From NCBI GenBank assembly GCA_047495785.1, contig JBLDXI010000018.1, forward strand, positions 62,001-126,000: a stretch of 64,000 bases of DNA, read 5' to 3'. This DNA comes from Lepidodermella squamata. Taxonomy: Eukaryota > Animalia > Gastrotricha. A program made the translations under genes and the position numbers. The notes below the pieces were generated by a model. That model was given only the letters and a program-made list of their open reading frames with translations, made no database searches and was not told where the DNA came from. Below are positions 1 through 64,000 of this stretch, one piece after another; within the stretch, counting starts at the first letter, position 1, and each line of letters opens with the position of its first letter.

Positions 1-373
1 CAATGGATGGAAAGGCATCAAACTGATCCGATTCATTGACGCAAGTGTGGCTGTTTGCAGCTTCTTGACTGGCATGTCGATGCTTTTGTATTATGGTCAG
101 AAAATGCTGGAATGAAACTGGGCATTTGAGATGTGAGGTTATTTCCATACCGGAATAATTCAAATTTATTGTAAATCCTTTATACTTGGTGGAGTTTTGT
201 GAGTTTTGAGAGTCGCTTAGTCAAACAATTGTAAATAAATAATTGTTAAAGTTGCTTGACCGACAATTTTGTATTCGGAAAGGATTGCGAAAGGTAAAAT
301 TGAAGGCAACGGAAAGGTGGTAATACTGATTTAGGAACCATGAAGCTCAAACAATTCCTAGGCTCAACGCAAT

Positions 374-1888
374 TCAAAGAGGATAAACCATAGCCTGCAC
401 ATAGTAAGCATCGACTATGGCTGTTGTGATAACTAGAAATGTCGGCAATACGAACATTTTTCATAGATCCTTTCTTTTTAAGGAGGTGCAATGATGCAGT
501 GTACGTGATGAACACATAGAAGCACAAAACAAGCCCTGCTACATATTTGAACGCCACAACATGAACGATGTAAACAGCCTCGGATGTTTGGGGTATGCTT
601 TCATAGACCATGGAAAGCAACATGGAGAACGACAGCACCAAAGCTACGCCAATTGCAGCTCGGCCCGGCGAATCCGGCGGCAAAACTAGGGTTGTGGCTT
701 GAAGGGTGTACAGCGAAATTAAGGGAAGGAAAAAATTAACAGCGTAATACTCCACGCGGCGTTTAAATTTTTAAATTAAACGCGGGATAGCACCATCAAA
801 AGTTTGATTTGTCACATTTACATACGCACAACCACAGCCCAGAAACGTCCAGATTTCTGTGTCGCCAACGAATAAATCCCTTGCGGATAGATCGACCTCG
901 GATGCTCGGAATCGACCTCGAATGCGATGCTGCATTCGTTAGTATCAAAGGGGAATCTGGCGAACGAAAAGTCGCAAGTGTTGTCTAATCGAAGAGTCAC
1001 CCAGGTATGCAGGCCGCCGTCGTAATAGAATGGCCATATGCTGATTTTTCCGTCAGGATTACTAGAAAAAAATAGGTACTGCAATGCCACGTATTCCTTT
1101 GGGATGAATTAAGAGTTTGGTGGGATTTCACCTTAATCATAATAAAAAGCTAAAATGAAAGCGGTTTTTTCGACTAATGTCCTCCTAGGTTCCAGGTCGA
1201 CTAGAGACACCCTGTGGGACAGTCTTCTTACTATAGCAACGAAAGCGTACAGTGAGATTCATTAGGTTTTAGTTTTATGAAGTCAATTGCTAAATTTGTC
1301 ACTAAGGTATAAACCTTTAGCAGTCACACACCTGAACAGCGGCGGTGATGTTATGAAAGCGTTCAGGTGGTATATTGGTGGAACCCAGTGTGCCCTCACA
1401 GGTTTTACCACTTCCAAATCCGGCAGAACGCCATTTTCAGCCAGTATCGTACAAAGTGTTTCGTTGTGAAGCAGGTCTTCGCAGGTCGGTGGTGGGCACG
1501 TTGTGTACCAAGAAGCCATGACTGTACCGAAAAGCGACATGCTAGAAGAACAAGTACGGAAACTGATCACAAAAAAGGCCAAATGTTCAGCTCTATTACC
1601 TCTGTTCAAGTTCATTTTATGCCCATGAATCGATCGAGAATTAGTGACACTTCAACTTCTATAGGAAGATTCTGCTTGATCAGCCAGTAATTGGGCAGAG
1701 TTGGGGATGATGCTTCAGGCTTCAGGGCAGAACTGGGCATAAGTTTCTTGAAGCGAAAAGTCATCACTGGGAATCAACGGGTAATTTGAAGCTTTCGTCG
1801 GAGCTATTAGAGATGTAAAGCTCAGCAATACAATGATTATCATTCCAACGGCTGCTGAAAGATATCCCCAGCGTTTTGCGTGACGCAT
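374..1888 (-). pseudogene. Divergent Cys-loop ligand-gated ion channel subunit pseudogene (LGIC-psi1)
   Basis: Signal peptide from ATG 1888, Cys-loop CDFSFARFPFDTNEC, M1-M4 remnants (YYAVNFFLP, PPDSPGRAAIG, IPQTSE, VRIAD). Lesions: 7-nt duplication giving TGA at 1715-1717, an extra A after FMGI (~1615), a frameshift near 820, TAA at 771-773 (PRLI*KFKRR) and a frameshift in M4. Collinear with intact paralogues at 9940 and 20174. Confidence 0.85.
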
Positions 1889-1973
1889 TTGAACATTTCA
1901 TCGTAGCAATAGTTCTACATGACTGTTTGCTTAGCATTGATTTTAGGGTTCAGTTATGCTCTATTTAAGCTGC

Positions 1974-2301
1974 CACTAGGAAAAAAACTAGGTTTATTAG
2001 CTGATTTGTAGCTCGGAGCCAAAACTGAGTCGTCAATTTACATGCAAAAACACAGCTAATTAGAGGGACATAGGAGGGTTTATTAGCCTATCCCAGCTAT
2101 GACCCGAGCTAATTAGCTTGTCTTTCATTGTGAGACAAAATAAAGCAGTTTTAAGACAATGAAAATCTAGCTTATTAGCTAGCCAAGGCTAATAAACCCT
2201 CCTATGTCCCTCTAATTAGCTGTGTTTTTGCATGTAAATTGACGACTCAGTTTTGGCTCCGAGCTAAAAATCAGCTAATAAACCTAGTTTTTTTCCCAGT
2301 G
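1974..2301. mobile_element. MITE / foldback element with ~115-bp terminal inverted repeats
   Basis: 1974-~2089 (cactaggaaaaaaactaggttt...ttagcct) is a near-perfect reverse complement of ~2186-2301 (aggctaa...tttcccagtg). Termini CACT..AGTG are CACTA/CMC-like; no clean TSD (tgc/tga). Confidence 0.85.
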
Positions 2302-2857
2302 TGAGCTTGGCGCAATACTTTATTTCCTGATCTCCAGAGAAGAACACGGGCTGTGGAAACCTGCTGGGTGTGGAAACATCTTACCGCAATGGGTCTGGTT
2401 TTGGCAAGGTCTGGCCGACAAAGATTGACCGGTTCACTGAGAAATTCGGTAAATCATAACACTAACTCGCTTTTTCTGTATTGTATTGCAGCGGTACACT
2501 ATACGCGATGCCCGAGGCTATATTCAGCCAAAAGTCGCGGGGAAACTCTGATGAGAAAGTCAAATAATACCGATAAGCGAGAGGTATTTAGTGATCAACT
2601 AAAGGATCAGGTTTCAACATTCTATTCAGTTTTTGCGAACAAACAGGAAAAAAGACCGGCTTGGTTATGCTGTATGCGTTGAGCTCATCGCATTTTAGAT
2701 ATTTGATTCGCAAATAGACATAGTTTCTTCAATAAAGCTAAAGAAAATGAAGGCTAAATTTTAAACTGTTCCCTCTATTTATTCCAGGTTTATCATTCAC
2801 CTCTCACACCACCCTCACTATAATCCTACTATCAGCAAACCCGCGAGCTGCTTCTCC

Positions 2858-5101
2858 TTACGGGACACAAGCCTCGTTCTCGACCTTGGCACAGGTGTAC
2901 TCGATGCGGTGGGTGCCTCCACCGCTGCGTTTCAGTTGGAACTGTTGCAGGAACTTGTTATCCGGGCAAGTCGGGCGATGGCTGAGAAGGGAAAAAGTTT
3001 TCCCGTTCTGTTCATTTGCGTAGTCGGTCGCATGGCTAGTTGTTGTCACCTTACCCACAGCCTGAAAACAAATGTCTCTAATACATCAGCATTTTGAATT
3101 TTGAAATGCGCACCGTGCAGCAAGTGTAGCTGTAGCGAATTCTACCCTCGTTGACAAGCTTGTCATAATTTAGGACAAATTTGCCCATGACCTCGTTCGC
3201 ATTGCATTGGACGTTTTGCCTGTCGAGGAAATTGGCGTCACCATAAGAGGCGGGAGTCCACTCGGTCTGGACATCGCGGCACGACGAAGTGATGGGGGCA
3301 GCGCAGCACGTGTACGTGTACAGAAAGCCAGCAGGCCTGCTCAGTCCGAATGAAGTGATGTAGCTGCCGTCGGGACATTTGACGGGTAAATAACTAAGAA
3401 CCGAGGTTATCCCAAGAGTGCCGTCAGGGAACTCATAGGTTTTCAGGATGTCATTGGAGCACTTCTGGTACCACTTGGCAGCTACGTAAAAGCAATTTCA
3501 TTTGGTTATAGATAGTGGCTTTTCGACTTACTGCAAGATGCTGGCCAGGGTGTGATCGTGGCACAGGTGTATTCAAAGCGTATCATGCCTTTAGGTGTAT
3601 CGCGTTGTAGGTGCCACCTCTGCATGAGGTCACCGTTATCGCAGGCGACATAGTGACCTTTCAAGATTGAAATGAAGTGTCTGGGATCGTTTCCGAGTCT
3701 TTCAGCGTCGTAATCGGTTGTTAGCGCCTTAGTATTAACATTGTATTTGCCTTCAATCTGTATAAAAACACGAATCAGACAGATAAGATTCAGAGAAGAA
3801 TTGAAGAATCTTGGATGGCGCGGATGTGGATGGCACGGACACAACGCGGACACGCGATTGTCTGCGACAGCCCGCGGAAAAGACGCTAGTGGAGAGGCAT
3901 AAAGGAAGGAAATATCAGCAAGTTAGAGTTTATCGGGTGCAAACAGTCATTTTCCCGCGGAATGGAATTTTTACGGTGGATCTTTGCAGATCTTTGCTCC
4001 GAGTTCTTAGCAAATACAGAAAAACTGCCCGTGTACTCACGACCGTGTTCATATTTGGAACGTCTATTTATACGGTCATACATTCAAGAAAAGCGCTTCG
4101 TTATTTCCTGAAGCTAGAAAACAGTTATTTTATTCAACTCCTTGCAATAGATGCTGAGAGTTGACCCTTTCGCATTTTACTAAAGGGCTTTCGTGTAATA
4201 ATACTCTAGGTTCTAGGTGAGCTAAACATAGCTACAAAAAGCTAAAAGGCATGCAAAAAGTAGCAAATCTGTTTTTGAGAAGAAAATTATTACGCGAACC
4301 TTGATGGCGGTTGTAACTAGCTTCCAGTAGGCTACTTAGGACTAGGGAATTAATGCTGATTCCCTCTGACCAGGGGCAAACCATGGGCTGAAAAACTTAT
4401 TACTCCGAAGGTTCCCGGCGGTCTAGGCAGTCAGCATGCTCCCCAAAGACGAGAACCACCACGCAATTTATGGCTTACGGCTTCTATTGCTTTCTGAAGC
4501 ATAGTTCATCTACCGGGCATTGCGGGCATATAGATCAGATTCTAATCTATGCCCGCACTGTCCCGCACAAGTGTGAGTATTTTGAAGATACGGTGGATAC
4601 ATTTGGGCGTCACATCACCGATACTAACCTGGCAGCAAGTGTAGACATATTGTAGCTGTCCATCCGGCATGGTCTGTTTGAAGTCTTTCAGAACCTCATT
4701 GGCGTTGCACTTGATATCCTGTCTGTCTAGAAAAACGTAATCACCGCCACTCGTTGCCGTTTTGTCATTCACGACCTCTCGGCACTTTCCGACAGACGGG
4801 GCTTGGCAGCAAGTGAATAAAATACGCCCTGGGTCAACCCTTGACACGGTGAATTTCCAAGTCGACAAGTATTTGCCGTCGGGGCAGTAAACGCGTCGAT
4901 TGTTCAAATCGTACAAATCCATGTTGCCACCAGTCTCGGTGCTAAGCACTTCCTTCGAGCACACAACAGCCTGCGTAGTGTTGACAGTACTTTCTGAAAA
5001 GAAGGATTCGACATGAGCGAATGATGTTTTAAAATGGGTAAAAACCCACGACTATAGGCGATGCCCAAGGCCGCCGCAAGAACCGCCAGCCTAAAACTCA
5101 T
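2858..5101 (-). CDS. Secreted Cys-rich six-repeat protein A (dermatopontin/HAAF-like), ~404 aa
   Basis: Exons 5050-5101, 4629-4993, 3532-3757, 3114-3481, 2858-3061 splice GT-AG in frame (1215 nt). Signal peptide MSFRLAVLAAALGIAYS, then six ~55-aa repeats (e.g. LDRQDIKCNANEVLKDF...YVYTCC). Gene model strong; family label tentative. Confidence 0.85.
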
Positions 5102-5159
5102 TTTATTAAAAAGGTTTCAATTGACAGTGAAATATAAAACGAAAAAAGGAAAAATGAAA

Positions 5160-5310
5160 AGCTGATGCTTCGGCCGGTCGAGCTTCTTGAGGTTTCTTAT
5201 GACAAAGTTATTTTTATCCCGGCGACAACTGAGCAAACTTTCCACCGATGAACCAACGTGGTTGTGGGAGTAGAACGCAGCAATTGTTTGCTGGCAATAA
5301 CGGTAAAATA
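5160..5310 (-). promoter_or_regulatory. Conserved upstream module of the Cys-rich repeat genes (copy 1)
   Basis: cggccggtcgagcttcttga...gacaactgagc...tgtggg..agaacgcagcaattgtttgc recurs just upstream of paralogues B (~15640-15775) and C (~17835-17990, inverted). Confidence 0.6.
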
Positions 5311-6556
5311 ATAAAAAATATTTTTTACATGTTAGCTTCCATTATTCCGTTAATAATTATTATTCACAACATAAATTTGGCATTACAGTACACTCTATAT
5401 ATCGTATATTTCGCCCTGTACCGATGCGAATTGCAAGAAAGTACGCAGCTTGCCTGATAGTGAATTATAGCTTTCGAGTGCAAGAAGCTGTCCGCCAATG
5501 TTGAGGTCAAAACGCTGCTGCAAGTAGTTTAGACCACATTTATTGACGAAGTACTTTACATCTGTTTCGTGCTCGACAAACTTCATCCAGGATCCGCATC
5601 TAGGAAAAAACCTGGTCCTTATCGGCAATCTTCGGGTTTAACGAATTCATCCATATATTCTCTCAGCGAAATTACCAAAAACTAAGCGCTGCGCCGAAAC
5701 GACGTGTCACGGTGGAATTATCAACTCTTCGGACGGGGCTTCGGTTCGGTTCGGGGTGTATCTGAATTTCGGAGCTCTGAGCTAATTTAAACCTGGATAA
5801 ACCTGGAATAAATAACGGGAAATGTAGCCTTTATTTTCTTAATAGTCATCGAATCGTTTAAACGCATGATAAAATAGTGTAAAGTTTTGGTGCCATGAAA
5901 AAACCTTTTCTAGCCGCCTTTTCTAGGCTTGCCGCAGTCTCAAAAGCGTTCGACAATGTGAGACCCCTTGATCCTATGGCAGGCGAGGGCCGCGATGGTG
6001 GTTTTTAAAGCAAGAATATTTTCTTATTTTTTATAACGCCAAATGGTTGCCAAACCTATTGCTTTTAACGAAAAAATGATCGTTTTGCCTGCTCGCGGGC
6101 GTGGTCACATAATGAAAGGCTCTTTCGAGACAATTGTAATTTTTCTAGTGATTCTATGACAGTTAGCAAGGATGTGAATATTCCGGATGAAGAGTAATCG
6201 ATTATAGGAAGGACATACACACGGTAGGCTTCAAGTCTGAAGAAGTATTCGTAAAGGCTCTACAATAAATCAATCCACATAGTCTAAGACATTTTGTTTT
6301 AAGGTTATCGCAGTGAATTCTGAAGTCTAATTTTTCTATCACCAATTATACCTAAATCACGAGCAAAATCAACAACGTCAATCTCTTGCGTACCATAGTA
6401 ACAACGTACGATAGTTAAAATTAAATTTGCAGATCAAACGTGCAAGACAATACATGACACTATCAAATATAGTCTTTGAAATAATGCTACAACCACTAAA
6501 TCCGTCTTAAATATCCGGTCAATTATCGCCTTATTATCGCCACGATCAGTCCTATG

Positions 6557-6712
6557 CAGGGATTTGAAATTGACTTGACTTGACTTGAGCCCTTTTTTGA
6601 ACGACTTGACTTGACTTGTGACTTGAAATTTCATGGGGGGAATGGACTTGACTTGACTTGGCCTAATGGTTGAATTGATGTCAAGTCACATCAGGTCATT
6701 TCAAGTCAAAAA
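6557..6712. repeat. (GACTT)n / (AAGTC)n repeat element fragment
   Basis: Several ttgacttgacttgac runs followed by inverted caagtca units; typical of a non-autonomous DNA-element end. Confidence 0.6.
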
Positions 6713-7077
6713 GTTGATTTACCCCCGGTTCCAACTGCAAATTCGACGAAGTCGGCGAAAAAACACCAAGTCCGTTTTTATCCCCTGGTTGCGCAATTAA
6801 TGTTGGGGGCTGCACGAAACTAATGGTGACCTGGAATTGAGCGGCAAGGTTGAAGACCCTCGTTGCCGGCGATATTCACCTCTAACACTGCTCGGCAACT
6901 CCGCGGGCCTTTACTGTATAATAACATCGTATGATGATTTTGCAGTGTGAACGAACATTGCAACGCTTAATTCCAGTGGAGCATTGCGCGAAGTACTGGG
7001 GGTAATGAGGGGTATCGTACCCCCAGTTCTGCAGGCAAAGGTGGATGAAACCCAAAAGACCACAGGGGGGACCTTTT

Positions 7078-7146
7078 GGTCATAAAATGTGAGCCCAAAA
7101 ATACCCCCTAGTTCGAGGATCCTACTTCGCGTACTGTTGTGGAGTA
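7078..7146 (+). repeat. Dispersed repeat fragment (gaggatcctacttcg family)
   Basis: cataaaatgt..g..caaaaata.cccct.gtt.gaggatcctacttcg recurs at ~22795-22857, with a second core at ~22740. Confidence 0.6.
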
Positions 7147-7219
7147 CGAAGGCGGTCAATCTGAGTCTGCCTATATTCATTACTTGATTCCCAAATTAAG
7201 CTGTTGCCGGATCTGGACT

Positions 7220-7470
7220 TCAGGTTCTGCCATGCGATGATCGACGAGGTTCCTGTGACGGGGAACTCCCCGTTGTCACGGGTCGCCTTCGTTCGTTCGT
7301 TCGTCGTTCGTCGTTCGTTCGTCGTTCGTCGTTCGTCGGTCTGTCGGTCGTCAAGGAGGATAGTGGGGAACCTATAAAAAATAGCGGTGTAGTCACAGTT
7401 ACCCCATGCAGGCTGTATTCCGCTGTTAGGTGTATCGTGAAGGAGGATAGTGGTGTACGTAAAAAAAACA
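7220..7470. repeat. Hairpin plus (GTTC/GTC)n microsatellite element, Helentron/HINE-like
   Basis: gtgacggggaactccccgttgtcac stem-loop followed by (cgtt/cgt)n at ~7288-7350 and a duplicated aaggaggatagtgg. Confidence 0.5.
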
Positions 7471-8570
7471 GACTGTCCAACTGTCTCACAACCATCGACT
7501 ATTGCTTATTGCTATTACTGAAGAAGGATGTAAAAGGCGTGTTCAAGATTGCCACACGGCGACGTGCGAACATCTTCACGCCATCTTCACGCTCTCCATG
7601 TAACGTGCTATTCGTATAGCACCAACATCAGACGACGAATCTACACGGTAACATACTACAGCCCTGTGCAGTCGCCAACCGATGCCGCGTGCGCTGTGCC
7701 GCTGTCGATAACCGCGTTGTGCGCATGACATCAGCGCGCAGCATCCGATGACATGCTGACTCTCGTGACATGGCGTCATAAATCGTCTATCACCTGTTTT
7801 CAATCTTCCAATGAAAAGTTCCCGGACGTATGCAATTCGTACTATTTTAGCATGTACGACTGGCAACTTTTGACCTGAGACTAACGGCAATAGCACATTC
7901 CCAGACCCGCTCACGTTTTCGTGAAAACATTTACGCTATGCGCTATGCATGTGCGCTATTTTTACCGAATAACAAGCAAATCTTACTACCACGTAGATAT
8001 TCAAATTCGTGATTTGTAGCTTGAATTGAAGCCCACCTGAGCAACGATGCATTAACTTGCAAGTCCATCAGCTCGGCCTGCGTGATATGGACCCTGATGC
8101 CAATATGTGTAGGTGGCGCTTACGGAATGACTCTCAAATGAATGATCATCTCCATCCCGTCGTCGCCGTCGTCGCCGTCGTCGCGCATGGGTGACACGAT
8201 GGTTATTTCGGACACCCTTCGGTCACTATTTTATTTTGAGGTAGAAACGGTCTAAAAATGGAGCATTTGGAACAGAAGTTCCCATTTTTTTGCGCTCATT
8301 AACTTTGATACCAATAAAATCTGCGTAAAATGGGAACTGCAGTGATCTCGGATTATTGAATATAGAGCCTTTGATTTGTCAGAAAGGCCACAGATTTAGC
8401 TAATCCTAAATTGTTTCCTAATGTTATCGAATAATTAGGAAATTATTAGGAACTTTCTGAGTATTTAGGTCCCCCAAGACCCAAGAGCCAAAACTATCCA
8501 AGGGCCTCAGCTATTAAACTTAGGCTTCTCGATTTGTATGGGGATGCGTTTCAGGGCCAGCAGCAAAACG

Positions 8571-9110
8571 CACATTTTCAGGCCCTCCTACGTTACGGCT
8601 CTGTGTGCGCTCCTATTGGCCAGCTCATTTTGAACTTGAATCAAAGGGCAATCTATGAATTTCACGTCGGCTTTTACACCAAAATGAAGTCAATTTAATT
8701 CTCTATTGATTGAATATAGATGTTTTACGATTAAAATGTGAGTATGAAACATTTGACTTGCAGAATTCTTACTCGGTGGTGCGCTCGCGAGGTCACCCGC
8801 CCAAATTTTTCAGTGCACGTTAAACTTTTTCCATTTCAATTTTTCGAGCGAGAACCCTATATTCAATCGATAGATGATTAACATATCTTCATTTTGGCAT
8901 AAAAACCGACACGAAAATTCCAAGTTACTCCTTGACAACGTCGCGCGCGGTAAAATTAGCGATAAACAACAGTGCGCAGTTTGGGTTAAAATTGATTTAG
9001 TTGTGCACGCGCGCACTTACGGCGCGCATGTGTTGCGTAACAGTGTGCGCGAAATGGCCGGCAAATAGGAGCACGCGCAGAGCCGTATCGTAGGCGAGCC
9101 TGATAATGTG
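8571..9110. mobile_element. MITE with ~60-bp diverged TIRs (CAC...GTG ends)
   Basis: cacattttcaggccctcctacgttacggctctg...cattt (8571-8630) matches the reverse complement of 9052-9110 with scattered mismatches. No coding capacity; no clear TSD. Confidence 0.7.
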
Positions 9111-9939
9111 CTCCGTTTGGTGTTTAAGTTTTAAACTGTTAAACCGCTTAAGGAAAACACTGTATAAACTTTCAACTTCGAAATTTTAAAGGAACAATTG
9201 GTGAATGACCAATGTTTCGAACCGGCTTCATCACTGCTATTCGAAGAACAAAAGCGGTGAGGTTGCCGCATTTATATTTGATTCGCGGATAGACAGACGT
9301 GAGGGCGAAAGATCTGATCGGAAACATCACACGGAATAGATCAATTCAGAGCAATACCATTCCCAGTGTCATTATTTCGTTATTTTTCATTCAGAGGTAG
9401 TGAGATATTCAAATCGATATTCAGTCTAGAAAAAGCCCTTGATATTCATTTTTTATTTCTTAACTCTTCTGACAGCTCGACATTTTGGTCATAAAGAGGC
9501 TTTACTCAAATCTATTCAAGAAATTGATTGATGAATAAGCAAGATTCTTAGTTCGAAGTTGTTAAGCCTTTTATTCGTATGATTAACTCAGCTCATCAGC
9601 TCGCATTGGGATGTTTTAGGTCATTGGCTTTGTCAAGCATCTAGCCTTTCTTGTGTTCAACTTTGAGAAGGGAAATATTATCGTAAATGCTATGAGGATT
9701 CACATTCTAAATACAATACCATGGTAAAGGGGCAAGAAAAACATAAGACCTCATTTTTTGTTCGATATCTTCAGATCACGCAATGAAAATTCAAAATTCA
9801 AATGTGGCACATTAAGATCAACCCATTAAAGAGCAGATCTCCAAATAATAAGATGGATCAAGGAAAACGTGGCACATGGCTCATTTCTACGAAGTCGTGT
9901 CGAAGTAGTTCGCACCGACTGATCACAGCGCTCCTGCTC

Positions 9940-11210
9940 CTAGTTTATCATTTTTGCAAAATAATAGCCGTCAACCACAACGCTAATCAAAATCACACAA
10001 CACATGAAAACAATATCAGCTATTCGCAAATATTTCAGGGATTTCTTATGCTCGATGAAATGAGCAGATACAGCAAAGGTAACCAATTCGTAAAAACTCA
10101 ACACAAGCCCCATCGTAAACTTGAAAGTCACAATATTCACAAGGTAAATCGGCTCAGAAGTTCTCGGGATGTTGCTGAAAACCAGCGACAAAATGACAGA
10201 AAACGCTAGAACTAGAGTGACGCCAATACTAGCGCGATCAGGAACATCAGGGGTCATGATCAAAACAGAAATTTGGAGTAGATACAACGCAATAACGGGT
10301 AGAAAGATATTAGCCGTAAAATAGTCAGGCCTTCTTCTAAATTTGACCGGGAATATGAGGCGTGGTACCTTGGTATCATCACCGGACTGCCCTGTATGTG
10401 TTGACTGAGCTTCTCCAGAGCCTTCGAAGGCCCAAATATCGGTATCGCCTATAAAGCTCGCCTTTGCTCCAGCATCAATCTCAAAATCAGTAATATTGTA
10501 CCGAACAAGTTCCGCGTTGTCATCGCTGTCAAGGATAATGGAGCACTCAAGCGTGTCGAAAGGAAACTTCGTGAATGAGAATCTATCGCAGTTAGTATCG
10601 ATTCGAACAAAATCGTTCGCTACGAATGTGCTGTCCCAAAATGGGTAGACGTAGACTTTTTGTTGATCGGAGCTGCGATAGCACAAATTTTCGAAATGAA
10701 ATTCAGTAAAAACCCCAGCCTACTAAAGTATAGGTCGTGGATCGTACATAGCATTTACGTGGCAGAATTGAGGCAGCCACGATGTTCCGACTGGTCGCTG
10801 AATTTTAATTTGGTCTCGATTCGGACGCTTGTCCAGACCTTCGCAAAGTTGTTCATCGTTGTAAAGATCCATGCATGTTGGATTGGGGCACGTGGATCGC
10901 CACAAAAAGCTGAACAGTAGGAACAGGGATAGGCTATAGAAAACAAGAAATAAGCGAAGAACCAGAAACAATTGTTTCACCTCTGTTTGAGGTCGTCGAT
11001 GCCCATGAAGCGAAAAAGTGTCAGTTGAACTTCGACGACCAATGGTTGGCCTTTTTTCACGAACCACGCAGTTGGCATTGAAAACGTTGCAGCTTCTGGG
11101 CAAAACAAGTCGAATGCTTTCTCTAAGATCGTTTCATTCAGCGTATCATCGATAGCCGAAAATGGAGCTATGACATTAGCGATACTAAAAAGCAGAGCTG
11201 TAACGCGCAT
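9940..11210 (-). CDS. Divergent Cys-loop ligand-gated ion channel subunit (LGIC-2), ~390 aa
   Basis: Exons 10981-11210, 10724-10933, 9940-10672 (1173 nt, in frame). Signal peptide, RFMGIDDLKQ, WLPQF, Cys-loop CDRFSFTKFPFDTLEC, pre-M1 FRRRPDYF, four TM helices, M2-M3 loop IPRTSE. Confidence 0.92.
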
Positions 11211-11809
11211 TTTTCCCCAGCGAAATACTGGGCGAAGCTATTTTTGCGTTGTCTGTGTTTTTGCTTACCTATGATAATGATTATCGCAAAGGAAAGACTT
11301 TAATAAATCAGAACATATGCTTCGTGGAACCCGGTGCCTTGTTAGTTATGAATGTTGCTAATATTTATGTGTCTCATAAAATGGCTGTTATATAACAAAT
11401 CCACGCCGCGAACAACGCAATATTTAATCGGACGACCTGGTGAAGGACAGGCGGCATTTTCGATCGGTAGCCAGGCAATCGCTACGACCAGCTGCGTAAA
11501 GCTTTGTCAATTAACGTAGAAATCATATATTTCCAGCAATAAATGGCACATTCGCTTTCAGCCCTGGCAATGTCTTCACTATTGTACGCAAATTATTGAA
11601 TCAATATAGATTTTTCCGACACGTTTAAAATTTAGGTTTGACGAAGCAAAAAAAGTGAAAAACACATCGATTACGTGTCAAACCGCTGTAGCGATTCTGT
11701 CTTCTTGTTCGGTCTTACTACTCGCATTTTCTAGGTGTTACTTGATACTTGATTGCAAACAAATAAAATTGACTATTCAGAAATTCCAGAAACCAAAAAA
11801 TGTATGGTA

Positions 11810-12235
11810 ATCTGATGGTAACAAGTCTGCTGATGCGGATTCTCAAGCGCAGTGCTCCCAAGTAAGCACGATTCCGCATAGGAGACGAGTTCAACTCATA
11901 TCGGTTCCACATTCAAGATTTGCCAAATTGGAGCCTAGTATGACAACGGCACGGATTTCGCTCAAATAATCGTAACTAGTAGAATCTCATCAATTCCAAC
12001 TGCATCTCTCGTCGCTCTTACATCTGCTGGTCCAAACACAGTTGGAGCTTCTTTGATCACTGGCTGGCTTCAGGTAGATTTCGGCGTTTCTTATTCAGTC
12101 GCCAATGTTGTTATGATCTCACAACGAAGTGGCCCGTTGCTAGTCGATTTGAACCCTGGTAATTGCAAACTTACGATTCGAGTAGGAATGGTAACAGGTA
12201 GCAATCTTCGATCAAATCCTGTATGTGACCCATGA
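11810..12235 (+). pseudogene. Relic of an F-type lectin / discoidin-like domain gene
   Basis: DGNKSADADSQAQCSQ ends at a gtaagc donor (~11861). A later segment reads GWLQVDFGVSYSVANVVMISQR...KLTIRVG...SNPVCDP* (motifs DGN..C, WLQVDxG, IRVG, NPVC). It stops at 12233-12235 before the domain is complete; no start exon found. Confidence 0.5.
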
Positions 12236-12619
12236 CAATCACTCCGAAGTCATTCGGCTTTTCCAGCATTTAGCAAGTAGCTCGTGACATCAATCGCGAC
12301 ATTACCGGAAATGTTGATTATAGCGGGGTTCTGGCGGATTGTCATGTATAATTCGGCAATATTCAGGTCAAAACCAGTTGCAGCAATGTTTTGACCTGGG
12401 CTAAAAACTGAAGCTAAAAATAACTCTCCGGCTAGGTTTCATCCCATTCGCACTATACACAAATTCTCAATTTATGTGGCGAATAATAATTGTTGCTAGA
12501 ATTTGGTAAAGGAAGTTAATTAATTAAAAGGAAGTTCATTGACGAATGACTTTCATTCGCTCCCCTGAACCTGAAAATCTTCGTCGATGTTTGCCGAGAT
12601 TCCCCGTAGCAACATTTCA

Positions 12620-12860
12620 ATGTCGTATTCTGTATTTTGTGAAAAATCTCCGTATCGCATGAAAAAATGTCACAAAATACAGAGCACGAGCCCTGTATTC
12701 TGTGATTTTCATGAATTACAGGCCGCCTTTCGTGAAAAATCCCCTATTTTGTGTAACCCTGATACGTAACGTGAGAAAACGCCGTATTTCGTGAAATCGG
12801 GCCACGTAACGTATAAACTGACCGTATTTCGTAAGAAATTGCCGCGTATCGTTAAAAACA
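12620..12860. repeat. Degenerate minisatellite (gtattt.gtgaaaa..c.c.cgta)
   Basis: Repeated cgtattt/cgtgaaaa/cgtaac motifs at roughly 30-45-nt spacing. Confidence 0.55.
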
Positions 12861-13325
12861 GTATAGGAAGGAGCGGGGGGTATGAAGGGGTTTACCCCCT
12901 CTTCGCGAGAAGTCGCGCCCCTGAAAAAGTTTTATCATGACCAGGAGCCTCGAATGAATTCAGCTTTTTAAATGAAAGATTTCAGTATTCTAGCAATTGG
13001 CTTTTCTGGTATGCATATTGACCCTTGGAAACCTGTAAAACGCAAAGTGAACAAAGGGGCGGGTCATTTTATACCCCAGCCGTGAAACCCCAAATGACGG
13101 CATTGAAAATTCTACAAACGAGTTACCGTTCTATTGATTCTATCAATTGAGCTTGAGAAAAAGTTCGGAATTAAACCAGTTTTTTCAAATGTCTATTTCT
13201 CATATTTTACATCACATTTACATTCGGCTCAGCCATTACATGATCGGTTTTCCAGCATATTCCCTCCTCTATTTCGAATATATACACATATTTTTTCACA
13301 TTTTTTCATGCGACCAATGTCTTAT

Positions 13326-13575
13326 TTCATCCGACAACCAAAAATGTGACTAACATCATCCGACATGAAACGATCGATTTTTCTCGATTTTCCTGAGTTC
13401 GATTTTTCCTTAGGGGCATAGCACTTTTCTACACCTTATTTTGGCCCCTGGACCGGCAGAATTTTATGGTGAAAGATCTATGGCGATCCGAGTAGTCACT
13501 TTTTTACTGTAATTTTTTGAAAATATGAAAAAGCAAGTCGGCAGGTTTAAGTCACATTTTTGGTTGTCGGATGAA
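13326..13575. mobile_element. Small inverted-repeat element (MITE-like)
   Basis: ttcatccgacaaccaaaaatgtgact (13326-13351) is the exact reverse complement of agtcacatttttggttgtcggatgaa (13550-13575). Confidence 0.65.
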
Positions 13576-13735
13576 AAAAGCTTTCCCCATATTTCCAACG
13601 TTTCGCTTTATTCATTCTATGTAAAACCTTTATTTACACTCACTCTGCTTTCTCCTCAGTAACATTTCACCTTACACCTTTCACAAATAACTATCAAGCT
13701 CTCAACAAATCTGCAAGCGGCGCCTCCTCTGCAAT

Positions 13736-15573
13736 TCATTGGGCACAAGACTCGTTCTCGACCTTAGCACATGTGTACTCGTAGCGGTGAGTGCCGCTAC
13801 CACTGCGTTTCAGTTGGAACTGTTGCAGCAACTTGCCATCGGTGCAGGTCGGGCGATGGCTGATGAGGGAAAACGTTGTCCCCTTCTGTTGAGTCTGTTC
13901 AGCGGCGTAGTTGGTCGCTTGGCTGGTTGTGGTGACCTTGCCCGCTACCTAAAAACACATAACTCAAAAACATCGGCAGTTTGATTTTCTAAATTCGCAC
14001 CAAGCAGCAAGTGTAGCTGTAGCTAACGCTGCCCTCGCCTGTTTTATCCCATCTTAGGACAAATTTGCTCATGACCTCGCTTGCATTGCATTGGACATTC
14101 TGCCTGTCAAGGAAATTGGTGTCACCGTAGTAGCCGGGGGTCCACGGGGTATTGACGTCGCGGCACGACACAGCGATGGGGGCAGCGCAGCACGTGTACG
14201 TGTACTGGAGGCCGGCGAGCTGTCTCAGCCCAAATGAAGTTAGATAACTGCCGGTGGGACAATTGACGGGGAGATTACTGAGAACAGAGGTGGTCGACAG
14301 TATCAAGGAATAGAAGTCCTTGCTTTTCAGAATGCTATTGGAGCACTTCTGATACCACTTGGCAGCTACATACATACAATATTTTTTTATTGATAACTGT
14401 GGCTTTTCAACTCACGGCATGTTTCTAGAATGGGATTGATAGGAGGGGTTCCTTGCACGGCGGTGATCTTTCCACAGAAGTATTCAAAGCGTGTAGTGCG
14501 CGTCGCTGCATCGCTTTGTGAGTGCCATCTCTGCATGATCTCACCGTTCCCGCACTCCAGTCGGTGATTATTAAAGGCATACGCCGAGCCGTATCCTGTC
14601 GTACTGTAATTTGTTGTTAGCACCCTGGTGTTAGCAGTAAATTTGCCGTCAAGCTAGAAGTAAAAAAACATGCGGGAGGTGGCGAAGACGAAAGTATCAC
14701 GCGGCAGAGAGAGAGAGATTCCCGTTAGTTTCCACGACTTTCCTGACCTGAGAGTCCTAACCTGAGTCATTAACTTCAGCGTGATGAAAACAAAACTGTA
14801 AAAATGAATATTTCCTCATTCATTCAATGATTTCCCTCATTCAATGATCCACGTGACTTGGATTGTTCAAAACAGATCTCCGAGCCTTTACCTCTGACCA
14901 TGAAGCCTGATATTCCACGTAGGTTTCAAACCATGGGTCGAGTGTAACAGGCGCTTTGAAAGCTTCAAGGACTTTTCAGCCATTGGAATGCTCGCTTAAA
15001 ATAGGGTTCTTACTCCCGTTCTCAGTGGAGCCTTACGACTACTAATGTAAATTTGGATGCCAAGTTCTTGATACTTACTTCGCAGCAAGTGTAGTCACAT
15101 TGGATCTGTCCTTTATTCTGATTGGTCAGCTGGAAGCCTTTCAGAACCTCATTGGCGTTGCACTTGATATCCTGTCTGTCCAGATAGGTAGCATTACTGC
15201 CATCTGTGGGGGCATTGGCAACCTGCCTGCACTTTCCGACTGCCGGGGACTTACAGCATTTGTACGCCATACGCATATTCGGAAAAAAAGCAACAATAGA
15301 AAACTCGATCCGCCATGCGCTCAGGTAGCTGCCGTCGGCGCAATTGACGGGATGATAGTCAAAATCAGAAAATGTGCTTCCACCCCAGGTGATCGGTCTT
15401 TCTGAGGTCTTAAACTCTTCATTCGAGCACTCCACAAGCTGGCCGGCTGTTGCAGTTGAATTACTTTCTGAAAAAAGTCGACATGTAAGCTACGATGAAT
15501 TTTAAAAGGGTGGAAACCCACGACTGCAGGCGATGCCCAAGGTCGCCGCGAGAACAGCAAGTATAAAGCTCAT
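13736..15573 (-). CDS. Secreted Cys-rich six-repeat protein B, paralogue of A, ~418 aa
   Basis: Exons 15522-15573, 15079-15467, 14416-14653, 14001-14365, 13736-13948 (1257 nt, in frame). Same intron positions and phases as gene A; signal peptide MSFILAVLAATLGIACS. Confidence 0.85.
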
Positions 15574-16402
15574 CTTATAATAACAATTCCTATTGGGTTC
15601 CAATTTACAGTTTTATTTGAAACGAAGAATAAATAGATGACACTTTCGCCGGTCGAGCGTCTTGTGTATGTTCATGAACGGAGTTATTTTTAAATTAACG
15701 ACAACTGAACATATAATTCCCGCCGAAAACAACGTGGATGTGGGGGCAGATACGCAGCAACTGTTTGCCAGCATCAATTGTATCATGATCGAAATATTAT
15801 AATCTACCGCGTATTAGTTCCGCTTGCAGCACGGGCGACTAAAAGTTTAACCTTGAAATGTTGAAGCACAATTTTTCGGCGAATCGTTCATTTTTGATTT
15901 TTTCGAACTGACTCAACTCCTCAACCCTGGGCTATTACGATTAGGGATGGGCGACTATTAGTGAAAGTGCTACTAATGGAACAAATACCTTATACCGTAA
16001 ATGTCGAATTACTAACCCGAGCTTAAGCAAATTTAAAACTGCGAAAATTGGCCACAATTGGTTCTGAATTAGAGTCATCTTCGACTGTTGACTGCCGACG
16101 ATTTTGAATGATCCGACTCTGAAGTAGCGAAATTAAAAGGCTGACTCTAGGAATAGCTAGAACTAAACACGTGAGAAATGTCGCGGATTTATTTATTTAA
16201 GTGCATAAATCCCAAAGTTGAGAGCACGATAACAAACAGTTTCGAGAGGTATATAAAAGTGGCAGAAAATTCAAGTCATGTTTCAGTACGTTTCAAAGTT
16301 TGATAATAACAAATAAACGGATAAAATTAGAAACATTTCCATCAGGAACGCTTGGGAACTTCGAAAGACTTATTGGATAGTCAGAATCAGCGTGAAAAGT
16401 AA

Positions 16403-16701
16403 GGGCGGGCTGTAAATTTACGCACTTCTTCTAAATCTTGTAAATCTTCTAAAATGGGGAAGAAATGGGGGAAAGAAAGATCACAACTTATGTGCATCCA
16501 GTGTGCGACTTTCAGTGGGGATGGGGGATATTCACGTAGAACATCTCACTAGCTTTACACGGCGGTGGTAGCAGTCAACTCCGAGTGAGCGATTTATGTA
16601 GAGTGCGCGCACCCGCACACTTGAATTTCGATCTGCGATATTATTTCCCCCCATTTCCCTCCCGTTTTGGAAGATAATAGAGCGCAAATTTAAGCCCTCC
16701 C
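16403..16701. mobile_element. Old MITE, PIF/Harbinger-like
   Basis: ggg.gggct.taaattt.cgc...aaaa.ggg.a.gaaatggggg at the left end is mirrored at ~16638-16701; TAA on both flanks. Confidence 0.55.
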
Positions 16702-18050
16702 TAAACGTTCTCTTTTCGGTTTAAACTTAAACTTCAACTTTATTGGCGTGCAATTCACATAGCACATAGTAATGATACTTATCACAGACACTCGCGTGTT
16801 TTAGTGGAAAATCCTCAGCATTTTCTCGCTTCGCTCGCTTTTTAGTCGAAAAGACTAGTCATTTTAGCGAAAACAGCAAAAAAATGTTCCGTCCCTGGCA
16901 GCTCTAGAATTCAAATTGCACCCTGTCCATTGCCAACAGCAAACAACAGTCCTGCATTACCCATTGTTAATGAATTATCTGACGCAGTGGCAACTGGCAA
17001 CACCAGCAATGGTAACGATGGCAGCAATTTCAACAACCAGGACTGTTGAATGAGAGTCGGAAACTTTTCGGCGCAAGAAATTAACTCTTAATTTGCTACC
17101 TCAGGCATGAGACGTACGATAGGACGCAGCGGCTCGTAGAAAATCAGAATTAATGCGATTTTTTTAATGATGTGCAACTTGCTGATTTTTCTCTATATTA
17201 AAGTGTGCATATTCACACTTCTAGGTCATTATTTTTGTTCGAGGAAATATTATGGAAGCTTCGAAGCCGCGGCGTCCTATAGTACGTTTCATGACCTCGG
17301 GGGCTTCTCATCGCATCTCGGGAGCGCAGTTTAATTCAGTCGTCGCCAGACCTCGTGATTTGATTGCCGTTTCGACGAACCGCGTCGTAACGCGTGAGCG
17401 TCAATTGCGCCTGGTAGTTCAGAAATCCTCCGGTCTCCGAGACTCCCGTCGACGACGGTACCTGTTCGCAAGAAAAACGCACTCTGCTGCTTGCCAAAAA
17501 ATCGCCCATCACTTTGAAGTCGTCCGGCAGTAACAATCGATTGAGCATTGAGCCAATCAATCGTGACATTGCTACAATCCCGGAATGTTGAGTATAGCGG
17601 GGATCTGGCGTTTTGACTTGAGAAATACGTCGATATTGAGGTCAAAACCAGCAGCGGCAGGGTTTTGAACTTGACAATATCAAAGGCTAAGAATAATTTC
17701 GTACAATTCGTACTAGCGGAGGGCGGCTTATACAGTAATTCTCATAGTTATGTGGTAATAAAATTATTAAGAAATTCTTTGGTAATGATAATTAATTAAT
17801 ATTTATTATCGCAATTAGTATTATTTTTATTATTACTATACTTTTACCGTTAGCGCTAGCAAACAATTGCTGCGTCTCTGCCCACACATCCACATTGTTT
17901 TTCGGTGTAAAGTATGCTCAGTTGTCGTCGGGTTAAAAATAAAAATGTGTCCTAAGAAACCTCAAGAAGCTCGACCGGCCGAAGCATCATCTAGTCATTC
18001 ATTCGCTTTTCGTTTTAATTCAAACTGTCAATTAAAACCTTCTTCTCAAG

Positions 18051-18837
18051 ATGAGTTTCACACTGGCTGTTCTTGCGGCGACTTTGGGCATTGCCTACAG
18101 TCGTGAGTTTCCAACCCCCTTGTTAATACATCATTAGTTTATGTCGAATTTGTTTTTTCCAGAAACGTGCACGAATGACATCAAGACCGCCTCCACCTAT
18201 GGCTCCGGCGGTTTGATCGATCTTAGCAGCCATGTCGTCTTGTGCACCGACGGCAACTACCTGTCGACGTGGTCGATGGCGTTCATGGGATATTCATATG
18301 GCATGCGAGTGCAGTTTTCATACAACTGCTGCCCGGCCCCGTCTGTTGGAACGTGCAGGCAGGTGATGAATGACAAGACGCCTGCCAAATTGGTGTTCGA
18401 CCTGGACCAGCAGGATATCAAGTGCAACGCCAATGAGGTGCTGAAAGGCTTCCGCTACATTGGTGACGGCAAACAGGCGCAATACGTTTACCAGTGCTGC
18501 CAGGCAAGTATTGAGAGCATGTCATTTATTTAAACGACGTTGGGCTCTCCTTATGCCTCATGAGGATCCCTTCCATGAGATCGCACACATATTTCAACTG
18601 TGTAACCTGTCTTTTGTTTCACATTTGCAGGTTGGCGGCACTGTCACCACTAGGACACTATCGACGAAAGACGACAATTATGGTGCCTACGTCGCTAACG
18701 TCGGTAACTTTGTGTTCCCCTTATCAAAGCACGTTCCAACTTGCGCGGCTGGTGAGGCCTTGCAGAGGTGGCATCCAGTACACAATGCCGCCAGCAAATT
18801 GCTGCACATTGATTACACCTGCGCCACCATCAATTAA
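18051..18837 (+). CDS. Secreted Cys-rich three-repeat protein C (half-length inverted paralogue), ~199 aa
   Basis: Exons 18051-18102, 18163-18503, 18631-18837 (600 nt). Intron 2 uses a GC donor (cag|gcaagt) at the position homologous to GT introns in A and B. AATAAA at ~18908. Confidence 0.85.
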
Positions 18838-20173
18838 ATCAATCCGCCGTCAATACTTCCGGGGAAGGCCGGTGAAGGAAGAGTGAGAGTCCGGTGAAAG
18901 AGGAATGAATAAAGCGGAACATTAGAAATATGGTCTTTTTGCTATGCTTCTAACAGATAACTTCTCTCGGTCAAAAGAACCTTCCCGCAGTTCATGCCGA
19001 GTGATGAAAGATTCAAACCATACACCGGATGAATGAAGAGGTGACGTTTCGGCTGGTCGAGTAGCGTCTTGAGATTATTTAGGACAGAGATTTTTATTTC
19101 GACGAAAACTGAGCGTAATTATCTCCACCGAAAGCTCAAAATCACACCTAAATCACACAACAAATTATACCGAGCAACAAATGGTCGTTAAGCCCCACGA
19201 TGGTGCCACTTGGCGGCTTGCGAATTTGAACCTCGGCTAGGCTCAGAAGAGAAGGAAAGTAATTATTTAATAAATGAGGCCAAAAACTGCTGCAACAGCG
19301 TTTCGCACTCAAAAACTCTCAGGGAAGCTGCATAATTTCTTCTACGTAAAGAGAGCAGCCTATACAGTAATTTTCTCGTCAAGTTGTGAAAAGTATTATT
19401 AGAAATATTTGCTGATGGATATTAATTAATTATAATAATAGAAAAAAGCATCATTATTAATTTTCCGTTAGCAAACAGTCGCCGCGTATCTGCCCCCACA
19501 GCCGAGCTGTTCTTCGGTAGAAAACCTTCACTCGACGCCATGTTTAAAAGAACTCCGCCTATAAACAACTGCAAGAAGCTTAACCCTCAACCAGCTGGAG
19601 TGCCAACTAGCCCTACGTCTGCCTTCTGTTTTAAATTCTTTTGAGTCTTGGATCCTAGCCATTCATTTGCGTTTTGCGTTTAATTCAACTGTCATCAATT
19701 GAAGCTTTTTTCGTGAGTCTGAGATATTTTCGATCTCTTTGAGCTTGATGCATGATGATGAGAAAACTCAATCTGCTCATTTCCAGAAAAATTGGTTGCT
19801 TTTGGACTTTTTGGATAAGTTCATTCTTGATCTTTCTCAGACCGGCGTTTGAACTGCAGAACAACGCCGAACACAGGGGGTGTAAATGTCTGCCGAACAA
19901 ATGGGTGAAATCGGATTTTACTGATTTGTTCGGCTTCTTTATGCCAATTTGTTCGTCCTTGTTCGGAAATTCAAGGAAAATAATTTCAGCCAAACAAAAT
20001 TGTGAAGGCTTCTGATGACTGGTGAAACTAGTTACCGTTTCTCGGTGGATTATATTCTTGAACATGCAGCTACTGACTACTGATCATGAAGAAGAAGAAA
20101 AGCAATATTGATGAAGTGCGTCCGTGAAAGAGACTAGAATTTTAATAGGTGTTTCTTTAAATTTACTGAAATT

Positions 20174-21435
20174 TTAGCCCATCATTTTGCTGAAATAATA
20201 GCCATCGACGATGACACTCATAAGAATAACGGCAACTGAAAAGCTAACATCAGCGATGCGCAGAACTTTCATCGGCAACTTTTCCATGTCGAAATGGTGG
20301 GCTGACACAGCGAAAGTTAGCAGCTCGTAAAAACTCAAAATAAGTCCCATGGTGAATTTGAAAGTGACAATCTTCACAAGGTAGACTGTTTCCGATGTTC
20401 TGGGAATGTTGCTGTAAACTAGAGACAGAATAACGGAGAAAGCCAGAACCAGAGTGACCCCGATATTTGCCCGATCTGGCACATCGGGCGTCATGATCAG
20501 CGTGCAAATTTGAAGTACATACAGCGCAATTACAGGCAGAAAGATGTTTGCTGTAAAATAGTCGGCTCGACGTTTAAATTTAACCGGAAAAATCAGCCGG
20601 GGAACGTCGTTTTCTGATGTTTGGTTTGAATAGGCTATTCGCGCTTTGCCACATCCTTCAAAAGCCCAAATATCGGTATCACTGATGAAGCTATCTGTTG
20701 CTCCGTCGTCTATGCCGAACCATGTTATGTTAAAATCAATCATTGCAGCTCCGTCATCGCTGTCGAAAATGAGTGAGCATTCAAGCGAATCGAATGGGAA
20801 TTTGGTGAATGAAAATTGATCGCACACTGAGTCCAATCGAAAGAAATCGAAGGCTAAAAGGCTGTTGTCCCAAAATGGGTAGATGTAAAGCTTTTGCCGC
20901 TTGTGCCTGCGTAAATATTAAAGGGTATTAAAGGCAGTTACTGTGTCAAATTTACGACAGCAGAGTTCGAGGGTTACTCTGAGCATTAATGTGGCTGAAC
21001 TGGGGCAACCAGGACGATCCAGCTAGCCGTTGAATATACGCGTACTCGCGTTTTGGACGGGAATTAAAGCCCTTGCACAGAGTTTTGTTTTGGTATAAAT
21101 CCATGCAGGTCGGGATTGGGCAGATGGTTTTCCATGAAAAGGCGAATTGAACCGTCAGCGAAAGGCTTTTAATAAGGAATTCACACAAACTGTGAAAAAA
21201 CTATATTTTCTCACCTTTGCGAGAGATCGTCAATGCCCATGAATCGGAAAAGTGAAAATTGAACGTTCACAGTCAAAGGCTGGCCTGTTTTTACGAACCA
21301 AGCCGATGGCATTGACGTGGAAGCTGCTTCTGGGCAAAATAAGTCGAAAGCTTTTTCGAGAGGCATTTCGGCTGGCAAATCTGCGATTGCGGCTGCGCAG
21401 AAACTCAAGAGAAAAGGCAAAACTAGTTGCTTCAT
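20174..21435 (-). CDS. Divergent Cys-loop ligand-gated ion channel subunit (LGIC-3), ~387 aa
   Basis: Exons 21215-21435, 20956-21165, 20174-20906 (1164 nt). Exons 2 and 3 have the same lengths as in LGIC-2 (210 and 733 nt); Cys-loop CDQFSFTKFPFDSLEC; four TM helices. Confidence 0.92.
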
Positions 21436-21920
21436 TTCTCACTTGCTAAATGAGGGATCAACTCAACAAAGCTCAAGCTACGCAATTGCAATTGTTAAAG
21501 GCTGAAACTGTGTGTCTAATTGATTGCCTGTCAATACGGGTGGAGATATGCAGAGCTTCCGATTACTTCGTTCGACTGAAATATACCAAGGATGCCATAC
21601 AGTGCTAATAGATTACATTCATGTTCTATCATCCGAATCACTGTTTGCTAACTGCTGTACAGTAAAAGGTTCGCAAAAGATCGATGAAACCGAAATTAAT
21701 CATGGCAGTTTTATTACAAATTGTTCGAAAAATTCATCAACAAAAAGATGATAACGAAAAAATTGGGTCTAAAGAGTGATAGAAAATTCATTCATCCAAC
21801 GAAAACAAAAATAGGCATCATCAATTGTTGCGTTCAAAAAGGCAATGCGTTGAACAAGTTTCGAGGTGGTGTTTTGAAGAGACTAAAGTAATCGACATGA
21901 AATATAATGTTTACACATAA

Positions 21921-24900
21921 TCAACATTCGCCGACAAATAGCAAATACTCGCGCATTTTCTCGTCGCCGATCGACTCGCAGCGAGACAGCGCAGCCATAG
22001 CCGCCATCGACGGGACAACGCTTGATTTTCGAATAACCCGCGGCTGATGGCTGAATTCATCTGAAGAAGATGAATCAATAGCGATTTTCCTCTTGTGGCG
22101 AGTTCGGTAGACGGCTCGTTTCGCGAGCTCTTTAAGCCCAGTTGACGATGAGCTCGATTCCGTGAGCATTGCTAGTTGCTTTGAATCGATCAGCGTGGCA
22201 GTGGAGGAAGATTTCTTGCGTCTTTGAGCTGCTTCTGGCAGTTGTTGCAGGCTTCGCTTCGATGGCAGTGTCTGGTAGAAATCTTCCGAGGTTGATTGCG
22301 TGAAGTAGGTTGTTGTGCTGCTTCTCATCATGCCACAGCTTGATTCGTCCGGCGAAGGGAACGACGTTAACAACAGAGGCTCGTCATCAATCTATTTGAG
22401 CACACAATGTAAAGCATTAATTTCACAATTCGATAATGGTCATAATGCGAACACAGCAAACGTTACTAAAGCAGGAAAATGTTCATTCAAAGGGTTATTC
22501 GGCTATTGAAAGTGTCGGTGGGGAAGTTTTAGCATACGACGGTATTTTTAGGATTAACCGACGTTAAGAAGAAAGAGAACACATTTAAAATCACCGTCAT
22601 AAATTTCGGAAAACTAATGAAATACCTACGGTGTAAAGAATTAGAAAATCTCAAATCTGAAAGCCTCTCAGATTTTTGGGACCCTTTGGTTTTTTCTGCC
22701 GAGTCCTAGAAAACAAGTAGTAGAAAACACCTCAGCTCCCGGATCCTACTTCGCACACCGCTTAAGGCAAAGGAGGAAACCCCCTAAAACCCCCCATAAA
22801 ATGTTGGGTCAAAAATAACCCCTGGTTTGAGGATCCTACTTCGAAATGCGTCAGGAGAAATAGCGGTAGAATATGGGCATGAGCGAAAGTAAAGATCGCG
22901 TTCAGAGCTACAACGGAGATTCAATTGAAAATTGAAGCTAAAATTTTCGGTTGAACTTGAAATGCAAGAAAAGATTACTTGAATTTATCCATGCACATAG
23001 AAGAGATAGGTTTATAGGTTCAACATCTCATCCAACCAATACGACGTAGACAGGTGTTACGAGGTGAGGAAAAAAATGGGTGAGGACAGACATGGGAAAC
23101 GAACAACACTGATGTACCTTCAAAATCTTTACATATAGAACCGGGATGTATGATAAGCGCAACTTTTCCATCAATACGACGCCTATAGTTGTTTTTCCCA
23201 CGAAAAGTAAAAAATATAGTTGACATTATCCATAGATTAGCCTGCCATCAAATAAGTTACCTGGTAGGCAGGTGGTCTCAACTGCTGACCTTGATCCCTT
23301 CAAACCAAAAACAAACGCAGAATTAGCGACTAGGTCAAACTAACTTTTTGCTCTAATCTAGGGTCATGTCCGGCTAGTGATTTCGATCGAACAGCTGCAA
23401 TAGGGGCATCGCGGTGGTAGGCGGCCCATGTGAATAGCCGCCGCCTTTCGAACGGTTTTGCCGTGCCCTTCCGCAACGAAAGACTTTGCATTCAAATAAG
23501 GGTTAGTCATGCAACATTGCACTACAACAAAATATTCGGAGAAAATGTGTAAAAACTTGCCAGAAACAAAACGCGCCGATGGTCGCGAAAATGACTATGC
23601 CAACCATAACGCCGACGACCAGCCAAATCCACCAGGCCCACATGTTCTCGAGAAACGCGGCCCAGCCCGTATCCTGCGGCTCGCTTGTCGTTGTATGATC
23701 TATGGCGCCGAAGCCAACGCTAGTGCTTGGAACAATGATTATCACAGCTGATGAATTGCCGCTCGCCGCCGGCTTCTCCTCGTCCTCAATTATCGGCTGG
23801 TACTCCCTCTCGCCGGACGAGTCTGTTGGAATAGCTGTTGTAACAGAATGATGCGTCGTCTCTATCAATGCTGGCTGTGGAGTTGAGGTGACTTCCAGCA
23901 AATTTTCTACCCGCCCAGCCGTCGAAATGAACTGGCTATCAACCTCACTAGAGCTACTTGTAAGGTCCTGAACTGTACTGAGGATCCTAGCCGCTGTAGT
24001 TTGAACTACAGCTGTTGTTTCAGGTGAAGTAGTTGTAGTCACCCTGGTAGTTGTTGTCTCGATCGGAGCTGCGGTAGTCGCTAGAATATTACTACTCCTC
24101 TTAGTGGTTGTTGTAGAAGTTCTCAGCGTGGTATTGATGATCATAGGCATAAAAATCGGCCAGATAGTTCTGGCTTGAGTTGCCTGCGTTAGTGTCGTGT
24201 AAATCGGAACGACAGGCGGTGCTTCTGTAGCATTCTGCCCTGGAGCCAAGTTGTTAATAGCCCCAGATTGTAAAAGCGGAGATTTCGTTTTCAGTTGCGG
24301 CAGGTCTGAAGAGCACTCGCCAACAGTAACGTTTTTGAACAGAATTATGCGGGTAGACATTTCCCTCGAGCTGCTCATGTACCGGTAAGGCCAGGAAGAT
24401 TTCAGTAGAGCTGAATGATCATCGCCAACTACAAGGACTTCGTAAAGAGCCAGGCCGACTCGGACCCGGCGTTGGTCCACAGTGCGGATGAGATCGAAAT
24501 TGACTGCTAGTTGGATGAGACCTGTTGAAGAGTTGAAATCGAGGACTGAGAACATATTCCGCCACGAATGGCTGTGCTGCATCGCCGTCATGTCGTCGTA
24601 GAACGTTGAGTATCCGTTGTAGGTTACTTGGATGAAGTGGACGTGAAAATTGGCCAGGATCGAACTCATAAACTTATCCCTTAAAATAAGAAAAAAGTGA
24701 TTAGTTATTGTGTGCGCACTAATTAGCCCCAAAGAGTACCGGCGCGCACTAATTGATGCAAATAAGGTCACGTAATACAACCGCAAGTAAAACCCAGGTT
24801 TGTAACCACTTGTTCGATAGCTCTTAATGAGGTGAGTTCATCGAATTAAGACTCACCTGTCCTTTGAGTACAAGGAACGAGTTGCATTAGGATCTCGAGG

Positions 24901-26330
24901 CACAATATGCAGAAGGCAGTGATTAAGCGGTAGGCCACCCTTCTCGTGGCCAATAACGAGGTAGACATCGTCTGATTGGTGTAAATTCGGGTTCTGCATC
25001 AACGCTTGCGTTGTTTTATCAGTTTTCAGCCTCAATTCAGCCTCCGTCAGGCCAGGCGATCCTCCCGAGGCCTCTTCATCCTCTTCCGCAGAGGTGGCAG
25101 GGGCTTCCACGGTGTAACCAAATGTTTCAGCATCATTCTGCTGGAAATTGAAACTGCCCAAGTTGTAGAATGACCCACCGCCAGCTGAGTGATTTCGATA
25201 CATTTTGTAAACAGTCCCGCCTGTCCGGTCGTAGTGGTCGAACATATCGGTGGTAGAGCAGAACGGACCCGGTAAGACTAGGGTCATCATTAACTGAGAC
25301 ATGTTGTTCTTCCGCTCCGATGCGTGGCTAACCTCCATGCCACTGAAATCAGCCGCTCGAATAGAGAACCAGCAAGAGTTGACCTTCTCCCGATCTCCGA
25401 CACATTCCCATAATTCCGTGGACGTGTTGTAGATTGGGAAGTAAGGATTATCGTGCCGATTCAGCTTTCCATTCGCGAAAAATTCGTGGGAGTAACGACG
25501 GGCTAATTTAGGGTCGTTGTAAGGGTTCTTCTTTTGAACGCTCATTGTGTCCTCATCGTAGAGCTCGTGCGGCGCTTGTGTTGGGTCGAAGCCGCAGAAT
25601 TTTGTGCGGTTCGATGAGGCCTGAAGCCGTGTTGGCACAATGAAGGACCCGGGTGCGCACTGAATGTTGATTCGCCACACAACGTGACGCGCCCATGCGC
25701 ATCCAACCGGCAGTATCACTAAAAATGTTCGATAGAAGGAAAAAGCTTCAAAACTCTGGGGGAACAATGAAGCCTATTCTGGAACTATAAAATTTTCTGA
25801 AATTCTCAGATTTTCAGGTGGAAGTCTGGTTCGATTTTTACTACAAGACAGTAGTTGCTATTTCTTTTAAAAAATATTGGAACTATGGAACTGAAACTGG
25901 AGTCTTTCCAATGCTTTGTTTGAATAGATATTAGATGATCCCTACAACTTCCGCTCTATATTCCCAATCCATCCCGTCTTGCCTTTTCCTAGAATCCCTT
26001 TAATTTTCACTTCAAAAAGGTCGCATTCCAGGCCATTTCTGATTGGATGTGCGTCTTAATTGTATTTTCCTAAAAATTTCTAGTTCTAAAATTCAGCATT
26101 CAGCCACGTTTATGCATGCCGGTTCTTAATTGTTTCTACCTCGTCCTAGGCTTTTTCAAAAATTTTTACAAAAATGTCTCCATCACCTGTCTCCATAGCT
26201 TTTTCGCAGTTAACTTACGTATATGGTCGTATTTCCACGTAACATTGATGAACCTCTCCTTGACTTGCTGATCATTAGCTCCAGCGTGACCGACAATAAA
26301 TACAGCTGCCAGTATTGCGAAAAGGGCCAT
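21921..26330 (-). CDS. Uncharacterised type-I membrane protein D1 (conserved ectodomain, Thr-rich mucin stalk, TM, Ser-rich tail), ~900 aa
   Basis: Exons 26219-26330, 24857-25718, 23561-24679 (GC donor), 23345-23483, 21921-22391 splice in frame. A further micro-exon near 23261-23300 is possible, so the tail exons are less certain. Confidence 0.8.
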
Positions 26331-29300
26331 TTTGAAAGAAGAAGAGCATGAAGTTGATATTGACAATCCACGTATTCGAGCCGGCGGCCCAACAGATGAG
26401 CTAGTAATTAGGCGCATTTTTTCAGCTGAAATAAACGCCCAATTTGTACAGATTTCTCAATTCATTTTTTGAAACAGAAGCATCTACAGAAAAAATTCAG
26501 AATTATATAGTGTCCCAAAATTTGGCCTCTCCTCGAGTGGGCAATTCGTGTCATTAATTAGCTATTAAATTGAACTAAAATTAATGAGGGATGGCAGAAC
26601 GATGAAAACAAAAATAAAAGCGATAAACAAAAACAGGAAACAATATTGTAGAAAAGCGTTAAAAGTATATTATAATATTGCTGTCAATAATAACTAACTT
26701 GAGAGGGACATTTTTCACAGTTGAACGATCGCCACAAAACAAGTGAAAATCGCGTTCCGTCCCCGCGCGAAAAAATCTCGGGCGATACACATCATCGCAA
26801 AAGTTGACAGCGCGTAAATTTGCGCGGAAATAGCCTTAAAAATCTTCATTTTCTTCATCGACGTAGTATAAGGATTAAATGCAGAATATTGCATATATGT
26901 ATTTGTGGTCAAAATATGCGCGCGCTCGCTGCGAATGCATGTCCTATGTAACATAATATTATTACGCTAATTTTATACTATTTTTATTTATTGGTTTTTA
27001 TTTTTATGTCCGCCGCTTGCCATTTTTGTTGTGCCGACGCGCGATCAATTTTTATTATTTATCATCGTACAGGCAGAGGCGATGAATAAAAAATTTTCAT
27101 GTCCACTATTACGCGAAACGAGCGACATGTCTGCGCATCAATAATAATAATAATAACAGTGATAAATAAAATGAAAAATAATGGCAATAATCGTAAAATG
27201 TATAACAAATCGCTTTTAGGATCAAAAGTTGCGGTCAGCCGAGAAATCATCGCGTGAAACGATTATATCATGTTCTACTTTCCTTATTTTCGCCGCATAT
27301 ATACATCATGTAGTGATGGTTTATCGTCGTTGCCAGACGTTTCAATATCGGTCAAATCGCCAGTGACATTTAGTCATAGGCAGTGAAAATACATCAAATG
27401 TATTCCTTACCCTGACCCTGACCCTAACTCTTACATACGTAAAAAATTAGCTTAAAGATTGAAAATCGATATTTCCAAATTTTTCATTGTATTTTTGGCT
27501 AGATTTTGGCTTTCGACATTCAAAATATCAGGAAGAGTCTAATAAATTATTCAGATTTTTTAGGAAGAAAGAAACTAATGTTTGATTGAAAAAAACACAT
27601 ATGGCAGATAAATCCTAACTGCTTGCCCTAAGACACATAAAGTTGAGAACTAAGGATAGCTATTGTTTTCTAATTAAATATTGCATTCGTATACTAGGGT
27701 GCTAACGAGCTAGTTAAAAAAAATTGAAATTAAAAGAAACTCATTCATTTCCAACATGCCAGAAAATTGTGGCTTGCTGGGACATCCGAAATATGAGGAA
27801 TTCTTCATTCCCATTTAGTTCACTGACCTATGGTTACTCCGCAGAACAACAAAATTAGGTCATTTCCTATAGTTGCATTTATCGTCAAACAACTTTTACT
27901 ATTTATGGTATCAAGTAATCCCGATAAGAAAATTCGAAATTTGAAAATCAGCGAACGGATTTGAGTTACTAATATCGAATCGGTGGGAATTTCTGAGAGG
28001 AAAGGACATAATGACGGGCAACATTAGCCAGTTTTTGTCCTGAGATTAGTCCATTTTTTAGCGAATAGTAATAAATAAGAACTCACAATTAAGACTATAG
28101 TCGGTCACGTTTTTATGAAGCGTAAAGGACATTCATTTTGAAAAGTAATAAAAACCGCGTTGACCAACTTAATTAGGTCATCCTAGGCCGCTTTTTTGCC
28201 GCCCATCGCGAGCCACTGGCTATATACAATAATGCAGTTAATAAATTTTTCTATAATATGTGGCTCTAGATCAGCGGGTACAAAAATGTTAGGATATGAA
28301 AATGTAATTTATAGCCTCTACTATCTATATAGTATATAGGGGGATATCTACTGAAGCTATATTGTAGTACCTAGCTATTAGGCGAAAAAACGCCAGAGAC
28401 ACGCACACGGGACATTTCCTTCCGCGTTCATTTTTCCCGAAAAAATTACTTGCCTCATAAAATAAAGCGTGATAAAATCAATTTTTTAACGTAAAAACCG
28501 AAATCCTATTAAAAAGGAATTTTCCTGAGGACCAGAAAAAAATGATTAAAATCAATAAATAATCACGCGGCTTGTGATTAAATTTTACTTTCATGACGCC
28601 TCATATACTTTTTTTCTGAGAAAAATCTCAGGCTAAAAAGGCGCCGCCCCAACTTTTGTACTAATATATAATCGGAGCGAGCCTGGATTTTTCACGCGTA
28701 TAAAAAGAGATGTCAAGATGGCAAATTGAATAGCGGCGCGTGAAAGTACTAATTAAAAAAATCTCACTCAATTTAAAAGTTGAATGCATCAAAGTCTCAC
28801 ATTAATTCACGGGTTATCAAGAGAGGGAAAAAACTTATTATAATCAAGTCTTGTAGTTGATATGAGAACACGGCTTCATATACCTATCGAGTATTGGGTT
28901 ACGATGCGCAGTATGTAAATGGTAATAACGATTGTTGATTATTACATGAATTGGAACAACAAATTGTTCAGTGTAAGATAACATTAGCGCGGTTTTTTCC
29001 ATCATCAAGGGCCTAAATTGCGCCTGTTCAACATCTATATCGCAGCACCATTAGCAACGGGTGTGCGTAAATCATTAGCCAAGTACCTTGTATTAGGGAT
29101 AATTGATGTAATTACTGCGTTCTAGAAAAGTCTGGAAACATAGGACTAAGCGCAACGTATATTTTCAAGGCATGATAAAAGTATATTACAAATTTCGAAA
29201 TTGTTATGATTTGATTTAAAACCTTTCCAATTGGAATTTTCCATTAATTTCAGGCGCCATCCGCTGTATAATTGAGATATAATTTTGTCTTAACAACATA

Positions 29301-32300
29301 ATTCATCAAACTGAAAGAGAATTCTCATCGATTCCTAGCCTATATGGGAAATTTTTCTAGTTCGAGTATTCCTCTTTACTTATTTTAGGCCGATATCAGT
29401 CCATCCTCTAAACTTAACGATTTGATCCTATCTATCTCACTAAAACAGTAATTAAACGTCGCCATTCCTTTCCTTTTATACCTAAGGTCTTATAATCGAT
29501 ATTCATATTATTTATTCAATTTTCGGTAAGCCGAATATTTTGAAAGGTAATCAGAAATCCTTAATTTAGACATCATTTAAATGTTTTCATCTTCCTTATC
29601 CCAGAACTTGGCCGTTCCTATGTTGTCTAATCCTATGTTACAGCGTTAGGCAAGACCTCAGGAGAGTTCTAAAATTGGAAAATACTACAGTCCAAGCGAA
29701 TGAGGTTATAATTACCTCATGGCTTAGTTATCCAATATTCAAGTGCTTAATGAGTTATAGGAAAATTCGAAAAAAATGCACAAGAGGTTTTTTGGGGTCA
29801 CGGAATTGCGCCATTCATAAACTGTGGCCGTGAACGCTATAGCCGGAAAAATAGTTGTGATAAAATCTATCTCATTTTTCGACACGTTCATTTACATATT
29901 ATTTACAACAAAAAGCTATATTATTATATAACCAATCGCTATTGAGAAAATGAAAGTAGTATATCGTAGACGATTTAGGTTTGAAAATAACCGCATAATC
30001 AGCTATACCTAGTGTAATATTATTGTTTTAGGCTGAAATCGAGTGGAGTAAATAAATCGCCCTCGGCTTCGAACGTGATAATAGTGCCGAATTTTTTTTC
30101 GCCACGGTTTTACCATAAACAAATCGCCGGTGGTTAAAAACGGAAAAAGCGCACGCGCCCTTCTTTTTATGAGTAATAATAATAATAGACACACCTAATG
30201 TAATGATAATATAATAAGGACCAAAAAAACCCTGAAAAGCACGCAAGCAGATCTAAGATCATTATCTGATGCTTGATCAACCGCGGAAATGAATAAAGTG
30301 TTAGCGTCCAGCAGCAGCAGTGAATTGTTCAACTGAAACGCGTTAAAAGCCGTTGTATGGTAGGATGAAAGCTGAAAGCTGATAAAAACCTCAACGCAGC
30401 AAAAAATGTTGAGTTGTTTTCGCGGCTTATTCCGATTTTTTCGCCTATAGATTATCGGTGTGTTTATTTTTTCTAGATAATAGCGCCCTATATACCTGTT
30501 TTAAGGTGTGGAAGGGTGATGAGTGTAAAGAAAATACAGGCATAAATACAAAGTGGTACAACAAGCGAAAGAGTTGTTGGCCTATTGCGAGGATTTCCAC
30601 CGAGCGAAAACAACAATATTATTTTGCGGCTGAATGTCGGTGAAAAATAACAATGTTTCATGAATGGTGAAAAGCGTAAATTGGGAAATATCAATTACAT
30701 AAAAATTTTAAAACTGATTGCTTTCTCCTTAAAAGCAGAAAAATAGGGAAAAATAGGAACCTTCGAGAACTTTTTTAAACATATTGTAATATATACCCAT
30801 AGTCTTTTGGAACTGAAATTTTGCTTATTCCTCCATAATTTGTTCATTTTCCCGATTTTATAAACCTCAATCTCAGGAAAATTAATTTAAAATGGTAGCC
30901 AGATCAATAGGAATCAACAATCGGGAAATATCGGGAAAAATACCAAAAATTACCGAACCTTTTACCAAAGGGTTTTCGGGTTTTCTCCGGAAAATTGTTC
31001 TGTAAAATTGCGCGGATGGTGGATGTGAGATTCCGGAGATTCCAGAAAAATAGTTACATTTTCCCCAATAAAAATATTTGATAATGGGACCTTTTTCCTA
31101 AAAATAGTCTATAGTCCTACTCTGTGTTTTTCGGAAATTTTATTCCTCCCCTTTTGTCCCCATTGATTGGCCTTTTCTCATTTCTATAATCAAGGTTTCG
31201 ATATTATAGCCCAAGTTGGATTGCCAAAGTATTCCTAGACTATTTAGCTTCTCCATGATCCTGATCCAATATCATTCCTACTTCTATCCCTCTTCCCTCC
31301 TTTGGCACTGATTTACTATAATTAGCCTTTAACCTACATTACCACCCAATTCTGTAGATTTAGTGCGATTCCAGAGCTTTTCAAAATCTTCCCCGCTTTT
31401 TTCCTATTCTGAGATGATCTTAGTCCCCCAAATTATCTCATGCGACTATATACTTATCCCTTCTCTGCAATTCAGTGCAACTGACCATCTTCATTTTTTT
31501 CAATTATGCAAATCCTAACTATCCTATCCCATAGGATTATTGAGTGTATTCCCAATTTTTAGGGCATTTTCTTAGAAATTCAAATTCTTACAATAGGAAT
31601 AGGGTCGGCAACTTTTTGAACAGAAAAAAAGATTCCTTTAATTAGGTGCTAAATTGAAGGAGAGAACAAGAACGGCTCATTGTTGGTGTAGTATCTAATA
31701 CGGCTCAGAAGTGCGTTTATTTACCGCGCAATATAATTAACAGCAGCGTGCTCGAGTTCAAGGACAACAATCGCGTGTTTTTACTCGCCAGCGCTTAGCG
31801 ACATACAAATAGACTACTACAGACAAAGCGCAAGGGACCGGCGGCGTGGCTGCTGCTGCTGCAATCTCGGCGGCGGCTCGCAGTGTTCCCTACTTGCCTT
31901 ACCTTGGCAGACACTGCTTGCTGCTTAATACGAGAGCGCGTTGTTTGTAATAATTACTACAACAATTGTTATTTTGAATAATATTCTGCGTTCAAGTATT
32001 CTCATGGCACACCTTGTTATCGTCCTCGACATAGACGCGTGTTTTTGCCTCATAAATAAATAATTATTACTACTACATACTGCGGTTGTTCTTTCTGATC
32101 TTGAAATGCACCCGTCGAAACAAAACCGCAGAAGGAAAAAAATAAGTTTTATTTCGAAAAATTTCAATAAAACAATCCACGTTGTTCACGGACAGTTGTT
32201 GTTATAATATAATGAAAAAATCGAGGATTGGCAGTGCATTTTAGGGTTGAATATATGTTGGAAGCGGTGAGACGAAAAAATTTTGTCAGCAGCATATTTT

Positions 32301-32617
32301 TTTTACAATTTTTTCCAGATTTTTCCATTCGCGACTTTTTAGGCTTTTAGATAGATGAGCACAACCGAAGACGTCGATTTTTACGAGTTACAATAAATAG
32401 CTATTAATCGACAAAATAAAGATACACAAATTTCCGAGGGTCTATAATGTCTCTAATAGTAATATACATACGATCGAATACAAAGAATAGATCAAAATGA
32501 TGAATAAATTTGCACCGGGTAATTTTGCAGAGATTCGATTGGTTTGAAATCGGCTTTCATTTGATTGTCATCGTTTGCGTTGAGATTCCGCTGGTTGAAG
32601 ACTCGGGTCATTTTAGT

Positions 32618-35600
32618 TTATCGAGTGCTGGAAGAAATGAGGAAAAATTAAGACAAAAATGTAGAAGAAATTTGGGAAATTTAGGAATTTTGAGAAAATT
32701 TTAAATACATTTTCATTTTAAAATTTGATTTTTTATGGATTTTAATTTCCTAAATTAGAAAAAAATCACGTTCCCAACATTTTCATTTTTCAAAACTGAA
32801 GTTCGGAATTTCAAGGAGTTTAAATTTGGATTCGGAGATTTTTTTTGAATTTTTCAAATAATAGTTTGATTTGGAAAAAATGAATTCTTACCAGAAATAT
32901 AGGACGCCAATGCTTCCGAGAACCATAGCCGCAATAATGCCGCCAATAACGAGCCAAATGCTCCAGAAACACAGCAGGCCGCACTCGGGTTTCGCCTCGC
33001 CCGACAACTGCGCCGCACTCTGCGTAGCCATCGACGAATTATTCAAGCGTGACGTGGCCTTGGTCGTCTCGCTCTTGACGGTCGTCATCGCGGAAGTTTC
33101 GGTTTTCGCCAATTCCATCGAAGAATCAACCGCCTGATTCTCCATCTCATCCGACGATTTCTCAACCGAACACCAGTCAAGCGTGACGTTTTTCAGTAAA
33201 ACGACTAAATGATGGCTGTAAGGCGCTAAATATCGATACGGCCATAGCGATTGAAGTAGGGAAGCATGTTCATCGCCGACCACGAGAAATTCGTAAAGGG
33301 CTACGCCGATTTGAACATGGCCGTTTGAGTTCGATTTTGTCGGAATTCGATCGGCGTCGAAATTTATCGATAGGTTGATCAGACCGGTTTCTTCATCGAG
33401 TGATTCGATGCTGAATATATTGCGGTAGCGAGCCGCGTGTTGCAGCGCGGTCATGTCGTCGTAGAATGTTGAGTAGTTGGATCGCCAAGTCGACGTACCA
33501 CTGTCTGGGATTATTTGGATGAAATTTACGTGGATGTTGGCGAGGATTGATTTTAGAAAATCGGCTCTGAAATAGAAAATAATATCGACATGAAATGCAT
33601 AAGTTATCCAGGGAGTTATTATTTAGTTTTATTTGGGAGAAAAATGTTTTGAACTCCAAACAATTAAAACAGGAATTTTAAAATTTTTGAAAAATGCATG
33701 GCGAAAATAAATTAAAAAATAAATAAATTAATTAATTAAATTATTATTTTAAATTTTCGAAAACTTTTTTCACCAAATGTCACTGGAGTTGTAAAATGTC
33801 GGTGCACCCACCGGTTACCTTCAATCTAGAGTTCCAGCCCTAATTTCTAGGTCCCAGTGCTACATTTTCCCAAAAAATGGAGGTTCAATAGGTTCAGTCC
33901 TATTTAAGAGGGCTGTGATCGTACATAAATAAAATTAATAACAACATTATAACGACGTTATAGTGCGACACAGAAAAAAATCTATCGTACACTTTTTATT
34001 GATGGTGCTATATTATTGCTTATTCTGCTGCTTCAATTGCATCCTTCACTACAGTCATTATCACTAGCTTCAGCATATCGTTTTCGATTAACGGGTCAAT
34101 CGAATCACGAGTTTCAAGATGAATGATAGATAGCGTGTTATTATCTAATTTTATCGCACACCTGCTACCTTTTAACTGGTATCAAACAGCTTTTTCAGTA
34201 CAATAAGAAGCTGGCATAACCGCTGAGAAATATTGTTCTCCTTTGAAAAATTCCACAATCATTCGATGACTTGAAATGACTTGAAATCTAGCTATTGCAT
34301 CTTTGAAAATGGCAGCTTTTACGAGGCATTTCAATATTATGCCAAATAAGGGGTGAGACGGTAAATTTGTCAACTTGGGGAAGACTAGTTTGTGATCAAA
34401 ATCACAGAAGAAAGGCATCAGAATACAGGTAGTTTGTGGCACTAAAAATGCGGCTATTGGCGAATTGAAAATTGAGTTAGCTTTTGGTAGTTTTTGTATC
34501 ACGATTATTTTTTCGAGAAAAATAGTAGAAACTAGCTTTTCAGTTTCAGCAAAAGAATTGGAACATCGCCTTGTGGCCATTGGCTATGCAGACCGCGAGG
34601 GCAGTGTTTCACCTGTGCGCGCAATGTCAAAATTTATGAATGAAGGAAATGACCTAAATGACGTGAATAACGTGAATAACGTAAGAGAATATTAGAACTA
34701 CGCAAACAGCAGCAAAATATCACAGTATTTTTTTGCTGCAAATAAAACTTAGCGCGAGCGATTTCTATTAGCGTTATAAGCAAAAAAAAATTTATAAAAA
34801 ATTTATTACTCTTTCGATCACAGCCCTCTAAATCAGTTAATTTGTTATGATTTTTGGAGAATTCCCAAATTTACAATTCGATGTCCTCACCTGTCTTTTT
34901 TCCATAGCCAAGCCGCGTATGAAGCATTTCTCGGCGTCAGGGTGGCTAAACACTTTTTCAACCTATACCCAACGCCTTTCGACTGGCCCTTAACCGCGAT
35001 GTGGACATTCTCCGACTGGTGAACGTTGAAGCCACTCGGCAGTTGGCTGAAAGCATCGCCGCGGTACCGAGTTGTCGCCACCGAGTAACCCTCTTCATCC
35101 TGCTTATCCTGTCTCGGCGATGAGGGCGTGAAGTCTAGATTGATGACAGGATCGTCCTGTAATTGAACTCCGCCACTGCCTTCACTAGGCTCCATCGATT
35201 TGTTGGAGAAATCTTCTGTTTTTATGGAGACCTCAGGCTGAGTGGAAGCACTGGACGGCTGTTTGATTTCTGTTTTGAATACAGTTCCGCCTGATCGGTC
35301 GAGATATTCGTAAGAATCGACTGTTGAACAGTAAGGACCAGGTAGGACTAATGTTGCAATAGCTGGTCTGTAAAATATAGACAGTCAAGGGAAAGTTATA
35401 GGATTAGGTTAGAGATAAGGCCAGGGATAAAATTTCAAATTGAAATGGCAACACGGCTAGGAATAAGGATCTCATTTGAATAAGGAAGCAAAACATATTG
35501 GAATTAGAAAAAATTGCCAAATAATAGGGACAAGACAATATCAGAATTAGGAATAGGTCTCATAATAACAGTTAGGTGGGAGTTAGGAATTAGGATTGAA

Positions 35601-38600
35601 GGCTATGGGTTATGGTTAGGATTAGGTACAGTAATCGAAGATTTTTCTCACAAAAAGATAGGATTTCCAGTAGATTAGAAGCCCGCTATTAGTATTAAAT
35701 AGGATTATTACCCATTGGCCTTTGTAAAGTCCTCAATTCCATCAGCACCGCCGTGAGAAGCTGGAGTTCCGATATAGTCATTCGCCCTAACTAGAAAAGA
35801 ACACCCAGCCGGCTTCGCCTCGCTTGTCCCATTTTTAACGACTTCATTCGTTCCAACGCAGTTCCAGTAAGACGTCGATTGTGAATAGATAGGAAAATAA
35901 GGCAGATCGTAGCGATTTATCTGGCCATCGCCAAAAATTCGAGACGACAGCTGGCGGGCTTGTTTCAAATACGCGAATTCGTTCGCTTTCTGGTGAGACA
36001 CGTAAGGCCTCGAGAACAGATCGTGTCGAGTTTGCGTATTTTCGCAGTAATACGAGCTGTTTGTTGAAGCTTGTAAACGCGTTGGCACGTAGAAATGGCC
36101 GATAGGACAGGCCATCCGGATGCGCCAGGTAACATCAGCAGCCCACGGACAGCCGACTGGCAAAATTACTGAAACGAAAAGAAAACTTCGAGTAGGGGTA
36201 TCTAATAAACAACATGTTTCGTTATCCTAATCCATACCAACCGCATATCAACTACGAAGGAATAATGGCCCGACAAATTCGGGCGCTTAGGCTCCACAAA
36301 TATGAACCATGAGTCGCAAGGTACATTGCCACTCCCCCTCCTCCCCTCCCGTACTTGGCGCTCTGTCGGCGATTCTTACGGAACCCCCAACTCTCCGGTG
36401 TCCCCTACATCGAATGTATTTTCAGCGAGCGTCTCCAAAGGCAATGTTGCAGCTGGCACTGGTCTTGAAAAACTTTGCCCCACCTTTCTTACAGCCTCGA
36501 CAAATTAAGGATAACCCTAAAATCGCTAATTGAATGCTGATTGCTGAATTGAACTTTCAACTTTCAGCCTTGAATCTTTGCAACTGGATGCCCTCAACCT
36601 GGTCGATCAGAACGCGGCATTGAAAACGATTAGGTTGTAGGTCAACCAGGCTGCGACGTGGCCTCTCTTTCAGACTTTGTTCCTATCAGTCGCGGAACTG
36701 GAGCAACATAAGCAGATGATGTGAATCTGCCGTGAGCGACTTCGCAGTAGAAGTGTCGCGGCTTGACAAGCTCACAATATGTATATACAGCTGGCAAATA
36801 ACGTTTGCAATACAGCTTATGGGTTGCCAATTTCTCCGCAGTACGTCACAACTTCCGTTGCTTATTTCAGCTGCTCCTGGCAAGTGCACCTGGTATTTTC
36901 TGTATCACGCGCTTGCACTGATTATCACTGTATACTTGTGTCACTGGGCAAATACAAATCTTTCAGAGGAGTTTTGCTGAAAGTCAAACAAAAAATTGAT
37001 CAAAACAACAGCTGATTTGAAAACCGGCGCAAAAAAACCGCCTGCATTGAGGGTATAAAATGGGCCTCTTCTCACACGAAATGTCATATTCCTCAAGTTC
37101 GCAATCCAATTCGACTAAATGGCTCACTTCAACCTCGCTATCCTCCTGTTCTGCGTTGCCGCCTGCAGCGCCAGCCCCTGTGCTCGCCAGGGAAACCAGT
37201 CTGGAGATGACTTCTCGGCTATCCTCGCAACTCTGCAACAAGCTCTGGAGACGTGCACAACCCAGGACATCGAGGCAGCCGTTGAAGCCCAGTAAGTGAC
37301 TCGTCTGCTCTCATCATACATCCAAGCTCCCTTTTGCAGGATGGACTTCACCCCTGTTGTCGAATGCGTTGCAGCCCACGCAGGGGAAGTTGTTGCCCAT
37401 TTCGCCCAGGGTAAGTAATCATTTCTGACTTCTTGGATAGTAAGCCATGTATTTATTCACAGCCCAGAACACTGACAACGCCACTGTTGTCCAGGCTGTT
37501 GCCGACGCCCTGAACGCCATTCTTTTCAACGGCTGCGACATCGACGCGGTCGTCAGCACTCAGTGCCAACTGCCTGAAGATCCTGAGAACGAGGAACAGG
37601 TCCTCGGATTCGTCGAGTGTGTCCGCGCTCTGTTCGCCGATGAGGATTTCGATGACATGTTCCCCCAGTGCGTGCCCTTCAAGGATGCTTTCAGTGTCGC
37701 CGCTGCTAGGGCACTGCCGACGTGTGACCTAACGAGCCCGTCGTGCATCATGCAAATCAGCGTGGCTACGCAAATGAACCAAGTTGTGAGCAGTATCGTG
37801 AGCACTATCGTTAAAAAAAGCAATACACTGGCTTCTGACACTATCAAGTATATGAAAGCGTAATCCTGCCGTTGGGCTGCCAGTTTCATCTGCAAACCGT
37901 AATGCGATGAGAGACATTTCAAGCATAATTATAATATATAATAATATACCGGTGTTTGTTAGGATTAAGACACGGGAGTTCGGGCAATAAACTTGAAGCA
38001 AATAATAATTGCGATGCCTTTTTGTAAAATGTATGAAATTTCGATGAGATTAAAGGTTACATATTCCTATTCCCATCTTATATCGAAAATTATCAACGTC
38101 TCGATGGGTACGTTTGCATACCTAATGCAACCCTAATAAAATCATTGCGGTCCTATAGATAACTCTCAGCTTTCGAATTCGCAATTTGTGTTTATTGCTT
38201 TCCCTATTAGGAATCATAGCTTCAATCTTCTCATTCCTGTCCGTATTTTAACTAGATTTCCTATGGGGCGGAAATATTTCACGAAATTTTAAAATTGCCC
38301 ACTCCTAAAGGCTCATCCTAAATCATTCCTATTTATATATTCAACGGAAACTAAGTCTATAATATTTGAAATATCCGTGAATAATTCAAGTCTAATTGTT
38401 CAACATCCGCAAAATGACCGAAAAAAAAGAAAATTGTTCCATTATTTTATGTTTGCCAACTTACTTGATCCTAATAAAGCTTGGGAGTTATTAATTCCTT
38501 TTTAACTAAATACTTTTTCAAAAATGAGAATTGTCTTTGGCTTTTTCTGCTGACCCGACCCACCGAAACTATTCCAGATTGCTGATATTACTGTTGATAA

Positions 38601-38774
38601 TTATCGCAATATTTTTAAACAAATTCAGAAGCGCTTACGAATGTGGTTAAACCGCCACTCGACATCGATGATTTGCGATTTCGATCCCGGCTGCTCGGTT
38701 GTGGCTGGATTCGCTCGAGTACCGCTCGAGCCGATTATGAGGAACAAAGCAGAGATTAAGGCGTACAATTTCAT
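32618..38774 (-). CDS. Uncharacterised type-I membrane protein D2, paralogue of D1 with almost no cytoplasmic tail, ~584 aa
   Basis: Exons 38639-38774, 35712-36168, 34891-35367, 32892-33566 and a putative 10-nt terminal coding exon 32618-32627 (..FCTR*). Shares ILPVGC.WA, VPTRLQAS, PYFPIY, LVLPGPYCST, YSTFYDDMTA, WPYRY with D1 and D3. Confidence 0.8.
33908..34828. mobile_element. Non-autonomous DNA transposon in D2 intron
   Basis: TIR gagggctgtgatcg (33908-33921) / cgatcacagccctc (34815-34828), TAA on both flanks. No transposase motif seen inside. Confidence 0.65.
37054..37060 (+). promoter_or_regulatory. TATA box of the nested gene
   Basis: TATAAAA ~65 nt upstream of ATG 37119; AATAAA at 37987 downstream of the stop. 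Confidence 0.55.
37119..37863 (+). CDS. Nested antisense gene: secreted acidic, probably helical, Cys-containing protein, ~214 aa
   Basis: Exons 37119-37291, 37340-37410, 37463-37863 (645 nt, both donors gtaagt). Signal peptide MAHFNLAILLFCVAACSA; strongly C/T-ending codons; lies in intron 1 of D2. Confidence 0.85.
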
Positions 38775-41700
38775 GTTAAAAATCGCTTTCGTACGGATGA
38801 CCCTGCTAATAACGGTCCCAAACTCGACAATTATTGACATCCATCAAAACTTGAAGTCGAAGAACGCTAAAATTTCTAAACGATTGCAGACAAAAAATAG
38901 CTATCTATATAAAATGTGCCAACATGAAAAAATATACGCGAAAAATCAAACGAAACACAATAGAGAAAAAATTACTACAAAGAGACATACGCTACGCGTC
39001 TATCGAGGGCATTTAGATCTGAGGCGAGAAATGCAAAAAATTTGTTCGCACTTAATGACAAGCAAATTGCTATGAACTGCCTATCAAAATCGCTAAATTT
39101 TTGTTGAATATTTGGGGATGAGGAAGACCAATAAATAGTAATAGGATTCAAGGTAATTCATTAGTCCGATACAAAGGATATTAATATTAGGATTTTATAA
39201 TATTTAAAAAAATCTAAACAGGGCAAGGAAATACAAGAGCGGGAAATCCTTGCGTAAATCTGTTTCGTTTCGATATTGATCGATGAAAGATGAATGAGGA
39301 AACTTTGATTGATGCCCAAAATATGGCCACTTTTTTAGATTTGGATATAATGGATATATGCTGCGCTGTCTTATGCAGGAAGGATCCTACGCGCACTCTC
39401 CCTCTCACATATGGCCACATCGCAATTATATAGCCTACGATTTGATATTATAAATATCAGGCGGTGCATGATCGAAAGGCGCCTCTGTTGTAATCATAAC
39501 AATAACCACGCCCCCTCGCTCATTCTTCCATCACCGCCTTTCAGTAAATATCGTAATTTTTGCGCGGCAAAAAATATAAATAAATAAATTTATTTTATTA
39601 CAATAATAGCCTATTCGTGTTTCGTGTTTTCAATCAAAACGAAGCAGGCGGTGTAATTATAACAAGTACAAGCGGCGGTCAGTGCCTTTTTAACACCGTA
39701 AGTGCGAGCCTATTGATAGCCGTCGCACAAGACACGTGTCGCGTGATAAAACGAGCCGGCGACGCCTCGTCCTCCTTTGAGACGTGTCATAATCATTTGT
39801 CGCGCTTCTTCAAGTGCGCGAATGAGCAATCTCCCGGGGCCGAATATATTGGTTTAATTCATCGTTTGGGGGCTTCATTAAAATTGGCCCATTCAAGGCC
39901 GAACTGATGCCAGCAATGAAACATCAGGGCAATGTTTCAAGAGCTTTGAACTTGGAATTATGAAACGTAGAAAAAAGTATAAAAACCGCCCTTATATTCG
40001 AATTTTCTTCAAAGTAGAAAATCAGAAAAATTTTTAAAATCAAAATTATAACTAAAATTCACAAAATAATCGTAAATTTTGTTATTGGTGACGTATTTTC
40101 GGACAAAAACTTGTTTTTGAGGTTTTAAAATCAGTCTGAATTCAGAAATTTATGAAATACGAGAGAAACGTGTGGAAGGAGATTCCTAACGTACCTGCAA
40201 ATATTGGTTATTTCACTTGATTTATGGTGATTTCAAATATTTTGCAAAAAAAACAATTGGATTTGCGGATATTTTTTTATCCTCATTTGCATTAATGGCA
40301 ATCTAAGCTCTAAGATTTATCGATCCTTGGATCAACTTGGAAGATATGAGGAGGTCCCAAATCGACATCTGAATCTGCCTTGCTTATAATATTTCTTAAA
40401 AATCAAGAATTACTCCAGTGACCTTGGGACTTTAGACATCTGACAGCCCATAATTCAACTAACTTAGAATAATATTTTTCAAGTGATTGTGTGTATAATC
40501 TAATATCATAGCCATTAGTCATTCCACGGCACTTAAACTAGAAACCATCTCTCAGAAGTTGCTAAAATCCCAAAAATTAAGTATTGAGTTGCTCTATCGA
40601 TTGCCAGAAGCCAGAATCAATAGCGGCCCAATCGTGTTAGGAATCACTCGGCAATAATTTAAAAATTTAACATTTATTTAATAAATTTGACCTAAAATGG
40701 GGTACTAATTGCAAATATTGAAAATTTAAAAAATTTGAAATTGAATCCTACAACTTAGCAGCCCTTGGGGAGAAACCTTTGTACTCAAGTATTTTCTAAA
40801 TTATCGCACAACTTGGCGTGGGTATGAAGCACTTATCGCAAAAATATCCTTTGGCTAAAAAAATTGCTTAGCAAGATAACTCCCGTTGTTGAATAGACCA
40901 GTTGATGATGTGATTTGTTAGCTACTACTAGAAAAACATTTATTTATCCGCGCATCAGGTCTGGTTCAGCGCAAATATTTATAATGCCCACCCTCAAGGT
41001 GCGGTTAAACCTGCGTATTAGGATAAGCACAAAAAGAAGCCGGACGCGGTGTTTATAGCTAACAGATTATTATTTACTGCATGGAACAATGACTTTTCGG
41101 GCGGTGGCATGATACTAAAAATCGCCACTGGGTGCTGATCCAGGGTGGGCGGAAAAAATTCCGATATCGGTATTTTTCGATATATTATGTATAAAACCGA
41201 TATTTTGTATATAGGGCGAAGATGAACAAGGTTTATATACTGGGCGGGCGTGTTTATAAGCCCAGTAGGGTGCATGCAAAAAATCAAGTGCTGCTACGGT
41301 TATAGTTACATCAAAGACCGAAACGGTTTTTTGATGATTACAGCAGTGATATGCCGTATAATAACCATTCGATATTAGGAAAAAAAGATGATATTCAGCC
41401 AGCCTCAATCAACGCAGAGTGCTTTTCGAGGTCAAGGCGAAAATTTTGCGCGAAAGGTGCGAAAATAATGGAGGTCACGCGAGGTCATAATAATTAAGCT
41501 GCGCATATCAGAAAAATGAGGTTAATTACTGGGTTGATTTTAAAAATCAGGAAAAATAACAAATAATTCTGGAATTTTCTGAAATTTATTCCTAATTTTT
41601 TTATTCTTTGAAATTCGAAAATGTGTTGTAATGAAGCGGGTTCTGAGTAATTATTAGGAAAAATACTATTTCCGATAGTAAGGCTGTTCATAAAAAAATC

Positions 41701-42613
41701 TTTGTTTACATAAAGCGCGTAAATTACGTTGGAATGAACGTACTCGCATCGAGTAATGGACTCCTGATGCGTAAAAAATAGCCTGTGTGGGTTCAAGATT
41801 CGCTGTTTTTTCCCATAATACTATACCAAAGGTGATTTTCCTGATGAAAAATTCCTTAGTTTTCTTTTCACCGAAATCGCACTTGGAATTATGCGAGCGT
41901 AAATTCAACCAATCGGGTTTGAACTCATCAAATCGCGCCGATAAGCCACAAGAAGATGAAAAAATAATAATAATAGCGTTTGGTCATCGTTTTTATTATC
42001 ATTACCGTAGTAGTAGCATATTTCCGCTCAGTGCGGTCGCCGCAATTGTCCAGTTTTTTTCGCGTAATTAAATAAGACTAATTTCCGCAAAAATACAGTA
42101 ACAACAATATCGGCTATCATTTCACGATGAGATAAATGAGGAGACATCGTTTAATAATAATTGAAAAAATAAATGATGTTTCAACAATAAAAATGGGAAC
42201 TGACCTTAAGAAAGAAAAACCATCGCGGCGATATAACGGAAGGAAAATATAACAATAGGCAAGAAAGGATAGGAATAGGAAGCACAGAAAAACATGTCTC
42301 TAGGGGATACAACGCGTCGAGATTTTTCCATCATTATCCATAATATTTTTGACAAAATTGTTGATTTTATCCGCGGATATTTTTTTTTGACAAGTCGAAA
42401 TTATGATGAAATCACTAGAGGGTGACGGGTGAAAAAAATCGATAAATAAAAGAATAAAATTGGAGTTTTGTTCGACCATTTTTCGCGTTCAACGAAGCGT
42501 GACGGCAGTGGGGATTTTTTTCCTTGGTATTAAAATCGATAAATTAGTAGCGTGATTTGATCACCGGGTTTTGAGTGACATTATGTAATAGTATAGAAAA
42601 ATTATAATTTATA

Positions 42614-45600
42614 TCAGACTTCGGTTATTCGTGCTTTATTCGGATCAATGTTGCAGTTGATGTAGTGCGTGCCTGCGATCACGAAGCCGGAGGTTGAGGG
42701 CGGGGGCGAATCGCGGTGTTGCAGCAGATCCGAGCCCATGAGCACGCTCGAGTCGGTGAGGAACGACATTTTTCGAATGTTGCGAGCTCGCGTCAAATAG
42801 CGAGACCGATACGGCCGGTTATAATGGCTGCAAAAAATAATAGAAAAATGCATAATATAATTTCGGGAGAATATGGCATTATCAACTGAGCAGGGAGCAA
42901 GAATAAACAAGCCGTCCGTTTAATAATCGAGGCAAAGTAGGAAAATAACTTGTTCGAAAAGCAGCTCTACATCTTGCATAAGGATTTTCATTCTTACTCT
43001 TCCTTCACTCCTATTTTACTGGTATCCACTTCCCCTATGCCTTTCCCATTTTCCAATTTTCCCATTGTTTCCCTTTCCCTTTCCCTTCCTATCATGTTCC
43101 CCTTTATTTTCCTTTCCTTGCCTTTTCTTCCCCACCTTCCCACCATCTTTCCCCTAGCTACTTTTAGCGATCCCTACTTGAACATTTGCGAATTAAAGGA
43201 TAGTCATGAGTTGTTGTAAGGGTTCCCAAAGATTTAACCCTACGTCTTGGCTTATTTTTCGCCTCATAAAATCCAGCTTCGATGCGAGTTCAAAAATTCA
43301 TCGAATAACATAATTTGCCCCTATAAGCATGAAAATGTGAGTAATTATTGCCGCGCCATCAACCTACAATTTCCAGCTGGATACATAAATTTGGTTAATA
43401 AAGCAGGTTTTAAACTTAAAATAATGAGAAGCAACAAAATGGATTCAATGCAGAAACTCACATGAGCCTCATTGTAAGAGGCTATGTTTAACGATTCCCT
43501 AAAATTGTAAGAACAGTTGCTGAATTCGCTCGGGTTATATCAGGATAAATTCACTAAAAACTTTCTTAGGAAATGGCTCTGAAAAAATCGGAAGAAAATT
43601 CGAAATTCGGCATTCTAAAAATTACGACAAAATTTCCCCTTCCACTTGAAAATTACCCAAAATAAGAAATCAAGTAAAATATAAATTTTTTTCGAGGACG
43701 TGCCCGTTCCTTGATATGAATATAAACGACTTACAAGAACATGAGAATTCCGATAGTCGAAAGGACCACACATGTGACAAAGGCAGAAACGGCCAGCCAC
43801 AGCCAGAAGCACCAAAAATCACGGCAAGCGAAGTAGTAAGTAGCCGCGTCGAAATCGCCATCGCCCTTGGCCAGCTGTTTCTCCTTGTCCGAAACTGGGT
43901 CATTATCGCCAATCATCGAATACGACGAATTGTCATTTTTTCGCCGATTTTTCATCAACGGCCCGAAATCTTCAAAGTCATTATTATCTTCCTCGAGGGA
44001 AGAATCGCGCCAGAAGTCACGCGCCGAAATGGGGTGGCCTGATTTAGTCGACTGGTCGCCACTATCGGATGTCGAATTTTGATCGGAAATCACGTTCGAA
44101 CAATACTGAATTGTCGCACTTCGCAAAAGCAGTAAACGACTCGCTAAATCACGAGACGGGCTGATGTATCGATACGGCCACGCTCCGTTCAACACGCGAG
44201 CTGTTTCGTCGCTGATGACTAAAATTTCATAAACTGCCAGGCCGATTCTAACCGGCTGGTCGTCATTTCTACGTTTAAGATGGAAGCGAAATGCGAGTGA
44301 AATTGAAGGGTCACTTGTGTTGCTATTGTCTGATGACGTTGTGTTATCTAGTTCGACGTCAATGAGGCGGAACATTCCGCGCCAGTACCGCCGGTCGTGA
44401 CTCAGGGCGGTCATGTCGTCGTAAAAGGTCGAATAGCCGTTGTAGACGACCTGCACGAAACCGACGTGAATGTTGGCGAGGAGCGATTTACGAAATTCGA
44501 TCCTAAAAATACAAAAAAATACGCTGAATGTTCGCCTAAATGATATAAGGATACTAAAATTAAAAAATCTTTCATTAGGTATTTCCTATTGGCAGTTCTT
44601 CGATAGAGAAAAAATTGGGGAGTAAGAATTTGAAAACCGATTATTTTTATCATTTCACGTTACGGAGAAAAATCAGCATGAATTTGATCACGTGACCTTC
44701 CTTGATGCCACACCCATGCGATTACCTCTAGTTAGAAAGCTCTCAAATAATATTTAGCTCGATGAGATTTATACATGATAAAAAATCTATCTTGGGGACA
44801 CTTTTGCGCAGATTGGTATAAGGTCCTAGCTCATCCCCAAACCTAAAGTCTACGAGGTATTTCTATTTTTCTCACCGAATTTTTCCGATTTTTCAGCTCG
44901 GAGATTCGCGCTATCGATCTTGCCAATAAGATTTTTTAACAATAAGCTGGTAACAAAAACTGCCAATAGGCTCTAAATGGGTCTCGGGCCGGAGAATTCG
45001 TTAAAATTCGACGTTTTCTAATTTGTTAAATTTTTCAATTTTTTCAGATGAATCTAGCCATGAATATATGGAACGGTACGCAATGGCTTCACTTTGATGT
45101 CGGACTCGTATACCACCTTTAGGGTTCTAGTATAGAGCCGATATCGATTACAATAATCAATTTCACAAATCAGTGATTTTACTAGATCTCAGCAGCTTAG
45201 GGAACCGCGGCCTAACTTCGAATCTCAGAAACAACGCTTCACAATCTCCATATATCTTAATAAAAATTGCTGAAATAATAAAGACGACTACATTATTGGG
45301 TCGATGTGCAAATTGGCCTTACTTGTTGCGCTTCCATAGCTCACGAGCGAATTTGACATCGCGTGGCACCAGTTTTGCGACGCAGTGTCCCATTTGATCG
45401 CCGCCGCCTTCCTCGTTATAATATCTCCAATTTGTATGCCGATTCTGCAAATTTTTCACGAGATACACGTTATCAGACCGGCGCAGCTGCGGCTTTTTAA
45501 TCAACAGCGCATTCAGGTCATTTGACCCGGGCACAATTAGGTCATCCTCGTAGTTATAGTCCACCGAATCGCCAATCAGCGATTTAATCGCCGATCCGCC

Positions 45601-46499
45601 GTTGAAACCGATTTTTTCAATCGAATTATTTTGGGCCGTTAATCTAAACACCGTGCCGCCACTTCGCTCGTAATGGTCGAAGCTGTCGACCGTTGAACAG
45701 TAAGGACCGGGTAATACCAGGGTCGCGAGATGCGAGTCGCCCAACGACGCCGGGCGATTCGAAAAATCAACCGATCGAATATCGAACTGGCAATGATCGA
45801 TTTTCGACCCGACGCAGTGCCAGTAATTCGACGTTGACGAGTTGTAGATTGGGAAATACGGGTAGTCGTGCCGGTTCGGCGTCCCATCGCCGTAGTGGGT
45901 CGACGATATTTGCCGGGCGTGTTTTAAATACGACAATTTATTAGGTAATTGTTGCGATTTTTCAGCGTTATTCAGGAATAAATTGGCAGTGGCTTTATCG
46001 CAATAGTGAGATTTGTTGGTTGAGGCCTGGACGCGGGTTGGGACGATGAACTGGCCGGTTGGGTTCGGGCATCGCATGTTGATCCGCCACGTGATCGATC
46101 GAGCCCATGCGCAGCCAACAGGTAAAATAACTATGGAAAAACCGGAATTAAATTATGTTTACCTGATCTTTAATTTTAAAATTTATAAAATAAAATCATC
46201 CCGACTTGTAAAATTAAAATAATCATTTTTGGTTAATTTTTGGGAATTTTTCAGATTATTTACAAATAATTTGGCATTTTCCTACATTTAATTGATAAAT
46301 GAGAATAATCAAGGAAAATAAAAACAATTGAGCTCAATTTTTTCAGAAATTAATGAAAAATCATTTATTAAAACTCACGGATATTGTTGAATTTCCACTC
46401 GACATCGATGACAATTTGTCCATCAGCTGCGATCGATCTTCGCCCGAACAAGCCCAAAAGTAGGACTAATTTAACGAAAATCGAACCTGGTCGGGACAT
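42614..46499 (-). CDS. Uncharacterised type-I membrane protein D3, paralogue of D1/D2, ~636 aa
   Basis: Exons 46379-46499, 45323-46130, 43735-44502, 42614-42827 (1911 nt, in frame). Signal peptide, family motifs, acidic stalk, FWCFWLWL-TM, tail ending ITEV. Confidence 0.82.
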
Positions 46500-47709
46500 G
46501 CGCGAATCGGGTCACTGATCGCGGGTAAATCGGCAAAATGATCACATTGATGACCTCTGTTTATCAAAATAATTACCTGGGAAATAAATCAACATTAAAA
46601 GGGTCAAGTTATTGAATAAATTAATGCTGGCAATTCTTTGAAATCTTAACCTCGAAAAATGAAGTGAAAATCTGAATGAAGAGCTCGCTCGGTTTGGCAT
46701 CATGGCAGAAAATCTACCTCGATAATGCGTTACAGGGTAGGTAACACATCGTTAGGTTACAGGTTACGGCGATGATAAGAGCAAAAAAATGCAGCGATCG
46801 CGCGCGCGTGCTCATCAAGTAGAAATGCTGATAGCCCTTGTTATTTTTTTGCGCGTGGCCGGCCTCTTATCGAACGCGGCAGGAAATGGCTCGCGCTGCA
46901 AAAACATTTGATACGCGTAATAAAAACCAGGTGGTGTTCGTTTTTGTAACGTTTCATTGCCCGTTCGAGCATAAAACGCAAGGGCGAAAATTATTTTCGA
47001 TATTAGCAAAGGAAAAACAATATTCTTGAAATTTTGTACCGAAACAATCAAGCGGCGAAATTTAAATATTTCACACACAAAAAATGAAGAATTATCTCTA
47101 GTGGGTTGGGTCAGTGTTTTTACGCTCTGCAGTGGGTATAAAATAATATAGGAACGCGGGTGTGAATTTGACACATCAGTCGGCCATTTTAGTTCAAAGT
47201 TTATTTTTATTACACACGATATTGTATGGGCGGGTCGCGTGCAATAAAATTTCGCCGCCTAGCTCATCTCGGCTTCAGGTCACTCGTGTTTTTTAATTAG
47301 TGGCGCACGCGTTGATGATCAGTGTCACTGTGACTATTGAGCATGTAATAAAATTTGTATGTCAACAATGTGTGTTTAATTATTTCAATTCAAGAAAACA
47401 ATTTATGCACCTGGCTGTATACATAGCAGGTAGTATCACACAGGATTATCATTACACAAGTTGAGAGTCATGAAGCCAAGTGGAATTAACGCCGTGATTT
47501 ACTGCTCTTGCTTTTGAGCCATTCAGGGCACGGTAGTTCAGTCGCATACCGGCATAAATATCAAATTATTATTTTTACTTGGTAGGAAATTAATTAATTT
47601 TTTCTGTGATGGAGCTGCGCCAAACATGAAAGCACTCGATCGAAAAAACTATTGGTAAAGGGGATGTAAGGGCAGGGGAAGGCTTGTGAGTGAAGAACAA
47701 CACGAACTT

Positions 47710-48883
47710 CCATTTTCGGGGAAAACTTTTTCTATCAGCGAAATGTTGGTTTTCATCAGCCAAAAAATATCATTTTTCATCAGCGATAAATTTCGTCATT
47801 TTATGTCAGCATAATATCATTTTTCATCAGCGACATGTCATTTTCTATCAGCAGCCCCGAATCAACAGCGCCAGCTAGCTTACCTGCCTAATTTTTTGTC
47901 CCGTTGTTGATCAATTCTTTCTATTTAACTCAATTGAAAGAAACTGTTACCTGGAGAAGAGATGCCACCCGGATATTCATCGATAATCGATCAATCGATA
48001 ACTAATATCAGCAATAATTGGTTGGCCAACCTAGGCTAATTTCATGCTAGAATCATGTGGTTCTTCGTTCTTGCGCTCAAAATGCTCCTTAAAATGTAGT
48101 ACCTAATCTATCGGTTATAATGAAGGCGATTGAATAGATATCGCCTAGATCCACTAGAACTAGAATCATCAACAACTAGCGTGGCCGGGTCTTTTTGGCA
48201 GAAAGTGTACTTATCATCAGCGCTTCTTCTACCCTTTTCCGCAACATTATGGTGCCCCATTGATCCGTGTGGATCATTCCGGCGGTAAACAAATAGTTAC
48301 CTGGGCGCTGTGTCACACGCGGCGGACGCCCTCACGTATCTTAGCCTCGCCCGCGGATTGAAGGATTAAATGATTAACTAATGCGAAATGCAAACTTTAG
48401 AGCCTTAACACTCTTCAATTATAACATAAATCGGCTCAGGTATAGTGAATGTCACAAAAAGCGAGCAATAATTAGTGGCTTCTAGCGCGGCAATAATTTA
48501 CTGTACAGCCTTCACTTCTTTGCGTTAGAAACTTACACAAATGAGTACTCAGCTGAAGTTGAGCATGTTTCGCAACTAGGCAATCGATTGCAATCGCATG
48601 ACTATTAGCAAACCGCTATAAATCAATCGAACCCCAGCCTTGACTATCCCTGACTCTGCCAATGTCTGGTACCACCCCTTTAGTCATTGTCCCTGTAGTT
48701 GATCTGCCATTACAGCCAAATCTGATGGCTGTTCCGTCAGGTTGGCAATCCGCTGATGAAATAAAACATTTTGCTGATGAAAAGTGACACTTTTTAGTAG
48801 GCTGATGAAAAACACTTCGTACGCTGATAAAAATGACATTTTGCTGATGGAAAAAGACATTCCGCTGATGAAAAAATAGAGTG
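47710..48883. mobile_element. Non-autonomous element with arrays of inverted subterminal repeats
   Basis: About five tttcatcagc-type units at ~47725-47855 and about six gctgatgaaa-type units at ~48750-48875; right end ...agagtg (CACT-type). Left boundary approximate. Confidence 0.65.
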
Positions 48884-49151
48884 CCCCATTTTCATTTTAT
48901 TTTCAACTCAAGCATCGGACAAATTAAAAAAAACAAGATTTGTTGGGGTAAAAGGTGTGGAATTTTAGAGCACGCCACGATACGAAGTCTTCAAATTGTA
49001 GATAGAAATCAAAGCCGAATGAGAATAAAATTTTTGACAACTGAAATCATCCAAGTCATATAGAACAGAAGAACACTGTTCTCTATGATCCAAGTAAATT
49101 TATTCAGCTTTGCAATAAGCGGTTGAGAAAGTTTGAGGCAAAACCATGTAT

Positions 49152-52100
49152 TCATAATAGCTGATTGGGTGATAGGTGCTTAGCCTCCTTCGATCTAATG
49201 GCCACATCCTTTAGGTAAGAATTTTTCATGTCACTAGTGAAGTCTTCCGGTGTTCTCGAAACAGCAGTTGGCGATCGCCTATTTTCCGAGTCTGCAACTT
49301 TGTTAACAACCTGGTCCTTCTTCCTACAGCAGCAGCAGTAAACTAAAACGCAGATGACAACCAATCCAGCGACACCCCCGATTACTGAGCCAACAATGAC
49401 ACCGATCTTTGCTCCATCAGCCGTACCGTTGCCATTCGAAGATCCCGGGTCCATCGCAACATCCTCACCAACACACGGATTGTCAGTAGGAAGGCAGCTG
49501 CCGAAGTCCCCGGTGAAGCCAAACTCGGCCATCATCATGCTTTTCAGATCTGGTTCGGTCTCTTCCATCACTTTGCTAAAATCTTCCTGGCTGATGGAGG
49601 ATGGATCGGCCACAGCTCTCTTCTTACGACCAGCCGACTTCAAAACCCCGAATGATTCGCAGAATTTTGCGGTCGAGGTCTTGCTGAGGACATAAGTGAT
49701 CCTAAAGCAGCAACCATCAGCTTTCTTCGACGTGTTCGCGTAGTTCGAATCGATCATCTCATCTGCAGCGACGTAGTTCGAATTCGGCGTTTTGCTATTC
49801 GTATATCCCGGGCAGCAATTTGCGTAGTTGGATTTACAGAATGGGTTTAGTTTATTCGCAACTTTGACTTTTATCGAGCCTCTGATCTTGAAGTAGCCAT
49901 CAATAGTCGGAACAGGTTTGTACAACAAATCAACGCCTTTAGATGCCTCATCTGCCGTAGTAGCACATCGAGTTGCGGAACTGCATTGTCGGTACTCTTT
50001 CGAGCCATTTGAAGTCAGTCGCCACTGAACCCCGAGGCTGCAAGTTGTAGAGCAGGACGACCAAGTATCAGCCGATAGGCCTGTTGATGGCGGAAGCAAA
50101 CGGGCGAGGTATCCATCGCCTTCTGTCAGAGAATCGCGAGTAGCTGAGGCCAGATTAGCGACAGAAGATGATCCTTTATAAGCTACTTGTGTGTCGCCTT
50201 GGTCATTAGAAGGCAGTGCGGTAGTAGCTGCTTGAATCGAAGAGCTTATGCTCGAAGGGGCTGATGTCGACAAAGCAGCAGAACTTTGGACCGGTGTAGT
50301 AGCAGTTGACGAAGAGCTTATAATCGTTGAAGATGTAGAAGCGGTTGTCTCTGATGACTTGCTTGTTGAAGTCACGGTGGTGGAGACAGCCGCTGTAGCA
50401 GCAGACGTGGGAGCCGAAGAGACACGGGAAGCTGCCGTTGAAGTGGGCGCCGCGGTCGTCGCGGTTACATTTTCGTTCGAACAAGGCGTCACTGGCAAGT
50501 AGGTCCATGAAGTGTTTCTTGAACAGTCCCACACCCCAATCGAGTTGATATCGATCGTCGCAAAGTATGCGTACTGACCGCCGCCGCCGCCAATAATTCC
50601 CAGCGTCATGTTTTCATTTAGAAAATCGATTTGTCGGCTGAGCGTGACGTTGAAAATCCGCGAACAGCGCTGAGTGCCAAATTGGCAAACATCCATTACG
50701 AAGTCTCGCCCTCGCACTCTGATCTGCCACATCGACTTTGTCCGAAGGTAAGTCTCGACGATGAGTTGATTCGTCGTGTAGCAAGCATCAGCTAGATTGC
50801 AGTTGCCCCAATGATAATCGGAGCCATTATTCGGGGCTCGAGAATTTACAGTCCATGAATCAAACGAACCTGTACCGTAACTTCTCGGTAACGACAAATA
50901 AACAGTCAATCCTAAAAATTCAAATAAATGAAGTAAACCAATAGATGTTCATTTCCCTTACCATTTTGCATGTTTCTCTCTATTCCAAAATAATTTGACA
51001 CGTTAACTTGGAAACTTCCGGTGTTATCCGGTCGCACGACGCTACCAGCGTTCGAAATTGTGAACACAATGCCTTCGCGGTATGGTAGCTCATAAAACGT
51101 TGAGATCGAGTTGACGACAACTTCCATGTAGAAATCATTAATCGAAAATCGCTGAAAAGATAAAACCAATAAACAACAAACCGAGAAAATTATCCTAACC
51201 GATTTGCTCCAAAGAGCTCCAATATAGTTGTTATGATTGCGGAGGCGGTGGGAGCAAGGCTCTTGGGGAGGAGGCGTGAAAGTAAGATTATATTTATCGA
51301 AAGAGTAGTAATTCCAGTAATTTTTCAAATCGGAAATGTATTGAAATGAGAGTTGAGGCTGGAAGGCGCCATTTTTGCACATCAAGCTGCGCTGCGGGGG
51401 CTGTTCAAGGCGAGATTTAATCATTGATCTTGGCAGAATATCTTCATTACTTACAGCAGGTGTCGTTGTTTCTATTGGCATCGCACAATCCCAAACGTTG
51501 ACGGAAAACAAATTCACCCAAGCGCTCTTGTAGGTCGACGCGCTGGAAACGACCAAGTAAGAATTCATACCGCCGAAAGTCGACTGGAAAGACGTCGGCA
51601 TCGTGATGTTGCTAAGAGTTCGCGTGCAGTTTGTTGTGTTGAAAATGCAGACATCTATGGTTAGATTAGCAAGCTGCATGCGCACCTTCCATGTAACCTT
51701 GCGGCTTTTCATGTAGGTATCGATGAAGGTTTGCGACGCCGGCCAACACCATTCGAAAGCGGCACATGTCTGATTCCAAACCCAAGTACCCCATTTGTCG
51801 GGATTCGGCACACTCCAACCGCCAAATACACTTCTGCTATAAGGCGACATAAATAGCCCCATTCCTGGTAAATAAAATCATGTTTCCGAATAAATCAGGA
51901 CAGGACAGGAAAGTTCAAAACTTAAGGAAGCTTAGTTAACGATTTCATCATCTGAACCTTAGATTTCAAACAAAACACGAGACGAACCAATTTGGCTGTT
52001 GTAGTAAATGTTGAAAGCTGACGCAGTTGTATTAGGCTTTCCATTAGTTAGGAACAATCCAACTCCTGGGTTGAGTTTCACATCCAAGTAATATGCTGTT

Positions 52101-52434
52101 TCAACTGTAAATTCCACGTAGAAATCGTCCAGTATGAATGGCTGAAAAAGTTAGCAGCATTATCATATAATGCTTAAAAGGATCAGCAATAAACCTTTTT
52201 CGTCATTACACATTCTCCTGTGAATACATCGTAAGTTGTGGATAAACTGATATAAAATGGGTCCCCAGGCTGAGAATCAAGCATCCAATTCCAAGCGTCC
52301 GTCAAGGTCGATTTATCGCTGAACGAGTACTGCGGCTGGAATACGGCATTCGCGCAAGATGCAGGCTGTGAGTTGCCCGGAATGGTTAATGCCACAAGAA
52401 CTAACGCCATTAAGATTAGCATGGCGGTGTTCAT
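49152..52434 (-). CDS. Type-I membrane glycoprotein: two tandem aromatic-rich (lectin/ConA-like?) domains, S/T stalk, TSP1 repeat, SEA-like region with RKKR, TM; ~1002 aa
   Basis: Exons 52195-52434, 51988-52141, 51200-51864, 50962-51151, 49152-50911 (3009 nt, in frame). Repeated C.N..FQPQ.SF...DFY.E..V...VWDC; WSSCSTTCSLGVQWR (TSP1); RKKR furin-type site; TM followed by YCCCCRKK. Confidence 0.85.
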
Positions 52435-53045
52435 TTGTTCGAGAACTGTAAACCTAACTCATATTTCGACGTTTGAGTTTGTGGTCCATCTGCTTTCTGT
52501 AGGCTTTTAACGCCAAGGAACCCTAATGGCATGCGTGACGCCTCTCACAAGACCTTTTTGCCGTTTAATTAATTCCACTTTTCTCGCCTGTGTTGGAATT
52601 TCAGAGTGGCTTTTAGGAAAATCACTGTCAACATTTATTTTGCAGGTAGCCAATGCCTAGACTAGAAACTGGGTGAGTCAAACAACGTCACCAATCACCA
52701 ATGAGCTCGAGTTTCATATTTCCGCTTGCGTATCAACCTATCTATAATTTTCCGATCATTGCAGTGAAGCGTTGAGGCAGGACTGATGGATTAGCGGCTG
52801 AGTGCTCGTGCAGTAGACAGTGGACACCAGCCTAAATGTTGTTCGCTTTATGAATAAATGAGTTGAGCTATAAGACCTGACAAAGACTTCTCCGGATTTC
52901 CGGCGGTTGAGCTGTTCCACTACTGAAATTAACCTTTATATCCGTTGCTTTTATTAAGTTCTCTTGTGAAACCGGTAAAAAATGCATCGCTTTCTGAATA
53001 AGACATTTAAATTCAACTGATGCCGTTATCAATTATGCAAAGCGA

Positions 53046-54582
53046 TCATAGTACCAATATATGGTGAATTGCCAACAATATTGGGAAGATAATGCTGACA
53101 TTTTTTTGTACAGCGAACTTTGATTTGGCATTCGATGAGGGGGCAAGCGGACCTGAGAGCTTGGGTTTGCTTTTCTTCCTTGAGAAATTTGACACTGAAG
53201 TTGGTGCTGCAGTTGCAGTTGAGAGGCTGGCAATTTTCTTGCTGGGTACGCCTCTTGCAAGATTCAGAACGGCCGGGTCGTTATCCGTGCAGAATATGTC
53301 GTTGTTACACTGGTCCGAGCAGCATATGCATTCCTGCAAAAAATCAAGAGGTTAAGCTAGATTCACAAATAAAAATCTCGGCGAACATGTTCGTGCAGTC
53401 ACCCGTGATGTTCGGCGCGAATAGAAACTGTTCGCCGAAAATGTTTGGACGAACAGTTTCTATTTGCGCCGAACACTATTGTTATTTTGGAGGAACATTC
53501 ACGCTTGATGCACACGCTCGCTATTGTTTAGGAGCGCCCATTGCGTAATAGCGGCGAACAAATTTGAGCTACCGCGGCAGCTCACGTGACCTTGGTGTGC
53601 GGTTGCTGGGCAACCCAAGTGCTGTTTTATTGGGGGTTAACGCAATAAAATGATCAAATTTACACCATCAATAGATTTAGAAGACCTTGTGAAATATTCA
53701 TCCTATATTGCCTCTCCGGTCATACAAATTTTCGCAGAAATTTTTCGCATGGGTGAGCCTGATCCCTATACAATTATATATGTTTATATTCCAAATTGCG
53801 ACGCGAGTAAAGATATGACAACAAAAATCGCAAATTTATCAAATTGACAAAAAACCATATTCACCCTGGGCAGTTTTTGGCGAACATTTGCCCTGTTCGC
53901 CCTGATTACGATCTGTTCGCCGCACTGAAGCGTTTGTTCGCGGCGAACACTCTGCCCGGCGAACATTTTGCAATTTGTGAATCTAGCTTTAGAATGTTCC
54001 ATTGCGATAGCCAACACCTTCGTCGCCCAATGAATGGGCTAGGGATCAAAAGCAGACTATTACATAGACTTTAGTGGTATTGCTAAGACTATGATGATAG
54101 GAATATAACCCTTTATTAGTGAAATTTCGTGAGAATGAGCTTGGAACGGAAGAAGCTTAATCTCTATTAGGACCACGGTTGATAATAGGATGATTTTACA
54201 TGGTATGCTACCCCAAATCCTAAATGTCTAAGTGCTTCGTAACATTGAACTCATCTCACCCTTTTGAAAGCAGAACCATCCAAGCTGGCTGAAGCAACAA
54301 TAGATCCTTTGCACGATTCGGTAACCATCGTTACACATTCGTACGTTATAGCCCTGTTAACGATGCCACGTTTTTTAGAAATCACCGCTGCTTTCTACAA
54401 AAAATAAATAAGCCAACAATTTTAGTTAAGAATTACTTTACTTTGCAAGCGAAGCAGTTTTCTGCGAGTGCAGCCTTCGAAAAAGCACCGTCGAAGTTGT
54501 TTACCGAGGCGTAATCTTTAGCATTCGGGCTTTGGAAGCACTGCAACCCTGTTAGTACGACCAAAAACGCTAAACAAGGCAT
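53046..54582 (-). CDS. Ly6/uPAR (three-finger, quiver-like) protein E1, probable GPI anchor
   Basis: Exons (start uncertain: 54582 or upstream ATG 54693)-54442, 54260-54394, 53046-53333. GLQCF..CFACK..C..C..CICCSDQCNNDIFC, then a hydrophobic C-terminus. Confidence 0.75.
53355..53988. mobile_element. PIF/Harbinger-like MITE in E1 intron
   Basis: TIR agctagattcacaaat / atttgtgaatctagct, TTA duplication on both sides, internal gcgaaca/tgttcgc repeats. Confidence 0.8.
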
Positions 54583-54751
54583 ATTGCCAGAGATCTGCAC
54601 CCGAAAATCATCATTAGCCGACGCAAGACTGGCGGCATTCTTCGCCTTAATTCCGAATTCACACTCCGCGCATAATGTAAATATCTCAGCCATGTTTTTA
54701 TTATTAATTATGTGCACTCAGTAAGATGGAATTCGATGCCCTAGTCATCTC

Positions 54752-55362
54752 CTAATTTCCGCACTTGGAAGATGAGCTAGTAGTACTATTAATGGCCGTA
54801 GTGTTACTTGTGGTCATGACAATATTTCGAAGGTTTGGATCTTCGTCAGAGCAAAATTTGTCGTCATTACATCGATCCGTGCAGCAAACGCAAGTCTGAC
54901 AAGAGTAAAATTAGGATTTCTCTAAATAGCTGCAAAACTCACTGTAGTTATTTGTGACTGGTCTCTATAGCCGAAAATGCCCACAGATCCTCGGCAAACG
55001 TCGGTGTCGATTGTACGAACGCAATCCATTCGAATTGTCGTTTGGATAAGGCCGGCCAAGTTGAAAGAATTGACGTACTTTTGACAAGCCGAGCAGTTGC
55101 CGATCAATCGCAAACGTTGCACGGGAATGAGCGACGACCGAATATTGCTGTTTTGATTGCCATCTGAAACTACGCCAGAGCTAGAAACGAAAGGGAGAAC
55201 TGAGTTGCTGGGGTCTGAGCTAAGAGTGCCGTTGTCATAGCATGATAATCCTTAAATAGAAATAAAAGTTTCAGGAGCAACAAACTTTATCAAGCGCCAC
55301 TCACCAAAGGCTGATGGAATTATATTTGAAGAGATGAACAAAGTTATGATTAAGAAGTTCAT
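54752..55362 (-). CDS. Ly6/uPAR-like protein E2, no hydrophobic tail (probably secreted)
   Basis: Exons 55305-55362, 54943-55250, 54752-54895. GLSCYD..CSACQK..C..C..CVCCTDRCNDDKFC; ends SSSSKCGN*. Confidence 0.82.
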
Positions 55363-55447
55363 CTAATTTAATAATTGGCAAATTTAGGATGATTAAAAGC
55401 TAATGGGGCGCGTTAGAAGTCACAAGCTTTATTACATGAAAGGGTTG

Positions 55448-56166
55448 CTACGCCGAGTACAAAACGCGAATAATGAAGCCAGTCAGAATGACGAAAAACG
55501 ACATGAAGAGACCGGTCAGTCTGCGAGATGCTGCCGAACATTGCGATCCGTAAGGTTTTTGACCGTTCAATACTGCCCGTTGCATGTACGGATCGGCATC
55601 GTTGCAAAACTGGTCGTTATTGCAGCCGTCGGAACAGCATGTGCAAGACTAGATTGAAAGATTTGATTTTCTTAGTTTTTCAATGAAATGTTGGCTCATA
55701 CCCGTTGGAAAACTGTCAAATCCATGTAAGCTACGACATTTACCGCCGGAACACAGGAAGTACCAGCTGGACCAGTTGGGGAGCATTCATACCTAACAGT
55801 GCTGTATTGGAACTGAGTCGTATTATAGGTAACCACGTATTTCTAAAAAATATCATTTCTAGAAAAGAATTCGAGCTTAACATCCCAACCAACCAGGCAA
55901 CTAATGCAGTTCCGTGAGATTGAGCTTGCGCTAGGATTAGCAATCGAGGACCCTAGTAACCGAGCTTGGGCGCCGGCCGTTGCGTAATTGGCGTTGTAAA
56001 CGTAGTTTGAGGCCGAAGCATCCCCGCTATCGTAGCAAGATAACCCTGAAATAACAAACAGGAATTCGACAAAAATGGAAGAATGGCGCGAGTTGATCAG
56101 CTCACCTTTTACAGTTTGAAAGATGGCAGCGATCGCCGCAAATTTTACAACAGCCTGATTTACCAT
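55448..56166 (-). CDS. Ly6/uPAR-like protein E3, probable GPI anchor
   Basis: Exons 56106-56166, 55894-56045, 55702-55842, 55448-55648. GLSCYD..CISCLK..CTCCSDGCNNDQFC; hydrophobic tail. Confidence 0.82.
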
Positions 56167-56327
56167 AGGGCTTCCAGTCGTTGGTAATAGGATTCGTGCA
56201 CTGTATTAAGATTGCGATGCATATGAAGTAAACTTCATGTCAAAAGACTGTCTTTCATTGAACGGTAAAATGGTTTATTTCAGCACTTTGAGGAATTTAT
56301 CAATAGATCTTATGAATAGAAGAAACG

Positions 56328-57531
56328 CTATGAAGAGTCGTGATTCAAAGCAACGAAATGTTGTTGCTGAGCTCTTCTCCTACCTAACCATAAAGGAACT
56401 ACCACGCAGGGTACAACAAAACAGGCGAAGGCCAGGATGCCAGATATTACAACCACAGGCATAAACCACTTGCGATCACCTGTTTTACGAAAATAAGAGC
56501 ATAACCACTTGAATAGATTCGGAAAATTACCTTTATTCAAATTCAGAGGTTCGACGTTTGAGTAAACATCGAATTTTGTGGAGCAGTTGAATTCATAACC
56601 TGGTGAATCGTCCTGGATGGGCTCATCCACATTTTTCGCATCAGTGCGACTGATTGTTGCGTAAATCCATCCCAAAATGAGGCAAATGCTTGTGAAAACA
56701 TCCGGTGTTGTCGAATCACAATCTGGCATTCCGCTGAAGATAGCCAACAACATGTGGAGAGGCTCTGAAGCCATATCTTGGAGGCACTGTAAGGGACCTG
56801 CCAAGTCTGTCACGCAATCAGTTTTGTTGTTTCGTCCTGCGCAGAATTCAGGCAGGGAGTTTACAGGGCAGTCTTTCCCGGATAGAAAACTGTACTCGGA
56901 ATACGAGCTTTTATATCCCGGAGCCACGATCTTCCGGCAGGACCTTGGAGACGTAATCCTGCTGCAGTTTTGACAGAAGGAGATCGAAGGGAGGCAAATA
57001 GGAACTGCTGATAATGGCAGGATGTCTTTGATTTGCAACAATACAAAGTCGTACTCTTTGCTTTCCTGATCGTAATTCGGATGAGAAATCAGTGTAGGGG
57101 TTGTCCTCATTCTAAACTCCCTTGAGTTTCGAGCTTCATTCAAAGTGAAGAAGGCATCCACCCTAAATACAAGTGAAATCGCACTAGACGAACTTCAAAT
57201 GGAATTTTCGATAGGTTACCTCGCGAATTCTTTATCAGATTGGTATAGGCAGGAGTGAGAAGTTACCAGCCAGGAGGGATTTATCAGTGTGGCAGCACAT
57301 CGAATGCTTGGCTCTGTATTATTCCTGTAGGTTATTTCCAATCTCGCCAGCCAAGGGTAAATGTTTCCGAACGAAGCTGCGACCCCACAGTGCTGGAGGA
57401 GGGTCAGGAGGGTCAAGTTATGAAAATGATTTCTCTTGATCGAATCATACCTGATTAGCAAATTGCTGTTGACAATGTACAGCAGCAACGACATAAGAGG
57501 AAAAGAACACTATAGTCGCTATTTTATGCAT
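56328..57531 (-). CDS. Membrane-anchored trypsin-fold serine protease homologue, catalytically degenerate, ~362 aa
   Basis: Exons 57451-57531, 57220-57392, 56328-57162. CG..YPWLA, CAATLINPSWLVTSHSC, HPNY..YDFVLL, PICLP, FCAG, CVTDLAGPLQC; C-terminal TM segment. Confidence 0.88.
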
Positions 57532-57839
57532 TTAGAATGTCCTGATTGAGTCTGTTTTCGAAAAAATTCTTCAGCAGTTATTAGCGAAGGCTAAACACGA
57601 TTCTTCGCCTACTTTTCTACGACTCATTGAGGCGAGCCAGGCGTTATTCTGTTATTAAACCGTTTGAATAGAACGCTTGAATAGCTCATCGCTGGTAGCA
57701 TCTGAAAAGGCTTCTATAAATGGAATTAATCCCGTAATCCAGTACTTTCCATTACAAAATTCTGTTTTAGTCTTTCCCACTGCTAAGAATATTTTAGCAA
57801 CATCAGCTTTCATCATTCTGCCGCATGGTTTATTGAAAA

Positions 57840-58512
57840 TTACATGATTACAGGGAAAATAAGCATTAGGATGGTGGCGAAAACAGGTTTAATGGAATGG
57901 GCGCTGCATTTTTCCTGAGGAGCAAGGCCGACCAAGCTTCCGGTAACCACGGCAGATAGACCGGTGTCACTTGCCGAGCAAAACTTGTCGTCGTTGCATC
58001 GGTCTGTGCAACACGTGCAAACCTGCAATCGGCTGAGTTAATCTTGAATGCGAATTTTTAATCCCAAAATTATACCCGGGTATACATGGGCTGGTCATTG
58101 TAGGCGAATACATTCACAGAACCGTAGCATCCAGCCAGCCGTGTTGAGGCAGCGAGATCTCCAGCTGTCGTACACGAGTAAGAAACTGAGACGTATCTCG
58201 TGCCCATCATGTTGTTGGAAACCAAGGATTTCTATACATTTATTTTGATTTTCAATAATCTCAAGATTTCAATGATGTGAAAAACCGTGCATTCCACGCA
58301 ATCGTTCCTCAGAGTTGGAGCCGAAGATGCCGTGTTGCTAGGCAAAGACATGGCAGCTGAGGATGAAGCAGCTGCAGCATTTGTGTTATCGTAGCAAGTC
58401 ACAGCTGGTGGGAAGTTCTTATAGCATGAAATGAAAGCTACCGAACAATCCTACCTTCTGAGGATGCAATTTGAGATAGAAAGAAAATCACAGAAACAGA
58501 ATAGGAAATCAT
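57840..58512 (-). CDS. Ly6/uPAR-like protein E4, probable GPI anchor
   Basis: Exons 58455-58512, 58286-58404, 58076-58231, 57840-58022. AVTCYD..CVECTK..CTCCTDRCNDDKFC; hydrophobic tail. Confidence 0.82.
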
Positions 58513-58656
58513 TTTTATTTGCTGGTGATTAAACTCGAAAAAAGTAACACGAGACGATGTTTTTTTCTAACCTGAAATTGTTAAAAATGATTGCCTGCAC
58601 TATTGCACCAACAGTCTGCGCGCCATTTAAAAGCTGTCAATAGGCTTTGAATTGAG

Positions 58657-59517
58657 TCACGATTCCATAGCTTTTCTTTGGGACCATTCTACCCACGAGC
58701 CTATGTAAACACCCCAGTCATTAAGACCAGCTGTAGCCGCTATGCAGGCCAAACCACATGCTGTCATCCCTGCTTGACAAGTTACCCAGACCTTCTGGTC
58801 CTTCGATGCATCGAAGCCAAAATCCTGTCTGAGTTTCGCCAAAATTTTGTCGCGACTCAGCAGTAACAAGCCGCCTGATGATTCATCGCCAAATACGTTG
58901 AACGGGATATTGATAGATTTGGGAATCGCTCCCTGGTCAAACACTTTGGGCAAGCGAGAATCGATGAGCAACGGACATTCCTTCGACATGGACTGACTCA
59001 GCTGGACTATTTGGTCGTAATCCACTTTTAGATGCTTGTGTTCGACAGCGACGAAATCACCAGCCTCTGGTAGTTGGGTCACATCCTGTGTCAAAGGATA
59101 CCGAAGCTGAATCCACCTTTCAAGCCCACCGTCGAGCACTGAAACTTTCTTATGACCGAAATAACGAAATAACCACCAAACCCTTCCAGCTGGGATAAAT
59201 CTTTGCGAAACAGGCATAGCTTCGTAAATAATAATCCTTGTATCAGAATTAATTCCGAATTGCTGAGCATAGGCCTCAAAACTATCTGCATCCGGAACGC
59301 CATGAGGTATCATAGGGTCATTGGGGAAAGTCCCATGACGGAAGTCGAAGTGGAAAGATCCTGGGATATGGCGCTCCTTGTACTTTTCGGTGTAGTCCAC
59401 TTTACCATTGTTATCCCAGGAAGCATCGAGTATTACCACTCTGGAAGCTGAACTTGGTAGGGAAATGAGGCTCAACAGATCCTCACAGCTAATCAGAACA
59501 GGGCATGGATTCGACAT
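58657..59517 (-). CDS. Tandem-domain rhodanese / 3-mercaptopyruvate sulfurtransferase (TST/MPST family), 286 aa, intronless
   Basis: ILDASW, HIPGS, RVWWLFRYFGH..VSVLDGGL, IDSR, GAIPKSINIPF, active-site CQAGMTAC, YIGSWVEW. Confidence 0.93.
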   Translation of the reverse strand: MSNPCPVLISCEDLLSLISLPSSASRVVILDASWDNNGKVDYTEKYKERHIPGSFHFDFRHGTFPNDPMIPHGVPDADSFEAYAQQFGINSDTRIIIYEAMPVSQRFIPAGRVWWLFRYFGHKKVSVLDGGLERWIQLRYPLTQDVTQLPEAGDFVAVEHKHLKVDYDQIVQLSQSMSKECPLLIDSRLPKVFDQGAIPKSINIPFNVFGDESSGGLLLLSRDKILAKLRQDFGFDASKDQKVWVTCQAGMTACGLACIAATAGLNDWGVYIGSWVEWSQRKAMES

Positions 59518-59657
59518 TTTTCATATGAGAGGCAGAACAGCGAAGGATAAGACCTAGACTTAATCTGATAAGATAAAAATCCTTCGATAAGGCGATCCTT
59601 TCTCTCGTTTTATTCTCATAAAAATTACAGGTTTTGCATTGTTAAATTGAAAAAGAC

Positions 59658-60345
59658 CTAGTAAGTAAATTTGAGGACTATTGATGAAATGAGTAAGAAT
59701 GCATTAAATCGGAAGTTTGTCTGAGCTCCACTACCGCATCGATAGCCATTCCTACCGAACGTTAGTGCCACACTTGTTATCAAAGGATCCGAATCACTGC
59801 AATACATCTCGTCGTTACATTTGTCAGTACAGCACGTGCAAGTCTGAAAATTTCACAATTGTGATATGAAAATACGCCAAATTCGGGCCACTTACCCTAG
59901 TCTGCATTGTTCCGTCCGACTTGGCAACGGCTGAAACAGATTCGCTGCATAAAATTTCGGGCGGAAGTGAGAAGTAGTCGCGAATGCATTTGTACTGAAT
60001 GTGGCTGTATTGCAATCCTTGTGACGAGTAGATGGTCACCTGCTTCTGGCACCCCTCACATTTATCAATCAGTCGAGTTTGGGCAGCTTCGCCACCAGGA
60101 TACGGCTGGACTGAGTTGTAACGAGTTAGAAGTTGAAACGGAGTCAGAGCTTGATCCCTTTCGACACTTCCCGTGTGATAACAGCTTAAATTTGCTGGAA
60201 TTTATTGAAAGTGATACGGGCATCTTTTTAGACGGATTAGCTTACCATACAAGTAGTAAGGGTTGTAGGCCTGAGCATGCAATGTTCGGCTCAAGATACT
60301 GAGTATGGCACCTATTAAAGCTACTTGCGGCGGGCTAGCAGCCAT
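59658..60345 (-). CDS. Ly6/uPAR-like protein E5, probable GPI anchor
   Basis: Exons 60246-60345, 59896-60194, 59658-59843. NLSCYH..CEGCQK..C..C..CTCCTDKCNDEMYC; hydrophobic tail. Confidence 0.82.
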
Positions 60346-60567
60346 TTTTTCGGCCTAGCAGAAGCAATCCTGAGAAAAAACACCGTCTCTGCGTTTAGGA
60401 TACAAGTCTTACACATTGGTCAATAGGTGCGCTCTATAGCGGCGTTGCTAGTGGTGACCGCGGCAAAAATCGAGCATAACTCTATTGAATGACCGGCGTC
60501 TCTTCTGAGAGAAATCAGCACACATACTCGTGTATGCGCTTTTTTATTACGCAAAAATTCGTCCCGA

Positions 60568-61250
60568 CTAGGGAATTCGAAATAAAAAAAGGATTAAGAT
60601 TGTGATTGAGTAAGAAGGGCTATTTGCAGAGGCTCCGCTGAACTGCCGCCAATGAGTGCCTGCGTTAGAACTGTCAAATTGGTGCCGAGAAGTTTGAGGC
60701 TCATCAGACTTAGATACGCCGCTGAAAATGGTGCTAGATGTCATTATAGCAACTAAGCTAAGAATGTTAGGATCACGCTCTGAGCAGAGCTTTCCATGAT
60801 TGCATAAGTCCGTGCAACATCTACAAATCTATAAAGAAGAAACCCAGATCATAAGAATGAACAATTTAGAAAAACCTCACTTTAACAGCCAGGGAGCCAT
60901 CAGTGTAAGCAGCTGCATTTGCAGATCCTTTACATGGGGTGGTTTTGATCACGCAATGGTAGTTTTCGGTTAACTGGACCGAATCTCCGTTGTTGTTGCT
61001 GATAGAAACCGCTTTCTGAAGTCAATATGACATAATGGACTCCATGGTTCAAAAAGAATTTTAACCTCGCAACTTGTGCAGTTATCCAATGTTATTGGAA
61101 CAGGTAGAAGATATCCATCACTGGCGTTGTTGCTGTAACACGTTATAGCTGAAAATGTTGGAATTTAGCAATATCCGCCAAAATACTCAAAATTTTCCAA
61201 CCTTTAGAAGCTGCAAACAGGAGAAGATCAGCGAAAAGGACCCTCAACAT
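60568..61250 (-). CDS. Ly6/uPAR-like protein E6, probable GPI anchor (absent from ORF track)
   Basis: Exons 61202-61250, 61066-61148, 60881-61015, 60568-60828. AITCYS..CTSCEK..C..C..CRCCTDLCNHGKLC; ends ITILILFLFRIP*. Confidence 0.82.
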
Positions 61251-61489
61251 TTTGAGAAATAAGCATACTTTGATCTAGCTGACCTTAGTCCTTACTTAGC
61301 ACTCTTCCCTCAGATTTAATTTCTATTTTTGGATCAATAAATTACGCGTCGCAGGCATTGCTACGCTGCCTTGATTTCGGTGATTCAATTACCTGCATCA
61401 AGGGGCTCAAAAATATCACATTTTATTCCGTTCAGTTTCAAAATTATATCAACAGGTTTTTTTACGAAAGAAGTGCTTGATACAAACAT

Positions 61490-62142
61490 TCAGTTGCTAG
61501 ATAATAATTGATTTCCGGAGAACAGAAGAAAGGCGATAGTGGATACGATGAAAAAAGGCAGGGAGTTCAAAATCGAGGGGCCATTCTGATGCCGTAAAAT
61601 GCTCATGGCGTCGCTAGTTTTGTTGATGCAACTCTTCGCGATTTGAATGCCTTCGCTGTAGGCATTCGCACTGAAATTTGAAACGACTAATTTGACATTT
61701 GGGTCGCGTTCTGTGCAGAAATCTTCGTTGTTGCATCGATCCTTGCAGCATAAGCATTGTCTACGGAACATTGATCCGTCTGGATATGCTGTTATCGTAA
61801 TTGAGGCCTGGCACCACTCAACATTTGTCCCGGTTGCTTTTTCGTCCAAGCACTGCCAATTGCTGTAAGAGTAGTACAAATTCCGGTGGTTTTGGATTAT
61901 CGAGGTTTTCTAGGCATCAAAAATTCAATAAAAATTGAAAAAATTAAATGATGTCTCACCTGGCATGCTGCACAATGGTATTTCACCACTGTTTGATGGA
62001 AAGCTCCATAAGTGATGCTGCCGGCAACCTCTTCATCGATCGAATGGTAGCAGGATAGCCCCCGATGCGTCGCAGTTGCATAACAGAAAAGGGTAACAAA
62101 CAAGAAACCACCGAGTCCTGGGCTAAACGCTGGCCGGGACAT
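61490..62142 (-). CDS. Ly6/uPAR-like protein E7, probable GPI anchor
   Basis: Exons 61960-62142, 61490-61909. GLSCYH..CAACQK..WQC..WC..CLCCKDRCNNEDFC; hydrophobic tail. Confidence 0.82.
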
Positions 62143-62558
62143 TGCTAAGCAGTTTTTCGCAGCTCAAAAAGTAATATGTATCTGTATTTGATTGCGATGA
62201 CAAGCAAGCCTTTCGTCGCTATAGGCTACGCACCCTTTTCATACGACGGGCTTTGATGATCGAACGGCTTTTCAATTCGGGTAAACGCGTGAGACTGTTT
62301 TGTCAAAAAGCGTCGTGGTAATTGAGATCAAAACGCAAAGAAATGGATACACATAAACGCAATACGGGAGGTACCTATGCGTTGCTTGTTTACAAAAAGT
62401 GGTACAGTAACATTGAATTGAAGATGCGCATACAGCTATTTCCTGTAATCGCAACACTAATGCGGGGTGCTGGTCCATGTTGCGATAGAAAATGGTTGAG
62501 ATGAAAGATGAGAAATGGCTGACTAACGAGTTCTCTGCGCGGTTAACCATCCAGCAAG

Positions 62559-63807
62559 ATGGCTTTAATAACGTTTTTTGGAAAAATGAATGTTAGTTGG
62601 TTCTCTGTCGGTTTCTTTTTAGGGTTTCTACATATAATAGAACCAACCGAAGGTCAGAGCGAAATTCTCCTGCGCTTTCAATTTTTTATGCAATTTTTTC
62701 TCACAGGAATAGCATGCTTCGCTCACTCGACTACGAGAAGCATAGCTGCAGGTAAAACAGAGTCTGCTGCAGTCTCGAAAGGTTGCTCTGAATGCAGAGT
62801 AAGAACGATTTAAGAACTAAACTTTAACGATCTATTTTTACTTTTTTTTTATTTTCGTAGAAATCTTTCTCAAAATACAACGCTTCTGGGGTTCTTACCA
62901 TAACAGAACGTTGGCAATGTGAAACCAGTAGCAGATCTGCCACTGGACCTCGTCACGAAACCGTTTCGCTGACCTATTTTACAGGTACCTTCAACGAGAC
63001 ACCAGAACCCTTGTCTTGAAATACCTTTTCCAGACGTTTCGACCGAAATTCGTCAGTGTAATTGCTTCAGCGACTTGTGCAACTCTCTTGATGATTCCTT
63101 TTGTGGCGAGAGTAACACGTGGATAAGACGGCTCAAGTCTATCATCGACCAGCCGGAGTATAACAAACCAGTCAAGGCAAATAGTCGGCAGTGTTACAAG
63201 GCAACAAATAGCCGAGCAAGTGCCGGCTTCGATCCAACAGGAACCTACGAGGCTGAACGTGCTGATAGCTCAGCTTTTTCCTTTGAGAGATCAGCAAACA
63301 TCTCGAGAAATTGCAAGGAATGCAAGGTAAGCTGATACCCATAATTCGATATGGAACTTTGAATGGGGATTTCTCTAGAGATCAACACTAACATCGTACA
63401 ACAATGATGGTGTTCTTACTAATGACAAACGCGAATGGGAATGTACTTCGAGTCTCGGTGGCGGGTCTTTTGATAGCAAGAAGAAGCAATGCGTTCCTTC
63501 GATAGTTGCAACGGTTTCGACTGACGGCCGGTCTTTCTGGCGATCGGCTTGCACGTGCTGCAACGACCGTTGTAATGACGAGAGATTTTGCACCCTACAA
63601 TCAGCGACTTACAGCGGCGTTGATGGGCCCGAGCACGGAGTTCACGATCACAACATTGTCGAGGCGAGGTCCTTCCTAGCCAAGGCTAACCCTGGAGGAA
63701 AGCAGACGCTGATGCAGCGACGGAAAACCAATGGGATTGATGGTCGAAAACTCGCGTGTTACTCATTGATTCTGGCGGGACTGTTGGTTACGACTTTCGT
63801 AAAGTGA
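62559..63807 (+). CDS. Two-domain Ly6/uPAR-like protein E8, probable GPI anchor
   Basis: Exons 62559-62652, 62707-62798, 62861-62984, 63034-63326, 63379-63807 in frame. Domain 1 ends CNCFSDLCNSLDDSFC; domain 2 ends CTCCNDRCNDERFC. Confidence 0.82.
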
Positions 63808-63809
63808 CT

Positions 63810-64000
63810 TTAAACTGTTTTGTCCTCGTTGTTCGTTGGTATGGATTTCCGTGTCTCCCTCTTCAGAGTAGTAAATCGTGATGTTTCAAACGTTGATGCA
63901 TTCTTTCTTTTCTGAGTCTTGTGAGATCCTTTTACATAAGGATTTCGTACAGGAGGAGGGCGATATATGTTAGTGTTTCGCATAGTGCTCATTACAAGAG
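63810..64000 (-). CDS. Possible 3' end of a neighbouring gene entering from outside the window
   Basis: Frame is open to the window edge and ends ...NNEDKTV*; no recognisable domain. Confidence 0.3.
   Translation of the reverse strand, partial: LVMSTMRNTNIYRPPPVRNPYVKGSHKTQKRKNASTFETSRFTTLKRETRKSIPTNNEDKTV

Follow-up and report, generated by a model that had tools for sequence, protein, structure and literature searches.

Three neighbouring paralogous genes for a probably undescribed family of type I membrane glycoproteins in the gastrotrich Lepidodermella squamata

Among the closest described systems to the genes reported here are the BACE-type aspartic proteases (PF00026, TAXi_C), which share with them a signal peptide, an ectodomain of about 400 amino acids, a single transmembrane (TM) helix, a short tail and a weak language-model resemblance. 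The same list holds the mucin-type type I glycoproteins dystroglycan, MUC1/SEA-domain proteins and EpCAM/Trop2, in which an alpha/beta module sits close to the membrane and the tail carries PPxY, as well as lineage-specific orphan membrane-protein families of nematodes, which are alike in forming a tandem cluster and in having no relatives in annotated proteomes. The locus lies in a window of 64,000 nucleotides (contig JBLDXI010000018.1), to which all positions refer. Its three genes, A, B and C, are very probably ancient paralogues of a lineage-restricted and undescribed family of type I membrane glycoproteins.

Gene models and shared architecture

Genes A (26330-21921), B (38774-32892) and C (46499-43735) are all intact, co-oriented neighbours on the minus strand (Table 1). 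Compared with each other by tblastn their exons give E values of 1e-33 to 1e-54 with 30-49% identity, while the full-length proteins are 37-41% identical. In all three the ectodomain stands between a signal peptide and a stalk that varies among them; an aromatic-rich stretch then leads into a single TM helix, seen on inspection as a hydrophobic stretch of 27-28 residues. The first-pass annotation had given the ectodomain about 450 amino acids, with variable loops and a stalk; loops and stalk were confirmed, but the size of the globular part was corrected to about 430. The alignment has 87 invariant columns, and 8 cysteines, predicted to form four disulfides, are invariant in the ectodomain; these, the leader and 6-11 N-glycosylation sequons (NxS/T) were seen in six of six full-length models. 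Together with one C-terminal TM helix they mark the predicted proteins as type I single-pass membrane glycoproteins, and the same sequence features support the proposed location at the cell surface.

Every conserved block listed in the first reading was found in the alignment, namely ILPVGCxWA..WRI, VPTRxQAS, NRxDxPYFPIY, WxCVG, LVLPGPxCST, RxGGTV, LANxHVxFxQ, YSTFYDDMTA, VGxAxYExLV and WPYRY. Variation is found between them, as in the loop between RxGGxV and QSxxVY (77 amino acids in A, 87 in B), and in the length and composition of the stalk. Another mucin-like TM gene adjoins the cluster at 49152-51862.

The splice sites of the three genes are canonical and shared in position and phase. A phase-1 intron directly follows the signal-peptide exon (..NHI/L-ILPVGC), a phase-2 intron splits the N and C halves of the ectodomain (..KDR/..LAN), and a phase-2 donor stands immediately after the TM helix. 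The earlier description of three co-oriented genes with shared introns was borne out, with the amendment that B has one extra intron of its own (35711-35368) within the N half.

Table 1. Exons of genes A, B and C (window positions; a slash inside a motif marks the exon end)
Gene	Exon	Position	Strand	Content	Evidence
A	1	26219..26330	-	ATG, signal peptide, conserved strand ..INVTWKYDHI; phase-1 donor	sequence, splice sites, RNA-like run X2
A	2	24857..25718	-	N half of ectodomain, ILPVGC to ..SKD(R)	paralogue alignment, X2
A	3	23561..24679	-	C half (LANFHVHF..YSTFYDDMTA..WPYRY), 215-aa Thr/Ser/Pro-rich stalk, Trp-rich membrane entry, TM helix (about 23644-23561)	
A	4	23261..23297	-	37-nt mini-exon, encodes DQGQQLRPPAYQ (PPxY)	X2 joints, reading frame, L001 mini-exon
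A	5	23118..23182	-	ORF stop in observed mRNA (..ASY, TGA)	X2, frame analysis
A	6	21921..22391	-	tail ORF ending ..MREYLLFVGEC + stop	tblastn to L001, frame analysis, X2 contig
B	1	38639..38774	-	signal peptide and ..IIDVEWRFNHI	sequence, splice sites
B	2	35712..36168	-	N half, first part	sequence, tblastn, splice sites
B	3	34891..35367	-	N half, second part; B-specific intron precedes	sequence, tblastn, splice sites
B	4	32892..33566	-	C half, 52-aa stalk, TM helix; ends phase-2 donor (TG/GTAAGA)	sequence, splice sites
C	1	46379..46499	-	signal peptide and ..VIDVEWKFNNI	sequence, splice sites
C	2	45323..46130	-	N half of ectodomain	sequence, tblastn, splice sites
C	3	43735..44502	-	C half, 86-aa acidic stalk, TM helix; ends phase-2 donor (TT/GTAAGT)	sequence, splice sites

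Transcription of gene A and its predicted splicing are shown by spliced contigs in the RNA-like public run X2, whose GT-AG joints fall exactly at the predicted boundaries; the expression check proposed at first reading agreed with the gene model. In X2 a GT..AG intron of 500 nt is spliced out between 26219 and 25718, and this first intron has zero depth. A second GT..AG intron, of 177 nt, is missing at the joint 24856/24678; the joint 23560/23296 agrees with a GC..AG intron after a one-base shift of the cut, and an X2 contig contains the joint of exons 5 and 6. The extent of the gene was revised accordingly, the TM exon not being the last one but followed by three further exons that reach 21921. 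The mini-exon has the same boundaries in an orthologue from another assembly (L001), where it reads DLNANRQPIYQ; PPxY is confined to gene A of the window and the orthologue has QPIY instead. In exon 5 the stop is part of the sequence TGATG, whose overlapping ATG opens the tail frame, and the last 40 or so amino acids of exon 6 are conserved in L001 (52% over 42 amino acids by tblastn; tail alignment E 4e-18). In the one mRNA form seen for gene A, the frame of this long tail is not that of the TM exon; the two would share a frame only in a predicted isoform that uses an alternative donor inside exon 4 (AAG/GTCAGC, 23290/23289) and has a tail of 180 amino acids. Similarity to the tail of A revealed no post-TM tail exons in B, C or two paralogues from other assemblies (L004-X and L004-Y).

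Relatives, selection and searches for a known fold

Exhaustive scanning of 1.84 billion cluster representatives with HMMER, an HMM search being among the checks proposed in the first-pass annotation, returned only four relatives. All of them are unnamed ORFs with nematode-like introns on metagenome and Logan contigs. From 5.8 billion proteins the word searches retrieved P0001 and P0002 alone, the two exons of one orthologue. Other assemblies hold one orthologue (L001) and the two further tandem paralogues, of which L004-X has a Thr-rich stalk and L004-Y, like B and C, a short or acidic one. Introns are conserved across the three old paralogues and across species. In the tree A has an ORF of another assembly as its partner (support 100/100), and so has C (94/93); the paralogues therefore predate a species split. 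Between gene A and a close relative in run X1 there are 31 synonymous and 7 non-synonymous differences, four of the latter in the stalk, and gene A is under purifying selection. The X1 relative was used in this comparison because synonymous sites in the orthologue, at about 55% amino-acid identity, would be saturated. These results are in accordance with the family having been called old and selectively maintained.

It had also been called unrecognised and possibly undescribed, and Pfam, PDB, HMMER and fold searches indeed gave no annotated relative. Pfam hmmscan gave no match for any exon of A, B and C (E<=1 for Asp, TAXi and RVP), nor for L004-Y, P0003, P0004 and the C half of L004-X even at E<=10; the Zona_pellucida (cuticlin-type) profile was absent from the scans of all exons and relatives, and no match was found to SEA or DAG1, the profiles of dystroglycan-type mucin receptors. 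Single-sequence and profile searches of PDB gave chance matches alone (all E>=0.16), JGI metagenomes scanned with TFYDDMT-type patterns contained no true relatives, and neither Rfam across the region nor the literature, searched with the motifs and the sample accessions, gave a match. The AlphaFold model of the whole ectodomain has pLDDT 63 (70-93 in the C half) and pTM 0.68. Structural searches with this model against PDB, BFVD and ESM Atlas, the proposed Foldseek check among them, found nothing above noise, which at such a moderate pLDDT is weak evidence. AlphaFold on the N half alone (5 sequences) gave an unusable model (pLDDT 35), and the re-trimmed alignment A4 was worse than A3 and was dropped. 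An internal duplication of N and C halves was rejected, the two showing no similarity in hhalign (probability 0.1). A confident full-length match to a characterised domain family, which would have spoken against the first reading, was found in none of the Pfam, PDB and fold searches, and the ectodomain is without detectable sequence or structural relatives beyond a handful of unannotated ORFs.

Possible functions and comparison with known systems

The architecture makes a receptor or adhesion role plausible, and we give about an even chance to an internalising binding or adhesion receptor with a surface-displayed head. The protein would enter the secretory pathway and be displayed on the cell surface, where the stalk would hold the globular head off the membrane and the head would bind a ligand or partner. 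The putative binding site would be formed by the near-invariant polar blocks NRxDxPYFPIY, RxGGxV, STFYDDMTA, YExLVxxD and WPYRY, while the acidic loops would be free to vary. For the A lineage, coupling to ubiquitin-ligase or adaptor-mediated endocytosis could come from a short PPxY or PxY tail, and possibly from a longer one that ends in the YxxPhi-type motif YLLF; such coupling would fit an internalising binding or adhesion receptor and not a kinase-type signalling receptor. A bolder proposal, possible but on balance doubtful, is that the ectodomain is a new extracellular fold and the family a clade-specific receptor class of a poorly sampled lineage, in which NRxDxPYFPIY, STFYDDMTA and WPYRY would form a ligand or catalytic pocket and the three paralogues might hetero-oligomerise.

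The polar blocks could also be the active site of some other membrane-tethered enzyme of unrecognised kind, such as an ecto-enzyme that modifies glycans or lipids. For paralogues of this divergence the invariance of the charged and polar motifs (NRxD, RxGG, YDDMT..QH, YE..D, WPYRY) is unusual, and a 10-residue polar block such as YSTFYDDMTA, invariant at 37-41% identity, is more in character for a catalytic or cofactor site than for a surface used in adhesion. However, no enzyme family was matched in sequence or fold, and it is rather binding proteins that typically have long hypervariable acidic loops and a mucin stalk, so we consider an enzyme unlikely. Just as unlikely is a structural anchor of the apical matrix or glycocalyx, i.e. 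a membrane mucin without specific ligand: the Thr/Ser/Pro-rich stalk of A (215 amino acids), the Thr-rich one of L004-X and the mucin-like TM gene next door are in accordance with it, but B, C and L004-Y have a short or acidic stalk, and strong conservation is seen in the globular head and not in the mucin region.

Slightly less probable still is a membrane-anchored, highly derived pepsin-like protein (aspartic-protease fold) of BACE-like topology, probably catalytically dead, with the C half as C-terminal lobe. Type I topology and ectodomain size resemble BACE, and an ESM-Atlas feature search placed the PF00026 Asp and TAXi_C clusters on top both for the whole of P0005 (0.81-0.86) and for its C half (0.84-0.88), although a score below 0.9 counts as no more than a lead and the overlap in features is small (107-137 of 256). 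By eye, we take FYDDMTA to resemble the hyd-hyd-D-T/S-G-T/S-S motif of pepsin-like families, and LVVGD, about 57 residues further on, the ILGD / IIGR(N/D) motif. Nevertheless, Asp, TAXi and RVP are absent from the Pfam results even at E<=10, as is any PDB profile match; DTG/DSG motifs are absent throughout the alignments, FYDDMTA being the nearest look-alike; hhalign shows no similarity between the two halves; and no pepsin-like chain is among the VIA-align, Foldseek and Atlas matches despite pLDDT 70-93 in the C half, although with pLDDT 63 overall the model is weak evidence against a bilobal beta fold of two homologous lobes. The language-model lead is unsupported by Pfam, motifs and fold search.

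A viral envelope or fusion glycoprotein, domesticated and duplicated in the host, is very improbable: topology, the sparseness of relatives and the Trp-rich stretches (..ENMWAWWIW.., ..FWCFWLWL..), which are reminiscent of the aromatic segments ahead of the TM helix in viral fusion proteins, agree with it, but the introns are conserved, flanking transposon or viral genes are absent, the model has no long heptad-repeat helices, BFVD gave no match, the conserved blocks contain no furin-type cleavage motif, and no similarity to class I, II or III fusion proteins was found.

Should the head domain prove to be a fold or ligand-binding module not seen before, it would add a new family to animal cell-surface receptors, and the family could mark a lineage nearly absent from annotated databases. 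Its invariant polar motifs are clear targets for mutagenesis. The practical value is at present modest, this being one of many lineage-restricted families, but it is well defined, expressed (gene A), selected and has clean gene models suited to structural work.

From BACE-type proteases the family differs in having no Pfam or PDB match, no DTG/DSG motif and no structural match, and membership is not demonstrable. The resemblance to bacterial MSCRAMM, antigen I/II and pilin beta-sandwich adhesins (sub-noise scores over model residues ~160-385, identity 8-15%) is that of generic beta-sandwiches and no evidence of kinship. In contrast to the orphan membrane families of nematodes, the family has a Cys-stabilised, motif-rich ectodomain of 430 amino acids and three paralogue lineages conserved between species.

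Gene models and surroundings of the triplet

The listing of open reading frames (ORFs) and three-frame translation show long, mutually similar open exons of three genes (A, B and C) on the minus strand, and with each exon as tblastn query the window gave exactly three copies (E 1e-33 to 1e-54, identity 30-49%). Gene models, built by splice-site reading and assembly of the coding sequences, have GT..AG at every splice site with T-rich (TTTCAG-like) acceptors, the sole exception being a GC..AG intron of gene A. In place and phase, A, B and C agree on three intron positions: the first (phase 1) follows the signal-peptide exon (..NHI / L-ILPVGC), the second (phase 2) separates the N half of the ectodomain from its C half, and the third donor (phase 2) stands directly after the transmembrane helix. 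Gene B has one additional intron compared with A and C. Over their full length the proteins are 37-41% identical in pairwise alignment. The three co-oriented genes with shared intron positions that the first-pass annotation had described are borne out by these copy numbers, positions and phases, and all of its motif blocks were found in the alignment of A, B and C.

Positions of genes and other features (in the window unless a contig is named)
Feature	Position	Strand	Basis or remark
Gene A	26330-26219, 25718-24857, 24679-23561 and three small downstream exons	minus	splice sites, assembled coding sequence
Gene B	38774-38639, 36168-35712, 35367-34891, 33566-32892	minus	splice sites, assembled coding sequence
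Gene C	46499-46379, 46130-45323, 44502-43735	minus	splice sites, assembled coding sequence
TGATG in gene A mRNA	23170-23182	minus	receptor-ORF stop overlaps the ATG that opens the conserved ~175-codon tail frame
Depth jump, gene A intron 5/6	22585-22898		X1 contig depth from ~80 to 5800-7100; many loose ends at 22719-22762; no Rfam match
GC-rich block, gene B intron 1	36200-38050		49% GC against 35-40% around; ORFs on both strands
ORF in the GC-rich block	37447-37863	plus	138 aa; no Pfam match
Two adjoining long ORFs	49152-51862	minus	585 and 316 aa; just upstream of gene C; sub-threshold Pfam matches only
Two ion-channel-like ORFs	9943-10686, 20177-20836	minus	weak sub-threshold Pfam matches, neurotransmitter-gated ion channel ligand-binding and membrane domains; one directly downstream of gene A
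Trypsin-like fragment	56331-57161	minus	in dense gene run
Rhodanese-domain ORF	58660-59517	minus	in dense gene run
Paralogue Y	L004:6149-7441		in tandem with X, ~2.5 kb apart, like the window genes

The GC-rich block may represent a gene nested in the intron or inserted DNA. The two ORFs upstream of gene C encode a further single-pass membrane protein, rich in Ser/Thr and containing Cys, that is not related to the triplet.

Relatives, age and selection

Word-index searches of 5.8 billion proteins, run with each ectodomain half and with a profile of the C half, matched only P0001 and P0002, which are the two exons of a single gene found on ENA metagenome contigs L001-L003. With the N-half profile (the C half was covered by word search), HMMER was run exhaustively over 1.84 billion representatives of 50%-identity clusters and found four proteins, all with E<=7e-57 and nothing weaker: P0002 from the gene on L001, P0003 from a 1.1-kb Logan contig (L005), and P0004 and P0005/P0006 from the tandem paralogues X and Y on contig L004. 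None of the four carries a name, and an HMM search, as suggested in the first-pass annotation, here returned nameless proteins only. A scan of JGI metagenomes gave no relatives. Paralogue Y has both ectodomain halves in a single exon, having lost the inter-half intron that all other members keep. Introns of the relatives are 57-140 nt long with TTTCAG-type acceptors, and the L001 gene is neighbored by a Glyco_transf_92 gene.

In the maximum-likelihood tree of seven ectodomains the partner of A is the L001 gene (100/100) and that of C is P0003 of L005 (94/93); B and the two L004 genes stand without settled order. Since A and C are each paired with a gene from another contig, at least these two lineages predate the divergence from the organism(s) that those contigs come from. 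Gene A was also compared with X1, a DNA run that contains a sequence closely related to the window; in the sample of 40 listed out of 95 differences, 38 fall within the gene A coding sequence, 31 synonymous and 7 non-synonymous, four of the latter in the stalk. This points clearly to purifying selection on gene A. The earlier description of the family as old and selectively maintained agrees with both the tree pairings and the 31 against 7 differences.

Expression and cytoplasmic end of gene A

Of the sampled gene A words, 45% occur in the public run X2 (labelled "RNA?"). The X2 contigs have joints at 26219-25718, 24856-24678, 23560-23296, 23260-23181 and between exons 5 and 6, with ends GT..AG, or GC..AG after a one-base shift of the cut, and intron 1 has zero depth in this run. 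The joints together with the empty intron indicate spliced RNA, so the expression check proposed earlier shows gene A to be transcribed and spliced at the predicted exon boundaries.

The ORF of the observed mRNA runs from the transmembrane helix through a 37-nt mini-exon (DQGQQLRPPAYQ) to a TGA that ends it after three codons of exon 5 (..ASY). The same transcript has a second open frame, ~175 codons long, which spans the exon 5/6 splice and terminates ..MREYLLFVGEC at 21924. The last ~40 residues of this tail are kept in the L001 orthologue with 52% identity (tail alignment E 4e-18), where the mini-exon is kept as DLNANRQPIYQ with identical boundaries and the tail would be in frame given the predicted acceptor. 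In the window the tail is shifted to the +2 frame; splicing at a GT within exon 4 (AAG / GTCAGC, 23290/23289) would bring it into frame, from which we infer an isoform. The TGATG overlap may stem from use of an alternative donor or from a stop-start arrangement. A similarity search found no tails resembling that of gene A for B, C, X or Y. The depth jump in the exon 5-6 intron points to a high-copy dispersed repeat.

Anatomy, fold and probable role of the proteins

Alignment of the three window proteins with three relatives has 87 invariant columns and eight invariant cysteines, at gene A residues 44, 58, 79, 143, 153, 191, 305 and 447. The same proteins carry 6-11 N-glycosylation sequons each, and every one has a hydrophobic leader at the N-terminus and one hydrophobic C-terminal helix. 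The loop from RxGGxV to QSxxVY is acidic, its length being 77 residues in A and 87 in B. The stalk, from the last conserved cysteine to the membrane, is longest in A (215 aa, 38% Ser/Thr/Pro), followed by C (86 aa, 22% Asp/Glu) and B (52 aa), and the membrane entry is Trp/Phe-rich (..ENMWAWWIW.., ..FWCFWLWL..). Judged from sequence, these features would make the proteins type I membrane glycoproteins.

Pfam gave no match at E<=1 or E<=10, and sequence and profile searches of PDB gave chance matches only (E>=0.16). AlphaFold reached pLDDT 35 with the N half alone, and pLDDT 63 and pTM 0.68 with the whole ectodomain (single-exon Y of L004 as reference plus 13 further rows), residues 220-345 being at 70-93. 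With this middling-quality model no fold was assigned in PDB (Foldseek, best E 0.027, TM<=0.16), ESM Atlas (shape search, TM<=0.29) or BFVD (best E 8.5e-3, TM<=0.15). Weak rows to bacterial adhesin beta-sandwiches (residues ~160-385) and ferredoxin-like alpha+beta domains (229-390) are read as generic resemblance. The earlier statement that no known domain is recognisable holds for Pfam and PDB, and the fold searches of this model added only such weak rows.

The short polar blocks are extremely conserved, which keeps an enzymatic or pseudo-enzymatic reading alive. Kinship of the ectodomain with pepsin-like aspartic proteases is improbable: PF00026 and TAXi_C clusters came top in the ESM-Atlas feature search for P0005 (0.81-0.86) and its C half (0.84-0.88), and FYDDMTA with LVVGD 57 residues on recalls by eye, as a lead only, the aspartic-protease lobe motifs D-T/S-G and ILGD / IIGR(N/D), but the scores stay below the 0.9 line with few features in common, profile searches gave no match, a DTG / DSG motif is absent, the N and C halves have no mutual similarity, and pepsin-like structures are absent from the fold matches, though the C half is modelled with good local confidence.

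Given the observed architecture, the best-supported reading is a binding protein of the secretory pathway, presumably displayed at the surface and probably binding a ligand. Its head would be disulfide-stabilised, with an invariant polar site and acidic loops varying freely, and would be carried by a variable, partly mucin-like stalk; the A-lineage tail, with PPxY or PxY and terminal YLLF (YxxPhi-type), would suit endocytic trafficking.

From all these results we conclude that the family is real, old, expressed (gene A) and selected, and is described in no library searched. The size of the ectodomain, its richness in motifs and the absent fold match make it a reasonable target for structural genomics. 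Poorly sampled nematode clades commonly have lineage-restricted families, and for this reason such a family would be no great surprise to a specialist.
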